A stretch of DNA of 64,000 bases from Macrostomum hystrix (GCA_950097015.1 CATNEN010000005.1:4216001-4280000), one strand, 5' to 3'; numbered from the stretch's first letter, positions 1 through 64,000 are shown. Program-made: numbers and translations. Notes: generated by a model not told the origin, from the sequence alone.

Positions 1-501
1 GAAAGTGCTTAGCTATATAATTTTACATAGACATAGTATCATTGTATTAGTGCATTTTTTGTTAATTTCGAATAAAAAATATTGTGCATGATTTCGCTTT
101 AAAGTTTTATTTCCTAAGATTTATTTAGTGTGCTGTGTTTTATCAAAGCTATAGAGTACATTTCCTAAAAAGTTTATAACATTGTACTTCTGTGCAAATT
201 TGAGATTAGTGCATCAACATGTGAGCATTTGTGCTATTATTATTTCTTGTGAGCCAGGCCCTCAAGAAAATGAAATTTTGGAGGCAGTGGAGCATCAGCC
301 CACTTATCCTAGGCCACCCCTTAGCGGCAACAATGCCAGGATCAGCAACAGCGCTATAGCGCCAGTAATGGAATCAGTGTCAGCAGCAGCCTTGGCAGCA
401 GCAGCAGCACTAGCAGTATTGGCAAGAGAAGCAACACTAGCAGAGCCCATAGTGGCCATTTAAATGCAAAAGAAAAACACCCTTGCCTAGAAGACATGGT
501 A

Positions 502-889
502 GGCGATCATGAACTTTCCCGCGTTTAATTATTTTTTTATCTTGTTCGTAACCTTTAAGTGCGGGGTGATGAAAATTAGTATTATAAAAGTTCAGGGGCA
601 TAAAAACACTAGGTACCACGATTATTAGTTAATAAAGAGTCACAGTCAGCAGGGGTAGTAGTGGCAGATCCAGAATAGGATGTGTCCGAACTGATTCGGG
701 AACGTCCAGCGCCACATAAATTCCTGGAGATATGTATGGACCTGGAGGTGCCGTGCATCGCTCGGAACTTCGCCTTGCAGTTCCCCCACATGCCCTCGAT
801 GGTGCTTGTGTTTGTTTTGGTCTTCCGGCCATGTCTTCAATGTAGAACAAGACAAAAAATTATTAAACGCGGGAAAGTTCATGATCGCC
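502..889 (-). mobile_element. Non-autonomous Merlin (IS1016/ISXO2-like) DNA transposon with transposase C-terminal remnant
   Basis: ~50-bp inverted repeats starting GGCGATCATGAACTTTCCCGCG (from 502 and ending 889). Perfect 9-bp flanking duplication GACATGGTA (493-501, 890-898). Minus-strand frames give TIEGMWGNCKAKFRAMHGT and YLQEFMWR...ILFWICHYYP, typical of the ISXO2/Merlin transposase C-terminus. Confidence 0.85.
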
Positions 890-1543
890 GACATGGTAGT
901 CCAGAGCTCTGGTCAGTGCCCATGTAGGCCAAGTTTGGAGCAGAGGGCAAGGCAATGCCTTCAAGATCAAGCAGCAGCCATGGCTCCCCGTCATACATGC
1001 GCAACACCCGGCCGACCTGGCCGAACCGGCCGGGTGAAACGAGGGCCAACCCGGCCAAGCAAGGTAAGTCGCATTCCCTTATCTATTAAAACTCTAGAAA
1101 ATAGACAATAAAGGAGGCTCAGCAGCTAATTGAAGCAGTGATCTGAGAGTGATCTCATGGATGTTGAGTTCACAATATTAAAAATCTAGGAGTTTTTTTA
1201 GAAGAAATATTTTTCTTCAATATATAAATATTTATAAAAGCATATGTTTACCATTTGAGGAGACATAGACAAATAAAACTGCTAAAGTTAAAAAATTAAA
1301 ATAACTATCACGTAAAGTAGTTTTTCTCAAGTGCAAACATTTAAGTAAGCCCAGTCAATTGCAGAAAAAAATACTTAGAGTCAAGGTTCGCAGGCACGAT
1401 AATTAGAATGGCTAGTGCCTAGACAAATTAGATAGATTAAGGATCTGTGAGGACCAATAGTGGGAGAACTGGGAATCAGGTGATAGGAAGTGGATTAAGA
1501 GACGACAAGAAACACTATGGGTGCGTTGATTGAATAGAAAACT

Positions 1544-1605
1544 TGAATAGAATAGAATAGAATAGAATAGTATAGAATAGAATAAAACTTGAATTGAATA
1601 GAAAA
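1544..1605. repeat. (AATAG)n microsatellite
   Basis: Direct reading of tandem AATAG units. Confidence 0.85.
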
Positions 1606-3615
1606 GATTGAATAGAAAACATAAAATTACAATTATGGTTAGTAAAATAAAAATCTGAACTGCTTTAAATTTTATTATTTTCTAACATGAATTACAGCGC
1701 TACCGCTTACTTTGCTATGCATTGAAATGGAAAATAAAATTTTGTTATGATAATCATTGAGCCGTATAAATAACGCGCACGCGCGCGTTACATACAAGGA
1801 CCACTAGAAGATCTTCCAGTGGTCCTTTTTTACATACTGATTTCTATACCGTCCGGTGCGAATAGAGTGCCTTTATGTGTGTATAGCACACCCACCCTGC
1901 TTGAGTGCAACGGCGGTAATGTAATTGTGTCTGAATATTTCTTTATAGGCCTAGCGATTTTCTTTCTGTATTCGTAGCTAAAAGTTATTAACAATGCATT
2001 GTTAATAGGCCTATCCCTATTTATATATAGGGATAGGCCTACACACATATATAGGGATATATGTGTCATGTATATCTAGGGATGTCATGTATATATAGGG
2101 ATATATGTGTGTAAGAAATATGTAACATTTTGTGTTGGTTTACAATGCTATGGTAATATTTTTAAAAAGTTGACTTCATTTCCATTCAAGCCGTCAATGC
2201 TTTCAATTGGCAAATTCGACCAATTTATTTGTTGTCTGAGTAAAATGAATAGAGGTTAGGGCAAACAGAAGAAACAGGAATCCTCCTGTTGAAGACGCGC
2301 CTCCACCTCCACGCTGCCAATCCTATATCTGTCAATATAAACTATTCAGTAACAATAAATTCAGACATGCATATGTGAATATGAAGGTCAAAATTGCTAT
2401 GGAGGTACAAAACATCATTAAATTTAATTAGGGTAATGTATCATCAACCAAACAAGAATGTGTATTTTTTTAACTTCAAACCTAAGCTACAGATTTTCTA
2501 TTTAAGATATGATGATAAATCAAAAGCCAAGTTATAGAAAACATTTACATCTTTCTAAAAAGTATCTGCTTTTGCTATTTTGTCAAATAGAAAAAAAGTT
2601 ATTCCTGCTTTTTATCTAAAACTGAACAATGATTTTCATGTATCTTCAAACCAAACAGAGAATTTGATGTTTGGTTGTACAATTTGAGTGAGTGGTTTAA
2701 TCTTATTTTAAGGAGTGAACTATCATGAATTATGTCATTTGAAAGCATTTTTCATGCTCTATAAATAACTACATTTATGGTCATTTAATTGGCAAGCAAC
2801 CACATACAATCTTCGTCTAAAGTACATACTGAAAAAATGTTGTTAAAAAGTATGCTTTTGCAATAAAAATTTCTACTGAAACATCAATATCTTTCTTTCC
2901 TCTTAATGCTTCATTGCATATCATGCCTCAGCTTGTAGATAATTTCTTCAACTTTCAAATTAGTTGTTCTGTGAAACACAATAGCTTTTTTCTATCTTGC
3001 ACAAGACCAAGGAAGGAGTCAAAATTCTTGTTCGGTTTTGAAGATACATTGTTCGGTTGATGATACATTACCCTATTCAAATGGGTGCCTGGAGTTTAAA
3101 GCTTCTTTATGAAAAAATAGCGCAAAAATGGGGGAATATTTTTCATATTTTTGCCCCATTAGCCATCTGCATTTTTTGCTACATGGTCACAGAATTTGCG
3201 TATTCGCGCCATTTTTGCGTAGGCTCGAATTCGCGCCACTGCCACGACCACTGCCAGGCACAAACATAAATAAAATTGTCAAATCATAACAAAACTGAAT
3301 ATCCTTATGAAGTAATGCTAGGCAAGCCTAAGCCTAAGGTTAAAAAGTATAAAATTTAAAAGCTAAAGTTTTTTCCTTTCAAAATAACATGAACCAATAA
3401 ACTAATATAAAAATTTATGTCATATAGTATTTTCATTTAAAATATTGCTTGTCTCATTTATACTGTTTATTAAATTACATAACAAGTTACTTTCCAGGAC
3501 TTCAGGTGCTGCCGTGCAGGTGCTTGTTGCCCCTCATTTGCCTTTGAAGTAAATTTGAAATCATTACGATAATATACTGTAGAGACAAGAGTAAATGGCT
3601 GCTGACATGAATTCT

Positions 3616-5100
3616 TCAGGAAGTCTTCTTGGGCACTTTTGGGAGTTTGGCAAGTATATCCCGATCAGCCTGCCACTTCAACCTGATTGCTTCTTGGGCT
3701 GTACGTTGAACAACCTGGTCGATTGCCCACTGTTTGATGGCCAACTGCTCAGACTCAAACTGGCTGAGACGCACGACCACTTCTTGCTGTTCTCCATGTG
3801 CCTGTCACAGCTTTTCCATTGCCAGCTGGACTGCTCTCTCGGCTTCAATGCATTTCGCAGCTGCCAGTGCCTTTTTGCTGACCTCTTCCTTTTTCTGCAG
3901 GGCAAGGTGCTCCAATGCAGACTTGCGACTGGCGTCCTATAGAAAGAGTGCAAAAAATATTTTTTTATATTCTGTTCTCAACTACATGTATTTTAGGACA
4001 GTCATACTCGTAACTTCTATTGTATAGCCTATTTACTTACCTGTTCAGCTTCTTGGCAAATTCTTTCTTGTTCTGCCTCTGCTGCCTTGCAAATGGCCTC
4101 GTTTTCTTCTGCCTTCTTCTCATCCGCCATGTGCTGCTTGTACTCTGCGTTAGCCTTAAGAGCAGCATTGAATAAGGTTTCTGGAAGAGGCAGCAAGCCT
4201 CAGGCACGCAGGAAGCTGCATGCCAAAAGTGAATCATGAAGCCTGTCATCCGACAGTCTGTTCCGCTTTGGGTTAACGCTGATGTCATGGCCTTTTCCAA
4301 TGAATCGCTCGGCGTCTGCATTTCCATGGAACAATGCGCAGCACACAGAGGCCAGACGAGACAGAAGGGGGTACTGCCCAGAATCGAAAGCCTTCTTCCA
4401 GCCACCAGCGATGTCAGCATTGCCATCTGCCAAAAGAAGCTCACCACTACACGTTTGTAGGTTGAGCAGCCCAACTTCTGTCTGAAGGCTACCCAAATCT
4501 GCAACTGGAACTACTTGAGGTAGCTTTTTCGCAATAAATGCAACTGCCTGTTCATCGATCTCAATGGTGATGTCCAGAAACTTCAGGCAGCGGAGAATGC
4601 GATTATTGAGTGGGAGCTTCTTCTGCAAGTACTTTGCCAGCTCAAGATAGTAGTGCTTGAACCATATAAGCAATGGCCGCTGTCAATCCTGCAACTTGTC
4701 CTGCGATCCAATTGCAATTTTGTCAAATGGCAGGTGGAAGCTAGCATTGGTAAAGTCAATCTGCGTAATTGACTGCTCTGCATCAGTCAGGGCAGATGGC
4801 TGAATGAATTGAACAGCTACTGCACCAAGCAAGCTGAGCAGTTCACTGTGTAGCTTATGAACCAAGATGTTGCAGCTCTGCTGAAAACATTTTTCGAAGC
4901 AAATTGCAATCTTGAGTATGTGAATTGTGAATCTAACACACACTCGGGTGTTAGGGTCTTGAAAGGCCCTGCAACACTGCAACACTGTTGCTTGTTGAAG
5001 TTCTTGTCCTTTTGCCATTGTTCTGACTTTAGCTCAGGGGCAGGGCCAGCCATAGAGCTAGCAGTCACAGAAATATACTCAGCTTCACTGTCACTGATCA
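3616..5100 (-). pseudogene. Decayed hAT-superfamily transposase with a spliced coiled-coil C-terminal extension
   Basis: One frame from ~5018 to 4041 with internal TGA stops. It carries the hAT dimerisation-like motif YPLLSRLASVCCALFHGNADAERF...PKRNRLSDDRL. A GT-AG intron (4040-3937) leads to a charged helical exon ending TGA at 3616-3618. Confidence 0.75.
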
Positions 5101-7646
5101 TTGATCGTGATCTAAGATTTATATTAGGAATACTGGAATAGTCAGACAGTGAGACAGGTACAGGTAGATATTCAGATCAAATTAAATAGAACTTTTATAG
5201 ATACGTCAGTATGCAATGTACTAATAAATAAACAAAAATGTTGACTTTTTAAAAAAAAAGTTGAAAATCTTCCTAGAAAAAAGAGAATAAAAACATGAAA
5301 AATAAAGAATTTAACAAAGAAATAAGTAACTTTTGTCATTTAACTTTAACTTACAGAAAAAATAAACAATTTTTGTTAACTAGTTAATACATAAAAAGAT
5401 TTAACCAAATTTTCAGATTTATAAAAAAATTAACTAGTTAATTAACTAGTTAATGCCCAGCACTAGGGCCGGGCAGCCACTCAATGCCAGCAAAAGGGGA
5501 CACCTAAGCTACCTTGCAGGTGGGGCTACTGACAGCTAGTGAGACACCAATAGGCCCCTAAGCAGTCGCTCAGTACACAATATTTTAATTAAAATAAAAT
5601 GGAGTGGGATATAATTTTGATTTAAAGATTGCTTTGGAATAAGCATTTGTTGCATGTAATTGCTTTGACAATAAGTGACATAGCAACAATCTTGGTATGT
5701 CCAAATATTCTTGGTCTTCAGTTTAGTTGCTACCACCAGCTTGAAGGCTATTTCCTGACCAGGTTGTTCATCCTCAGATTAATCATTTCTTTCAGTCATT
5801 TCAATGTCTTCTATCCCATGAGTATGTCACTTGAAACTAAAAGATAAATTTTCATCAAATTCTTAGCTTCTATTTGGAACTTTTATGTTGGCCTAGAACA
5901 TTTACCAATGTAAAGTATTAACTATAAATAGTTGATAGTCAAAGTAAAAAAAACAATGTATAGTAAAAAATGAGTAGCAAATCATTTCAATGCAATCAAG
6001 GTCAACAACTGACAGTGGTACATCATCAGGTAGATTCAGTAATGGTATGTCCAGCACCGACTGGGCTTTGGGCGGGATCTTCTAAGAAATTGATAAATTT
6101 CATTAGATCAGCATCCTCCAAGTGGTCTGTTGAACTCAGTATTGAAAGGAAATCCATTTTGTTAGCAGATATTCAGTTAAGAGAATCAGTTGGTAAGTTT
6201 TTCCAATTTATTAGAGGCATTCTTGGAATCAGTCAAAATAGTTATACCCAAATCCTTTGCTTTCTACTCCTTTAGAACAGTTGTAGCCATGACATATGCA
6301 ATCTGTGCAGTCTAAAACTTTCTGTTTTGATGAGGCATTGTTAAACAGTCAGCGTTAAATTGTCAGTGTTAAACAAGGCTTCAGCATTAAATAATGCTTC
6401 AAATCAACTATGCCAAACAACATTTACAATAAGCTTATTAATATGGTACAAGAGGTAATACTACTCGTAGCCCTTGCTTATTGTTTACCAGGTCAGACTT
6501 CTTTAGCCCCTGATTGTTTCTCTACCACAGAAATATAAGTGGTACATGACCAAAAAAATTTGCCTTAAAGCTTTTGTAGATCACTTTTGTCAAAGTACTT
6601 GCTTAGCTTCTCCATCTCAGTAGCAGTAATGGCCACACATCCAGAGCTCTCACCAATTGTGTGCTTGCGCTGCCCATAGGTCAAAGTGGCAAGCCATTAT
6701 CTGTTTGATTGCTTAGGCAAAATGCATCTTCCCAAATCACTCTTGATCCTCAATCTTCCTCAAGGTAATGCTGAATACTTGCCCATAAACAGAGAAAAGT
6801 GGCTAGGGCATTGTGGCACTCTCTTTCTTGGTCAACAATCTTGCAATTTATCTACCAGTCTCAGGTAACGACAGACAAGAATTTATCCAAGACCTCAGTA
6901 TCCTCCAGTGAAATAGTGGTGTATTGGTTTATCACACAAGTTACATCAGGGCTCATAAACAGCCAAGCACTAAACTCGTACTCTTGTAGTTCAAGTCTGG
7001 AGATATCACCAGTTGCAATTCTTGACAAAAATTTTTTTAAAGCAAACAGAGTGACAAAAACAAATTTAAACTCATAACTGAAAGAATTCTGATATCCACT
7101 ACTTAACTGTAGTCAGGCTACTGTTGATTTTATCTATTGTTAGAAAGCCCCCACACCCCCATTTTTCACTTAGCCACACTGCAGGTCAAAATATTGATTT
7201 GGCCCTAATATAATAAAGTGGTGTAATAAAGATGGTATGTAAAAAACTGCAGACTATACTTTGCCCAAAGGTTCTCTATTCTATATATTTTAGTTTATAT
7301 ATTCTACTTGTAGATTCTAGTGAATATATAATCTTTGAGCTCTAGGACTGCATCTAGAAGCAGGCCAAAATGAAATGATGCTGCCAGCAACATATGAGAC
7401 AATAGAGGCATCTCTATGGTTCCTCAGAGCTGCAAAGCATAGAGAAGTGTCAGCCCTTGAAAGTTGAAACCATTAGTTCTTCTAGTCTTAAAGCAAAAAA
7501 TAGTTTAAGAAATTATGTATTTATGTATAAAAAATAAATACATAAATAGTAAACTTATTATTATGCAGAAACATGCTACAAGCATGAACTTTTACCCACT
7601 TTATTCTACTGTAAAATTTTTCTATAAAAACCCTAATATTCTTCAG

Positions 7647-10600
7647 GCTGAAGTAGACACAACCAACAATGCCAACGCCGCTGCTGCGCAGACCTGCGGC
7701 AGTAGCAACCGGCTGCAACGTCAGGATGCATTCGATTCTGTTACTGCACCAGTGGATGTTGGTGATAGCGGTGGCGCAAATTGGAGACAGGCACTATTCG
7801 CTAAAGCTCGCGATGCCTGGTATAGCGCTTTGGGTGTATCTAATAATGAAGCTACTGACGATATGTAAGTATAGCTTGTGGCATTTCCACTCAGGCATTG
7901 AACTTGATTTTAAGCTGAAGCTATAGCTAGAACTAGTACAGCCAGTAGCACAGCCACAGCTGCTGCAGGGTACTTCCAGGCGCTGCTTGGCGCAACGGTA
8001 TAGTACACAGACATGTTTTTTATCGCCAGGAAGTATAACATCGCTGTAATTAAACAGTAGAAGACCCGCCATGTTTCTTCTGGGGAAAGACTACGGGTGT
8101 ATTTTAGATACTCACTGCCTACTACACGATATCTCCAAAATCGAATGACCGATTTTCGTCAAGTCCTAAATTTTCTGTACTTTATTATGATAAACTTTCA
8201 AAGCTGTCCACAGGCAAATTAATGTGACCTCGCAGCGGAATCGAGTTTATGTACCTTGGTGCTCTTTGTGTTGAATGATTTATAAAATTAATTAAAAATG
8301 GGTGATATGTATTTAGTCTTTGTACTGAATTCACAAATCTTGGGGAAACACTAGAAGTGTTGCTACGAATCATGAAAAGTAAATAATTTCGTTCACTTAA
8401 TTCCCAGATGGAACGAACGTCGTCTAGGCTTAATTAAACGCTACGGCAATATAACAGACGGTGCTGATGAGCAGGCGGAACCTGGTAGTCAGGAACGCCA
8501 ACCTCAATGGCATCCATTGTCTCGCCAAGTGTCTCAACAGCGCAGCACTCGCCGAGCTAGCCGATCTCGCAATCCTGCTCTGACCAGTGCCTACAATGGC
8601 GGTCGGACCTTAGCGGGAACCTTGGTGCGGCTAGCCAGCGGTTCGCGATCTATGAAGTCGCGTCATCAGCAACAGCGTGAGCCGTCTGAAACAATGGACG
8701 CTCTACAGATGTACACATTGACCGGAGATAAAACTGAGGAAGGGGTTGATGGAATTAGCCACGCTGCTGCTAGCGGTAGCGACGGCGTCTGGGTTCAGCG
8801 CACCCCAACTGTACAAATTGCAGCTGCTAGTCTGCCAACAACGCCGCAGCCGCAGCCTTCTTGCAGTCACGAAGAAGACGCTCAACGTGATGAGGCTCAG
8901 GTAGGCGGAATCTTTTAAGTAACTAAGTAGGCTCCAATTTTTTATTTTAAATGTGTTTAAACATTTTTGTATTCTAACTCATATCTATAACTTAGTTGAC
9001 TTCATTTTCCGATAAATATATAAGTTGATAATATATCAATTATAAGTCAGCATAAAAAAGCCCACTCGTTTCCCAATATTTTTAACTGTCCCTAGCTTAT
9101 TTTGGGATACAAAATATGGTCCCTAAATGGTTACAAAGCATGTTCACACAGTGAGAAGGTACACGGTCACACGTGTGCGTGGCGCCATCCAAAATCATTA
9201 TTGACCTGACCTCATTATAGAACATCATAACAATGAATCTTTCAGCCTGAAGCCCTCGCCGCAGCCAAGTCGCCTTGCCGCAATAAACAGAAAGCTAAAC
9301 TAGCGACAGACGAATACAGGGCCTACTTTAGCTGGTGGGTGAGCATAGTACAGTGCCTTGTCATGCTGGGCCTACTATTCACTAGCGAGCTAGCCACACC
9401 AGGCTTGAATGTTCAGGCTACTCGCAGCGCCAGCCTACCAAATCGTTACATGCTGATGTCCACAGTGTGTTCAATAGATTATCAGAATCTGTTTATCGGT
9501 CCCAGACTGCCTGATCTGATACGCGCCGGTGCTAAATATGCTCCGTGCATGCGACCTCTACCGCAGCTGCAGCTAGCCGTTCTCAAACCTCAGTTAGCCG
9601 CCGAGAATGCTAGCGGTTGCTGCGTGTTAAACGATGGCTCAGCTTGCTTTCAAAGTACTAAACAGTTGTGCCCAACTGCCGGCGCTATTTGGCTTCGGTG
9701 GACAGCTGAATCGCCCGGACCCGACGGACGGACGAGCGGACCAGTCTGCGGACAGGTATTAGAATACTAATTAAATTTAATTATTGTTGCATAACTTTTA
9801 TTGACAACTCTTGTCATTGTACCATTATTTCTCTAGGATCCTCGCTCCTGCTTAGATCCGCTCTCGGTGGCACCCAGCCAGTGGCCAGATGATGTTACTC
9901 GTTGGCCGGCCTGTCGACGTTCACAGCCTTCGCTAGCTATCGGTGGCTTGTCTGCGTTCAGATCTTCTAGTCAAGCTCATGTCACCTGTCCCATCAGCGC
10001 TGCGCCTTGCTGCGTTGGAGTTAAAGGTAAATTGACACCAGTCAGTCATTCTTCAGGTTCAGATGACACCAGTCAGTCATTCTTCAGGTTCAGATGACAC
10101 CAGTCAGTCATTCTTCAGGTTCAGATGACACCAGTCAGTCATTCTTCAGGTTCAGATGACACCAGTCAGTCATTCTTCAGGTTCAGATGACACCAGTCAG
10201 TCATTCTTCAGGTTCAGATGACACCAGTCAGTCATTCTTCAGGTTCAGATGACACCAGTCAGTCATTCTTCAGGTTCAGATGACACCAGTCAGTCATTCT
10301 TCAGGTTCAGATGACACCAGTCAGTCATTCTTCAGGTTCAGATGACACCAGTCAGTCATTCTTCAGGTTCAGATGACACCAGTCAGTCATTCTTCAGGTT
10401 CAGATGACACCAGTCAGTCATTCTTCAGGTTCAGATGACACCAGTCAGTCATTCTTCAGGTTCAGATGACACCAGTCAGTCATTCTTCAGGTTCAGATGA
10501 CACCAGTCAGTCATTCTTCAGGTTCAGATGACACCAGTCAGTCATTCTTCAGGTTCAGATGACACCAGTCAGTCATTCTTCAGGTTCAGATGACACCAGT

Positions 10601-12590
10601 CAGTCATTCTTCAGGTTCAGTTGACACCAGTCAGTCATTCTTCAGGTTCAGTAGACACCAGTCAGTCATTCTTCAGGTTCAGTTGACACCAGTCAGTCAT
10701 TCTTCAGGTTCAGATGACACCAGTCAGTCATTCTTCAGGTTCAGATGACACCAGTCAGTCATTCTTCAGGTTCAGATGACACCAGTCAGTCATTCTTCAG
10801 GTTCAGATGACACCAGTCAGTCATTCTTCAGGTTCAGATGACACCAGTCAGTCATTCTTCAGGTTCAGATGACACCAGTCAGTCATTCTTCAGGTTCAGA
10901 TGACACCAGTCAGTCATTCCTCAGGTTCAGATGACACCAGTCAGTCATTCTTCAGGTTCAGATGACACCAGTCAGTCATTCTTCAGGTTCAGATGACACC
11001 AGTCAGTCATTCTTCAGGTTCAGATGACACCAGTCAGTCATTCTTCAGGTTCAGATGACACCAGTCAGTCATTCTTCAGGTTCAGATGACACCAGTCAGT
11101 CATTCTTCAGGTTCAGATGACACCAGTCAGTCATTCTTCAGGTTCAGATGACACCAGTCAGTCATTCTTCAGGTTCAGATGACACCAGTCAGTCATTCTT
11201 CAGGTTCAGATGACACCAGTCAGTCATTCTTCAGGTTCAGATGACACCAGTCAGTCATTCCTCAGGTTCAGATGACACCAGTCAGTCATTCTTTAGGTTC
11301 AGATGACACCAGTCAGTCATTCTTCAGGTTCAGTTGACACCAGTCAGTCATTCTTCAGGTTCAGTTGACACCAGTCAGTCATTCTTCAGGTCCAATTTAC
11401 ATCAGTGTCAGTGATTCTTTAGTACACCACAGTCATCAAGAAATTTGTTCGTGAAGCCTTTTACATTGTCTGCTTTCACCTGTACAATATATCGCAGGCG
11501 AATGTGTGCTCACCACAGCGCAGCGCTGTTCATTTCTTCGCGGTCGGTTTCACCCACAGTTGAAGCTGTGCTCACAGGCCGCCTGTCTCAGCGAAGCTTG
11601 CGGTTTGTTCGGCATTGCAGACCAAGCTGAGCCTAATCAATGGTATCGCCTATTTACTAGCTTATTTGTTCACTCGGGCCTACTTATGCTGGCGCTTAGT
11701 CTGCTAGTACAGCTGCGACTTATCACTCAGGTGAGGAATGGTGAAAAAGATGAGCTAAATACATTTACGCTAGACACGCTATTTCCGTTTGACTGGGATT
11801 CGGACCTGTGTAAGGCTGTTAACCACTTGGCTACAAGTCCCTATATTGAAATGAGTTGTCAAGTCCTGAGTTGTCGGGGCGTCATGAACCCTGAAGGATG
11901 CAGCTAGTAAAGATTGCTGAACAATGTTCATAGAGCATCGTCAAGAATCCGTAAGCATTTGTCCCACCGCCACAGATTGAGCATCTGTCCGGTTGGCATC
12001 GAACAGCCGCTCTTTATTTTGGCTCGGGCCTATTTGGCAACTTGGTGTCCGTCAATCTACTTCCATATTTGGTTAACGCGGGTCCTTCGGCTGCTCAATT
12101 AGGCGCTCTATGCCCATTCGGCTTCGAACTACTGCTATCGGCTAAGAAGTTTCAACTGTCTGAAATTGGCCCCTTTTTAGCCTTAATCGGCTGCTTCTGC
12201 GCTGTACTATTAGCCGGCTTGTTGCCATGGTTTGACATGGCCGCTAATCTTGGCGGTTTAATCAGCGGATGTCTCTTGACGCCTGTTCTATTGCCGCACA
12301 TCAAACTATTTGCAAGTACAACCGGTCGGGCTGCAATTTTCTGTTCCTGTTTAATCATCTGGTTGAGTCTGGTCATTGGCTTGGCTTTGGTGTTCTTTAA
12401 GCACACTGGTCCAGTACCACCGCTACTATGCCAGTGGTGTGCTCTAGCCAGCTGTGCTCCTCGACTGCTATCTGGCAGCGGAGATGTCTACAACGCTGCC
12501 GTTGATCGATTTGCGGACCTGTGCGGCGACGCGGATGTTAGAAACATGCAACCAACTGAATGTATTGGACGCTTAGCTGAAGGCTTTTGA
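7647..12590 (+). CDS. RHBDF: Inactive rhomboid protein (iRhom). Exons 7647-7864, 8408-8900, 9246-9755, 9837-10026, 11498-11730, 11976-12590. The 5' start exon was not located.
   Basis: Splice-consistent frame with RAYFSWWVSIVQ, NLFIGPRLPDLIRAGAKYAPCMR, the Cys-rich iRhom homology domain (GCCV..DGSACFQ, GPVCGQDPRSC, WPDDVTRWPAC, GRFHPQLKLCSQ), QWYRLFTSLFVHSG, and a GP motif (NAGPSAAQLG) in place of the catalytic GxS. Confidence 0.92.
8070..8170 (+). repeat. Dispersed ~100-bp repeat, also present inverted at ~28670-28770 and ~36700-36800
   Basis: GGGGAAAGACTACGGG...TACTCACTGC...CGAATGACCGATTTTCGT matches the reverse complement of the two downstream copies. Confidence 0.65.
10033..11390. repeat. 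31-bp minisatellite (GACACCAGTCAGTCATTCTTCAGGTTCAGAT), ~44 copies, in an iRhom intron
   Basis: Period 31 read directly; the units are nearly identical. Confidence 0.95.
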
Positions 12591-12714
12591 AAACTTTTTT
12601 CCTTGCCTTTGATGCCATCACCCAGTATAGCTGTTCCTGAGTTTTCCGCTCCCTAACATAGTCTTCTAGCTAACTATGTTATCCGCTCGGTCATACTTTA
12701 ACAGTTTCTTGGCA

Positions 12715-13160
12715 TTCTCAGTATTCCGCCCCACACATATTCTATGGCTTTGTCAGTATTCCGCCCCCACACATATTCTATGGCTTTCTCAGTATTCCGC
12801 CCCCACACATATTCTATGGCTTTCTCAATATTCCGCCCCCACACATATTCTATGGCTTTGTCAGTATTCCGCCCCCACACATATTCTATGGCTTTCTCAG
12901 TATTCCGCCCCCACACATATTCTATGGCTTTCTCAGTATTCCGCCCCCACACATATTCTATGGCTTTGTCAGTATTCCGCCCCCACACATATTCTATGGC
13001 TTTCTCAGTATTCCGCCCCCACACATATTCTATGGCTTTCTCAGTATTCCGCCCCCACACATATTCTATGGCTTTGTCAGTATTCCGCCCCCACACATAT
13101 TCTATGGCTTTCTCAGTATTCCGCCCCCACACACATTCTATGGCTTTCTCAGTATTTCGC
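12715..13160. repeat. 36-bp minisatellite, ~12 copies, with a 3-unit higher-order pattern
   Basis: Unit TCAGTATTCCGCCCCCACACATATTCTATGGCTTT(G/C); the G,C,C variant order recurs. Confidence 0.92.
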
Positions 13161-13879
13161 TCCTCAAGTATTCTTTGCCCTCTAAAGTTATCCGCTTCAT
13201 GTAACATTTTTACTTACAATAAAATACTCCTACTTGTTACTCAATGCTTTAGGATTTTATCAAAGTTATTCTCTTGCACTACATTTGTCAAGTCTATAAA
13301 AAACTATATAGTCGTAATCACTAATCGATTGGCTATGTATTTCAGTATTTATAAGCAGCAATATATTTAAAATTTTACAATTAAATTCTTCTAACTAATT
13401 TTACTTGCATGTGATTTATGTTCTCTTTCGATTTCTTTACTTAAATTTTTTGCATTTACCACACTACCCATGTTATAGTATGTTAAACAAATCTCAGCAT
13501 TCAGTTGCACCGATTGTGCCATTAAAGTGGTGATTTCTGAGTTTTTTGTCTTGCCGTTGCCTTTTTACATACGTGCCATAATTAAAGAAACGTTTTTAAA
13601 CTTTTAGTCAAATTTTCACAATTCATATTTTTTGTTTTTGTGGCTCTGCCGTTTTTAATGATTCATTCAATTAAATTTGTCAATTGTTTTTTTAAAAAGT
13701 TCTTATCTCAGTTTTCATATCTCAGTATCATAGACTTACTACTGACTTGCCGGAACTTAAAATTTAACCGACTTCATCTAGCTGTTAGCCAAATTAGCTA
13801 AATTAAACCACATACGGCCTTAGCAGCTCGCTGCTTTTAACTTTTTCTCACGCCGTCCACTGCCTAACCTTATTCTGTA

Positions 13880-14368
13880 TCATCTCTCCCGCGTCTCATC
13901 TCTCCCGTGTCTCATCTCTCCCGTGTCTTATCTCTCCCGTGTGTCATCTCTCCCGTGTCTCATCTCTCCCGTGTCTCATCTCTCCCGTGTCTTATCTCTC
14001 CCGTGTGTCATCTCTCCCGTGTCTCATCTCTCCCGTGTCTCATCTCTCCCGTGTCTCATCTCTCCCGTGTCTCATCTCTCCCGTGTCTCATCTCTCCCGT
14101 GTGTCATCTCTCCCCTGTCCCATCTCTCCCCCTGTCCCATCTCTCCCGTGTCTCATCTCTCCCGTGTGTCATCTCTCCCCTGTCCCATCTCTCCCCTGTC
14201 CCATCTCTCCCCTGTCCCATCTCTCCCCTGTCCCATCTCTCCCGTGTCTCATCTCTCCCCTGTCCCATCTCTCCCCTGTCTCATCTCTCCCGTGTCTCAT
14301 CTCTCCCCTGTCCCATCTCTCCCCTGTCCCATCTCTCCCCTGTCCCATCTCTCCCGTGTCTCATCTCT
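13880..14368. repeat. 16-bp pyrimidine-rich minisatellite (CATCTCTCCCGTGTCT and variants)
   Basis: Direct reading; the GTGTCT variant gives way to CTGTCC along the array. Confidence 0.92.
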
Positions 14369-14609
14369 TTAGTCCGCGTGTTTGTGAGGGTTTATGACCG
14401 CTGAATTTTACGAGCTTGATAAATAACGTTATTCCCGAAGTTTAAATGTTTCTGAGCTTGACTACATTAGTTTCGTTTAATAATGCGCTGGGGTATTTCG
14501 TTTTTACAGTATGTAATTTAATTTAATTTTTTGTTTAGCTACTGTGGCAAAAGGAAAACATTTTCATTAAAAACTGTTTTCAGCTGTTTTAATTTTAAAT
14601 CGTTTCGCA

Positions 14610-15266
14610 ATGGCAACCGCATCAGCCGCCGACTCGGACGATCAACGACGCGTCCTTGACTACATGCGCGACGCGAATAGGCCCTACAGTGCCAACGATA
14701 TATTTAGCAATCTGCACAAAGCGGTTGGAAAAACTGCTATTCAGAGAATTCTAGACACTCTTGTCGCCAATGACGATCTCGTCGAGAAAACCTACGGCAA
14801 GCAGAAAGTCTACGTTGCTAAACAATCAACCGCCAATCAATCGGCTCTGCCGGACGAATCGGAGAAGCGAGATTTAGAGACTCGAGCTCAGACAGCCGAA
14901 CGCGAGCTGGCCACTGAGCAGGCCGAGTTAAAGAGGCTTCAACGCGAACTGTCAGTCCTGCGTCAGCGACCGAGCTGCGATCAGTTGCGTGCTAAGCTAG
15001 CCGAATTGCAAGCCGAATTGGCTCCGAAACATGAGCGTCTGGCTGCGATGGATAGCGGCGAAGGTCGCAAAGTGACGCCCGAGCTGATGGCGGAGGCTAA
15101 AAAAATTCGCTCCGAATTAGTTACTGAGTGGCGCAAAAGGAAACGCGCCTGCAGCGATCTTATCGACTGCGTTCTTGAAGGCTATCCGGCTAGTAAGAAG
15201 GCCTTCTTTGAAGAGGTCGGCCTAGAGACTGACGAAGAGTACAAGGCGGTGATGCCGACGCTTTGA
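14610..15266 (+). CDS. PSMC3IP: HOP2 / TBPIP meiotic recombination protein, single exon, 218 aa
   Basis: Winged-helix N-terminus VLDYMRDANRPYSANDIFSNL..VGKTAIQRILDTL...EKTYGKQKVY, a coiled coil, and C-terminal EWRKRKRACSDLIDCVLEGYP.SKKAFFEEVGLETDE. AATAAA at 15362. Confidence 0.95.
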   Translation: MATASAADSDDQRRVLDYMRDANRPYSANDIFSNLHKAVGKTAIQRILDTLVANDDLVEKTYGKQKVYVAKQSTANQSALPDESEKRDLETRAQTAERELATEQAELKRLQRELSVLRQRPSCDQLRAKLAELQAELAPKHERLAAMDSGEGRKVTPELMAEAKKIRSELVTEWRKRKRACSDLIDCVLEGYPASKKAFFEEVGLETDEEYKAVMPTL

Positions 15267-15384
15267 ACTATGTATGCTTAGAACAGGTTCTAGTTCGGGT
15301 GGACATTGTTTGAACGAGGAACACAATTATCATATGCAGTGACGCTTTGCTGTCTCCATTTAATAAATGTGAGAACGTTCAGTG

Positions 15385-16500
15385 ATAGTATGTCTTCAGT
15401 GATGGCTTGTGTCTTCAGTGATGGCATGTGTCTTCAGTGATGGCTTGTGTCTTCAGTGAGGGCTTGTGTCTTCAGTGATGGCTTGTGTCTTCAGTGATGG
15501 CTTGTGTCTTCAGTGATGGCTTGTGTCTTCAGTGATGGCATGTGTCTTCAGTGATGGCTTGTGTCTTCAGTGATGGCTTGTGTCTTCAGTGATGGCTTGT
15601 GTCTTCAGTGATGGATTGTGTCTTCAGTGATGGCTTGTGTCTTCAGTGATGACTTGTGTCTTCAGTGATGGCTTGTGTCTTCAGTGATGGCTTGTGTCTT
15701 CAGTGATGGCATGTGTCTTCAGTGATGGCATGTGTCTTCAGTGATGGCTTGTGTCTTCAGTGATGGCTTGTGTCTTCAGTGATGGCTTGTGTCTTCAGTG
15801 ATGGCATGTGTCTTCAGTGATGGCTTGTGTCTTCAGTGATGGCTTGTGTCTTCAGTGATGGCTTGTGTCTTCAGTGATGGCTTGTGTCTTCAGTGATGGC
15901 TTGTGTCTTCAGTGATGGCATGTGTCTTTACTGATGGCTTGTGTCTTCAGTGATGGCTTGTGTCTTCAGTGATGGCTTGTGTCTTCAGTGATGGCTTGTG
16001 TCTTCAGTGATGGCTTGTGTCTTCAGTGATGGCTTGTGTCTTCAGTGATGGCTTGTGTCTTCAGTGATGGCTTGTGTCTTCAGTGATGGCTTGTGTCTTC
16101 AGTGATGGCATGTGTCTTTACTGATGGCTTGTGTCTTCAGTGATGGCTTGTGTCTTCAGTGATGGCTTGTGTCTTCAGTGATGGCTTGTGTCTTCAGTGA
16201 TGGCTTGTGTCTTCAGTGATGGGATGTGTCTTCAGTGATGGCTTGTGTCTTCAGTGATGGCTTGTGTCTTCAGTGATGGCTTGTGTCTTCAGTGATGGCT
16301 TGTGTCTTCAGTGATGGCTTGTGTCTTCAGTGATGGCATGTGTCTTTACTGATGGCTTGTGTCTTCAGTGATGGCTTGTGTCTTCAGTGATGGGATGTGT
16401 CTTCAGTGATGGCTTGTGTCGTCAGTGATGGGATGTGTCTTCAGCGATAGACTGTCTTCAGTGATGGACTGTCTTCAGCGATGGATTGTGTCTTCAGTGT
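15385..16500. repeat. 19-bp minisatellite (GTGTCTTCAGTGATGGCTT), roughly 55-58 copies
   Basis: Direct reading; it starts just after the HOP2 polyA signal. Confidence 0.95.
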
Positions 16501-16989
16501 CTTCAGGCAATTTACCCGAAGTAATATTTAAATCGGTTTATAAGTGGAACTGTTTTATCTCTTTTGTTCAGTCTGTTCTAAGCAAAATTTAGTGCTTGGT
16601 TTCGCAATTAATTTTTACAATCATCAAATAGTTTTCTCCTAAATTTTATATTAAAGCAGAATTTGTTGTAGTTTTCGCCAGAAATTCCTTCCTACTTTCA
16701 TTGTATTATTAAACAATGCATTTTCCCAAAAATATGGAATGTTTAAGTTCTGTCCAGTTTGTTTTACTTTGCAAAGGTTTATTTTTTTGTTTTTTTTACT
16801 ATTTGTTACATAGTTTAAATAAAAGCGGCCTTTAAACAAAAACTGCGTTTGTGCCGAAAAGCAAAAAATGTAACACTTTTTTACCAGTAAACTACTCTGG
16901 ACTCTGGTGTTAGTAGTTAGTGTAAACCTGAAGATGTACTGACGCAGTAAAGGTATTCAAAATCATACAAGGCGCCAAGTTACTCAGAT

Positions 16990-17125
16990 GGGACAGTGGC
17001 TCAGCTGCAGCTATTGATCAGATTTGCCCAAGCTGTGGTAATTCAGTCCATGGACTGGTACCCATTTTACAGCTGGTTAAGTTTGCTGGAGGGATTCGAA
17101 CTCGCGTCCTCTCTCCAGCAACAAT
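16990..17125 (-). mobile_element. Truncated tRNA-derived SINE, family 1 (CORE-like)
   Basis: Reverse complement contains GTTCGAATCC (B box), CCAGCTGTAAAATGGGTACC and CCATGGACTGAA, shared with the other copies. Confidence 0.5.
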
Positions 17126-17519
17126 ACAATAATGCATATAACTAATAGTAGGACATTTTGGGCGTATGTTTCACGTTGCAATAAATTTCTTGTATCCTAT
17201 AGATGCACCACATTGATCTGTGTTTTCAATACACAATTTACTCGAAGTTAGTCTAATTGGGTTAGAAGAGTAACACAAAGGTTAGGAAAAGTAAGTTATG
17301 CGTATTCTGACTTCGAGATTCGAACTCGCGACCTTTAAATTTCGTGGCGACTAACTTAACTTGGGCCATTGAAAACATACTACACAAGGTTAATCGCGCG
17401 AATTTAAGCTTTAGGAACTGGACAATCGTGGAAACAAGTAGATTAAGTATAATCTATTATTTTTACTTTTCTCCGATTCCAGTAAAATTTAAACTATAAA
17501 CCGTATCTGAAAAAAAGAA

Positions 17520-20500
17520 ATGATTGATCAAGACGAAGACGGTCAGTTCTGCAAGAGGCCGTCTGCAAAAGACGACTTTCTTGACCTAGTTAATCAGAGG
17601 TGAGTCGAACTTTCTTAAAATGTTAAAAGCTCTTACTTAGCCGATATGTATAGAAAATAGTCTATCTTCTGGTGCTTAATCCCACAGTGAATCATTGGCC
17701 AAACAGACTAAAAGATCAAAGAAAAGTTCTCAAGCGTCTAGCTCACAGAAAGTTGCTGAATCCGCTGAAGATTTATTGGACAGTAAGTTTTTGCTTTATT
17801 TTGCTATTCAAGAAAAAATATAATTTTCTGTATATACTATATACTAAAGCTACTAACAATTATTTTGTTGATTATATTTATGATAATAATAAGACACTTC
17901 ACTTAATTACAGAGCACGACAGGCACATCACTTCTATTCTGTCGGAAATTCGAGTAAGCCTTGTCCCCTGTGTCTAGCCATAGCTAGTTGTTTAGTTATG
18001 AAGAATTACTTGCATTTTTAATCCCCTCCAAACAGGAGTGCAGCTTCTCGGATCGTCCAACAAATCCGCCAGCTTTGAGCATATCCGCATGTCCGATGGG
18101 ATTTCCCAGAGCTTTCCATCGCAACGACACGGCGTCATTGACAACAGCAGCTGTGCCGACTGGCCAGGTTTCATCGACTGCTAGCTTGCCGAGTGGTAGA
18201 AAGCCGAGCCTCTTCGCTCTTAGAATGCAGCAGCAGCAGCAGCAGCAGCAGCAGCTACAGCCAAACTCTGAGTCAACTGAACCCTCTGACTCCGCGAATG
18301 GTTTGTGTGTTATAATTCATGCTGTCTTAAATCCTTAAAAACACTGCTAATGTACTTTTCTTTTAAATATCCAAGATCCTCAGGATTTCCCATTGACTCC
18401 TCCAAGATCCTCAGGTTTGACCTCCCATTGACTCCTCCAAGATCCTCAGGTTTGACCTCCCATTGACTCCTCCAAGATCCTCAGGATTGAACACCCATTG
18501 ACTCCTCCAAGATCCTCAGGATTGAACTCCCATTGACTCCTCCAAGATCCTCAGGATTGAACTCCCATTGACTCCTCCAAGATCCTCAGGATTGACCTCC
18601 CATTGACTCCTCCAAGATCCTCAGGATTGAACACCCATTGACTCCTCCAAGATCCTCAGGATTGAACTCCCATTGACTCCTCCAAGAACCTCAGGTCTGA
18701 CTCCCCTTGACCCTCTCTCAGAATCTCAATTTCGACCTCATTATATCTGTCCTAGACAGCTTCTCCTGAAAATTCACAATGCGCCGCGTTCCTGAATCAT
18801 CTAGCTCCGAGTCGTCCAATCTCTCGCATCTTGACTGGCAGCGGCGTGTCGCCGTTTGCTCCAGACAAAGCCGTGCAAGACATCTCCGAGGAGAATTGGC
18901 GTCGTCTGGAAAGCCTGTCTAGGGATGAGATTCTGCGCGAGAAGAAACGATTGGAAGATAGCATTGGTAAGATAACTTCTGCCTTGACTTTCTTATCGTC
19001 AGGAAGTGTTCACTTTCACTGCGCCTTGGTGGTTGGCTCTCGACGCCACGGAATCGAACTCATACTTAATATTTGGCCTTCTTAAAATCATATTTTCTAG
19101 ATCCTAGACTGCTAGCATTCTTCAAGCAAGCAAAAAAGGACTCAAAACAGCAGCAGCAGCAGCAGCCGCAGCGAGCTTCCAAAACAAAGCAGAATAAAAG
19201 ATCCGACAACCGTAGGGAATGCATTCCGTGCGAATCGGCCGCATCAACTCCGCGACTTGAGTCAGAAAAGCTCGCGTGGACACGCGATCCAGATTTGCCT
19301 CCTCCAAACACTGCTGTTGCTGCCAGCCAGGCCAGGTTTGACCTCGAGGGCCGACTAGTACCGCCCGACTCCGACCTGCCAACTCACCTAGGCCTGCATC
19401 ATCACGGCGATGAGCCGCACAAGGCGGGCTATTCTGTGCCTGAGCTGTTCACACTGGCGAGGTCTACTGTGCTGCAGCAGCGGGTGCTGGCGTTTGGAGT
19501 ACTTGCTCGGTGAGTCTTTGTTTTTGTTGTCTCGGCTTAGTGTTGTTTCTATTTCGCAGTGGGGATTGTGTATTTCACACCTCCAGTCAGTGGGGTTTGT
19601 GTATTTCACACCTCCAGTCAGTGGGGTTTGTGTATTTCACACCTCCAGTGAGTGTTGCTTGTGTATTTCACACCTCCAGTCAGTGGTGCTTGTGTATTTC
19701 ACACCTCCAGTCAGTGGTGCTTGTGTATTTCACACCTCCAGTCAGTGGTGCTTGTGTATTTCACACCTCCAGTCTGTGGGGTTTGTCTATTTCACACCTC
19801 CAGTCAGTGGGGTTTGTGTATTTCACACCTCCAGTCAGTGGGGTTTGTGTATTTCACACCTCCAGTCAGTGGGGTTTGTGTATTTCACACCTCCAGTCAG
19901 TGGGGTTTGTGTATTTCACACCTCCAGTCAGTGGGGTTTGTGTATTTCACACCTCCAGTCAGTGGGGTTTGTGTATTTCACACCTCCAGTCAGTAGCGGT
20001 TTGTGTATTTCACTCCTCCAGTCAGTGGTGCTTGTGTATTTCACTCCTCCAGTCAGTGGTGCTTGTGTATTTCACACCTCCAGTCTGTGGGGTTTGTCTA
20101 TTTCACACCTCTAGTTGTTATTTCATCACCCAACCGCACGCAGAGCCCTAGATCGCTGGCATTGCGGCCAGCTGTCCGACAGCCTGCAGGGCTGCCTGCC
20201 GGAGCAGCTGCAGGACTCTGGCCTTCTGTTTCTCTGCCGCGTCGCCTTAGACGACGCCAACGCGCCGCTGGCTGGCTTAGAAGCCGCGCTGGACTGTCTG
20301 AGGGCGGTCATGGCGCCCAACTGCGAAATCGAAGAGGTCCGCCTCGGTCGGGCTCAACAGTGGACTCGAAACTGTTGCTATGCTTCTCCAGCCGTTGCTA
20401 TGCGACCAGATCTGCGCGAGGCCAATCTAGAAGGCGAAGAAGCCATCGACATAGACGATAGCGAAGATCAAGGAGAATCGGACGACGATCTGATGCGTCG

Positions 20501-23500
20501 CGATCCGTGTCAGGGCCTGCTGCGAACTCGACTCCTGGCTCGATTGGCCCGCCTGCTGCCACGGCTGGGTCCGCTGGGTCTGGCTGCCAGCGCTGCTGTT
20601 CTGACTCGCCTCGTCAGGCACGGCCGGCGTGCAGCCAGGCTAGTGGCTGAGGCTCCCGGCGGTCTGGCCTCCGAGCTCATCAGCAGGTTGGCGAATCTTT
20701 AATGCACCTAGCATTCCCTTGTTGCGTGACACCCGATTCTCTCGCCCCATTGCACTCATACGCATAATTGTCTACCCAGACAGCTCACTGTCTACTCAGA
20801 CACATATTTTCTACTCGGACAGCTCATTGTCTACTCAGGCACCTATTGTCTACTCAGACACCTCATTGTCTACTCAGACACCTCATTGTCTACTCAGACA
20901 CCTCAATATATATTTCAAATAACTAGGTTGAAATCGAGCCTTTGACTTTGATTGATTAAAGGTCGGGAGCTCGAATCGCACCCCAGAAAAAACAACTTGT
21001 GTCACTAAGCAGTGGGTGCACTCAATCTCTAAGTGTTTCAGTTGCCCAAGCTGCAATATTCTTAGTCTACCTTGAGGACGCAGTTTTCAGCTGGTACATA
21101 TGCATTTGCATTTTTATCCCAACTCTGGCCTTCAGGTGCCTATCAGAGGATGTTCAGTCGGGTTCAGCGGCCAGTCCGCAATCGCCAGCTCTGTGGGCAT
21201 TCCGTCTGGCTCGCTGTCTCTGGCTGTCCCTGCCTCAGCCGTTGAATGCCCCGATTGCGCCTGCGCTGGCCCAAGCGGCTCGGAAAACAGCCCTAGCCCT
21301 GGTGTGGCCTGGCCCAGCCGCTGCTGAACCGCTTTGGCTTCGGGCGGCTATGAATTGTTCGCCACTTCTGGCCGAAAATCAGAGATGCTTAGCTGAATGC
21401 GCCCCGGACCAGCTGGCCCCACTAATGCGCAGGTGTATTCGCGATGCCGACCTCATCACCGCTGAAGCTGTCGCCGGCTTGTTGGAGTCAACAATTCAGG
21501 CTTCCGAAACTGATGAAGCTTTGGAAACTGTTGATGCCACTTCTAGCATTGTTTGGGAGGTGAGTTTGATCATATAAATTATAATTGCAGGGGGACTGCA
21601 GCTGCAGTGGTGCAGCAGCAGGCCACGAAGTCCGGTGCGCGGAAGGTACTGGTTGATGTACCAGTCGGCATTGACTGTACGCCTGTCTTGGAGCGCTACA
21701 GTCTCCAGGTGGCCAGCCTGGCTGAAGAAAGTCGCCACCATCCGCTTCCCGACGCTGCGGGCCCCCTTGACCTTCGTTGGAGTGGCATCATCCGGAAGGA
21801 ACCAAACTGCCGACTGCTGCTTGGTTTCCGGGTCGTACTGGTAGACCCAGGTCTCATCGCCTGTGACAATCTCCTAGCATCGCTTCGAGGTTCCAGAATC
21901 GAATCTTTCGAGCATGAATTCGCACCAACACGCCGTCTCCGCTTTCTGGTCCTCCGTCAGGTTGTGGGGCATCCATCGGGCACATCGCCTGGAGGCTCCC
22001 AGCTTGTCGTGTAGGATGGTCGTAACCGCTGCCGAGCCAAGAGCCTCTCTGATCTCAGTACAGGTCACTCGCCGGTCTTCGTCGATCATTCTCCGTCGAC
22101 CTTGATCAAGGCTGCTCCGGCCCCACTTGCATTCGCTGTACCACCGAAAAACGGTCTCCAAAGGCAGCACGTATTGCTCTTGCGTGAGACCTTTATGCTG
22201 TGCCTAAACTATCATGGCAGTTGCGGTTTGTCAACTCCATTAGAGCGATTACAGTTTGGGTGTATTAAATTTGAAGAGCGATTGTGGAAAATTGACAAGA
22301 GCGCAAAGGCTGAAAATGTATACTCAATCATTTTTAAGGTGGTAGAGTATGTACATTAAAAGGCGTGCAGCTGCGACTTATGAGTCAGCCGTATCTCAAA
22401 ACCTTTAGTACGCTCCTCGTACCAGCTACTAGTAGTAGTCTCGTGTGCGGCTATCCTCTTGGCAAAACTTTTTTCTATTGATAGGTTAACAAAATCCCAG
22501 CATCTCGACTTAGGCACTGCTATATACCCAGCTTAAAAGTGGTCTAAGGACTAAGTTCAAAGCCCAAGGAAAACTCGCGACTTGGAGGTCGGAAGTTCGA
22601 TTCCCGACTCAACTAGAACAGCTTTTGTCCATTTAGAAAGACACTTAACTCTGCATTGCTTCAGCTCACAGCTGTTAAATCGGTGCCAGCATCAGCTGGG
22701 GTAATTAAGGGTGGGTGTAGCGTCTCCCCAGTCCATGGACTGAACAGCTGTACGCAGCTTTCAGATGCATCGCGCAATACCCAATTGGGTCAATTGTAAG
22801 CAATTATATTTCTCTTGTCACACTCACTAGCAAGTTTCAAAATTGACAATGGTCTACTTCCTGTATACAGACAAACTAAACTTGCGCCAAAGAACTAGTC
22901 TTAACGGTTGATCTTCCAACTATAAAATCTATTTTTAATTTTTCTTTGACTCTAATTTGTTTATATAATAGTTAATATTATCAATTTGCGTCAAATGTTT
23001 AGTAGCCTAGAATTCCAACTTATAGTTATAAACTTTCGATATCGAATTCGGTTTTAATTGTCAAATAAGTTTCAATTTTTAGCCTGTGATGTAGCTTTGA
23101 AATAACTTTATTAACATTAATTCAAATTTCGCATTAGCATTTAGCATTAGTCATAGTCAAAGTCCTAGCAGTAGGATTGTTGTATTGTTTTAAGAACTAC
23201 AGTATATCACACACCTCCATGTCATCAGGTTTATAATAATAATAATCATTGCAGGAGGGCTGCGGGAAATGGCACATAATTTGGTGACACTAGACCCACA
23301 GCCAGCGAGGAGAGAATTCGGCCCATTTGACTCCTGAGCACACACGCACACAGATACCGTATGCAGGCACACGCTCACACAAGTGTGTACATCTGCCCTG
23401 ACTTTCTCATCGTCAGGCAGTGTACACTTTCACTGTGCCTTGGAGGTTGGCCCTCAAGGGCGTAAATTGCACGACAAGCCCCCAAGCCTTCTCTACGCGA

Positions 23501-26500
23501 TGGCGCCCCAAAATGAATGTGGCCTCGCCGTGGAATCGAGCTCAGGGACCTTGGTGCGAGAGGCAAACGCGTTAACCGCTCTGCCACCGACCCCCTAGAT
23601 CCTCAGGTTAAGGATATCACCCACTTCCGGATTCCTAGATTTTAGACGTCACCCACTTTAAAAATCCTCTGCATCAAAAGTTAACAAGCTCCTAGATCTT
23701 CTAGCACTTGAGCGCTCGCTGCCCGTCCCTTCAGGTTGCGTCGGCGTGGGCCGCAAGTCATGCTGGCTCTTCCGTCAGCCATTCAACCGGCACGGCTGTC
23801 ATGCTGCTGCGTTGTAGACTATCAGCTCTGATTGCTCGTCATTCAACAACAGACCCGGCTAGGCTGCATCGAGAAGCTGATGCCGTTGTCAATCGTACAG
23901 TCAATCTGCTTCGCTGCCTATTAAATCAGCTGTCAATGTTGACAGGTCGCTATCGTCAATCGGCTAGCATTGTGCTCAGCTCTCGACGTTGCGGTAGATC
24001 GGCTCGACTAGCTAGCCTGACTTCTCGACGACTGCCTCAGCTGACTTCACTGGCGGTGTTCTACGCTGCAGGAGTAAATCCGCCAGCAGATGACATTGGG
24101 AAGCATGAACAAGTGACCAAGGCGTCTCTGTTTGAATCCATTGACGTAGACGAAGATCGCCCTAGCCAGATTGGAAGCTGTGTCAGCAACAGCTGGTGCG
24201 GTGTCCTGTTGCAGACACTTCTGCTGTGTCGACTGGTTGTTGAAAAACTGCCCCAGCTGCTGTGTGAAGATGATCTGCGATTGGTGAGTTCACTATCCAC
24301 TATACACTTTTCACTGTCATATAGCACCATCACAAATTCACAATTTCATTGGTCATTTATCCCACTCGACTGGATGCTTTGGTTGCTCATTTGTCCCATT
24401 CTACTGGATGCTTTGGTTGGTCATTTATCCCATTCTACTGCATGCTTTGGTTGGTCATTTGTCCCATTCTACTGTTTGCTTTGGTTGGTCATTTGTCCCA
24501 TTCTACTGGATGCTTTGGTTGGTCATTCATCCCAATCTACTGGGTGCTTTGGTTGGTCATTTATCCCATTCTACTGCATGCTTTGGTTGGTCATTTATCC
24601 CATTGTTTGTTGACAATAAATAAGCTAAACGCTATAAAAGGCCTGTTGTAAATTGTAAACTGCAGCCATACACTTTGAGTACATAATTCGGTTTACAAAA
24701 AAGTCATGGGCGTCGATTTTTCAAGGTGCATTTGTGTTGAAAGACATGCGCAATAACGTTGTAGCTGTACAATAGTACACCTTCTCTCACAATCAGTAAT
24801 GTTAAAAGTCGCGTTATTTTTTTAGTGGCTAGAGTTCCGATATCATGAGCTTTTCCTGTGAGTTCTGATCTCGTAGATGAAGTTGTCGAAAACTCCAGTT
24901 CGCTTGATTTCCGGTTTGCAGATTTTCCTGTCGCGCAGTTTACTTTTTCTCAGCCAACACGTCTAGTACCGTCGCGTGATTTCTAGTGCGTAATTTCCAG
25001 CAACCAGATATCATCACTGTAAACTATAAAACATGTGCTTTCAGCCTAGGTGTCGCATGAGAGCAAGATACACAATCATGTCTTTTTCATCTCGGGTCGT
25101 TCATATACTGCGTGGCACACAACATGGCGCATCAGTCAGCTGTAGTATTTTAGTTTGTGTTTGAAGATAGTATTGAATTGCAAAATATTATAAGCATTTT
25201 GGTAGACTGTAAACTTTTCTGTACTGTTTCAACTGCATCAGAAGAATATATTCAAAGCCAGCCTACGTGGGTGATCTGATAAGTAGGTTAGGTCGGTTAC
25301 GTGGGTCTATACAATAACTGAAAGAACGATACTTCCATATACAAAACTCCTCACCTAAAGAAACTTTTGACAACGCCAAAGTACGAGCACTAACACAGTC
25401 CCTATGCGTGCTATTATCCTATTCTATTGGATGCTTTGGTTGGTCATTTATCCCATTCTACTGCGTGCTTTAGTTGCTCATTTATCCCAATCTACTGGGT
25501 GCTTTGGTTGGTCATTTATCCCATTCTACTGGATGCCTTTGTTGGTCATTTATCCCATTCTACTGGATGCCTTTGTTGGTCATTTATCCCATTCTATAGT
25601 TTAGACAATATGCAAACCTTACTTTATTCGCTTAAACTTCGAAATCCCACAAAAATCTTCAGCTGTCCAACTGCCTATCGGACCTGTTATCTAGCGGCTT
25701 TGATCTAGCCGCTCACCCCATCGGCTCGCTGTGCTGCGGCTTCATTGATGTCGAATTGCGACTCCTGTGCGAAGCGGCGCATCTGGCTAGACGCCTGTCC
25801 AGTCATTGTGCAGCGCTTCAGTCGGCAGCGCCATCGGCTAGTCTAGTGACTTTCTTGGCCGGATCCCTCACTGCAGGCATGTCTGCTGAGCTGCAGCAGC
25901 TGTTCGATTGGCTGCTGTTTACGCCAGACTTTCTTGACTCGCTTGGCCAATCAGAAGATTCCGAAGACTCCAAGCTGAAGGCTAGCAGTTGCCTAGCAAC
26001 AGCCAGAGATGTCTACTCATCCATGATTGCAACAAATCGCAACGGTGTCGCCCTGATTGGTCCTCTGCTGCCGCAGGATTGGATTTGGTTGCCATTGTTG
26101 TCGGCTTCGACAACTGCCGATGACCCGGAAGCTGCCTGTGTCAACGCTGACGAAGACAAAGCCAGGGAGGCTGCGGCCTGCTGGGCGGCTCTGCTGGACA
26201 GTCGCGGCCTCGCACCAGCCGCCTGTCCAGCTGCTCGACTGGCTCGACTGCTCGCCGTCCTGTCGGCGTCCGGATCTCCAACGCCGGTTGCGTTGACGCC
26301 GCTGGTGGCAGCCTGCTGTAGGCATCGGTTCCTGCGATCTTTGGACACTGAAGCCTCGGTGCCCGGAGTTGCCAGCTTCTACGACGCGTGGACAGACGCA
26401 CTGAGGCACTATCAGGTCTGGCTGTTAGCAATCTCCGATTGTTCTGATTTTTTCATGATTTATCAAGGTTTTTAGCCTTTTGGTTAGAGCCTCTGAATCG

Positions 26501-27835
26501 CGACTTGGAGGTCGGAAGTTCGATTCCCGACTCAACTAGAACAGCTTGCGTCCATTTAGAAAGAGACTTAACTCTGCATGGCTTCAGTTCACCCAGCTGT
26601 TAAGTGGGTACCAGCATCAGCTGGGGTAATTAAGGGTGGATGTGAAGTCCCCCCAGTCCATGGACTGAACAGTCGTAAGTGGGCCTTCTCTCAAAAGCTG
26701 CGGCTGTGCTGTCTGCTCCACATCTGACCCAATTAAGGCAGGTGTATTATATACATATTTTAGTACGAGATAAAATAATTTTAATCTTACTGTATTTTGA
26801 GAATATACCACAGCCTAGAATCCTAGGAAATTATTGTTAGTCAATAAAAAGAGCTCGAGGCCCAGTGGTTAGGGTGCTTCATAGGGAGTTCTTGGTTAGG
26901 GAGTTCGAATTTTTGTCTAACTGCCTAGCGCTTCGGTTCGCCCTGCTGTAAAATGTATGCTAGCATCGGCTAAGGCGTAGAAATCTATGTTAGTGTGCCG
27001 ACCTGTCCTGTCCATGGACAGCGTCTTAGCTTGTGAAGCTGCAATGATATCAGGAATCATTCATAGTCTCGCATCATGTACAATGCTAAATACTCAATCG
27101 CAATGAACTCCAGGGCGCAGGCTACGGTGACGCTCACTTTGCCAACACCCTGCTGATTGCCTGCGGCCAAAGTCAGCACGTGAAATATCGTCGAGCAATT
27201 TGGGGCGAAATGTCCGCCTGTTTGCGCGTGATGTCGCTGCGGTTCAATGAGCTGTTGGTGCCGCTGGATCACCTGCTGGGCGACGGTGAGCGAAGCCTAG
27301 AAATGCTGCGGCTCTACGCTCAGGAACTATTCAGCGGCCGCGTGGGATGCGTTAGGTCAGTTGCTGGAGCGGTAACGGGCCAACCTCAAAGGCACACCGA
27401 GAGTGTACACTGCCTGACAATGAGAAAGTGTCAAGTTTGTGCCTAGTTTTGCTTATTAGAGTCAAAACAGTACCCACACCTGTAAATGCATCACCGTCTA
27501 GGTCTCCCGTGCCATATGGCTTGGCTGTGCACCACCTGTCTGCATTCCTCTATCAGCGAACCACCGACGACACAGCCATTGTGTCGGAGTTCCGTAATCT
27601 TCTTTGGTCGCACGTCCTGTCTCCGTCATCTGTCCAAACAAACCCGAGGTCTAAGCAGGATGCCTTGCTTCAGGCTCATCTGCTGTTGTGTGATCGATGC
27701 GAGTCACCGCTGCTAAGAGTGTACAGCGATGGTCTGCCTGCGCTGAGGCTGCAGTTCCTTGCCGATCGGTTGAATGCTGATCTCGACGCTGCCAGACGTT
27801 TGGTTTCTGACTGCATTGCAGCTCTAGCTGTGTGA
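17520..27835 (+). CDS. RPAP1: RNA polymerase II-associated protein 1. Exons 17520-17599, 17688-17782, 17913-17953, 18036-18300, 18760-18966, 19101-19509, 20144-20686, 21136-21559, 23735-24283, 25663-26415, 27114-27355, 27502-27835.
   Basis: Phase-consistent GT-AG exon chain with GFPRAFHR, ISEENWRRLESLSRDEILREKKRLEDSIDPRLLAFF (RPAP1 N motif), ARFDLEG...[30 protein letters not shown] (RPAP1 C motif), YGDAHF...YRRAIWGE and PYGLAVHHLSAF. Confidence 0.9.
18370..18700. repeat. 35-bp minisatellite, ~9 copies, RPAP1 intron
   Basis: Unit CCCATTGACTCCTCCAAGATCCTCAGGATTGAACT. Confidence 0.9.
19555..20112. repeat. 31-bp minisatellite, ~18 copies, RPAP1 intron
   Basis: Unit GTGTATTTCACACCTCCAGTCAGTGGGGTTT; it explains the long overlapping repeat ORFs. 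Confidence 0.92.
21600..22419 (-). mobile_element. 3'-truncated mariner transposon remnant in an RPAP1 intron
   Basis: Terminus TA|CGAGGAGCGTACTAAAGG at 22419-22421. Minus-strand peptides TVFRWY, CARWMPHNLT, IVTGDETWVYQYDPETKQQS and LLLHH, cut off just before the DNA motif. Confidence 0.85.
22535..22800 (+). mobile_element. tRNA-derived SINE, family 1 (CORE-like central domain)
   Basis: A-box-like AGTGGTCTAAGG, B-box-like AGTTCGATTCC, then AAAGACACTTAACTCTGCATTGCTTCAG...CAGCTGTTAAAT. Several other copies occur in the window. Confidence 0.7.
23195..23595 (-). mobile_element. tRNA-derived SINE, family 2 (hairpin central domain)
   Basis: Reverse complement matches 58146-58430 and 60140-60470: tRNA-like head, central GTGTACACTGCCTGACGATGAGAAAGTCAGGGCAGATGTACAC hairpin, AT-rich tail. 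Confidence 0.7.
24330..25600. repeat. 34-bp minisatellite in two blocks (24330-24605, 25400-25600) separated by ~790 bp of unrelated sequence
   Basis: Unit TTGGTTGGTCATTTATCCCATTCTACTGGATGCT on both sides. Confidence 0.88.
26480..26755 (+). mobile_element. tRNA-derived SINE, family 1 (CORE-like)
   Basis: Near-identical to 22575-22750 over ~170 bp, with TGGTTAGAGC and GTTCGATTCC boxes. Confidence 0.72.
26855..27050 (+). mobile_element. Possible third tRNA-derived SINE-like element
   Basis: GGCCCAGTGGTTAGGGTG (A-box-like) and GAGTTCGAAT (B-box-like), followed by GCTGTAAAATG and GTCCATGGAC, similar to family 1. Confidence 0.4.
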
Positions 27836-28844
27836 ACATATCCACTCCGTTAGCTGGTTCAAAGCATTTCACGATTGGCCTTTTAAACAGCAGCTCAATA
27901 TCCATACCCCTTTATTAAATAAACCAGACATTGAAGCGTAAAATTCTAGAATAAAAATGTGTTTCCATTTATTTGTCTAGGATATTTAAGCATGCGAGTC
28001 TGCAGTAAATTAGCCTAACAAGGCTCTGAATTATACATTACATTTGCTTGAGTCATATGATCGATGCATGCAAAACTGGGGTATAAAATCGTAGATAAGA
28101 TAAGAAAGAGTATCTGGATATTCTAAAGCTTTTATCACCCTTGATTAAAAATAGATTCGTAATCCGGGTTTAATATCCTTTCAGGAGTACTATCATATTC
28201 AATGCTTCAAAGTAGTTGATTCGCGAAAAAACAATCACATGAACTGTATTTTAAATGCCCACAATGCTTTTTTCTGTAACTCCCTAAGTATTCAACCAAT
28301 TATCTTGAAAATCCAGAACAAAGGCTAAAATTCCCGCTTTTTTTAATTGGACCAACTTCCAGTGTCACAAAACATCGGCATCGCCGAGATATTCAACAAT
28401 TCTCGTCGGGGTGCCTGGGGGCAAACACTACCGCGATGGCCATTGTTTTTCTGCTCACTTAATTTCATCATGTCGGCTGTCATTGTTGGTTCTATTCTAT
28501 TATTTATACTGCTAATTATTATATTTTGAAACACAGAGGTTAATACAGAGCTATGCTGTTGTCATTGGCACCAATGTCTTCGGCTGTAATGGCTGAATAT
28601 CCCGACGATACTGATGACAGGCGGCTTTGAAAGTTAGTTAATCGTAAGGAGCGGAAAATTTTGTTCTAATTGTGGACTTTCACGAAAATCGGTCATTCGG
28701 TTTGGGAGCTATCGTAAATTAAGCAGTGAGTATTTGAAATACCCCGTAGTCTTTCCCCAAGAGGAAAAACAGCGTGCGAAAAACATACTGTTAAGAGTAA
28801 ACTTTGAGCAAGCTCCCAAGGCATGAACTCGAGTTCGCCCGGAC

Positions 28845-31818
28845 TCAGTTGCCGTCGTGCTCAATTAGTAAGAACACAGTCTGGACACTCTCAGGTCTTG
28901 AGTTCGCACCCTGTTCATTGTTGGCAGGTGTTGCACAAACTATCGTGCTCCGTGGCATCATCACCGAGTAGGTGCAATTCTCCGCATTCTGAAGCATTTC
29001 ATTGTTGGGAGCGAGTCTTTCAAATAGTACAAAGACTGATCTTAGCCATTCGTGCTCAAGCCCCACATTAAACCCCATTGTTTGATGCTCCAAAGTCAGC
29101 CATAATGCACTCACATCGACTGTTGGGTCTCTGAATTGTGGCGGTGTCTCATGCAACTCAGCGTCGAACCCAGCCTGCTCCTCCTGTGAGCTGTCGCGAG
29201 TTCTCCTGGCACATCGCTGGAATGCACAGGTTGAGCAAAGTCAAACGCATTTACAATTTCACAATTTTGTTGTCAAATCGCTAATTACCTTGCCGATTAT
29301 GACAGCCATTCGAGTCACAATTACGGCTAGTACTACAGCGATCGGCACAAACAACGGTTTGAGAGACCTGTTAACCACTGTCTTCTTCAGTTCTGGTGTT
29401 GGCGACCATGTGCTTGAATAGCTGCCTGCATTTGTACCTGTTTCATCATCATAGTTACTTTCAGTTGTGCTATAGTATGCAGCTTGAGTTGTCTCAAACT
29501 TACTCGGAATGGTTGAGTCCGTTGTCAGAGGACAGGACACACTCTCTGTGGTGCTGTAGTTCCATGACAGTTTATCATCATTCCAATGTGCTGTGCATGT
29601 CACATTCACAGTCAGACAGTTTTCGCATTTCCAAATCGACCTGAATTTGCCGTCCACTTCAGTGACACTCGATGCAGTTGTTACTGTGGCATTTCCGTCC
29701 TGGTGGTCTCTCAGAAAGCATTTGTGCAGAGGATGTGGATCTGACTGCGTTGACTCGAAGGTGAAATTCCAATATGATGGCTCGGTGGCACAGGTGTCAT
29801 TTGAGTAGATGCTCAGTTTGCTTGGCGGATCTGAAATCGGGGATTGTCGAGTTTGTGAGACTCCAGACATTGCTGTGTGCGCTTGTGAAATGGCACTTTT
29901 GTGGAATTGATTGTATACTCACAGTAGACTTTGAGCAGTCGGGAGCTGAGGACCTCGTCATCCACTGTGCATGAGTAGTTGCCAGCGTGACTTTCGTTCA
30001 CATTTTGAATGGATTCTGACACGCTTCTTGCACTCGAGTTGCCAGAAGTTCGAATGGTGCTTCCGTTGGGCTTTGCGAGAGTCAGAATAACAGGTGCTGC
30101 ATGGCATACCTGGACAAGGCAGCTCACTGTGACGTTTGAGTTTCTCACAACCTCATAGAATGGCTCAATTGTAGCTAAATTTTTAAAGAACGATTGACTC
30201 AAGATTTGTTACATTGTTATAGAGAGATTCGCAAATATATTTTCTTGTGTCATTTTCAGTCATTGTCAGTAACTGCTTCCAAGGTTTACGAATTTGAACA
30301 CTAAAATGCTACCCATGCACTAGCAGGAGTTGGTTAGCAAGGTAAAGACTACTTTAATGTCACATCGAGCTGAAAATCTAACAATAATGTGTTCTTTCTA
30401 TACCGTGTTAATGGTTTTCACAGTTTTTCTGCTAGAAATCATAGAAAACATGCTTAAATTCCAGGTCTTTGTTTGTCTATTACAGTCCATTTTAGACTAT
30501 AAGCGTCGGGCTTTGTAATCAATTATGACTTTTTACGAGAATTATAATTACGAGTAAATAGAGATTTCATATAGTTAGAGAGATGATATATTGTAGTAAC
30601 ATAATTAGGCACGTTCGACAAACTCACCTTGTATTTCCAATTTATGAATCCACATACCAATAAAGTTCATGCACTGGTTTTGTGCATCAGAAACGTTTAC
30701 GACGTATTTTCTCAGCAAAATCATTCGGACCTGAAAACCGCATACAGTTTCTGGTTATGTCAGCACTGTTTCAATTTGGTGAAATAGAAGCGGAATAAAA
30801 TGTGCCTCTTTTTTGAGGTTACAGAAATTTGTCCCTAAAGAATGTGTATGTGACCCACATTCTCCATGCTAAATTACAGTCAACATTTGTGTTTTTGCTT
30901 GCTGTTTTATGCCTCGATCTTGAGTCATTTTGTTTGCAAATCTACTAAAATAAAATCAATGTGGATATTTTTCCAGAGAAACCCTAAGCTGCATTGCTGA
31001 TACAGAATATTGGCTTGCATTATACTCGCCTAATTAAACCCAAGGTTGCTCATGAATTATGTACCAGCAGTCACCTGATCGCCTCACCTGTTGCCTGACG
31101 CAGGGCACGCTCAAGTATTGTCCTGCAGAAACATTTGAGGGCGTCCTGCCGCACGGCTTCCAGATACCTGAGCTCTCTCCTCTGATGAAAGTAGAGCTGA
31201 TTTTCTTTGAGTCGCAGTGCTCATGTCCAAAATCGACGTCTGTTTGAGAAGTCCAGATCTCAATGTCTGCTCCTCTGGGGTTTATTTCAGCGATGGGAAC
31301 TTTATCTGCTTCTACAATGTCAATTAGTTATTTCTTTTGAGCTGCAAGCAAGAGCTTTAAGAGAATCGTTTGGAGCAGGTATTCAGTAGCTCTTGATTGT
31401 AAATTAACTGAATCGCTCACCTGCTCTGGCCCTGATGCCCACAGAGCTGATCAGCTCAGGCCTCTTCAGTTTGATCACAAACCAGTGATAGCCTGCATCT
31501 GTGTCATTCTTACTGGCTTTGGAGTGGAAGAATCTGTAGAAATACTTGGATTCTGTCTCTGTGGACTGGTTTTTAAAGCACAGTGCACCTTTACCGTGAT
31601 CAATAAAGCTGGACGACTGCCAGGAGTCAGCGATGGAATCTTTGGTGATGTTGAGAGTGCCTGAAACGAAAATAAGTTTAGAAACTTTGTCAGAATATAT
31701 CAGATGGTTCATTCCGAGCAATGTCCATGGACTGCAACTCACAACTGTCACTGTCAGCCGCACACATTCTAGCAAGGAGGGCCGTTGCCAGCAAAATGCA
31801 GTTTAGCGCTGCAGCCAT
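28845..31818 (-). CDS. Receptor copy A: signal peptide, F-type-lectin-like domain, 2 Ig-like domains, S/T stalk, TM and Tyr-motif tail (~560 aa). Exons 31818-31743, 31660-31421, 31311-31088, 30730-30628, 30174-29923, 29830-29289, 29216-29115, 28988-28845.
   Basis: Eight exons join in frame with canonical GT-AG sites. Signal MAAALNCILLATALLARMCAA; lectin-like FFHSK..HWFVIKL...ISSVGIRAR..ADIEIW..C; Ig VTVSC...SHAGNYSC; junction KVYYPP; TM LFVPIAVVLAVIVTRMAVII; tail CTYSVM. Confidence 0.8.
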
Positions 31819-32339
31819 GCCTCAACTTTGCCTGAAACCTTCAGCAGATGTCGATGCAGTAAATGCAGATCTGTCTCTACCCAATAAGGGATGTCAATTT
31901 ATACATGGGTTGTTACTTATGAAAACTTTTCGATCTACTTCAACTGTGTGTCTTTTACCTGATAAATTATTATAAATTATCGTCCAATATTTATTCCTCG
32001 ACGAATGCATGAAATGAGACAACTTTCGACTTAGTGAATCGCTCTGGTGCATATCTATTATATATCCTGTTTATCATTTATCAGACATGGAATTCATTTA
32101 TATTATCAGATTTGCGAATTGATTAAATGCTTACAGAAAGGTACGATATTTTATCATCTCTTTTTAATAGCGTTTTCATCCAAGCGCATCGTGCCAAATC
32201 GTTTCCTGACAAGAAAACCTGGCCCAACGGCTGAGTTGTCGGCAAGGACATTTAACTAGTGGAAAATTATTTCGTTCGAACACTGCACGCTCTGAGAAGT
32301 ATATCTACCCCATCATTTAGTAAAGTCATGAGTCATGAG

Positions 32340-32615
32340 TACACATTGTCCTCCTATACATTGTGTGAACCGCACCTAATGCGTCAGAACTTTTGAGTTC
32401 AACCCCTCCGCTATACGTAAACTACTTGTCTGCTAGGCGTCATTTACCGCACCCTTGTTCTATCGCAAGCTTACCGCGCGTTGATTGGCTGTCGGCCTGT
32501 CTGGCCTCCCCCCTGCTGGGCTGTGATTGGCCAGTGGATGTCTGGGTTGGGGTGGTGTGGTTTCAGGCGTCCCCCGGCCCCAAGCATGCCCTGGCATTAT
32601 AAGACTTTATAAGGT
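32340..32615 (+). promoter_or_regulatory. LTR-like or promoter-like repeat (truncated copy of 46981-47475)
   Basis: Two ATTGG (inverted CCAAT) boxes and TATAA; homologous to 47020-47290. Confidence 0.4.
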
Positions 32616-32933
32616 GCACTTTAAATCTGGATTTAGGGCAACGACAGCACAATAACACTTGCCGAGATTTTGTTTATTTAATTTTTTTCTAATGAAGTTA
32701 AATTAATTAAATTATTCGACGAACAATAAAAAGAAGAAAAAATTGAGGTGTAGTCAAAAAGTTCATTTTTTATTGGTCAGGGAAGCGGAGTTAAATTAGG
32801 AGTTAAAAGTAAGAATAGTAAGAAACGCAAAGGACAATAGGAATCAAATAAAATATAATAATTAGAATAATCTCGCATTCTCATAAGGAATTTTGAGATG
32901 GGGTTCTAATTCCCTATGCAGTTCAGCATAACC

Positions 32934-35900
32934 TCATTGTTGATTTTTGTCTTGATTCCAACATTCCAACTCTGAGCGGGCCCCATTGCCATCTGTATTT
33001 TGGCTGACTTGTAGAATGGCCTCACAGCACCTGATGTTTACCCTTTCAAAAAGACAGCGGTCCCAAGGACCCAGGTTCCACGAGACAAAAGCCACCCAGG
33101 CCTCGGAGGCGTACAGAGCTATGCTTTCTATCATTGCTGTGCAGCACAGCATGAGCTGATCGTGTCTGACCGCCCCATGGCTAGCTAATTTCCTTAAGAG
33201 AAGAATAGGGTATCCACATTATATGTTAATCTCTGCGGCATGGGAATACACAGTTCTTTTAGCATTGATGTGAAAGCCTAGATATTTCCATTATTTGACG
33301 CTATCAACGAGGGGTGTCCAAAAAGTAGTTGGAATTTTCAACGTAGCTCATAGTTGGATTCAGATACAATAATTTCGTTAACTTTTCTTGAAAGCGGATT
33401 TATCGATCTATTCAATGTTTTTTTATTTTGTAAATGTCTTCTGACATTCAAAAGTGATGAGCTATTTAGTACAGTTCCCAGGGTACGACTCACAGAAGAT
33501 GACATTTTGAAGGCTTTCAATGAAGAAAGTTTTGCTTTGTACTTTTTCTGCATTAAGTTTACACGATGATGCCTACAGAAATGCTTGAGCATATCTATGG
33601 GCTTAACATGAGAACTATGCTCATGCAAGCATCACCAAAGCCAGTCAGTCTCAAGCTTTAGATGCAAGCCAGCTCAGCCAAGCATTTGTCAACTTGCGCA
33701 TTCGAAGCATCCGAAGATTGTGCAAACATGTCGGACATCCACTCGAAAGAGGGACAGCACCTTGCTATTTTCACTCTGTGGAGCATTGGACACAATGGGT
33801 CCGAGATTGTGAGCAACCTGCAGCGCATCCATGGACAACATGCAGTAAGCAAAAGCACAGTTTACCGGTGGATTGAGGAGTTTCAGGCCGGTCGAACCAA
33901 TGTGGCGGCATTGCCAAAATCTGGTCGGCCAAGGATGCCCGCATCCAAGACTCTTAACGATCGCATTTTGGATCTGCTTGAAGAAGATGCTCGCCTTACC
34001 ATCAGGGAAATCGCTGACCGACTGGATACGCCCAAGTCCACAGTTCATCATTGCATCCCAGCATGAATCTCGTTAAGCTCAGTGCCAGGTGGGTTCCCAG
34101 GCTTCTCACCCCGGAGATGAAAGCACAGCGACAAAACACATGCAACAGCAACTTCAGGCTTGTTGAAGATCGAGGTGGATGGGAGGCCTTTCGACAGCTC
34201 ATTGTCACGGGTGATGAAACCTTGCTGCCTCACTTCGACCCCCCAACAAAAGAAGAGTCAAAAGTCTGGGCAATAAAGGGCTCTGATCCTCCAATCAAGG
34301 CTCGTCGAGAGGCTCATTGCCAGAATGAGCCAGAATGTTGCTGCTTTTTTTCGATTGTCACGACCCCTTGACAATCGATTTCCAAGAGCCAAACACAACT
34401 GTCAATGCGGAGCGCTACATCTTGTCTCTGATGAAGCTCAAGGCTGACATCCACAATAAACGGCTCAGTGGAATCAAGCCCTCAGTTCTCCACCACGACA
34501 ATGCCCGACCGCACACGGCTTCAAAGACAGTGGAGGCAATTCAGGGCATGAAGTTTGAACTCCTGCCTCACCCACCCTACTCACCTGGCTTGGCGCCAGC
34601 AGACTTTTGTCTTTTTCCGAGACTGAAGGAGCTGCTTCAAGGCAAAGTCTACGCGAATCGTCACTGCCTTGAAGAAGAGGTTCGGCGCATCCTTGTTTTT
34701 GCGATTCCCAAGCAGCAATACGCTCATGCAATTGATTCGTTGCGCACTCGCTGGGAGAAGTGCATCAGCTGCAAAGGTGACTACGTAGAGAAGGTCCCCA
34801 TCCCTGAGGAAAAGGACATTTGAGTTGATGTTAAGATGAACTTCAATGGGATTACGATTGATAGTTTTGTTGTCATGTTTCGTCTTAATGACTACTTGTT
34901 AAAGTTTCTGTAAGTTGTACCCTGCTGGGGAACTGCACTACATTTTTCATAACTTTTGAATGCCAGAAGATAAAAGCAAAATTAAAAAAGTATTAGAGAT
35001 ACAGAAATCCGCTTTCATAAAACGTATAGGAATTTAATGTGTCTGAATCCGATTATGAGCTACGTTGAAAACTCCCACTACCTTTTGGACACCCCCGTAA
35101 CAGTTGTCCCTGCAGAAATAGTTTTTAGCCGACTTTGATGGGTCAGGCAACAGCTAATAACCTTAGTTTTTCGCATATTGATTTCTAGCTTGTGGCTCTG
35201 ACAAAATTCTAACACCTTATCGAGGCCCTTCAGCAGCTCTCGCAGATTCTCTCCAAAGATCACTAGATGATCGCAGTACAGCAAGTTGTTGATTTGTTCA
35301 ACTTTAATGAAGGTGTCGCTACGAAATTAATCCCTTAGCATTGTGCTCAAAGGATCTATATAGAGTGAGAAGAGTAGAGGGATAGGGGGCAGCCTTGTTA
35401 TGTTTATTGCCTTAGTTGCTTGGCCATCTGAGACCTTCAGTTGAAATTTAGCCCCTGAGTACATGCTTTGTATTGCTTCGATTATTTCTGGGCTGACCTT
35501 TAACTCCCTAAGTCGCTGGAACAGTGTTGGATGGTGGACCAAATCAACTGCGCTTTTAAAATCAAAGAATACTAACTAAGTGAACTGGTATTTTGCTGTG
35601 GATCAACGTCAAGAGAGTGGCAATGTGGTCTGAAGTTCGCTAGCCCTTCTATTTCCTATTTGGCTGGCTGAAAGCAATTCGAGGGTGCGAATATGAGCTT
35701 CTAACTTTTCATAGATAAGTGAGGCAAACAGGCGAGCCAGGGCAGGCAGCACGCTTATGGGTCTGTAGTTTTTAGGGTCACTACGGGATACCATTTTACA
35801 GATCGGTGTGATTAGGGCATTTGACCACTGCGCAGGAGCTTGGTCGAGTCTTACGATTGCGTTAAATAGCTCCAGAAGTACGGGTTTTAGCGTTACCTGT
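32934..35900 (-). mobile_element. Degraded non-LTR retrotransposon (LINE) reverse transcriptase, interrupted by a mariner
   Basis: QWSNALITPI..DPKNYRPISVL, FDFKSAVDLV, PLLFSLYID, LLYCDHLVI (YADD site) and KLEINMRKTK right of the mariner; it resumes with WKYLGF and IALYASEAW left of it. Confidence 0.85.
33308..35097 (+). mobile_element. Mariner (DD34D) transposon with ~190-bp imperfect TIRs and two frameshifts in the transposase (33725-34823)
   Basis: TVYRWIEEF, SARWVPRLLT, VTGDET, HHDNARPH and HPPYSPGLAPADF, with 34 residues between the last two Asp. 33308-33497 is inverted-homologous to 34907-35097. TA at 35098-35099. Confidence 0.92.
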
Positions 35901-36872
35901 CCGTAGATAATGTGCTAATTTGTTATGCCATCAATTCCTGCAAATTTAAATTAAAGAACCTCAAACATTTTATTCGAGAATAAAAACTGGTTTAATATGT
36001 TCTTTGATGAAGGATATCAGAACATGAACTGTCTGCATTAAATATCATATGATTTAACTGGGCTGTAAAATCGTAGTTAAGATAAAATTGAGAATCTTCT
36101 GGATATCCTAAAGCTTTTTATCACCCTCGATTAAAAATCTATTCATAATCTGCGTTAAGTTTAGTACATGAACTGAAGAAATACCCAAGGACCACTAGTA
36201 GATAGTGGTCTACTTAAGTAGTCCGTGGAAAGACCACGGCTGGTATTTTAAATACCCACAATGCCTTTTTCTGTATCTCCCTAAATATTCAGTCAAACGC
36301 CATGAAAATTATGAACGCGGGCTAACATTTTCCGCACACACCAATGGAAAAACTTCCAGTATCACAAAACATCGGCATCGCCGAGATATTCAAAAATTCT
36401 CGTCGGGGTGCCTGGGGGCAAACACCACCGCGATGGTCATTATTTTTCTCCTCACTTAATTTCATCATGTAATTATCATCATACGATGAACTAACTTTCA
36501 AAGCCGCCTGTCATCAGTATCGTCGGGATATTCAGCCATTATAGCCGAAGACATTGGTGCCAATGACAACCGCATAGCTCTGTATTAACCTCTGTGTTTC
36601 AAAAATATAATAATTAGCAGTATAAATAATAGAATAGAACCAACAATGACAGCCGACATGATGATAATTACATAAGGAGCGGAAAAAAATTTTCTTTGCG
36701 TGGAATTTCACGAAAATCGGTCATTCGGTTTGGGAGCTATTGTAAATTAAGCAGTGGGTAATTGAAATACCCCGTAGTCTTTCCCCCAAGAGGAGAACAG
36801 CGTGCGAAAAACATACTTTCAAGAGTAAACTTTGAGCAAGCTCCCAAGGCATGAACTCGAGTTCGCCCGGAC

Positions 36873-39840
36873 TCAGTTGCCGTCGTGCTCAATTAGTAAG
36901 AACACAGTCTGGACACTCTCAGGTCTTGAGTTCGCACCCTGTTCATTGTTGGCAGGTGTTGCACAAACTATCGTGCTCCGTGGCATCATCACCGAGTAGG
37001 TGCAATTCTCCGCATTCTGAAGCATTTCATTGTTGGGAGCGAGTCTTTCAAATAGTACAAAGACTGATCTTAGCCATTCGTGCTCAAGCCCCACATTAAA
37101 CCCCATTGTTTGATGCTCCAAAGTCAGCCATAATGCACTCACATCGACTGTTGGGTCTCTGAATTGTGGCGGTGTCTCATGCAACTCAGCGTCGAACCCA
37201 GCCTGCTCCTCCTGTGAGCTGTCGCGAGTTCTCCTGGCGCATCGCTGGAATGCACAGGTTGAGCAAAGTCAAACGCATTTACAATTTGACAATTTTGTTG
37301 TCAAATCGCTAATTACCTTGCCGATTATGACAGCCATCGGAGTGAAAATTACGGCTAGTACTACAGCGATCGGCACAAACAACGGTTTAAGAGACCTGTT
37401 AACCACTGTCTTCTTCAGTTCTGGTGTTGGCGACCCTGTGCTTGAATAGCTGCCTGCATTTGTACCTGTTTCATCATAGTTACTTTCAGTTGTGCTATAG
37501 TATGCAGCTTGAGTTGTCTCAAACTTACTCGGAATGGTTGAGTCCGTTGTCAGAGGACAGGACACACTCTCTGTGGTGCTGTAGTTCCATGACAGTTTAT
37601 TATTATTCCAATGTGCTGTGCATGTCACATTCACAGTCAGACAGTTTTCGCATTTCCAAATCGACCTGAATTTGCCGTCTACTTCAGTGACACTCGATTC
37701 CATTGTTACTGTGGCATTTTCGTTTGGGTGCCCTTGTAGAAAGCATTTGTGCAGAAGTTGTGGATCGGACTGCGTTGAATCAAAGGTGAAATTCCAAGCC
37801 GATGACTCAGTGACACAGGGGTCATTTGAGTAGATGCTCAGGTTGCTTGGCGGATCTGAGATCGGGGATTGTCGAGCTTGTGAGACTCCAGACATTGCTG
37901 TGTGCGCTTGTGAAATGGCACTTTTGTGGAATTGATTGTATACTCACAGTAGACTTTGAGCAGTCGGGAGCTGAGGACCTCGTCATCCACTGTGCATGAG
38001 TAGTTGCCAGCGTGACTTTCGTTCACATTTTGAATGGATTCTGACACGCTGCTGGCACTCGAGTTGCCAGAAGTTCGAATGGTGCTAATCGTGTTTTCAT
38101 CTCCGTTAGACTTTGCGAGAGTCAGAATAACAGGTGGCAGATTGACAGGTGCTTCGTGGCACACCTGGACCCGACAGCTCACTGTGACGTTTGAGTTTCT
38201 CACAACTTCATCGGATGGCTCAATTGTAGCTTAATTTTTTTAGAAACGAGTGACTTTTTTTTCTGGAGAAATTCGCAAAATAGATTTGCTCTTGTTATTT
38301 TGAGTAATTTTCAGTAACTGTTTTCCAAGATTTACGAATTTTAACATAAAAATGCTACCCATGCACTAGCAGGAGTTGGTTAGCAAGGTAAAGATTGCTT
38401 TAATGTCACATCGAGCTGAAAATCTAACAATAATGCGTTCCTTCTATACCGTGTTAATGGTTTTCACAGTTTCTTTGCTAGACATCATTGAAAACATGCT
38501 TAAATTCCAGGTCTTTGTTAGTCTATTACAGTCCATTTAAGACTATAAGCGTCGGGCTTTGTAATCAATGACTTTTTACGAGAATTATAATTACGAGTAA
38601 ATAGAGATTTCATATAGTTAGAGAGATGATATATTGTAGTAACATAAGGCAAGTGCCAAGTTCGACAAACTCACCTTGTATTTCCAATTTATGAATCCAC
38701 ATGCCAATGAAGCTCATGCACTGGTTCTGTGAATCAGAAACGTTTGCGACGTATTTTCTCAGCAGAATCATTCGGACCTGAAAGCCACATATAGTTTCTG
38801 GTTATGTCAGCACTGTTTAAACTAGGGCAGAATAGAAGCGGAAAAAAGAAGCGGAAAATGTGTTTCTTTTTGGGACCCACATTCTCCATGCTAAATTACA
38901 GTCAACATTTGTGTTTTTGCTTGCTGTTTTATGCCTCGATCTTGAGTCATTTTGTTTGCAAATCTACTAAAATAAAATCAATGTGGATATTTTTTCAGAG
39001 AAACCCTAAGCTGCATTGCTGATACAGAATATTGGCTTGCATTATACTCGCCTAATTAAACCCAAGGTTGCTCATGAATTATCAACCATCAGTCACCTGA
39101 TCGCCTCACCTGTTGCCTGATGCAGGGCACGCTCAAGTATTCTCCTGCAGAAACATTTGAGGGCGTCCTGCCGCACAGCTTCCAGATACCTGAGCTCTCT
39201 CCTCTAATGAAAGTAGAGCTGATGTTCTTTGAGTCGCAGTGCTCATGTCCAAAATCCACGTCTGTTTGAGAAGTCCAGATCTCAATGTCTGCTGCTCTAG
39301 AGTTTATTTCAGCGATTTTAACTTCTTTTGCTTCTACAATGTCAGTTAGTTTTTACTTTTGAGCTGCAAACAAGAGCTTGAAGAGAGTCGTTAGGAGCAG
39401 GTATTCAGAAGCTCTTGATTGTAAATTAACTGAATCGCTCACCTGACCTGGCCCTGATGCCCACAGAGCTGATCAGCTCAGGCCTCTTCAGTTTGATCAC
39501 AAACCAGTGATAGCCTGCATCTGCGTCATTCTTACTGGCCTTGGAGTGGAAGAATCTGTAGAAATACACGGAATGTGTCTCTGTGGTCTGGTTTTTAAAG
39601 CACAGCGTAGTATTATGCATATCAAGAAAGCTGGACGACTGCCACGAGTCAGCGATGGAATCTTTAGTGATGTTGAGAGTGCCTGAAATTAAAATTGATT
39701 CAGCAACTTTGTCAGAATATATCAGATGATTAATTCCGAGCAATGTCCATGGACTGCAACTCACAATTGTCACTGTCAGCCGCACACATTCTAGCAAGGA
39801 GGGCCGTTGCCAGCAAAATGCAGTTTAGCACTGCAGCCAT
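36873..39840 (-). CDS. Receptor copy B (same 8-exon architecture as A, long stalk)
   Basis: The exons I translated are open and splice sites are conserved; offset 8028 bp from A at the stop codon. TM LFVPIAVVLAVIFTPMAVII; tail essentially identical to A. Confidence 0.78.
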
Positions 39841-40005
39841 GCCTCAACTTTGCCTGAAACCTTCGGCAGATGTCGATGCAGAAAATGCAGATCTGTCTCT
39901 ACCCAATAAGGGATGTCTATTTATACATGGGTTGTTATGTATAAAAACCGTTGATCTACTTCAACTGTGTTTCTTTTACCTGAAAAATACTTAAAAGTTC
40001 TCTTC

Positions 40006-41460
40006 AGTAGTAGCAAAGTGGTCCCTCTACCGCACTTGCACCGGATTGGCCGGGGCACTCGACAAATAGGGTGACGACGGCACCCACCCGACCCCAAGCC
40101 TGACCCCACCCTAAACCCGCCCGGACTCCAAACCCCCGCCCGACCGTCGTCGTAGAGGCAATGATCTTGATGCGAACCTGGGGCAGACTGGGCAATAGCA
40201 AGAAGTCCGCACTCAATCGCACAATCTTCTCGGTCTCCGCTAGAGCTTCCTACCTCCATGCTTCTGGCTTCACGGAAAGACACTTGCCCGGTCGGTTACA
40301 CCAGCGTGGTCACTCGATGCTACCGTGCTCCGCCCTTCATCACTTCCATCACCTCCGCCCTACCGGGCCTTGGGGGTGAGAGATATCGCTCCACAGACAG
40401 GAGTAGGGTGAGTCGAAGTTGAAGGACCAGTCGAGGCCATGTCGGTAATTCGTGAGCCAACGACATGTTCGACGCTGTCCTCTATCAAGAAGCTTAAAGC
40501 AATGCGGTGGTCGGTAGGAGTAGTAATGAACAAAATCCTCCTTCTTGTACAGGTGCAGAAATCCTTCAATGTCAATGATAATCATCCTGGCCACTGATCC
40601 AACAAAACTCGCCCAACCCATGTTCAGACTGCTTCTTCTTATAGTCTTGAAGTCGAGAGGCGTTTCGAGCAGCTTGGTTGATCTATACGAGACTTTTCCG
40701 CTAATTTTGTCATATTCAGACCAACTGCAGATAAAGGTACGAGGTTTTCTTGCAGGCAACTGATAAATTCATATGAACTGCATGATGTGGCTTCAGGTGT
40801 TTAGAGTATGCAGCTCGTGTTTCAGTGATTAAAATGACGAACAGCATACAGCACACCCTACTTATAGTAGAGTGAGGGAAATTTATCTTCAATTTTATTC
40901 TAGAAAGCGACCAGTGCTATCCGGGGCGCCATCAGGGCGGTCGGACACTGAATTCGCCCAGGCGCAATGAACTGGAGAAGATTAGGGCGCACAGAAAATC
41001 ACCACTAGGTTGAGCTATGAAATGCAGCAAGTCGACAATATTCGAGGTGTACAACGACTTTCCGTTTTCATAAACATCATATGCTGTGCCGTTAATACTT
41101 ATCGATTTGCAATTTTGTGGTGGCAGATAATTACAGCTGTCGCACGCAGCGCTCGTCTCTAATCTTGCGCAACTGCTTTTCGGCTTTCAGAACGCGCTCG
41201 CAGACAGTCTCCATGCCTTTCTGGTCCATCAAGGCCTCATACTGCAGCCGGGGCACCAATCTCATTTCCTTGTACATGTCGTCTTACACAGCTGAGAACG
41301 AGAGGAAGACAGCGAATAATATGCGGCTGGGAGAGATTGCGTCAAGCCTCCTTTACACTCTTGCTTTGTGCTACAAGCCGAAGATCGAGTATTGCGATAG
41401 CGTCTGAGTTTTCGCTTCCAACAATCTTCACAGCTAACATTTCCTGCCAATAAGTTTATA
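40006..41460 (-). mobile_element. Polinton/Maverick-like remnant with a DEDD-type exonuclease-like ORF (40349-40759)
   Basis: Left end AGTAGTAG followed by a C-run-rich tract. ORF contains IIIDIEGF...YRPP..F.LL....RRTCRWLTNYRHGLDW...PY. A second small ORF MYKEMRLVPRLQYEAL (41130-41277) resembles Polinton accessory-gene starts. Assignment is from recalled motifs only. Confidence 0.5.
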
Positions 41461-41724
41461 ATGCACTCAGTTAGAAAACAAACACTACTCTTATTCGCGA
41501 ATGCGACAACGCGACGACGCAGAGAAGGGGATCCCTCGCAAAGGACAGTTTTAATGCAATGCGCTTATCCATGATTGATTTCATGAACACAAACTCACCA
41601 TTTCTTATAGATAAACTCGCTGCGGTGCCTCATCGGAACGAAAGGAAGGAAGAAAGAAATCTCAGACGCAACTCATGAGAAGAGGCGGGGTAAAAATAGA
41701 GCAGCAGGTACAGCTGATCCTCAA

Positions 41725-42090
41725 ACTCATTCCGAATGGTTGAGTCCGTTGTCAGCGGACAGGACACACTCTCTGTGGTCCATGGCAGTTTAGAATCATT
41801 CCAATGTGCATGTGCATGTGCATGGCATGGTTTCGCAAAAGATTCACAAAATAGATTTGCTTTTTGTAATTTTCAGTCATTGCCAGTAACTGTTATTTAA
41901 GGTTTACGAATTTTAGCACAAAAATTAAGAAGTGTTACCCATGCACTAGCAGGAGTTGGTTACTAAGGTAAAGACTAGTAGTTTTAATGTAACTTACAAC
42001 TAAAAATCCAACAAGAAGAAGGCGTTCTCTCTACACCGTGAAAAAAAGCATCAGTTTGCACAGTTTCTTTGCTAGACAGCATTGAATAAG
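41725..42090 (-). pseudogene. Orphan deleted fragment of an A/B-type receptor gene (end of Ig2 exon plus intron 4 sequence)
   Basis: GAATGGTTGAGTCCGTTGTCAG.GGACAGGACACACTCTCTGTGGT and CCCATGCACTAGCAGGAGTTGG match copies A/B with internal deletions. Confidence 0.75.
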
Positions 42091-42898
42091 AAATAGTTTA
42101 AATTATCGGTCTGGTGCTTTTGGGGTAGACTCAGTGAAATATTATTCTATAAGCATCCTGCCTTGTCAGCAATACCACAAAAGCAAATGTGCTAATTGTG
42201 GGGTGCAGGATAAGGAGGGAGCCTTGGTTTCGGAGGCCAATAATGTGGCATTTCGAGGTTATTGTTCTGCTGTAAAAATGAATAATAAAGAACTCGGAGA
42301 TATTAGCCACAAGGTCGAGTGCGTGAGTCATGCGGACAGTTCACTCTTGGCCAATTAGGGGAAGGCTCGTTTATTCATACCCGCCAAAGAATGTTCCAGA
42401 AAGAAGGGTGACGAATGTTCTTGGAAACATGTAAACAAGTCACGCCCGATCTTTCTAGAATCCTACGCTTTTTGCGCTGTTTCAATACCCAGCATTTCTG
42501 TCTTAATCTTTCTATATCAAAGTCTGGATTTCTTAAGCTTTTCGCACTAATTTTAGTCCGCATTGGGTTAAAAAACGGTACAATGCGAAACCAACACAGG
42601 CATGCAAATATTTTATTTAAACACTCATTGTCACATGCTAAAATAAATAAACACTTTTGAAGAACAATTTCCGCAAGAGAATCATATTACAAAGTTTCTT
42701 GGATAACTAAGCTTGATTCAGTTATAAGCGTTTTGCTAATTTCCGTAAATTCTGAATCGGCATGCATTCTGGGGTGTGCTATTCTTGAAGATGTACTGTT
42801 TTAGTGTTCACATTGTCTAAGCTCTGATGCCAAGAAAATGTGACTCGCAAATAAAATGTCAGAAAACTGAATAGTCAGGAACTCGAGTTTTCTCGGCT

Positions 42899-45836
42899 TC
42901 AGTCGCCATCGTGTTCGATTTCCAAGAAAACAGTCAGGTCACTGTCAGGTCTTGAACTCGTGCCCGCCTCATTAGTGCCAGGTGTTGCACTTACATTGGG
43001 ACGTTGTGTTACCAGTGCAGAGTAGATGCAGCTGTCCACATTCTGAAGAGTTTTAAGTTTGATTCCTAAAGCTATTGATTCAACACAGGCAAGCCAGCCG
43101 CTCAATATACATGTTATGCGCCCATGAATTAATCATTTTTACAAGGATTTAATTACGTACCAATTTTAAATGATGATACATCAATTGTCTGCTATAAACC
43201 ACCTGAATGATCAGACGCGCCCAAATCCTACCGCTAAAAGCCCGTCTGCAACCCGAACTGTACGTCACGGATTTACTCACTTCAGCTGTGGAGTCTCTAA
43301 ACAGTGGCGGTGATTCAATCAGCTCAGTCTCGAACCTAGCCCCCTCATGTGAGCAGTCGCGATTTCTAAAGACGCCCTTCTGCAACGGACGGTTCGAACA
43401 ACGAAAAATAGTTTTCCCTTTGATATTTGAACTCGTCATCACTGATTACCTTGCTGATAACGACTGCAAGCGAAGATCCAAGAACGGCGAGTCCTGCCAT
43501 GATCGCGAAAAGCACCGGCTTGAAAATGCGCTCTGTTCTCAAAATTTGTTTAGTTGGGGATAGGCTGGACTGAATTTTGAATTTTATTTTGTTTAAAATT
43601 TTCTGCTATATTATAATATTTACTATATGCAGCTTGAGTTGTTTTTTTAACTTACTCGGAATGTTTGGGTCCGATGTCAGAGGACAGGTCACACTTTCTG
43701 TCGTGCTGTAGCTCCATGACAGTTTATCATCATTCCAATGTGCTGTGCATGTCACAGACACAGGCAGACAGTTTTCGCATTTCCAAATCGACCTGAATTT
43801 GCCGTCCACTTCAGTGACACTCGATGCAGTTGTTACTGTGGCATTTTCGTCCTGGTGGTCTCTCAGAAAGCATTTGTGCAGAGGATGTGGATCTGACTGC
43901 GATGACTCAAAGGTGAAATTCCAATCCGACGACTCAGTGGCACAGGTGTCATTTGAGTAGATGCTCAGGTTGCTTGGCGGATCTGAGATCGGGGATTGTC
44001 GAGCTTGTGAGACTCCAGACATTGCTGTGTGCGCTTGTGAAATGGCACTTATGTGGAATTGATTGTATACTCACAGTAGACTTTGAGCAGTCGGGAGCTG
44101 AGGACCTCGTCACCCACTCTGCATGAGTAGTTGCCAGCGTGACTTTCGTTCACATTTTGAATGGATTCTGACACGCTGCTTGCACTCGAGTTGCCAGAAG
44201 TTCGAATGGTGCTAATCGTGTTTTCATCTCCGTTTGACTTTGCGAGAGTCAGAATAACAGGTGGCAGATTGACAGGTGCTTCGTGGCATTCCTGGATCCG
44301 ACAGCTCACTGTGACGTTTGAGTTTCTCACAACCTCATCGGATGGCTCAATTGTAGCTAATTTTTTAAAGAACGATTGACTCAAGATTAGTTACATTGTT
44401 ATAGAGAGATTCGCAAAATAGATTTGCGTTTGTTATTTTTAGTCATTGTCAGTAACTGTTTTCCAAGGTTTACGAATTTGAACACTAAAATGCTACCCAT
44501 GCACTAGCAGGATTTGGTTAGCAAGGTAAAGACTACTTTAATGTCACATCGAACTGAAAATCCAACAAGAATGCGTTTTTGTGACAGAATATAGTTAGAA
44601 TATAGTTAGAGAAAGGATTTATTGTAGTAACATAGGGCACGTTCGACAAACTCACCTGCTAATACAATTTTTCGAATCCACATGCTAATGAAGCTCATGC
44701 ACTGATTGTTTGCACTAACGTTTGCGACGTATTTTCTCAGCAGAATCATTCGGACCTGAAAGCCGCATACAGTTTCTGGTTATGTCAGCACTGTTAATAT
44801 ATGGTGAAATTGAAGCGGAATAAAATGTGCTTCTTTTTAGTGGTTATAGAAATTTGTCCCTAAAGCATGTGACCCACATTCTCCATGCTAAATTACAGTC
44901 AACATTTGTGTTTTGCTTGCTGCTTTCTGCCTCGATCTTTAGTCATTTTGTTTGCAAATCTATTAAAATAAAATCAATGTGGATAATTCTCTAGAGAAAC
45001 CCTAAGCTGCACTGCTGATACAGAATATTGGCTTGCATTATACTCGCCTAATTAAACCCAAGGTTGCTCATGAATTATGAACCATCAGTCACCTGATCGC
45101 CTCACCTGTTGCCTGACGCAGGGCACGCTTAAGTATTGTCCTGCAGAAACATTTGAGGGCGTCCTGCCGCACAGCTTCCAGATACCTGAGCTCTGTCCTC
45201 TAATGAAATTAGAGCTGATGTTCTTTGAGTCGCAGTGCTCATGTCCAAAATCCACGTCTGTTTGAGAAGTCCAGATCTCAATGTCTGCTGCTCTAGAGTT
45301 TATTTCAGCGATTGTAACTTCTTTTGCTTCTACAATGTCAGTTAGTTTTTACTTTTGAGCTGCAAACAAGAGCTTGAAGAGAGTCGTTAGGAGCAGGTAT
45401 TCAGAAGCTCTTGATTGTAAATTAACTGAATCGCTCACCTGACCTGGCCCTGATGCCCACAGACCTGATCAGCTCAGGCCTCTTCAGTTTGATCACAAAC
45501 CAGTGATAGCCTGCATCTGCGTCATTGTTACTGGCTTTGGAGTGGAAGAATCTGTAGAAATGCTTGGATTCTGTCTCTGTGGTCTGGTTTTTAAAGCACA
45601 GCGCAGTATTATGCATATCAAGAAAGCTGGACGACTGCCACGAGTCGGCGATGGAATCTTTGGTGATGTTGAGAGTGCCTGAAACGAAAATTGATTCAGA
45701 AACTTTGTAAGAATATATCAGATGATTCCTTCCGAGCAATGTCCATGAACTGCAACTCACAATTGTCCCTGTCAGCCGCACACTTTCTAGCAAGGAGGGC
45801 CGTTGCCAGCAAAATGCAGTTTAGCACTGCAGCCAT
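42899..45836 (-). CDS. Receptor copy C (9 exons, short stalk with intron, different TM and tail)
   Basis: Exons open. After PNIP the frame uses a GTAAGT donor to a TM exon KRIFKPVLFAIMAGLAVLGSSLAVVISK; tail NVDSCIYSAL...DLTVFLEIEHDGD*. Confidence 0.78.
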
Positions 45837-46980
45837 GCCTCAACTTTGCCTGAAACCTTCGGCAGATGTCGATGCAGTAAATGCAGATCTGTCTCTACCC
45901 AATAAGGGATGTCAATTTATACATGGGTTGTAGTTTATGAAAAATTTCGGATTAACTTCAACCGTGTTTATTTTTCCAAGATAAATCGTTTGAAAATACC
46001 ATCCAATATTTATTCCTTGACAAAAGCATGAAGTCAGAAAAAGTTTGAATCCTGTTTAATATCTGCATCCTGTTTATCATTTATCAGGCATGGAATTGAT
46101 TTATATTAGCAGATTTGCGAATTCATTAAATGCTTATAAAAAGGTTTGATATTTTATCATCTCTTTTTATTAGCATTTTTCTCTAAACGCATTGTGCCAA
46201 AGCGTTTCCGGACACGCAAACCTGGCTGAACGGCTGACTTGTCGGCGAGTACATTCAACTAATGGAAACTGATTTCGTTCGAACACTGTACGCTCTGCGA
46301 AATATAATTTCTCAGTGCAGACAGTAGAGATTTATTGATTGGACCTGTCTCAAGATGCTGTAGATTCAGCGCTTCGGTGCCAATAAAACTGCTCGAATCG
46401 GTAAGTCAACAAGGAACAATTCACATGCTGTAAAAGCACCCAAAGGGAAATTGAAGCTAAACAATATCCGTATCATGCCACAGAGAACTCGTGCTGAAAA
46501 AAAAGAGAATCGGTCTAAAATTCTTCCAGATAACGCAGCACCAATTAAATACTTTCTTGAACTATTTCACACCAGTTGCGTTAAAATTTAGGTGTCAAGC
46601 TTAATTGTTGATAGATGGCACACAATAGCAGTGTTGTGCCACAAATGATTGAGAAACGTTCGTTCTGTTAGTTTTGGAGTGAGGCAAGACAAGCTCTATG
46701 TTTCTATGAGCGATAATCAATAGCCAGATATTATGTAGCGATCAGGTGAGAGTGGTGGAAGGTGACAGCATTTGGGGTGGTGGGCTAGGCGCAGACAGGT
46801 AGATAGAGTGCATTGGAGAAAAAGAGTATGTACTTGCAGTGGAATAAAACAAGAAAGAACAGAAATAGAATAAGTGGAGATGCGAAATAACTCAGCTCAA
46901 ATTCACTTAAGTTTGCCGAGTCATTCAAATAAGTTTAAGTCAAACTCCGCCTCAAGAAGTAGTATGTACATTCTCAAGGT

Positions 46981-47475
46981 TGTAGGACACTGCTGTCTTC
47001 GTGCACTTTGCAGTGAATGTGCACAATGTCCTCCTATGCGTCGTGTGTACCCCACCTAATGCGCCAGAACTTTTGAGTGCAAGCCCTCCGTTATACGTAA
47101 TTTACTACTCCGCTAGGCGTCATTTACCCAACCGTGGTTGTATCGCGTGTTTACTGCACGCGGATTGGCTGTCGACCAGTCTGGACTTTCATCTGCTGGG
47201 CTGTGATTGGCCAGTGGATGTCTGGGTTGGGGTGGTGTGGTTTTAGGCGTCCTCCGGCCTCAAGCGAGCCCTAGCATTATAAGACTTTGTAGTCTGGCTT
47301 GTTGGTGCTCGTGAACTTAGATTTGCACATGCGGCGTGTTTGGGGTGAGGGTTGACGCTGCAGCGTGTGCGTGCTTACGGTGGTTACACCCACCCCAACT
47401 TTGGCAATAAATATATATTGGCGTAAGCCAGTGAGGTTTCCTCGCGTTTTGTTATTCACTGCAACTTAACTGCAA
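46981..47475 (+). mobile_element. Solo-LTR-like element
   Basis: Starts TGT; has ATTGG x2, TATAA at ~47278 and AATAAA at ~47406; ends ...TGCA. No TSD found. Confidence 0.4.
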
Positions 47476-47539
47476 ATTTCCGCCGTGTAGGAATCTTTCT
47501 ACAAAGCCAAAGGCCTACATGCCTCAATTCGTAGATCAC

Positions 47540-47880
47540 GCAGGGCATGTAGTCTGTTTGCAGGGCACGCCTTAGTTTTGTCCTGGCGAAACATTTTAGG
47601 TAGTACTGCCGCACAGCTTCCAGAAAACTGACCTCTCTCCTACGAGGAGCTGATGTAGTTTTGAGTCGCGGTGCTCATGTTCAAAGTCGAAATCTGTTTG
47701 TGACGTCCGAATCTCAATGTCCGATGCTCTAGGGTTTATTACATGAGTTGAGTAAGCCTGAAACTAGCTTTCAAGTCTAGCTTTCAACTAGTGAATAATT
47801 CCCGTGATTCTCAGCTCGCACTTGTGGCTGTGAGCCGTACTCAAAACAGCCAGGAGGGCGGCTGCTACCAGAATGTAGTT
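47540..47880 (-). pseudogene. Orphan degenerate receptor fragment (signal-peptide exon plus lectin exon 3)
   Basis: INPRASDIEIRTSQTDFDFEHEH..WKLCGSTT*NVSPGQN*GVPC is homologous to exon 3, with stops; 47830-47880 resembles exon 1. Confidence 0.75.
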
Positions 47881-48220
47881 GTCGAGATAAACATCTCTCC
47901 ATAATATTTAGAATTTATGTCTTAATTTTCAGTTGCTCACCCAGATTTATTCTACACTTGTTTGTTCCCGCAATGCTGCACTCCAGCTCACTTAGCATTC
48001 TGATTCCCATAGAATTCCACACCGCAGTGTAATATCACTTTAATTTTACGCTCGTACTTCTCTCAGCATTCGCTCCTCCCATAGACACCCCTTACTGTAC
48101 CCTCCATCGTTCTAGCTACACTTAAATATACTAAGCAAAGATCTTTCTCAGACTTACTTCTCATAATTCAACCACAGCATAAATAACAATAAACATTCTT
48201 TCCTCAACGGAAATCTTACA

Positions 48221-48795
48221 TCTAATACCTAAATCTGTGTATGTTTCTGCCTATGTCTGTCTGTCTGTCTGTCTGTCTGTCCGTATGTTTCACGTTTTAA
48301 GCTGAATGCCTGGACCATTTTCAACCGGATTTGTTGAATTCGATTCGAAATTTTCAGCCGGTGGTGTGGCTTAAAATTGGTTGAATTCTGTTTATATTAA
48401 GACTGTTAAATTGACAGAAAACTGTATTTTTTGCAAAGTTCATTCAAGTTCAAACATGCTCGGCTGCTCTGGCTTGCTAAAAGTGTTCATTTCATTAGAT
48501 TGCATCAGCAGTGCCCAAGTTCAATTTACTCTCTTACCCTCTTTTCTGCATAGGCTAAAAAATCCATGCGCATCAATGTGCGTGTGGACCTTTCCTGCCG
48601 GCCAAATGAATTGCCCAGTGCTAAATGTGCATATCGTGTGTATTTGTGGGTCCCGCTTACCCTGGCTGGCTGAATTATTCATTGCTAGCCTAGACGCACT
48701 AAAATGTACACTTCTTAGCTAGCTAGCAGTGAGAGATTCAAACATAAATATGCAGATTTTTGTGCCCTCACATCAACGGTCGGATAGCCAGCTGG
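48221..48795 (+). mobile_element. Possible non-autonomous Helitron/Helentron (DINE-1-like)
   Basis: A|TC start, (GTCT)n-GTCCGT microsatellite near the 5' end, CTGG|T end; the 3' hairpin is unclear. Confidence 0.4.
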
Positions 48796-49102
48796 TAGGC
48801 ACTTAGGCTAGGTTAGGCTAGGATTCCCCGGCTCGAGTCCCCAGTGCGGCTGGCAAATTAATTGTCTTAATGGATGCCACCTGCTACTTTCAGTAACAGT
48901 CAGTGTGCTAAGTAACATTTTTTCTTTTGTATGTTTCACGTATGTTTCACGTTTTTAAGCTGAATGCTAAATGAGATTATCGCTTACATTTGCGATTGGC
49001 TGCTGCATTCAATACAGAAATTTCTGTATTGACAGGGTACAGTTTGTACAGGTACAAAGGCGAATGTACAAATCCACTATACTAAAAATGAAATGCTTGC
49101 TA

Positions 49103-49620
49103 AACCAGAGTCTGAATCATGGCTAAACCAGCGTCTGAATCATGGCTAAACCAGCGTCTGAATCATGGCTAAAGCAGAGTTTGAATCATGGCTAAACCAG
49201 AGTCTGAATCATGGCTAAACCAGCGTCTGAATCATGGCTAAACCAGCGTCTGAATCATGGCTAAAGCAGAGTTTGAATCATGGCTAAACCAGAGTCTGAA
49301 TCATGGCTAAACCAGAGTCTGAATCATGGCTAAACCAGAGTCTGAATCATGGCTAAACCAGAGTCTGAATCATGGCTAAACCAGAGTTTGAATCATGGCT
49401 AAACCAGAGTCTGAATCATGGCTAAACCAGAGTTTGAATCAAGGCGAAACCAGAGTTTGAATCATGGCTACACCAGAGTTTAAATCATGGCTAAAACAGA
49501 GTTTGAATCATGGCTAAAGCAGACTTTAAATCATCACAGCGTCTGAATCATGGCTAAACCAGAGTTTGAATCATGGCTAAATTAGAGTTTGAATCATGGT
49601 AAAACGAGAGTTTGAATCAT
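49103..49620. repeat. 23-bp minisatellite (AAACCAGAGTCTGAATCATGGCT)
   Basis: Period 23 read directly. Confidence 0.92.
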
Positions 49621-49689
49621 AGCCCACCAGGGTTTAAAACATGGCGGAACCTGAGTTTGAATCTTGGCTAACCCAGCGTTTGAAAAATC

Positions 49690-51975
49690 AACGTCAACTG
49701 GGGAGTCATCATCAAAATGGGGATCAAGGTAAACTGGGTGATCATCATCAACTGGGGGATCATTGTCAACTGGAGGAACATTGTCAGCTGGAGGAACATT
49801 GTTAACTGGGGATCATCATCAATGGGAAGACTTCATCAACTGGGGGATCATTGTGAACTGGGGGATCTTTGTTAACTGGGGAATCATTCTCAACTGGTGG
49901 ATCATTCTCAACTGGGGGATCATCATCAACTGGGGGATCATTGTGAACTGGGGGATCATTGTCAACTGTGGGATCATTGTCAACTGGGGGATCGTTGTCA
50001 ACTGGGGGATCATTTTCAAATGGGGGATCATCATCAACTGGGGGATCATCATCAACTGGGGGATCATCATCAACTGGGGGATCATTGTGAACTGGGCAAA
50101 ACGAGAGTTTGAATCATAGCCCACCAGGGTTTAAAACATGGCGAAATCTGAGTTTGAATCTTGGCTTACCCAGCGTTTGAAAAATCAACGTCAACTGGGG
50201 AGTCATCATCAAAATGGGGATCATGGTAAAATGGGGGATAATCGTCAACTGGGGGATCATGGTAAACTGGGGGATAATTGTCAACTGGGGAATCATCATC
50301 AAATGGGGGATCATGGTCAACTTGGGGATCATTGTCAACTGGGTGATCATCATCAACTGGGGATCATCATCAACTGGGGGTTCATTGTCAACTGTGGGAT
50401 CATTGTCAACCGGCGGGATCATTGTCAACTGGGGGATCATTGTCAACTGGGGGATCATTGTCAACTGGGGGGTAATGTTCAACTGGGGGATAATTGTCAA
50501 CTGGGGAATCATCATCAAATGGGGGATCATGGTCAACTTGGGGATCATTGTCAACTGGGTGATCATCATCAACTGGGGGATCATCATCAACTGGGGGATC
50601 GTTGTCAACTGGGGGTTCATTGTCAACTGTGGGATCATTGTCAACTGGGGGATCATTGTCAACTCGGGGATCATTGTGAACTGGTGGATCGTTGTCAACT
50701 GGGGGTTCATTGTCAACTGGGTGATCATCATCAACTGGGGGATCATTGTCAATTGGGGGAACATTGTCAACTGGAAGAACATTGTTAACTGGGGATCGTC
50801 ATCAATGGGGAGTCATCATCAACTGGGGGATCATGGTGAACTGGAGGATCTTTGTCAACTGGGGGATCATTGTCAACTGGGGGATCATTGTCAACTGGGG
50901 GATCATTGTCAACTGGGGGATCATTGTCAACTGGGGGATCATTGTCAACTGGGGGTTCATTGTCAACTGGGGGATCATTGTCAACTGGGGGATCATTGTC
51001 AACTGGGGGATCGTTGTCAACTGGGGGTTCATTGTCAACTGGGGGATCATTGTCAACTGGGGGATCATTGTCAACTGGGGGATCATCATCAACTGGGGGA
51101 TCATTGTCAACTGGGGGTTCATTGTCAACTGTGGGATCATTGTCAACGGGCGGGATCATTGTCAACTGGGAGATCATCATCAACGGGGGGATCATCATCA
51201 AATGGGGGATCATTGTCAACTGGGGGATCATTGTCAACTGGGGGTTCATTGTCAACTGGGGGATCATTGTCAACTGGGGGATCATTGTCAACTGGGGGAT
51301 CGTTGTCAACTGGGGGTTCATTGTCAACTGGGGGATCATTGTCAACTGGGGGATCATTGTCAACTGGGGGATCATCATCAACTGGGGGATCATTGTCAAC
51401 TGGGGGTTCATTGTCAACTGTGGGATCATTGTCAACGGGCGGGATCATTGTCAACTGGGAGATCATCATCAACGGGGGGATCATCATCAAATGGGGGGAT
51501 CATTGTCAACTGTGGGATCATTTTCAACTGGGGGTTCATTGTCAACTGGGGGATCAATGTCAACTGGGGGATCATTGTCAACTGGGGGATCGTTGTCAAC
51601 TGGGGGTTCATTGTCAACTGGGGGATCATTGTCAACTGGGGGATCATTGTCAACTGGGGGATCATCATCAACTGGGGGATCATTGTCAACTGGGGGTTCA
51701 TTGTCAACTGTGGGATCATTGTCAACGGGCGGGATCATTGTCAACTGGGAGAACATCATCAACGGGGGGATCATCATCAAATGGGGGATCATTGTCAACT
51801 GTGGGATCATTGTCAACTGGGAGATCATCATCAACGGGGGGATCATCATCAAATGGGGGATCATTGTCAACTGTGGGATCATTTTCAACTGGGGGATCAT
51901 TGTCAACTGGGGTATTATTGTCAACTGGAGGTTCATTGTCAACTGGGGGATCATTGTCAACTGGGGGATCATTGT
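49690..51975. repeat. 18-bp minisatellite (CAACTGGGGGATCATTGT), over 100 copies
   Basis: Period 18; it produces the QLGDHC, NWGIIV and TGGSLS repeat ORFs. Confidence 0.95.
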
Positions 51976-52534
51976 AGCTTTAAAAAGCTGTAAATTCAGC
52001 TGCTAAAAAGTATATACTAGACGAATTAAAAGTATTTCTGCTCCCCGAAGGGGGGCAAAACTTGCTAGTTATTTCCTAAACGGAAAGTAGTTCAGGGATG
52101 CCATTCTTCACTTCCGGATCAGAATTGCAGCTGTTTGTGATGGAAGATCGGATATCATTTTTAAAATCAGTGTATAAATATAGCTTTTTATTTATGGCCA
52201 AGAATACAGCTTTCCAAGCTGCGAAATAAATTTTATAAAATTCACTATAAAAAACTTGGCCCTGCAATGTCGCATCCTGTTTGTCTTGGTTCAGTACAAT
52301 TTGGCTATTTGTACTGCAAATTACCTGCACACTATTCCTCGTTTCCTTGTTATTTCCTTGCAAACAACGGCTTACCAGTAATTTTAGAGGTCCAGAAATA
52401 TACATAAAATATAAAATTAATCCGCATGGATGAAAAACGACAAACCTTTTTAGTAAAGCCAGCTATAATCCAGCTATAAGGCTACAGATTCGGCGTGACA
52501 AACACATTAATTTAACCCCAGTAAATGAAATTAA

Positions 52535-52775
52535 TGCTTGGCTTTTAGAGCAGGTGTTCGATTCCTTACTTCCACAGAGACAACTTAATTGTGCCCTTTA
52601 GAACGACACCTGACTCTGCATTGCTTCAGTTCACCCAGCAGTCAAATGGGTACCAGCATTAGCTGTAACAACAGCAGTACACATGAGTCTTCAGATGCAA
52701 TAGCTGCGGCTGTACTGTCGGCTGCACATCTGACCTGATAGGGCCAGGTGTAGTTGATTATTTATTATAATTAAA
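52535..52775 (+). mobile_element. tRNA-derived SINE, family 1 (CORE-like), internally deleted
   Basis: GTTCGATTCC, then ACTCTGCATTGCTTCAGTTCACCCAGC..AAATGGGTACCAGCAT and the shared tail GCTGCGGCTGT.CTGTCGGCTG.ACATCTGACC. Confidence 0.65.
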
Positions 52776-53421
52776 TTGCTGCTCAAGGCGCGACCATCCG
52801 ATATTTCAAGGCTTCTTGCACGAGAAAAATCAACTCTAGTACATGTTGTACGAAAGGGGCTGCTAACTTTGTGCTCCCAACATTCGTATATATTTGTCTG
52901 ATTAAGCATTGTGCAGTTAAACTGCATCAGATGCGATTGAGTCGGCTATATTAGAGCGCTAATATTGTGGAGTCAGGATCAAAGTCGGGATTAATTGTAT
53001 TAAGCTTTTCGCACAAATTTTAGTCGGCATTGGTTTAAAAATCGCTACAATGCGAAACCAACACAGGCATGCAAATATTATATTTTAAACACTCATTGTC
53101 ATGTCAAATAATATAAAAACTTTTTGAAAAAATAATTTCCGGATAAGAAAAATATCACAAAATTTCTTGGATAACAAACTTTGCTTCAGCTATAAGCTTT
53201 TTGCTAATGTCCACGTTTGAAATTCAAGCACCAAAGCATTGAATCAATGTACGAGCTACGTGCAGATTCCTAGACGTAATCGGCATGCATTCTGGGCTGT
53301 GCTATTCTAGAAGATGTACTGTTTAAGTGTTCAAACTGTCTAAGCTCTGATGCCAAGAAAATGTGACTCGCAAATAAAATGTCAGAAAACTGAATAGTCA
53401 GGAACTCGAGTTTTCTCGGCT

Positions 53422-56361
53422 TCAGTCGCCATCGTGTTCGATTTCCAAGAACACAGTCAGGTCACTGTCAGGTCTTGAACTCGTGCCCGCCTCATTAGTG
53501 CCAGGTGTTGCACTTACATTGGGACGTTGTGTCACCAGTGCAGAGTAGATGCAGCTGTCCACATTCTGAAGAGTTTTAAGTTTGATTCCTAAAGCTTTTG
53601 ATTCAACACAGGCAAGCCAGCCACTCCAACTACATGTTATGCGCCCAAGTATTTATCATTTTTAAAGGATTTAATTGTGTACCAATTTTTAATGTTGATA
53701 AATCAATTGTCTGCTATAAACCACCTGAATGATCAGACGCGCCCATATCCTACCGCTAAAAGCCCGTCTGCAACCCGAACTGTACGTCACGGATTTACTC
53801 ACTTCAGCTGTGGAGGCTCTAAACAGTGGCGGTGATTCAATCAGCTCAGTCTCGAACCTAGCCTCCTCATGTGAGCAGTCGCGATTTCTAAAGACGCCCT
53901 TCTGCAACGAACGGTTCGAACAACGAAAATTAGATTTCCCTTTGATATTTGAACTCGTCATCACTGATTACCTTGCTGATAACGACCGCAAGCGAAGATC
54001 CAAGAACGGCGAGTCCTGCCATGATCGCGAAAAGCAACGGCTTGAAAATGCGCTCTGTTCTCAAAATTTGTTTAGTTGGGGATAGGCTGGACTGAATTTT
54101 GAATTTTCTTTTGTTTAAAATTTTCTGCTATATTATAATATTTACTATATGCAGCTTGAGTTGTTTTTTTAACTTACTCGGAATGTTTGGGTCCGATGTC
54201 AGAGGACAGGTCACACTTTCTGTGGTGCTGTAGTTCCATGACAGTTTATCATCATTCCAATGTGCTGTGCATGTCACATTCACAGTGAGACAGTTTTCGC
54301 ATTTCCAAATCGACCTGAATTTGCCGTCCACTTCAGTGACACTCGATTGCATTGTTACTGTGGCATTTTCGTCTTGGTGGTCTCTCAGAAAGCATGTGTG
54401 CAGAGGATGTGGATCTGACTGCGATGACTCAAAGGTGAAATTCCAATCCGACGACTCAGTGGCACAGGTGTCATTTGAGTAGATGCTCAGGTTGCTTGGC
54501 GGATCTGAGATCGGGATTGTCGAGTTTGTGAGACTCCAGACATTGCTGTGTGCGCTTGTGAAATGGCACTTTTGTGGAATTGATTGTATACTCACAGTAG
54601 ACTTTGAGCAGTCGTGAGCTGAGGTCCTCGTCACCCACTCTGCATGAGTAGTTGCCAGCGTGACTTTCGTTCACATTTTGAATGGATTCTGACACGCTGC
54701 TTGCACTCGAGTTGCCAGAAGTTCGAATGGTGCTTACGTTTTTGCTTCCGTTGGACTTAGCGAGAGTCAGAATAACAGGTGGCAGATTGACAGGTGCTTC
54801 GTGGCACACCTGGACCCGACAGCTCACTGTGACGTTTGAGTTTCTCACAACTTCATCGGATGGCTCAATTGTAGCTAAATGTTTTAAGAAACGAGTGACT
54901 CAAAAATGTTTACATTTTTTTATGGAGAGATTCGCAAAATAGATTTGCTGTTGTTATTTTTAGTCATTGTCAGTAACTGTTTTCCAAGGTTTACGAATTT
55001 GAACACTAAAATGCTACCCATGCACTAGCAGGAGTTGGTTAGCAAGGTAAAGACTACTTTAATGTCACATCGAACTGAAAATGCAAACAATAATGCGTTT
55101 TTTGTGACAGAATATAGTTAGAATATAGTTAGAGAAAGGATTTATTGTAGTAACATAGGGCACGTTCGACAAACTCACCTGCTAATACAATTTTTCGAAT
55201 CCACATGCTAATGAAGTTCACGCACTGATTGTTTGCATCAGTAACGTTTGCGACGTATTTTCTCAGCAGAATCATTCGGACCTGAAAGCCGCATACAGTT
55301 TCTGGTTATGTCAGCACTGTTAATATAGGATGAAATAGAAGCGAATAAAATGTGTTTCTTTTTAGTGGTTACAGAAATTTGTCCCTAAAGTATGTGACCC
55401 ACATTCTCCATGCTAAATTACAGTCAACATTTGTGTTTTTGCTTGCTGTTTTATGCCTCGATCTTGAGTCATTTTGTTTGCAAATCTACTAAAATAAAAT
55501 CAATGTGGATATTTCTCCAGAAAACCCTAAGCTGCATTGCTGATACAGAATATTGGCTTGCATTATACTCGCCTAATTAAACCCAAGGTTGCTCATGAAT
55601 TGTGAAACATCAGTCACCTGATCGCCTCACCTGTTGCCTGACGCAGTTCACGCTCAAGTATTGTCCTGCAGAAACGCTTGAGGGCGTCCTGCCGCACAGC
55701 TTCCAGATACCTGAGCTCTCTCCTCTAATGAAAGTAGATCTGATGTTCTTTGAGTCGCAGTGCTCATGTCCGAAATCGACGTCTGTTTGAGAAGTCCAGA
55801 TCTCAATGTCTGCTGCTCTGAGGTTTATTTCAGCGATGGGAACTCCTATTGCTTCTACAATGTCAATTAGTTATTTCTTTTGAGCTGCAAACAAGAGCTT
55901 GAAGAGAGTCGTTAGGAGCAGGTATTCAGAAGCTGTTGATTGTAAATTAACTGAATCGCTCACCTGACCTGGCCCTGATGCCCACAGAGCTGATCAGCTC
56001 AGGCCTCTTCAGTTTGATCACAAACCAGTGATAGCCTGCATCTGCGTCATTGTTACTGGCTTTGGAGTGGAAGAATCTGTAGAAATACTTGGATTCTGTC
56101 TCTGTGGTCTGGTTTTCAAAACATAGTGCACCTTTCTTGTTATCAATAAAGCTAGACGACTGCCAGGAGTCAGCGATGGAATCTTTGGTGATGTTGAGAG
56201 TGCCTGAAACAAAAATTGATTTAGAAACTTTGTAAGAATATATCAGATGATTCCTTTCGAGCAATGTCCATGGACTGCAACTCACAATTGTCACTGTCAG
56301 CCGCACACAGACTAGCTAGAAGGGCCGCTGCCAGCAAAATGCATTCCTGGGCTGCAGCCAT
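53422..56361 (-). CDS. Receptor copy D (C-type stalk, TM and tail; different 5' UTR)
   Basis: The exons I translated are open. Signal MAAAQECILLAAALLASLCAA. A 1-bp indel relative to A-C lies inside the predicted Ig1-Ig2 intron, which supports the splice model. Confidence 0.78.
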
Positions 56362-57349
56362 GCCTCAGTTGTTGTTCTGCGTCCAACCAGGATCTTGTTT
56401 TCTAAGAGAGAAGTTTCTTTAATTTTTTAAATTCCTACATTGAATATCTACATAAAATCTTCATTGAATATCTACATTGAATCATCACTGCTTGACGAGT
56501 CTTACTAAATCATTGTTTTTGCACACACTTACAAGCAATGAGTTTAGCTGAAACCCGAACGCAGTTTTCAGAACTGTTGCGTCTGAATTTAGGCCTGCTT
56601 TGCCAGCATACAGGAAGTCACGACTGGTTTGTGTGAAGATGTTTGACTTTGGATTCGACTATCCATTTAAATAGGCACGAGCAGCCTATTTAAGTAAGAC
56701 AGTAATATGTAAGACAAGCCGAAAAAGCCAACACTTTGGTCGGCCAACACTTGACGACTGAGAGGTCAAAGCGCTCCCTTATATTTTTGACTTTGGATTG
56801 TAAAGTTAGCGTTTGTACATCTAAGCACGCATGTACATTAAGATGCAAAGTCATCCAGTTTACAAATCATCTTAAAATAGTCACCTTCTTTGAAAATACG
56901 AGCGTAAGTGTGCCACTGACTTTCAGCTCCGATAATCGAAACCTCGAGTAGTAGAAAAACTAAAACTGAAGAAACCAACTTCGACAGAAAAATAATTTTC
57001 ATACTGATGCGACATGCTAGACACGAACACGACAAAAATTTTTATGAATTGATATTGTTACGAATTCTAGGGAAAAGAAGGGTAAATAAAACAGTTAACA
57101 ACTGACGCGTTAGCAAAGAACAGCGGCCAAAGAAAGAAAAAATAAATGTATACTAGACTTTCTCTAAAAGGTGTAAATTTCACAAAAAACTGGGGTGGTG
57201 CACGAGTCGCGCACTAACTCGGTAGGTGACATCTGAGAAGTTGCTTAAAACCCTATGATTACCCGTGGCATGCTATGCATGCCATGGCTCATTCCACGAC
57301 ACTTCCACTGCAAATTTTAGTCTATGGTTTTGCCAAAAGACGGTCTCAG

Positions 57350-57670
57350 TCACTCCGCAGCCGCAGCCCAACCGTTTTCGATATCCTCGGGCACAGGAAA
57401 CAGTGGGTTGACTCCTTGAACACCAAGAAATTCCGGGACGACATGAGCCCGTTGATCATCCTCAACGGTGACTTCTCTCCATTCGTCGAACGCCTCCGGC
57501 ATTTCTTCAGCCTGAACTGGATTGTCCTCTTTATCCGTCCCTTCATCACTCACAGCCGTGTAGTAGGAGTCGCTTTCGCTTGAATCGCTGCTGTCCAAGC
57601 CCAAACGGCGAAGTGCCTGCTTTACAGCCTGTCGTCTCTCTCTCCTTGGAGCATTCATGTTGGTAGCCAT
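57350..57670 (-). mobile_element. piggyBac-like transposase N-terminal fragment
   Basis: Acidic N-terminus DSSDSSESDS...EEM followed by W....VPEFLGVQGVNP, as in PGBD-type transposases. Upstream 30-bp direct repeats CTATGGCCAGCAGAGCATGCC(A/G)AGTGGTAA at ~57759 and ~57834. Confidence 0.5.
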
Positions 57671-57939
57671 CTCCGTCGGTTTGGATAAGCTTCGTGTTTA
57701 ATTTTGCGATGACTCTATCGAATTTTTGGCGGTTTGGTCGCCTATCAGCGCATATAATCTATGGCCAGCAGAGCATGCCAAGTGGTAAGACTAGGAAGTG
57801 TGACAGACAGAACAGTGGGGGTGGGCAAACGTCTATGGCCAGCAGAGCATGCCGAGTGGTAAAGTAGAGGAGTGAGGCAGAAAAGGGTCAGTAGGCTAGT
57901 GGTTTTAATGCACCAGGTACAGTCCAACAACGATGAAGC

Positions 57940-58110
57940 TTGCGACTTTCGCCCAGCTTCACTTAAAAGCAACTTCCTTCTGCGTCAGCTCATTCAGCGG
58001 TTCAACTATCTCGCTGTAATTTTGATCGAATTTCCAAAAATCTACCAACTCTCGATCCAAGACCAAGAGCCGGTCGCTCAGGAATCTCGCTCCGGTGAAG
58101 ATGTTACAGG
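57940..58110 (-). mobile_element. Ty3/gypsy RT connection-domain fragment
   Basis: FLS...FWKFDQNYSEIVEPLNELTQKEVAFK* resembles the FLG..YRKFI.NYS.IA.PL..LT.K...F.W motif. Confidence 0.45.
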
Positions 58111-58145
58111 TTTTATTGGTATCGTTTGCTCTAGGCTTGGCAAAG

Positions 58146-58430
58146 AGGGTGAGTGGCAGAGCGGTCTAACGAATTTGCTTCTTGCACCAAGGTCCCTGAG
58201 CTCGATTCCATGGCGAGGCCACATTCATTTGGGGCGCAGCAGCGGAGAGAAGGCTTGGGGGCTTGTCGTGCAATTAACACCCTTGAGGGCCAACCTGCAA
58301 GGCACAGTGAGAGTGTACACTGCCTGACGATGAGAAAGTCAGGGCAGATGTACGCATGTGTGAGCGTGTGCCTGCGTACAGTATCTGTGTGCGAGTGTGC
58401 TCAGGAGTCAGCGAAATGGGCGGAATTGCC
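58146..58430 (+). mobile_element. tRNA-derived SINE, family 2
   Basis: GGGTGAGTGGCAGAGCGGTCTAACG head, GCTCGATTCC B-box-like motif and the central hairpin domain. Confidence 0.72.
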
Positions 58431-60139
58431 GATATAAAAATTTAACCCAAAAATTTCTACCCAATTTTGACTCACTAGAATCGTCAAACCTTTCGTCTCT
58501 TGTAAGACACACCGAATAGTACATTAACCACGCTTAATTTATTATTGTAGCACTTTTTATTCGTTGTTGGTATCTAAACAGCGTAAAACAGAAATACAGA
58601 CGCGAACAACAACAGTCACAAAAATAAATCGAGTAGAAACCCATAATGAATACGCATTCTGGCTGCCCCACAGGCCTTAAACGCTACAACAAGAGTAAAT
58701 ACTAAACTGCAGCCATAAAACATTTGCAAGATCGCTGTGGGAAATAAGACACAAAGACTTATGCTAACAAGTACGAGCTAATTTCAAGGCCATACTGGAA
58801 ACGGCAAGCAATTCTTCTATAAGTGAGGCCCAGCTCTACCCCAGTTATCTGTGGCCACTCGACTAAATCGTGCTCTCGAGTTCTCACTCACTGCTCTCGC
58901 CTGCTCGCCGGGGAGCTCTGAGCAGATTTTGGGAATCGCGCACTGAGAGGCCTCACTCGCTCATCCGGTCTATTTTGTTGCATTGTGAGAAAGTGAGAAA
59001 CTCAGTGCAGCACGTTGCCTCCGGTGGAAGATAAGAAGGCCTTTCATTGGGGAATGATAATATGATTGACTCTAACTAGAGGCTCTGTTCTACAACACCG
59101 GCTGCTGAGGAAGGGAAATGAGACGATGGCTGCAGGAGACAGGTTTTGGAGCCAGAGAGGAAGGCTGTAGTGGGGATTAGAGAGACTAGAGATGGGATGA
59201 GGGAGAAGAGAGATCGGATGAGGGAGAGAAGAGAGATGGGATGAGAGAGGTGGAATAAAATTGAGGGGAATGAGATTGAAAGGATGAGAGGGATAGGCTC
59301 AGAAAGGTGGGATGAGAGTTGTTGGATGGGAGAGGTGGTAGTTCATCCATCCAGGCACAAAATAAATGGTGAGAGAGTGAGTTCATGGAGATGTGTTTAT
59401 CGCATATTATGATAGCAAATTTATGTTATTATGAATTTGAGTAATATGAAATAAAAGCACCAGAGCCTGCAGCGCGAATGTCAAAGCTAGCCCTGGCCGC
59501 CGCGAGCCAACGGCGCCCGCTAGAGACCAGGGAAATCGAATAGATAATTTGGGATTAGAAAAAAATCTGGGAAGCGAGGTTGCGGGGCGGATTAAATATG
59601 TACATGCTGTACATTCTTTAATCAGTGACATGCAGCATAACGGTCATGACTGCATGACAGCGCTCATGTAAATACTGCGCCGAGGCCTTGGTGCCGCAGT
59701 CAGCGCCACCTGCCGCGACAGTTCAATAGCTCTGAGCCGCTTCTGGAATTTGTAAACACATGGCAGTCAAAGTTGATGCTGCAACAAAATTGTGTTGTTC
59801 AGTAAAGTTGCAAAGCTCTGCTAACCTCAGTTCTGAATAGGGACATGCTGAGTCCAATGAGCCATAGTGTCAAAGCTGATACAATAGCCAACAAAATCCA
59901 ATTTAAAGGATTTTGATGAAATTGACAGCTGTCATCTACAATACGAAATGATATTCGCACCGCTGCTTTTCGATTTTCTCACCAAAGGTAAATAAAACAA
60001 TTTCCAAAACTTCTATGTAAAATAATAATTAAAGTTTACAAGACGCAACCCTGACATTCGCCCATAACTACATTTTTGTAATAGAAATGTAGAAAAAATT
60101 AGAAAGGCATCAGCTTGTAAGCTACTCTAATTACCCACC

Positions 60140-60470
60140 TGGGGGTGAGTGGCAGAGCGGACAAACGCGTTTGCCTCTCGCAGCTCGATCCCTGAGCTCG
60201 ATTCCACGGCGAGTCCACATTCATTTGCGGCGCAGCCGCGGAGAGGTTTGTGGCTTGTTATACAATTTGCTCCCTTGAAAGTCAACCTCCAAAGCACAGT
60301 GAAAGTGTACACTGCCTGATGATGAGAAAGTCAGGCCAGATGTACACACCTGTATGAGCGTGTGCCTGTGTACGGTATGTATGCGTGTGTGCTCAGGAGT
60401 CAGCGAAATAGGCAGAATTGTCTCCTCGCTGGCTGCGGGTCAACTGTCATTAAATAATGTGCCATTGCCT
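60140..60470 (+). mobile_element. tRNA-derived SINE, family 2
   Basis: Homologous to 58146-58430 and to the reverse complement of 23195-23595. Confidence 0.72.
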
Positions 60471-60479
60471 ATTGCCCAC

Positions 60480-60775
60480 CTGATTACACCTGCTCCTATT
60501 AGGCCAAATGTACAGCCGACAGCACAGCCGCAGCTATTGTGCTGCGCATCTGAAGACTGTGGACAGCTGTTCAGTCCGTGGACTGGGGCAGGGGGACACC
60601 GCACCCACCGTTAATTACCCCAGCTGATGTCGGTACCCATTTAACAGCTGGGTGAACTGAAGCAATGCAGAGTTAAGTGTCTTGCTAAAGGACACAAATT
60701 GTTTCTGTGGAGTCGGGAATCGAATCCCGACCTTCGGACAGTTGGCTAAAACCCATTTTACTAGCTGCAGCCCTC
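60480..60775 (-). mobile_element. tRNA-derived SINE, family 1 (CORE-like), tail-to-tail with the family 2 copy
   Basis: Reverse complement contains GATTCGATTCCCGACTC, AAGACACTTAACTCTGCATTGCTTCAGTTCACCCAGCTGTTAAATGGGTACC and the shared tail. Confidence 0.75.
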
Positions 60776-61775
60776 TGCAATTTTTATTAAATACCCAGTT
60801 GCACTCACAGTTAGTTATGTTGGAATCAGTCGACATGTTGATTAAATCAATCAGAATGCTTAAATAAATACGGTTTTAAAGTATGGATAAAGCTTGCCTA
60901 AGCCAAAGTATACTGTGAACGAGTACGTAGAGTTGATTGAATAGGTTTTCTATAGCCAGTGGAAAGTTAACGTTTAAAACGTCATATCTACGAGCTACGT
61001 AACTTCTTGCTGAAATCGGATTGAAGACTATTTAGTTTCGGAGCAAGGATCTTGAGGTGCCCCTGGCAAAAATTTTCAAAAACTTGCGAATTTATAAGTT
61101 TCTTCTTCACTTATAAGAAAATTCCGACCCTAATTATGATATGCTTTAAAACACGTGGACTTGGATGTGAGTTTTCATTTTGATTAATTCGCTAATCCAA
61201 ACAATTAGTTGTAAAATAAGACGAAGTGGTTTTAATACAATTGTTTTACAAACATCCTCTAGTTTTCTGAAATTTAAACGTGCCATTTCCTTCGCAGATC
61301 TACACACTGTTACCTTTCTCTTTCAAGAAGAAAACAAAAGCAAGGCCAGCAGGTGCAGTGGTAAAAACGTGACTGTACAGGCCGCCATGAAACGCTTATC
61401 GAAACGTCGCCCCAGAAACCTCGCATCTGGCGAATGTCTTCGCTGATAAACTAAAAGCCTCTGACGCAGAAATTTGGGAATTTGGCTACAAGGCTTTCCA
61501 AGACAGGGCCAAAGCACTTTTAATTAGGAAAATTGTAACCACAATTTATTATTTTTGTTACGAAAGCGTTTAAAAAACTCAAGCCCTTCCATGCAGTTTC
61601 AACGAGCTCGGAAAAAAAAAGTATATATTTAAATAGCAAAAATACTAAAACATTCGATTCCGAAAATCTGACGTATCCAAGCACAAAGTACAAGGACAAG
61701 CGAAAACAGTTCGAAAAATTTCAGCTTTTCACCTCACTGCCAATCATTCAAATCACCGAGCAATGACAAGCAAGC

Positions 61776-62051
61776 CTAAAGTCCGTCAGCCATAATCACC
61801 TGATAGAATGTGACGTCACTTACAGGTCGCGAGTTCGAGCACCCAGCTCCATTCGCAGCATCAGCGCCACCATTTCGTTTGTCCTTCGTCATCATGGACA
61901 GGTAGGTACAGCTGACGCCGTCCTGAAATTAGAATTTCAACCTGAATCAGCAGATATTTCTTTGGAACAGATTAAAGTACAGCAACCAAAACTCGGCTTA
62001 CATCACTGTTCGCATCTGTGACATTGTCAGAAGGAATTGGCTCTGGAGATG
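61776..62051 (-). other. Duplicated last two tail exons of receptor E (62051-62002, 61922-61776)
   Basis: Near-identical to 62998-63275, with an open last exon DGVSCTYLSMM...VTFYQVIMADGL* and its own TTTTTCCAG acceptor. Confidence 0.65.
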
Positions 62052-62997
62052 CTGGAAAAATCTATGGTTAAACTGTTAAATACTTTACTTATTTTAGTAT
62101 CTATGGTCTAAACTGAATATTAAAATGCTGGTCTTGAAATAAACTGTCTAAAATTAATATTGAGTTGTCTAAATTTAACATCGGGTGTTTTGAAATAGAA
62201 TGGGAAAATGTGTATCATTATTATTATTGAGGGGCGCACGCCGATTGGGTGCTGATTTTTTGTTTATTTGATGTTTGAGGCTGAACAATTCGATTTTTAA
62301 AAAAGAAGACGATAGGAAAACAGTAGCATGCATAAGATTAATTTTAGGTGAATAAAATATTTGAAAGAAAACTAGTATTTAAAATAAACAAAGGCATTAA
62401 AACAAAAATAAAATATTGAAATTTAAAGAGAAAATAAAACTGTGACTGAAATCACTAGACTAATGTAAAAGGTTTTAAAAAATGTAACGGATTTAGTCCG
62501 AAAGCAGATTAAACTCAATAGTTAAAGGTGACTTTATTGAACCATAAATAAGTAGATTATAAGATTCCCTTGATTACTCCTTGATTAAAATTGAAATTAG
62601 GGAATTTACTAACTTTAAATAACAATTTAGATGCAAGCATGAGACGCACGATTCTAACCAACCTTTAATGACCGTAGCGACAAAAAATATGCCGAATTTT
62701 CTGGATAATGTTAAATTATGTTAATAAAGCAATTATCAGGTTTAAAATCAGCATATACAGATTAGGCTATAAAGACAATATGGAAACAAAATTAGTAAAA
62801 GTACATATATTAAAAACTTCACGCGACGCATCAAGAGCAGCATATTCGTGTATACTCAACATTACAATTTTTGCTTACAAAACAAAAAATTCGCTTTCAG
62901 GAGTAGTAAACGCTAAATAGTAGGTCAATAAATTATAAAATAGCAGGCTGCCTGAATAAAAATGTTTTTAAACAATCGACTCGAATTAGAGTTTGTT

Positions 62998-64000
62998 TCA
63001 GCGTGCATCAGCCACAATCTCCTGATACAATGTGACCTCACTTACAGGTCGCGAGTTCGAGCACCCAGCTCCATTCGCAGCATCAGCGCCACCATTTCGT
63101 TTGTCCTTTGGCATCATGGACAGGTAGGTACAGCTGATGCCGTCCTGAAATTAGAATTTCAACCTGAATCAGCAGAGAGTTCTTTGGAACAGAGTAAAGT
63201 ACTGCAACGAAAACTCGGCTTACATCACTGTTCGCATCTGTGACATTGTCAGAAGGAATCGGCTCTGGAGATGCTGCCGACAGCTGCTGCAATGGCACTG
63301 CCTCTTCGGATAACTCTGGCTTCACTGACTTTGCTGGAGGTGTCATTGGTGCGGCCCTCTGAAAGTTTAAAAAAATTGTGAGCTGAAGATTCAGAAGAGC
63401 TTTTATACTAGTTATTTAGAGTACCCAGATTAGGACAATCCTACCTTTCTTCGCCAAAAACATATGATGAGAACTGACAAGATGAGGGTGCAAGCAATGC
63501 TCAGTCCAAGGAAATTAATATAAATCGATCTTTTATACTCGTTGCCTTCTACAAATTTCGAACGGTGACTTACGAGTACATGTGCGTGGCTAGTGAGTGA
63601 AGCAAATCTGTACCTTTTGTTTTTGAGGAGTTCACACTCGCGTTCTCATAGATTTCAAAGTGTGAACTCGGAAAAGAAATCGTCTTAATCACACTAGACG
63701 GCAGCCAGGAAACATTCGCTTGAGCTGCAGTGCATTTCAGTGTGACAAGCGTTCCGTTTTCCCCTTGACAGCAGTTGAGGCACTTCCAGTGTGATGTCAA
63801 GGAGTCAAGGGTGGAGCTGATGAAGCTCTTATTCCATGCCTCACTCGACACTGTCAAGTTGTTCCCGAAGCTATCGAATGCACTGCACTGATGCTCTGAT
63901 TTTGGGTCTGAGCTGGAAGATAAGAAGCTGAATGTCACGTGACCTGACGGCTCTTCGCTGCAGCTCGAGTTGTCAACCGTGATTTCCAGTGTCTCTGGTG
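62998..64000 (-). CDS. Receptor copy E, a divergent paralog, 5' part outside the window. Exons >64000-63614, 63548-63445 (TM), 63358-63224, 63144-62998.
   Basis: Ig2-like PPETLEI...SDPKSEHQC...WKCLNC...VTLKCTA aligns with copies A-D; TM IYINFLGLSIACTLILSVLIICFWRRK; tail SCTYLSMM...NSRP.SEVTLYQEI. Exon phases are consistent. Confidence 0.78.

Follow-up and report, generated by a model that had tools for sequence, protein, structure and literature searches.

A tandem cluster of transcribed receptor genes with a lectin-like head, Ig-like domains and a tyrosine tail in Macrostomum hystrix

We describe a multi-copy receptor family in Macrostomum hystrix whose genes are spliced and transcribed, and whose ectodomain module has been exchanged between two classes of stalk, transmembrane segment and tail. 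It lies at 28,845-64,000 of a 64,000-nt stretch of DNA (GCA_950097015.1 CATNEN010000005.1:4216001-4280000), which we call the window. We believe, at a probability of about 60%, that this is a tandem cluster of genus-restricted type I surface glycoproteins in which a lectin-like head binds a ligand and a tail tyrosine signals or drives uptake. Each receptor would run from a jelly-roll head through two Ig-like domains, a Ser/Thr-rich stalk (in class A) and a transmembrane helix to a cytoplasmic tail of about 80 residues. An original prediction, made from the sequence alone, had proposed this layout behind a signal peptide, and the analysis bears it out.

The cluster is on the minus strand and consists of four intact tandem paralogs (c1-c4), a divergent copy cut by the end of the window and three decayed fragments. 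The paralogs stand in register as direct repeats, spaced by 8022, about 6000-6127 and about 10522 bases. Every exon was recovered in all four by tblastn with the spliced c1 protein as query, and their splice sites are all GT..AG and conserved. The first, c1 (28845..31818), has a class A tail and encodes 560 aa in eight exons (31818-31743, 31660-31421, 31311-31088, 30730-30628, 30174-29923, 29830-29289, 29216-29115 and 28988-28845, stop included), as defined by its open translation and by RNA junctions. The second, c2 (36873..39840), is also class A and encodes 569 aa in an open frame, with the splice sites projected from c1 all GT..AG (exons 39840-39765, 39682-39443, 39333-39110, 38777-38675, 38229-37948, 37855-37317, 37244-37143, 37016-36873). 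The other two have class B tails and encode 524 aa each, and are placed by splice sites and frame: c3 (42899..45836; exons 45836-45761, 45678-45439, 45329-45106, 44755-44656, 44356-44075, 43982-43656, 43532-43450, 43379-43281, 43042-42899) and c4 (53422..56361; exons 56361-56286, 56203-55964, 55854-55631, 55281-55179, 54874-54596, 54504-54178, 54054-53972, 53901-53803, 53565-53422). Their reading frames are intact only with a 123-base stalk intron removed, which we place tentatively at 43533-43655 in c3 and 54055-54177 in c4. For the c3 intron and its flanks the RNA word share is 0.17, against a calculated 0.28 if spliced and 1.0 if retained.

The divergent copy (62998..64000, minus strand) leaves the window at its end. 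Its Ig2-like exon matches by tblastn at 63726-63998 (34% identity over 91 aa, E 2.8e-5). Frames and splice signals in the sequence give an Ig2-like and stalk exon that extends from 63998 to a donor close to either 63614 or 63574, followed by a transmembrane exon (63548-63445), a tail exon (63358-63224) and a last exon (63144-62998). The fragments, also on the minus strand, are a decayed head exon 3 with in-frame stops (47560..47787; tblastn 51-60% identity, E about 1e-14), the C-terminal end of a second Ig-like domain (41699..41830; tblastn 76% identity over 33 aa, E 8.5e-9) and a duplicated pair of tail exons (61779..62061), which forms a direct repeat (D20) 95% identical to 63003-63276. Direct repeats and tblastn thus bear out the tandem family of four full copies and a divergent partial one that had been predicted, but the count of two fragments has to be raised to three.

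All seven c1 introns are seen as GT..AG skips (CT..AC on the plus strand) in RNA contigs from four runs (X1-X4), several of the junction contigs having no mismatches. Mapping RNA across the junctions had been proposed as a check on the prediction of eight or nine exons and a spliced protein of 560 aa, which a lack of spliced transcripts would have overturned; both the junctions and the open translation agree with it. RNA variants matching c3 and c4 are also present; therefore copies other than c1 are transcribed too. These transcripts bear on the suspicion that the cluster is an annotation artefact or a set of repeats without function, its exons being pseudo-exons carried in a segmental duplication. 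There are stop-bearing decayed fragments among the copies, and the spacers between them are filled by transposon remnants and minisatellites. However, spliced RNA in four runs and the conserved splice sites and open frames (524-569 aa) of all four copies refute this reading, as does a tail dN/dS of 0.3-0.5 between classes, which shows constraint. We regard it as extremely improbable.

The c1 domains can be laid out along the minus strand. Exons 2-4 encode the head (residues 26-214; 30628..31660), with phase 1 on both sides, identified by ESM features, a homolog model and fold matches. Ig1 is exon 5 (29923..30174), 252 bases long with symmetric phase 1-1. It belongs to the immunoglobulin superfamily by profile, scoring above the Pfam cut-offs for Ig_2 (27.9 bits, cut-off 27, E 2.8e-6) and ig (21.9, cut-off 21.8). 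The second domain (first part of exon 6, 29505..29830) has no match in a Pfam search and models as an Ig-like sandwich. AF2 predicts an all-beta sandwich at pLDDT 74, with one of five models confident. Foldseek matches it to Ig domains of MuSK (Ig3), BTN3A (IgC), SYG-2 (D4) and MHC II (beta2) at TM 0.5-0.6 and E about 1e-3, and its ESM features point to C2-set/C1-set clusters at 0.89-0.93. Nine of its positions are invariant with Macrostomum lignano, and four of these are Cys. The remainder of exon 6 (29289..29504), which RNA contigs cross unbroken, encodes the Ser/Thr-rich stalk and the transmembrane helix, a 21-residue hydrophobic stretch followed by K-R-C-A-R-R.

What kind of domain is the head? 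Modelling indicates that it is a galactose-binding-domain-like jelly roll, F-type-lectin/discoidin-like. Its ESM features lie at 0.96 to the PF22633/PF00754 clusters. The model is that of an M. lignano homolog rather than a window protein (AF2, with the window rows in the alignment); it reaches a mean pLDDT of 66, with the candidate His loop below 50. Foldseek matches it to SUN (SUN2), APC10 and CBM32 at E about 1e-5, with BIRC6/UBR4 modules among the matches. VIA gives Z 10.2-10.8 for F5/8-C chitobiase domains, CBM32, eel agglutinin 1K12 (10.5) and the lectinolysin F-lectin domain (10.2-10.3), and the F-lectin alignments cover 130-144 residues. Among named AlphaFold DB clusters the best match is that of an FTP-domain protein, and the fold matches also take in the non-lectin superfamily members SUN, APC10 and CEP104. 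The original prediction was to fall if the head did not fold as a discoidin/F-lectin jelly roll. The fold search finds that it does, but an F-type lectin cannot be separated by fold from CBM32 or F5/8-C.

Sequence comparison gives the following picture. The only Pfam matches of the head are PF00754 and PF22633, all sub-threshold: 6 of 22 family pieces match PF00754 (best E 0.0037), and the best E for PF22633 is 0.032, under the gathering score. Single-sequence searches return chance matches only, and the profile match to 1K12 does not rise above noise (E 0.54). In a profile alignment with F-type lectins, H-S, H-W-F (against P-W-W), S-V-x-I and R-x-acid line up, and the R-x-(D/E) and next R that the family conserves fall opposite R79/D81/R86 of 1K12. 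The copies contain FHS, R-[AS]-E and the R before ADIEI as first described. The fucose motif of F-lectins is H-x24-R-x-D-x4-(R/K), and adjacent-Cys and calcium motifs are defined as well (PMC5712786). No copy of the four matches the fucose motif even with x24-26 allowed; a relaxed H-x32-R-x-E-x11-R is present instead. The loop from R-x-E to the next R is without cysteine in every copy, so the adjacent Cys82-Cys83 disulfide of the F-lectin binding loop is absent there. At the calcium motif h-h-D-G-x the copies have F-I-D-H-G, F-L-D-M-H or F-I-D-N-K, whereas M. lignano P0003 has F-G-D-G-Q. The head matches F-type lectins (Anguilla anguilla agglutinin 1K12, lectinolysin, MsaFBP32) in its jelly-roll fold class at Z about 10, as it does CBM32 and F5/8-C, and differs from F-type lectins in its spacing of motif residues, its lack of the Cys pair and its lack of a clear calcium motif. 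Since motif, Cys pair and Pfam threshold all fail, we call the head F-lectin-like and its membership not proven.

The head might instead bind a protein, in a molecule of adhesion or recognition. The jelly roll would then be a generic interaction module, for which SUN, APC10 and collagen- or lipid-binding discoidin domains are precedents. The top Foldseek matches are protein-binding (SUN2, APC10 and the BIRC6/UBR4 modules), and the sugar and calcium motifs of F-lectins were not found. VIA, however, puts sugar-binding chitobiase F5/8-C domains, CBM32 and F-lectins on top, and the residues aligned to the fucose-binding R79/D81/R86 are conserved in the family. We find a protein ligand rather unlikely. 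On the reading that we prefer, the head's loops around the conserved R-x-E ... R would bind a ligand outside the cell, most likely a glycan.

The tails raise a similar question. The c1 tail (exons 7 and 8, 28845..29216, minus strand) carries N-C-T-Y-S-V-M and T-V-F-L-L-I-E-H-D-G-N. Across c1-c4 the first motif is C-T-Y-S-V-M or C-I-Y-S-A-L, with C at -2, and the ITSM-like second motif is T-V-F-L-x-I, with Phe replacing Tyr in all four. The partial copy has S-C-T-Y-L-S-M and V-T-L-Y-Q-E-I, and the tail fragment at 61779-62061 has S-C-T-Y-L-S-M and V-T-F-Y-Q-V-I; in the window the ITSM-type T-x-Y-x-x-I occurs only in these two (T-L-Y-Q-E-I and T-F-Y-Q-V-I). The motifs are conserved between classes A and B and with M. 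lignano (P0003). The tyrosine-motif tails that had been predicted therefore hold as far as C-x-Y-x-x-(L/M) is concerned, but none of the four full copies has the canonical ITIM (S/I/V/L)-x-Y-x-x-(I/V/L) or ITSM T-x-Y-x-x-(V/I). Occupancy of the head could be relayed inward by the C-x-Y-x-x-L/M tyrosine, through phosphotyrosine/SH2 signalling or adaptor-driven uptake. The setting might be defence, self/non-self recognition, mating or feeding; the immune or allorecognition role first suggested from the sequence would be one candidate.

These could also be endocytic or scavenger lectin receptors, for example of gut phagocytes or epidermis, that take up glycosylated cargo and whose tail tyrosine is a clathrin-adaptor sorting signal instead of a phosphotyrosine switch. 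Y-x-x-hydrophobic is the sorting consensus, and the sole tyrosine common to all tails, in Y-S-V-M or Y-S-A-L, fits it. The motifs depart from canonical ITIM/ITSM at position -2, and the second-motif tyrosine is lost in the four full copies. But M. lignano P0003 keeps the ITSM-like T-x-Y-x-x-I, as do the partial copy and the tail fragment, and we think a scavenger role, judged on sequence, rather unlikely.

The ectodomains are near-identical between copies (dS about 0.1) and sit on two old stalk, transmembrane and tail classes, A and B (dS about 0.7). It is this combination that leads us to module exchange. Ectodomain dN/dS is 0.5-0.85, that of the head in c2-c3 is 1.28, and head exons diverge at least as much as neighbouring introns. 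Two head loops, picked post hoc, hold more than their share of the sites that vary between copies (11/21 vs 31/168, Fisher p 0.0013); variability as a whole is about equal, at 22-25% of sites, in head, Ig1 and second Ig-like domain.

The searches turned up relatives in M. lignano (32-37% identity) and on one metagenome contig, and nowhere else. By blastp the family matches M. lignano P0010 (E 1e-42) and P0013 (E 1e-36), and homology spans the head, second Ig-like domain and tail motifs. On this evidence the family appears to be genus-restricted and undescribed; no named family or paper matches it, in keeping with the first reading of the sequence. A DDR- or neuropilin-like receptor, an outcome that would have overturned that reading, is rejected, as is a Caspr-type one: Pfam finds no kinase, CUB/MAM or LamG/EGF partner domain in the exons of the window or in their M. 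lignano relatives, and the tail is short.

Macrostomum worms are hermaphrodites and the genus is noted for sexual conflict; by analogy with oyster sperm bindin, an F-lectin, the genes might be mating or gamete-recognition receptors diversified by sexual selection. F-lectin bindins are a precedent for gamete recognition (PMC5712786). The family is genus-restricted, has many paralogs and seems to evolve fast, at 32-37% identity to the M. lignano relatives vs 76% for the neighbouring HOP2 gene, but this contrast may partly reflect old paralogy since the compared receptors are not established orthologs. We consider a mating role improbable.

Known systems resemble these receptors only in part. Discoidin (F5/8 type C) and CBM32 domains share the superfamily fold, with scores equal to those of F-lectins, but occur in other contexts (DDR kinase, neuropilin CUB and MAM, bacterial glycosidases) than the Ig, Ig, transmembrane and tyrosine tail seen here. 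Among F-lectins, Drosophila Furrowed and CG9095 are membrane proteins in adhesion, and Furrowed combines a C-type lectin domain, many CCP and an FTLD (PMC5712786). The receptors share with Furrowed a membrane anchor and F-lectin-type domain but carry Ig-like domains; CCP and C-type lectin domains have no Pfam match in receptor exons or M. lignano relatives. Siglecs and paired receptors (KIR, LILR, SIRP) have a common design with this family, a sugar-binding-type tip on Ig spacers with a transmembrane segment and tyrosine tail, and the paired receptors likewise place near-identical ectodomains on differing transmembrane/tail modules in one cluster. The Siglec tip, however, is a V-set Ig that binds sialic acid; the fold search gives a jelly roll as N-terminal domain here, not a V-set, and there is no relationship in sequence. 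The two tail classes of this family have their motifs in common and so do not divide clearly into activating and inhibitory. We take the Siglec comparison as an analogy of design. Gastropod FREPs and Hydractinia Alr are, like these receptors, expanded clustered invertebrate Ig-containing recognition genes, but FREPs are secreted with a fibrinogen domain and Alr heads are Ig-type; neither is a jelly roll.

Little is known of the innate recognition receptors of flatworms, and Macrostomum is a tractable model through RNAi, transgenesis, regeneration and mating biology. An expressed family with a lectin-type head, Ig domains, a tyrosine tail and ectodomain swaps is a candidate for spiralian variable surface recognition. 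F-lectin-like, Ig and transmembrane segments together add a domain combination to those given in a review of F-lectins, where the partner domains listed are C-type lectin, pentraxin, CCP, FA58C and transmembrane, with Ig not listed (PMC5712786). A bolder proposal, which we hold to be unlikely, is a flatworm-specific germline-encoded system in which a diversifying lectin-type head, gene-converted onto alternative stalk, transmembrane and tail modules, discriminates non-self, whether microbes, conspecific tissue or mating partners. If this were true, the paired-receptor logic of the vertebrate Siglec/KIR/LILR clusters would have been invented independently, on a non-Ig binding domain.

The tandem genes encode a genus-restricted type I membrane glycoprotein, transcribed and present in several copies, whose tail carries a conserved tyrosine motif. 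It has a GBD-type jelly-roll head (exons 2-4), a first Ig-like domain, Ig1 (exon 5), a second Ig-like domain (exon 6) and a TM helix, and its ectodomain modules have been exchanged between two tail classes. There are four copies of the gene on the minus strand, c1 (28845-31818), c2 (36873-39840), c3 (42899-45836) and c4 (53422-56361). Direct-repeat families set them in register 8022, about 6000-6127 and about 10522 bases apart. The c1 model was built from open frames and splice signals and has eight minus-strand exons (31818-31743, 31660-31421, 31311-31088, 30730-30628, 30174-29923, 29830-29289, 29216-29115 and 28988-28845). Its translation gives the 560 aa that the original prediction had named. 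When these exons are projected through a four-way genomic alignment the GT..AG sites are conserved in all four copies. The c2 frame is open for 569 aa, and c3 and c4 meet a stop within the stalk when exon 6 is read through. A divergent fifth copy crosses the window end on the minus strand, with its second-Ig-like and stalk exon running from 63998 downward, a TM exon at 63548-63445 and tail exons at 63358-63224 and 63144-62998. Three minus-strand fragments also lie in the cluster: part of a head exon with stops (47560-47787), an end-piece of the Ig2 domain (41699-41830) and a second set of both tail exons (61779-62061), 95% identical to the first.

RNA data show that c1 is transcribed and spliced. 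About half of the sampled c1-locus words are present in four public runs of one organism, which fits exons only. The RNA evidence consists of assembler contigs placed on 28400-32100, from runs whose library type we guessed. They contain seven joints with CT..AC ends, that is GT..AG on the minus strand, and all seven coincide with predicted c1 exon boundaries, mostly in three to four runs and with zero mismatches in several contigs. An RNA contig that skips seven GT..AG introns must come from spliced RNA despite the guess about the libraries. A further 66-base intron in the c1 stalk is rejected because the contigs are continuous through 29289-29830. Variant letters in some contigs agree with c3/c4 (for example at 29750, 29778, 29961 and 29967) or with c2/c3, so more than one paralog is transcribed. 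The tandem gene family described in the original prediction is confirmed. Just past the c1 3' UTR, at 28648-28771, lies a short element that RNA contigs cover to a depth of 286-654, where the gene itself reaches about 5-20; many different loose ends flank the element, and it is a high-copy transcribed repeat.

The stop in the c3 and c4 stalks needs its own explanation. Both copies share a GTAAGT donor and, 123 bases further on, an AG in a compatible phase; removing these 123 bases opens a 524-aa frame in each. We infer a stalk intron here (43533-43655 in c3, 54055-54177 in c4). Over this intron and its 60-base flanks the word share in two RNA runs is 0.17; by calculation, a spliced intron should give about 0.28 and a retained one 1.0. 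The intronic DNA is homologous to Ser/Thr-rich stalk coding sequence in c1 and c2 (the stretch 29373-29504, read through in RNA). In c3 and c4 this stretch contains stop codons and must be removed; the GTAAGT donor is found in all four copies. This difference between paralogs is likely an intron gain or loss from coding sequence.

The original prediction placed an F-type lectin at the tip of the receptor. Single head exons have no Pfam match; the head is divided over three exons. Language-model features put exon 2 among PF22633/PF00754 clusters at 0.96, and 6 of 22 family pieces have sub-threshold PF00754 matches. For the fold we modelled a homolog rather than a window protein, residues 1-215 of P0013 from Macrostomum lignano, and entered the window's twelve head exons as rows of the alignment. 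The model (pLDDT 66, pTM 0.68) has confident strands and poor loops at 54-72. Foldseek against PDB places it in the galactose-binding-domain-like superfamily, with SUN, APC10, CBM32 and the galactose oxidase N-domain, and Swiss-Prot models agree. In VIA-align two F-type lectins stand in the top group, the fucolectin 1K12 of eel (Z 10.5, with 144 of 158 residues aligned) and the F-lectin domain of lectinolysin (Z 10.2-10.3 at an rmsd of 2.8), together with CBM32 and F5/8-C chitobiase domains. Among AlphaFold DB clusters the best match is unnamed, at 28% identity, and is probably a relative within the family; the next is an FTP-domain protein. An ESM Atlas shape search gave F5/8-C and PF22633 carriers. 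The refuting outcome named with the original prediction, a head that does not fold as a discoidin/F-lectin jelly roll, is thus not borne out.

Membership in the F-type lectins is a stricter matter. Their defining features are the fold, the motif H-x24-R-x-D-x4-(R/K), a binding loop with two adjacent Cys and the calcium motif h-h-D-G-x, and Ig is not among the partner domains reviewed for them (PMC5712786). The strict motif occurs in none of the four copies; their head carries H-x32-R-x-E-x11-R. Unlike F-type lectins, it has a longer loop between both Arg residues, without Cys, and the copies differ at the calcium-motif position. Against PDB sequences, single-sequence searches gave chance matches only, such as acetyl-CoA synthetase. 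The best match of the family profile among PDB sequences is 1K12, at a noise-level E of 0.54. That alignment sets S-V-x-I-x-x-R-x-(D/E) against S-V-T-I-T-N-R79-G-D81 and a later Arg against R86. The head His could not be placed as His52 of 1K12: the profile alignment, which is gapless, pairs the invariant F-H-S His with His47, and the model loop that carries this residue is below pLDDT 50. Given the motif, the Cys pair, the calcium motif and the profile results, the head is best described as F-lectin-like, a member of the discoidin/GBD superfamily whose place among the F-type lectins is unproven.

Exon 5 is a symmetric phase 1-1 exon of 252-282 bases that passes the Pfam gathering scores of Ig_2 and ig. 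Its c1 version (30000-30130) is without two 15-base segments, P-V-N-L-P and D-E-N-T-I, found in c2 (38060-38200) and c3; in c4 the first is present and the second is 12 bases long. All of these are length differences in Ig1 loops that keep the frame. Pfam matches nothing in the first 108 residues of exon 6, in which nine positions, four of them Cys, are invariant with M. lignano. This stretch is predicted as an eight-strand sandwich (pLDDT 74, one of five models confident), matches Ig domains at TM 0.5-0.6 in a structure search and falls with C2-set clusters by features. Each protein begins with a hydrophobic N-terminus, carries 15-18 N-glycosylation sequons and has a single TM helix with basic residues directly behind it.

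Two motifs are conserved in all four tails, C-(T/I)-Y-S-(V/A)-(M/L) and, close to the C-terminus, T-V-F-L-x-I-E-H-D-G. At the matching places the M. lignano relative P0003 has C-S-Y-L-S-V and T-V-Y-L-E-I; the second motif is T-L-Y-Q-E-I in the partial copy and T-F-Y-Q-V-I in the tail fragment. Since all three have Tyr there, an ITSM-like tyrosine was lost in c1-c4. At position -2 the retained Y-x-x-hydrophobic motif fits neither a canonical ITIM nor an ITSM. An activating/inhibitory pairing of the two tail classes is unsupported because the same motif set occurs in both, and the c1 TM arginine, a Pro in c2, is a further point against it.

Upstream of the stalk, from exon 1 through the second Ig-like domain, every pair of copies is close (dS 0.05-0.13). 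From the stalk onward there is deep divergence between c1/c2 (class A) and c3/c4 (class B): the tails differ by dS 0.62-0.73 and dN 0.30 between classes and are nearly identical within them (dS 0.02-0.04), and introns 6 and 7 are 44-48% different between classes, essentially unalignable. Most simply, two stalk/TM/tail modules are old, and the ectodomain module joined to them was recently homogenised or swapped by gene conversion or unequal crossing-over, with the breakpoint where the second Ig-like domain ends. In the ectodomain dN/dS ranges from 0.5 to 0.85, and between the c2 and c3 heads it reaches 1.28. Head exons diverge at least as much as flanking introns (c2-c3 exon 2 4.6% vs intron 2 0%). 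Variable sites make up a similar 22-25% across the head and both Ig-like domains. Within the head they are enriched in loops 44-51 and 105-117, the latter between both conserved Arg residues (11/21 vs 31/168, p 0.0013; loops chosen after inspection, counts small). These patterns are suggestive, not proof, of relaxed or diversifying selection on the ectodomain.

The surroundings are rich in repeats. The c1-c2 spacer holds a mariner-type transposase remnant over three overlapping frames (33662-34823, plus strand), and a reverse-transcriptase-like ORF lies at 35327-35542 (minus strand). Two long minisatellite arrays between c3 and c4 (49000-49626 and 49752-52000, periods 23 and 18) are strongly GC-skewed (0.28 in 50001-52000), and every frame through them yields long spurious ORFs. 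An acidic minus-strand ORF at 57350-57670 is presumably the N-terminal part of a piggyBac-type transposase. Plus-strand tandem repeat blocks at 12676-13370, 13907-14404 and 19410-20150 read as repetitive ORFs and adjoin rhomboid-like and RPAP1-like coding pieces.

How far does the family extend? Exhaustive phmmer with exon 2 found nine proteins only, and three of them are low-complexity false positives (P0001, with cystatin repeats, P0004 and P0006). The true relatives are M. lignano proteins and one metagenome contig, and word-index searches found nothing beyond these, whether the query was a full-length relative or the family profile. The c1 protein matches them at 32-37% identity across 200-290 residues, with E down to 1e-42. 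This best identity is far below that of the intronless HOP2/PSMC3IP homolog in the window (14610-15263, plus strand), which shares 76% identity with M. lignano HOP2 and no more than 44% with any other protein; orthology of the receptor pairs is not established. The HOP2 comparison indicates that the window belongs to a flatworm of Macrostomum type, but not M. lignano. Literature searches found no paper on the receptor family, the M. lignano gene ids or F-type lectins in Macrostomum.

The original interpretation is thus partly supported: the architecture, the splicing and the tandem family hold, the F-type lectin membership is unproven, and the immune or allorecognition role is a hypothesis. 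The head's variable loop face would bind ligand, probably a glycan, and the tail tyrosine would carry the output, either as SH2 signalling or as uptake through adaptors. The family joins known parts in a new domain combination.
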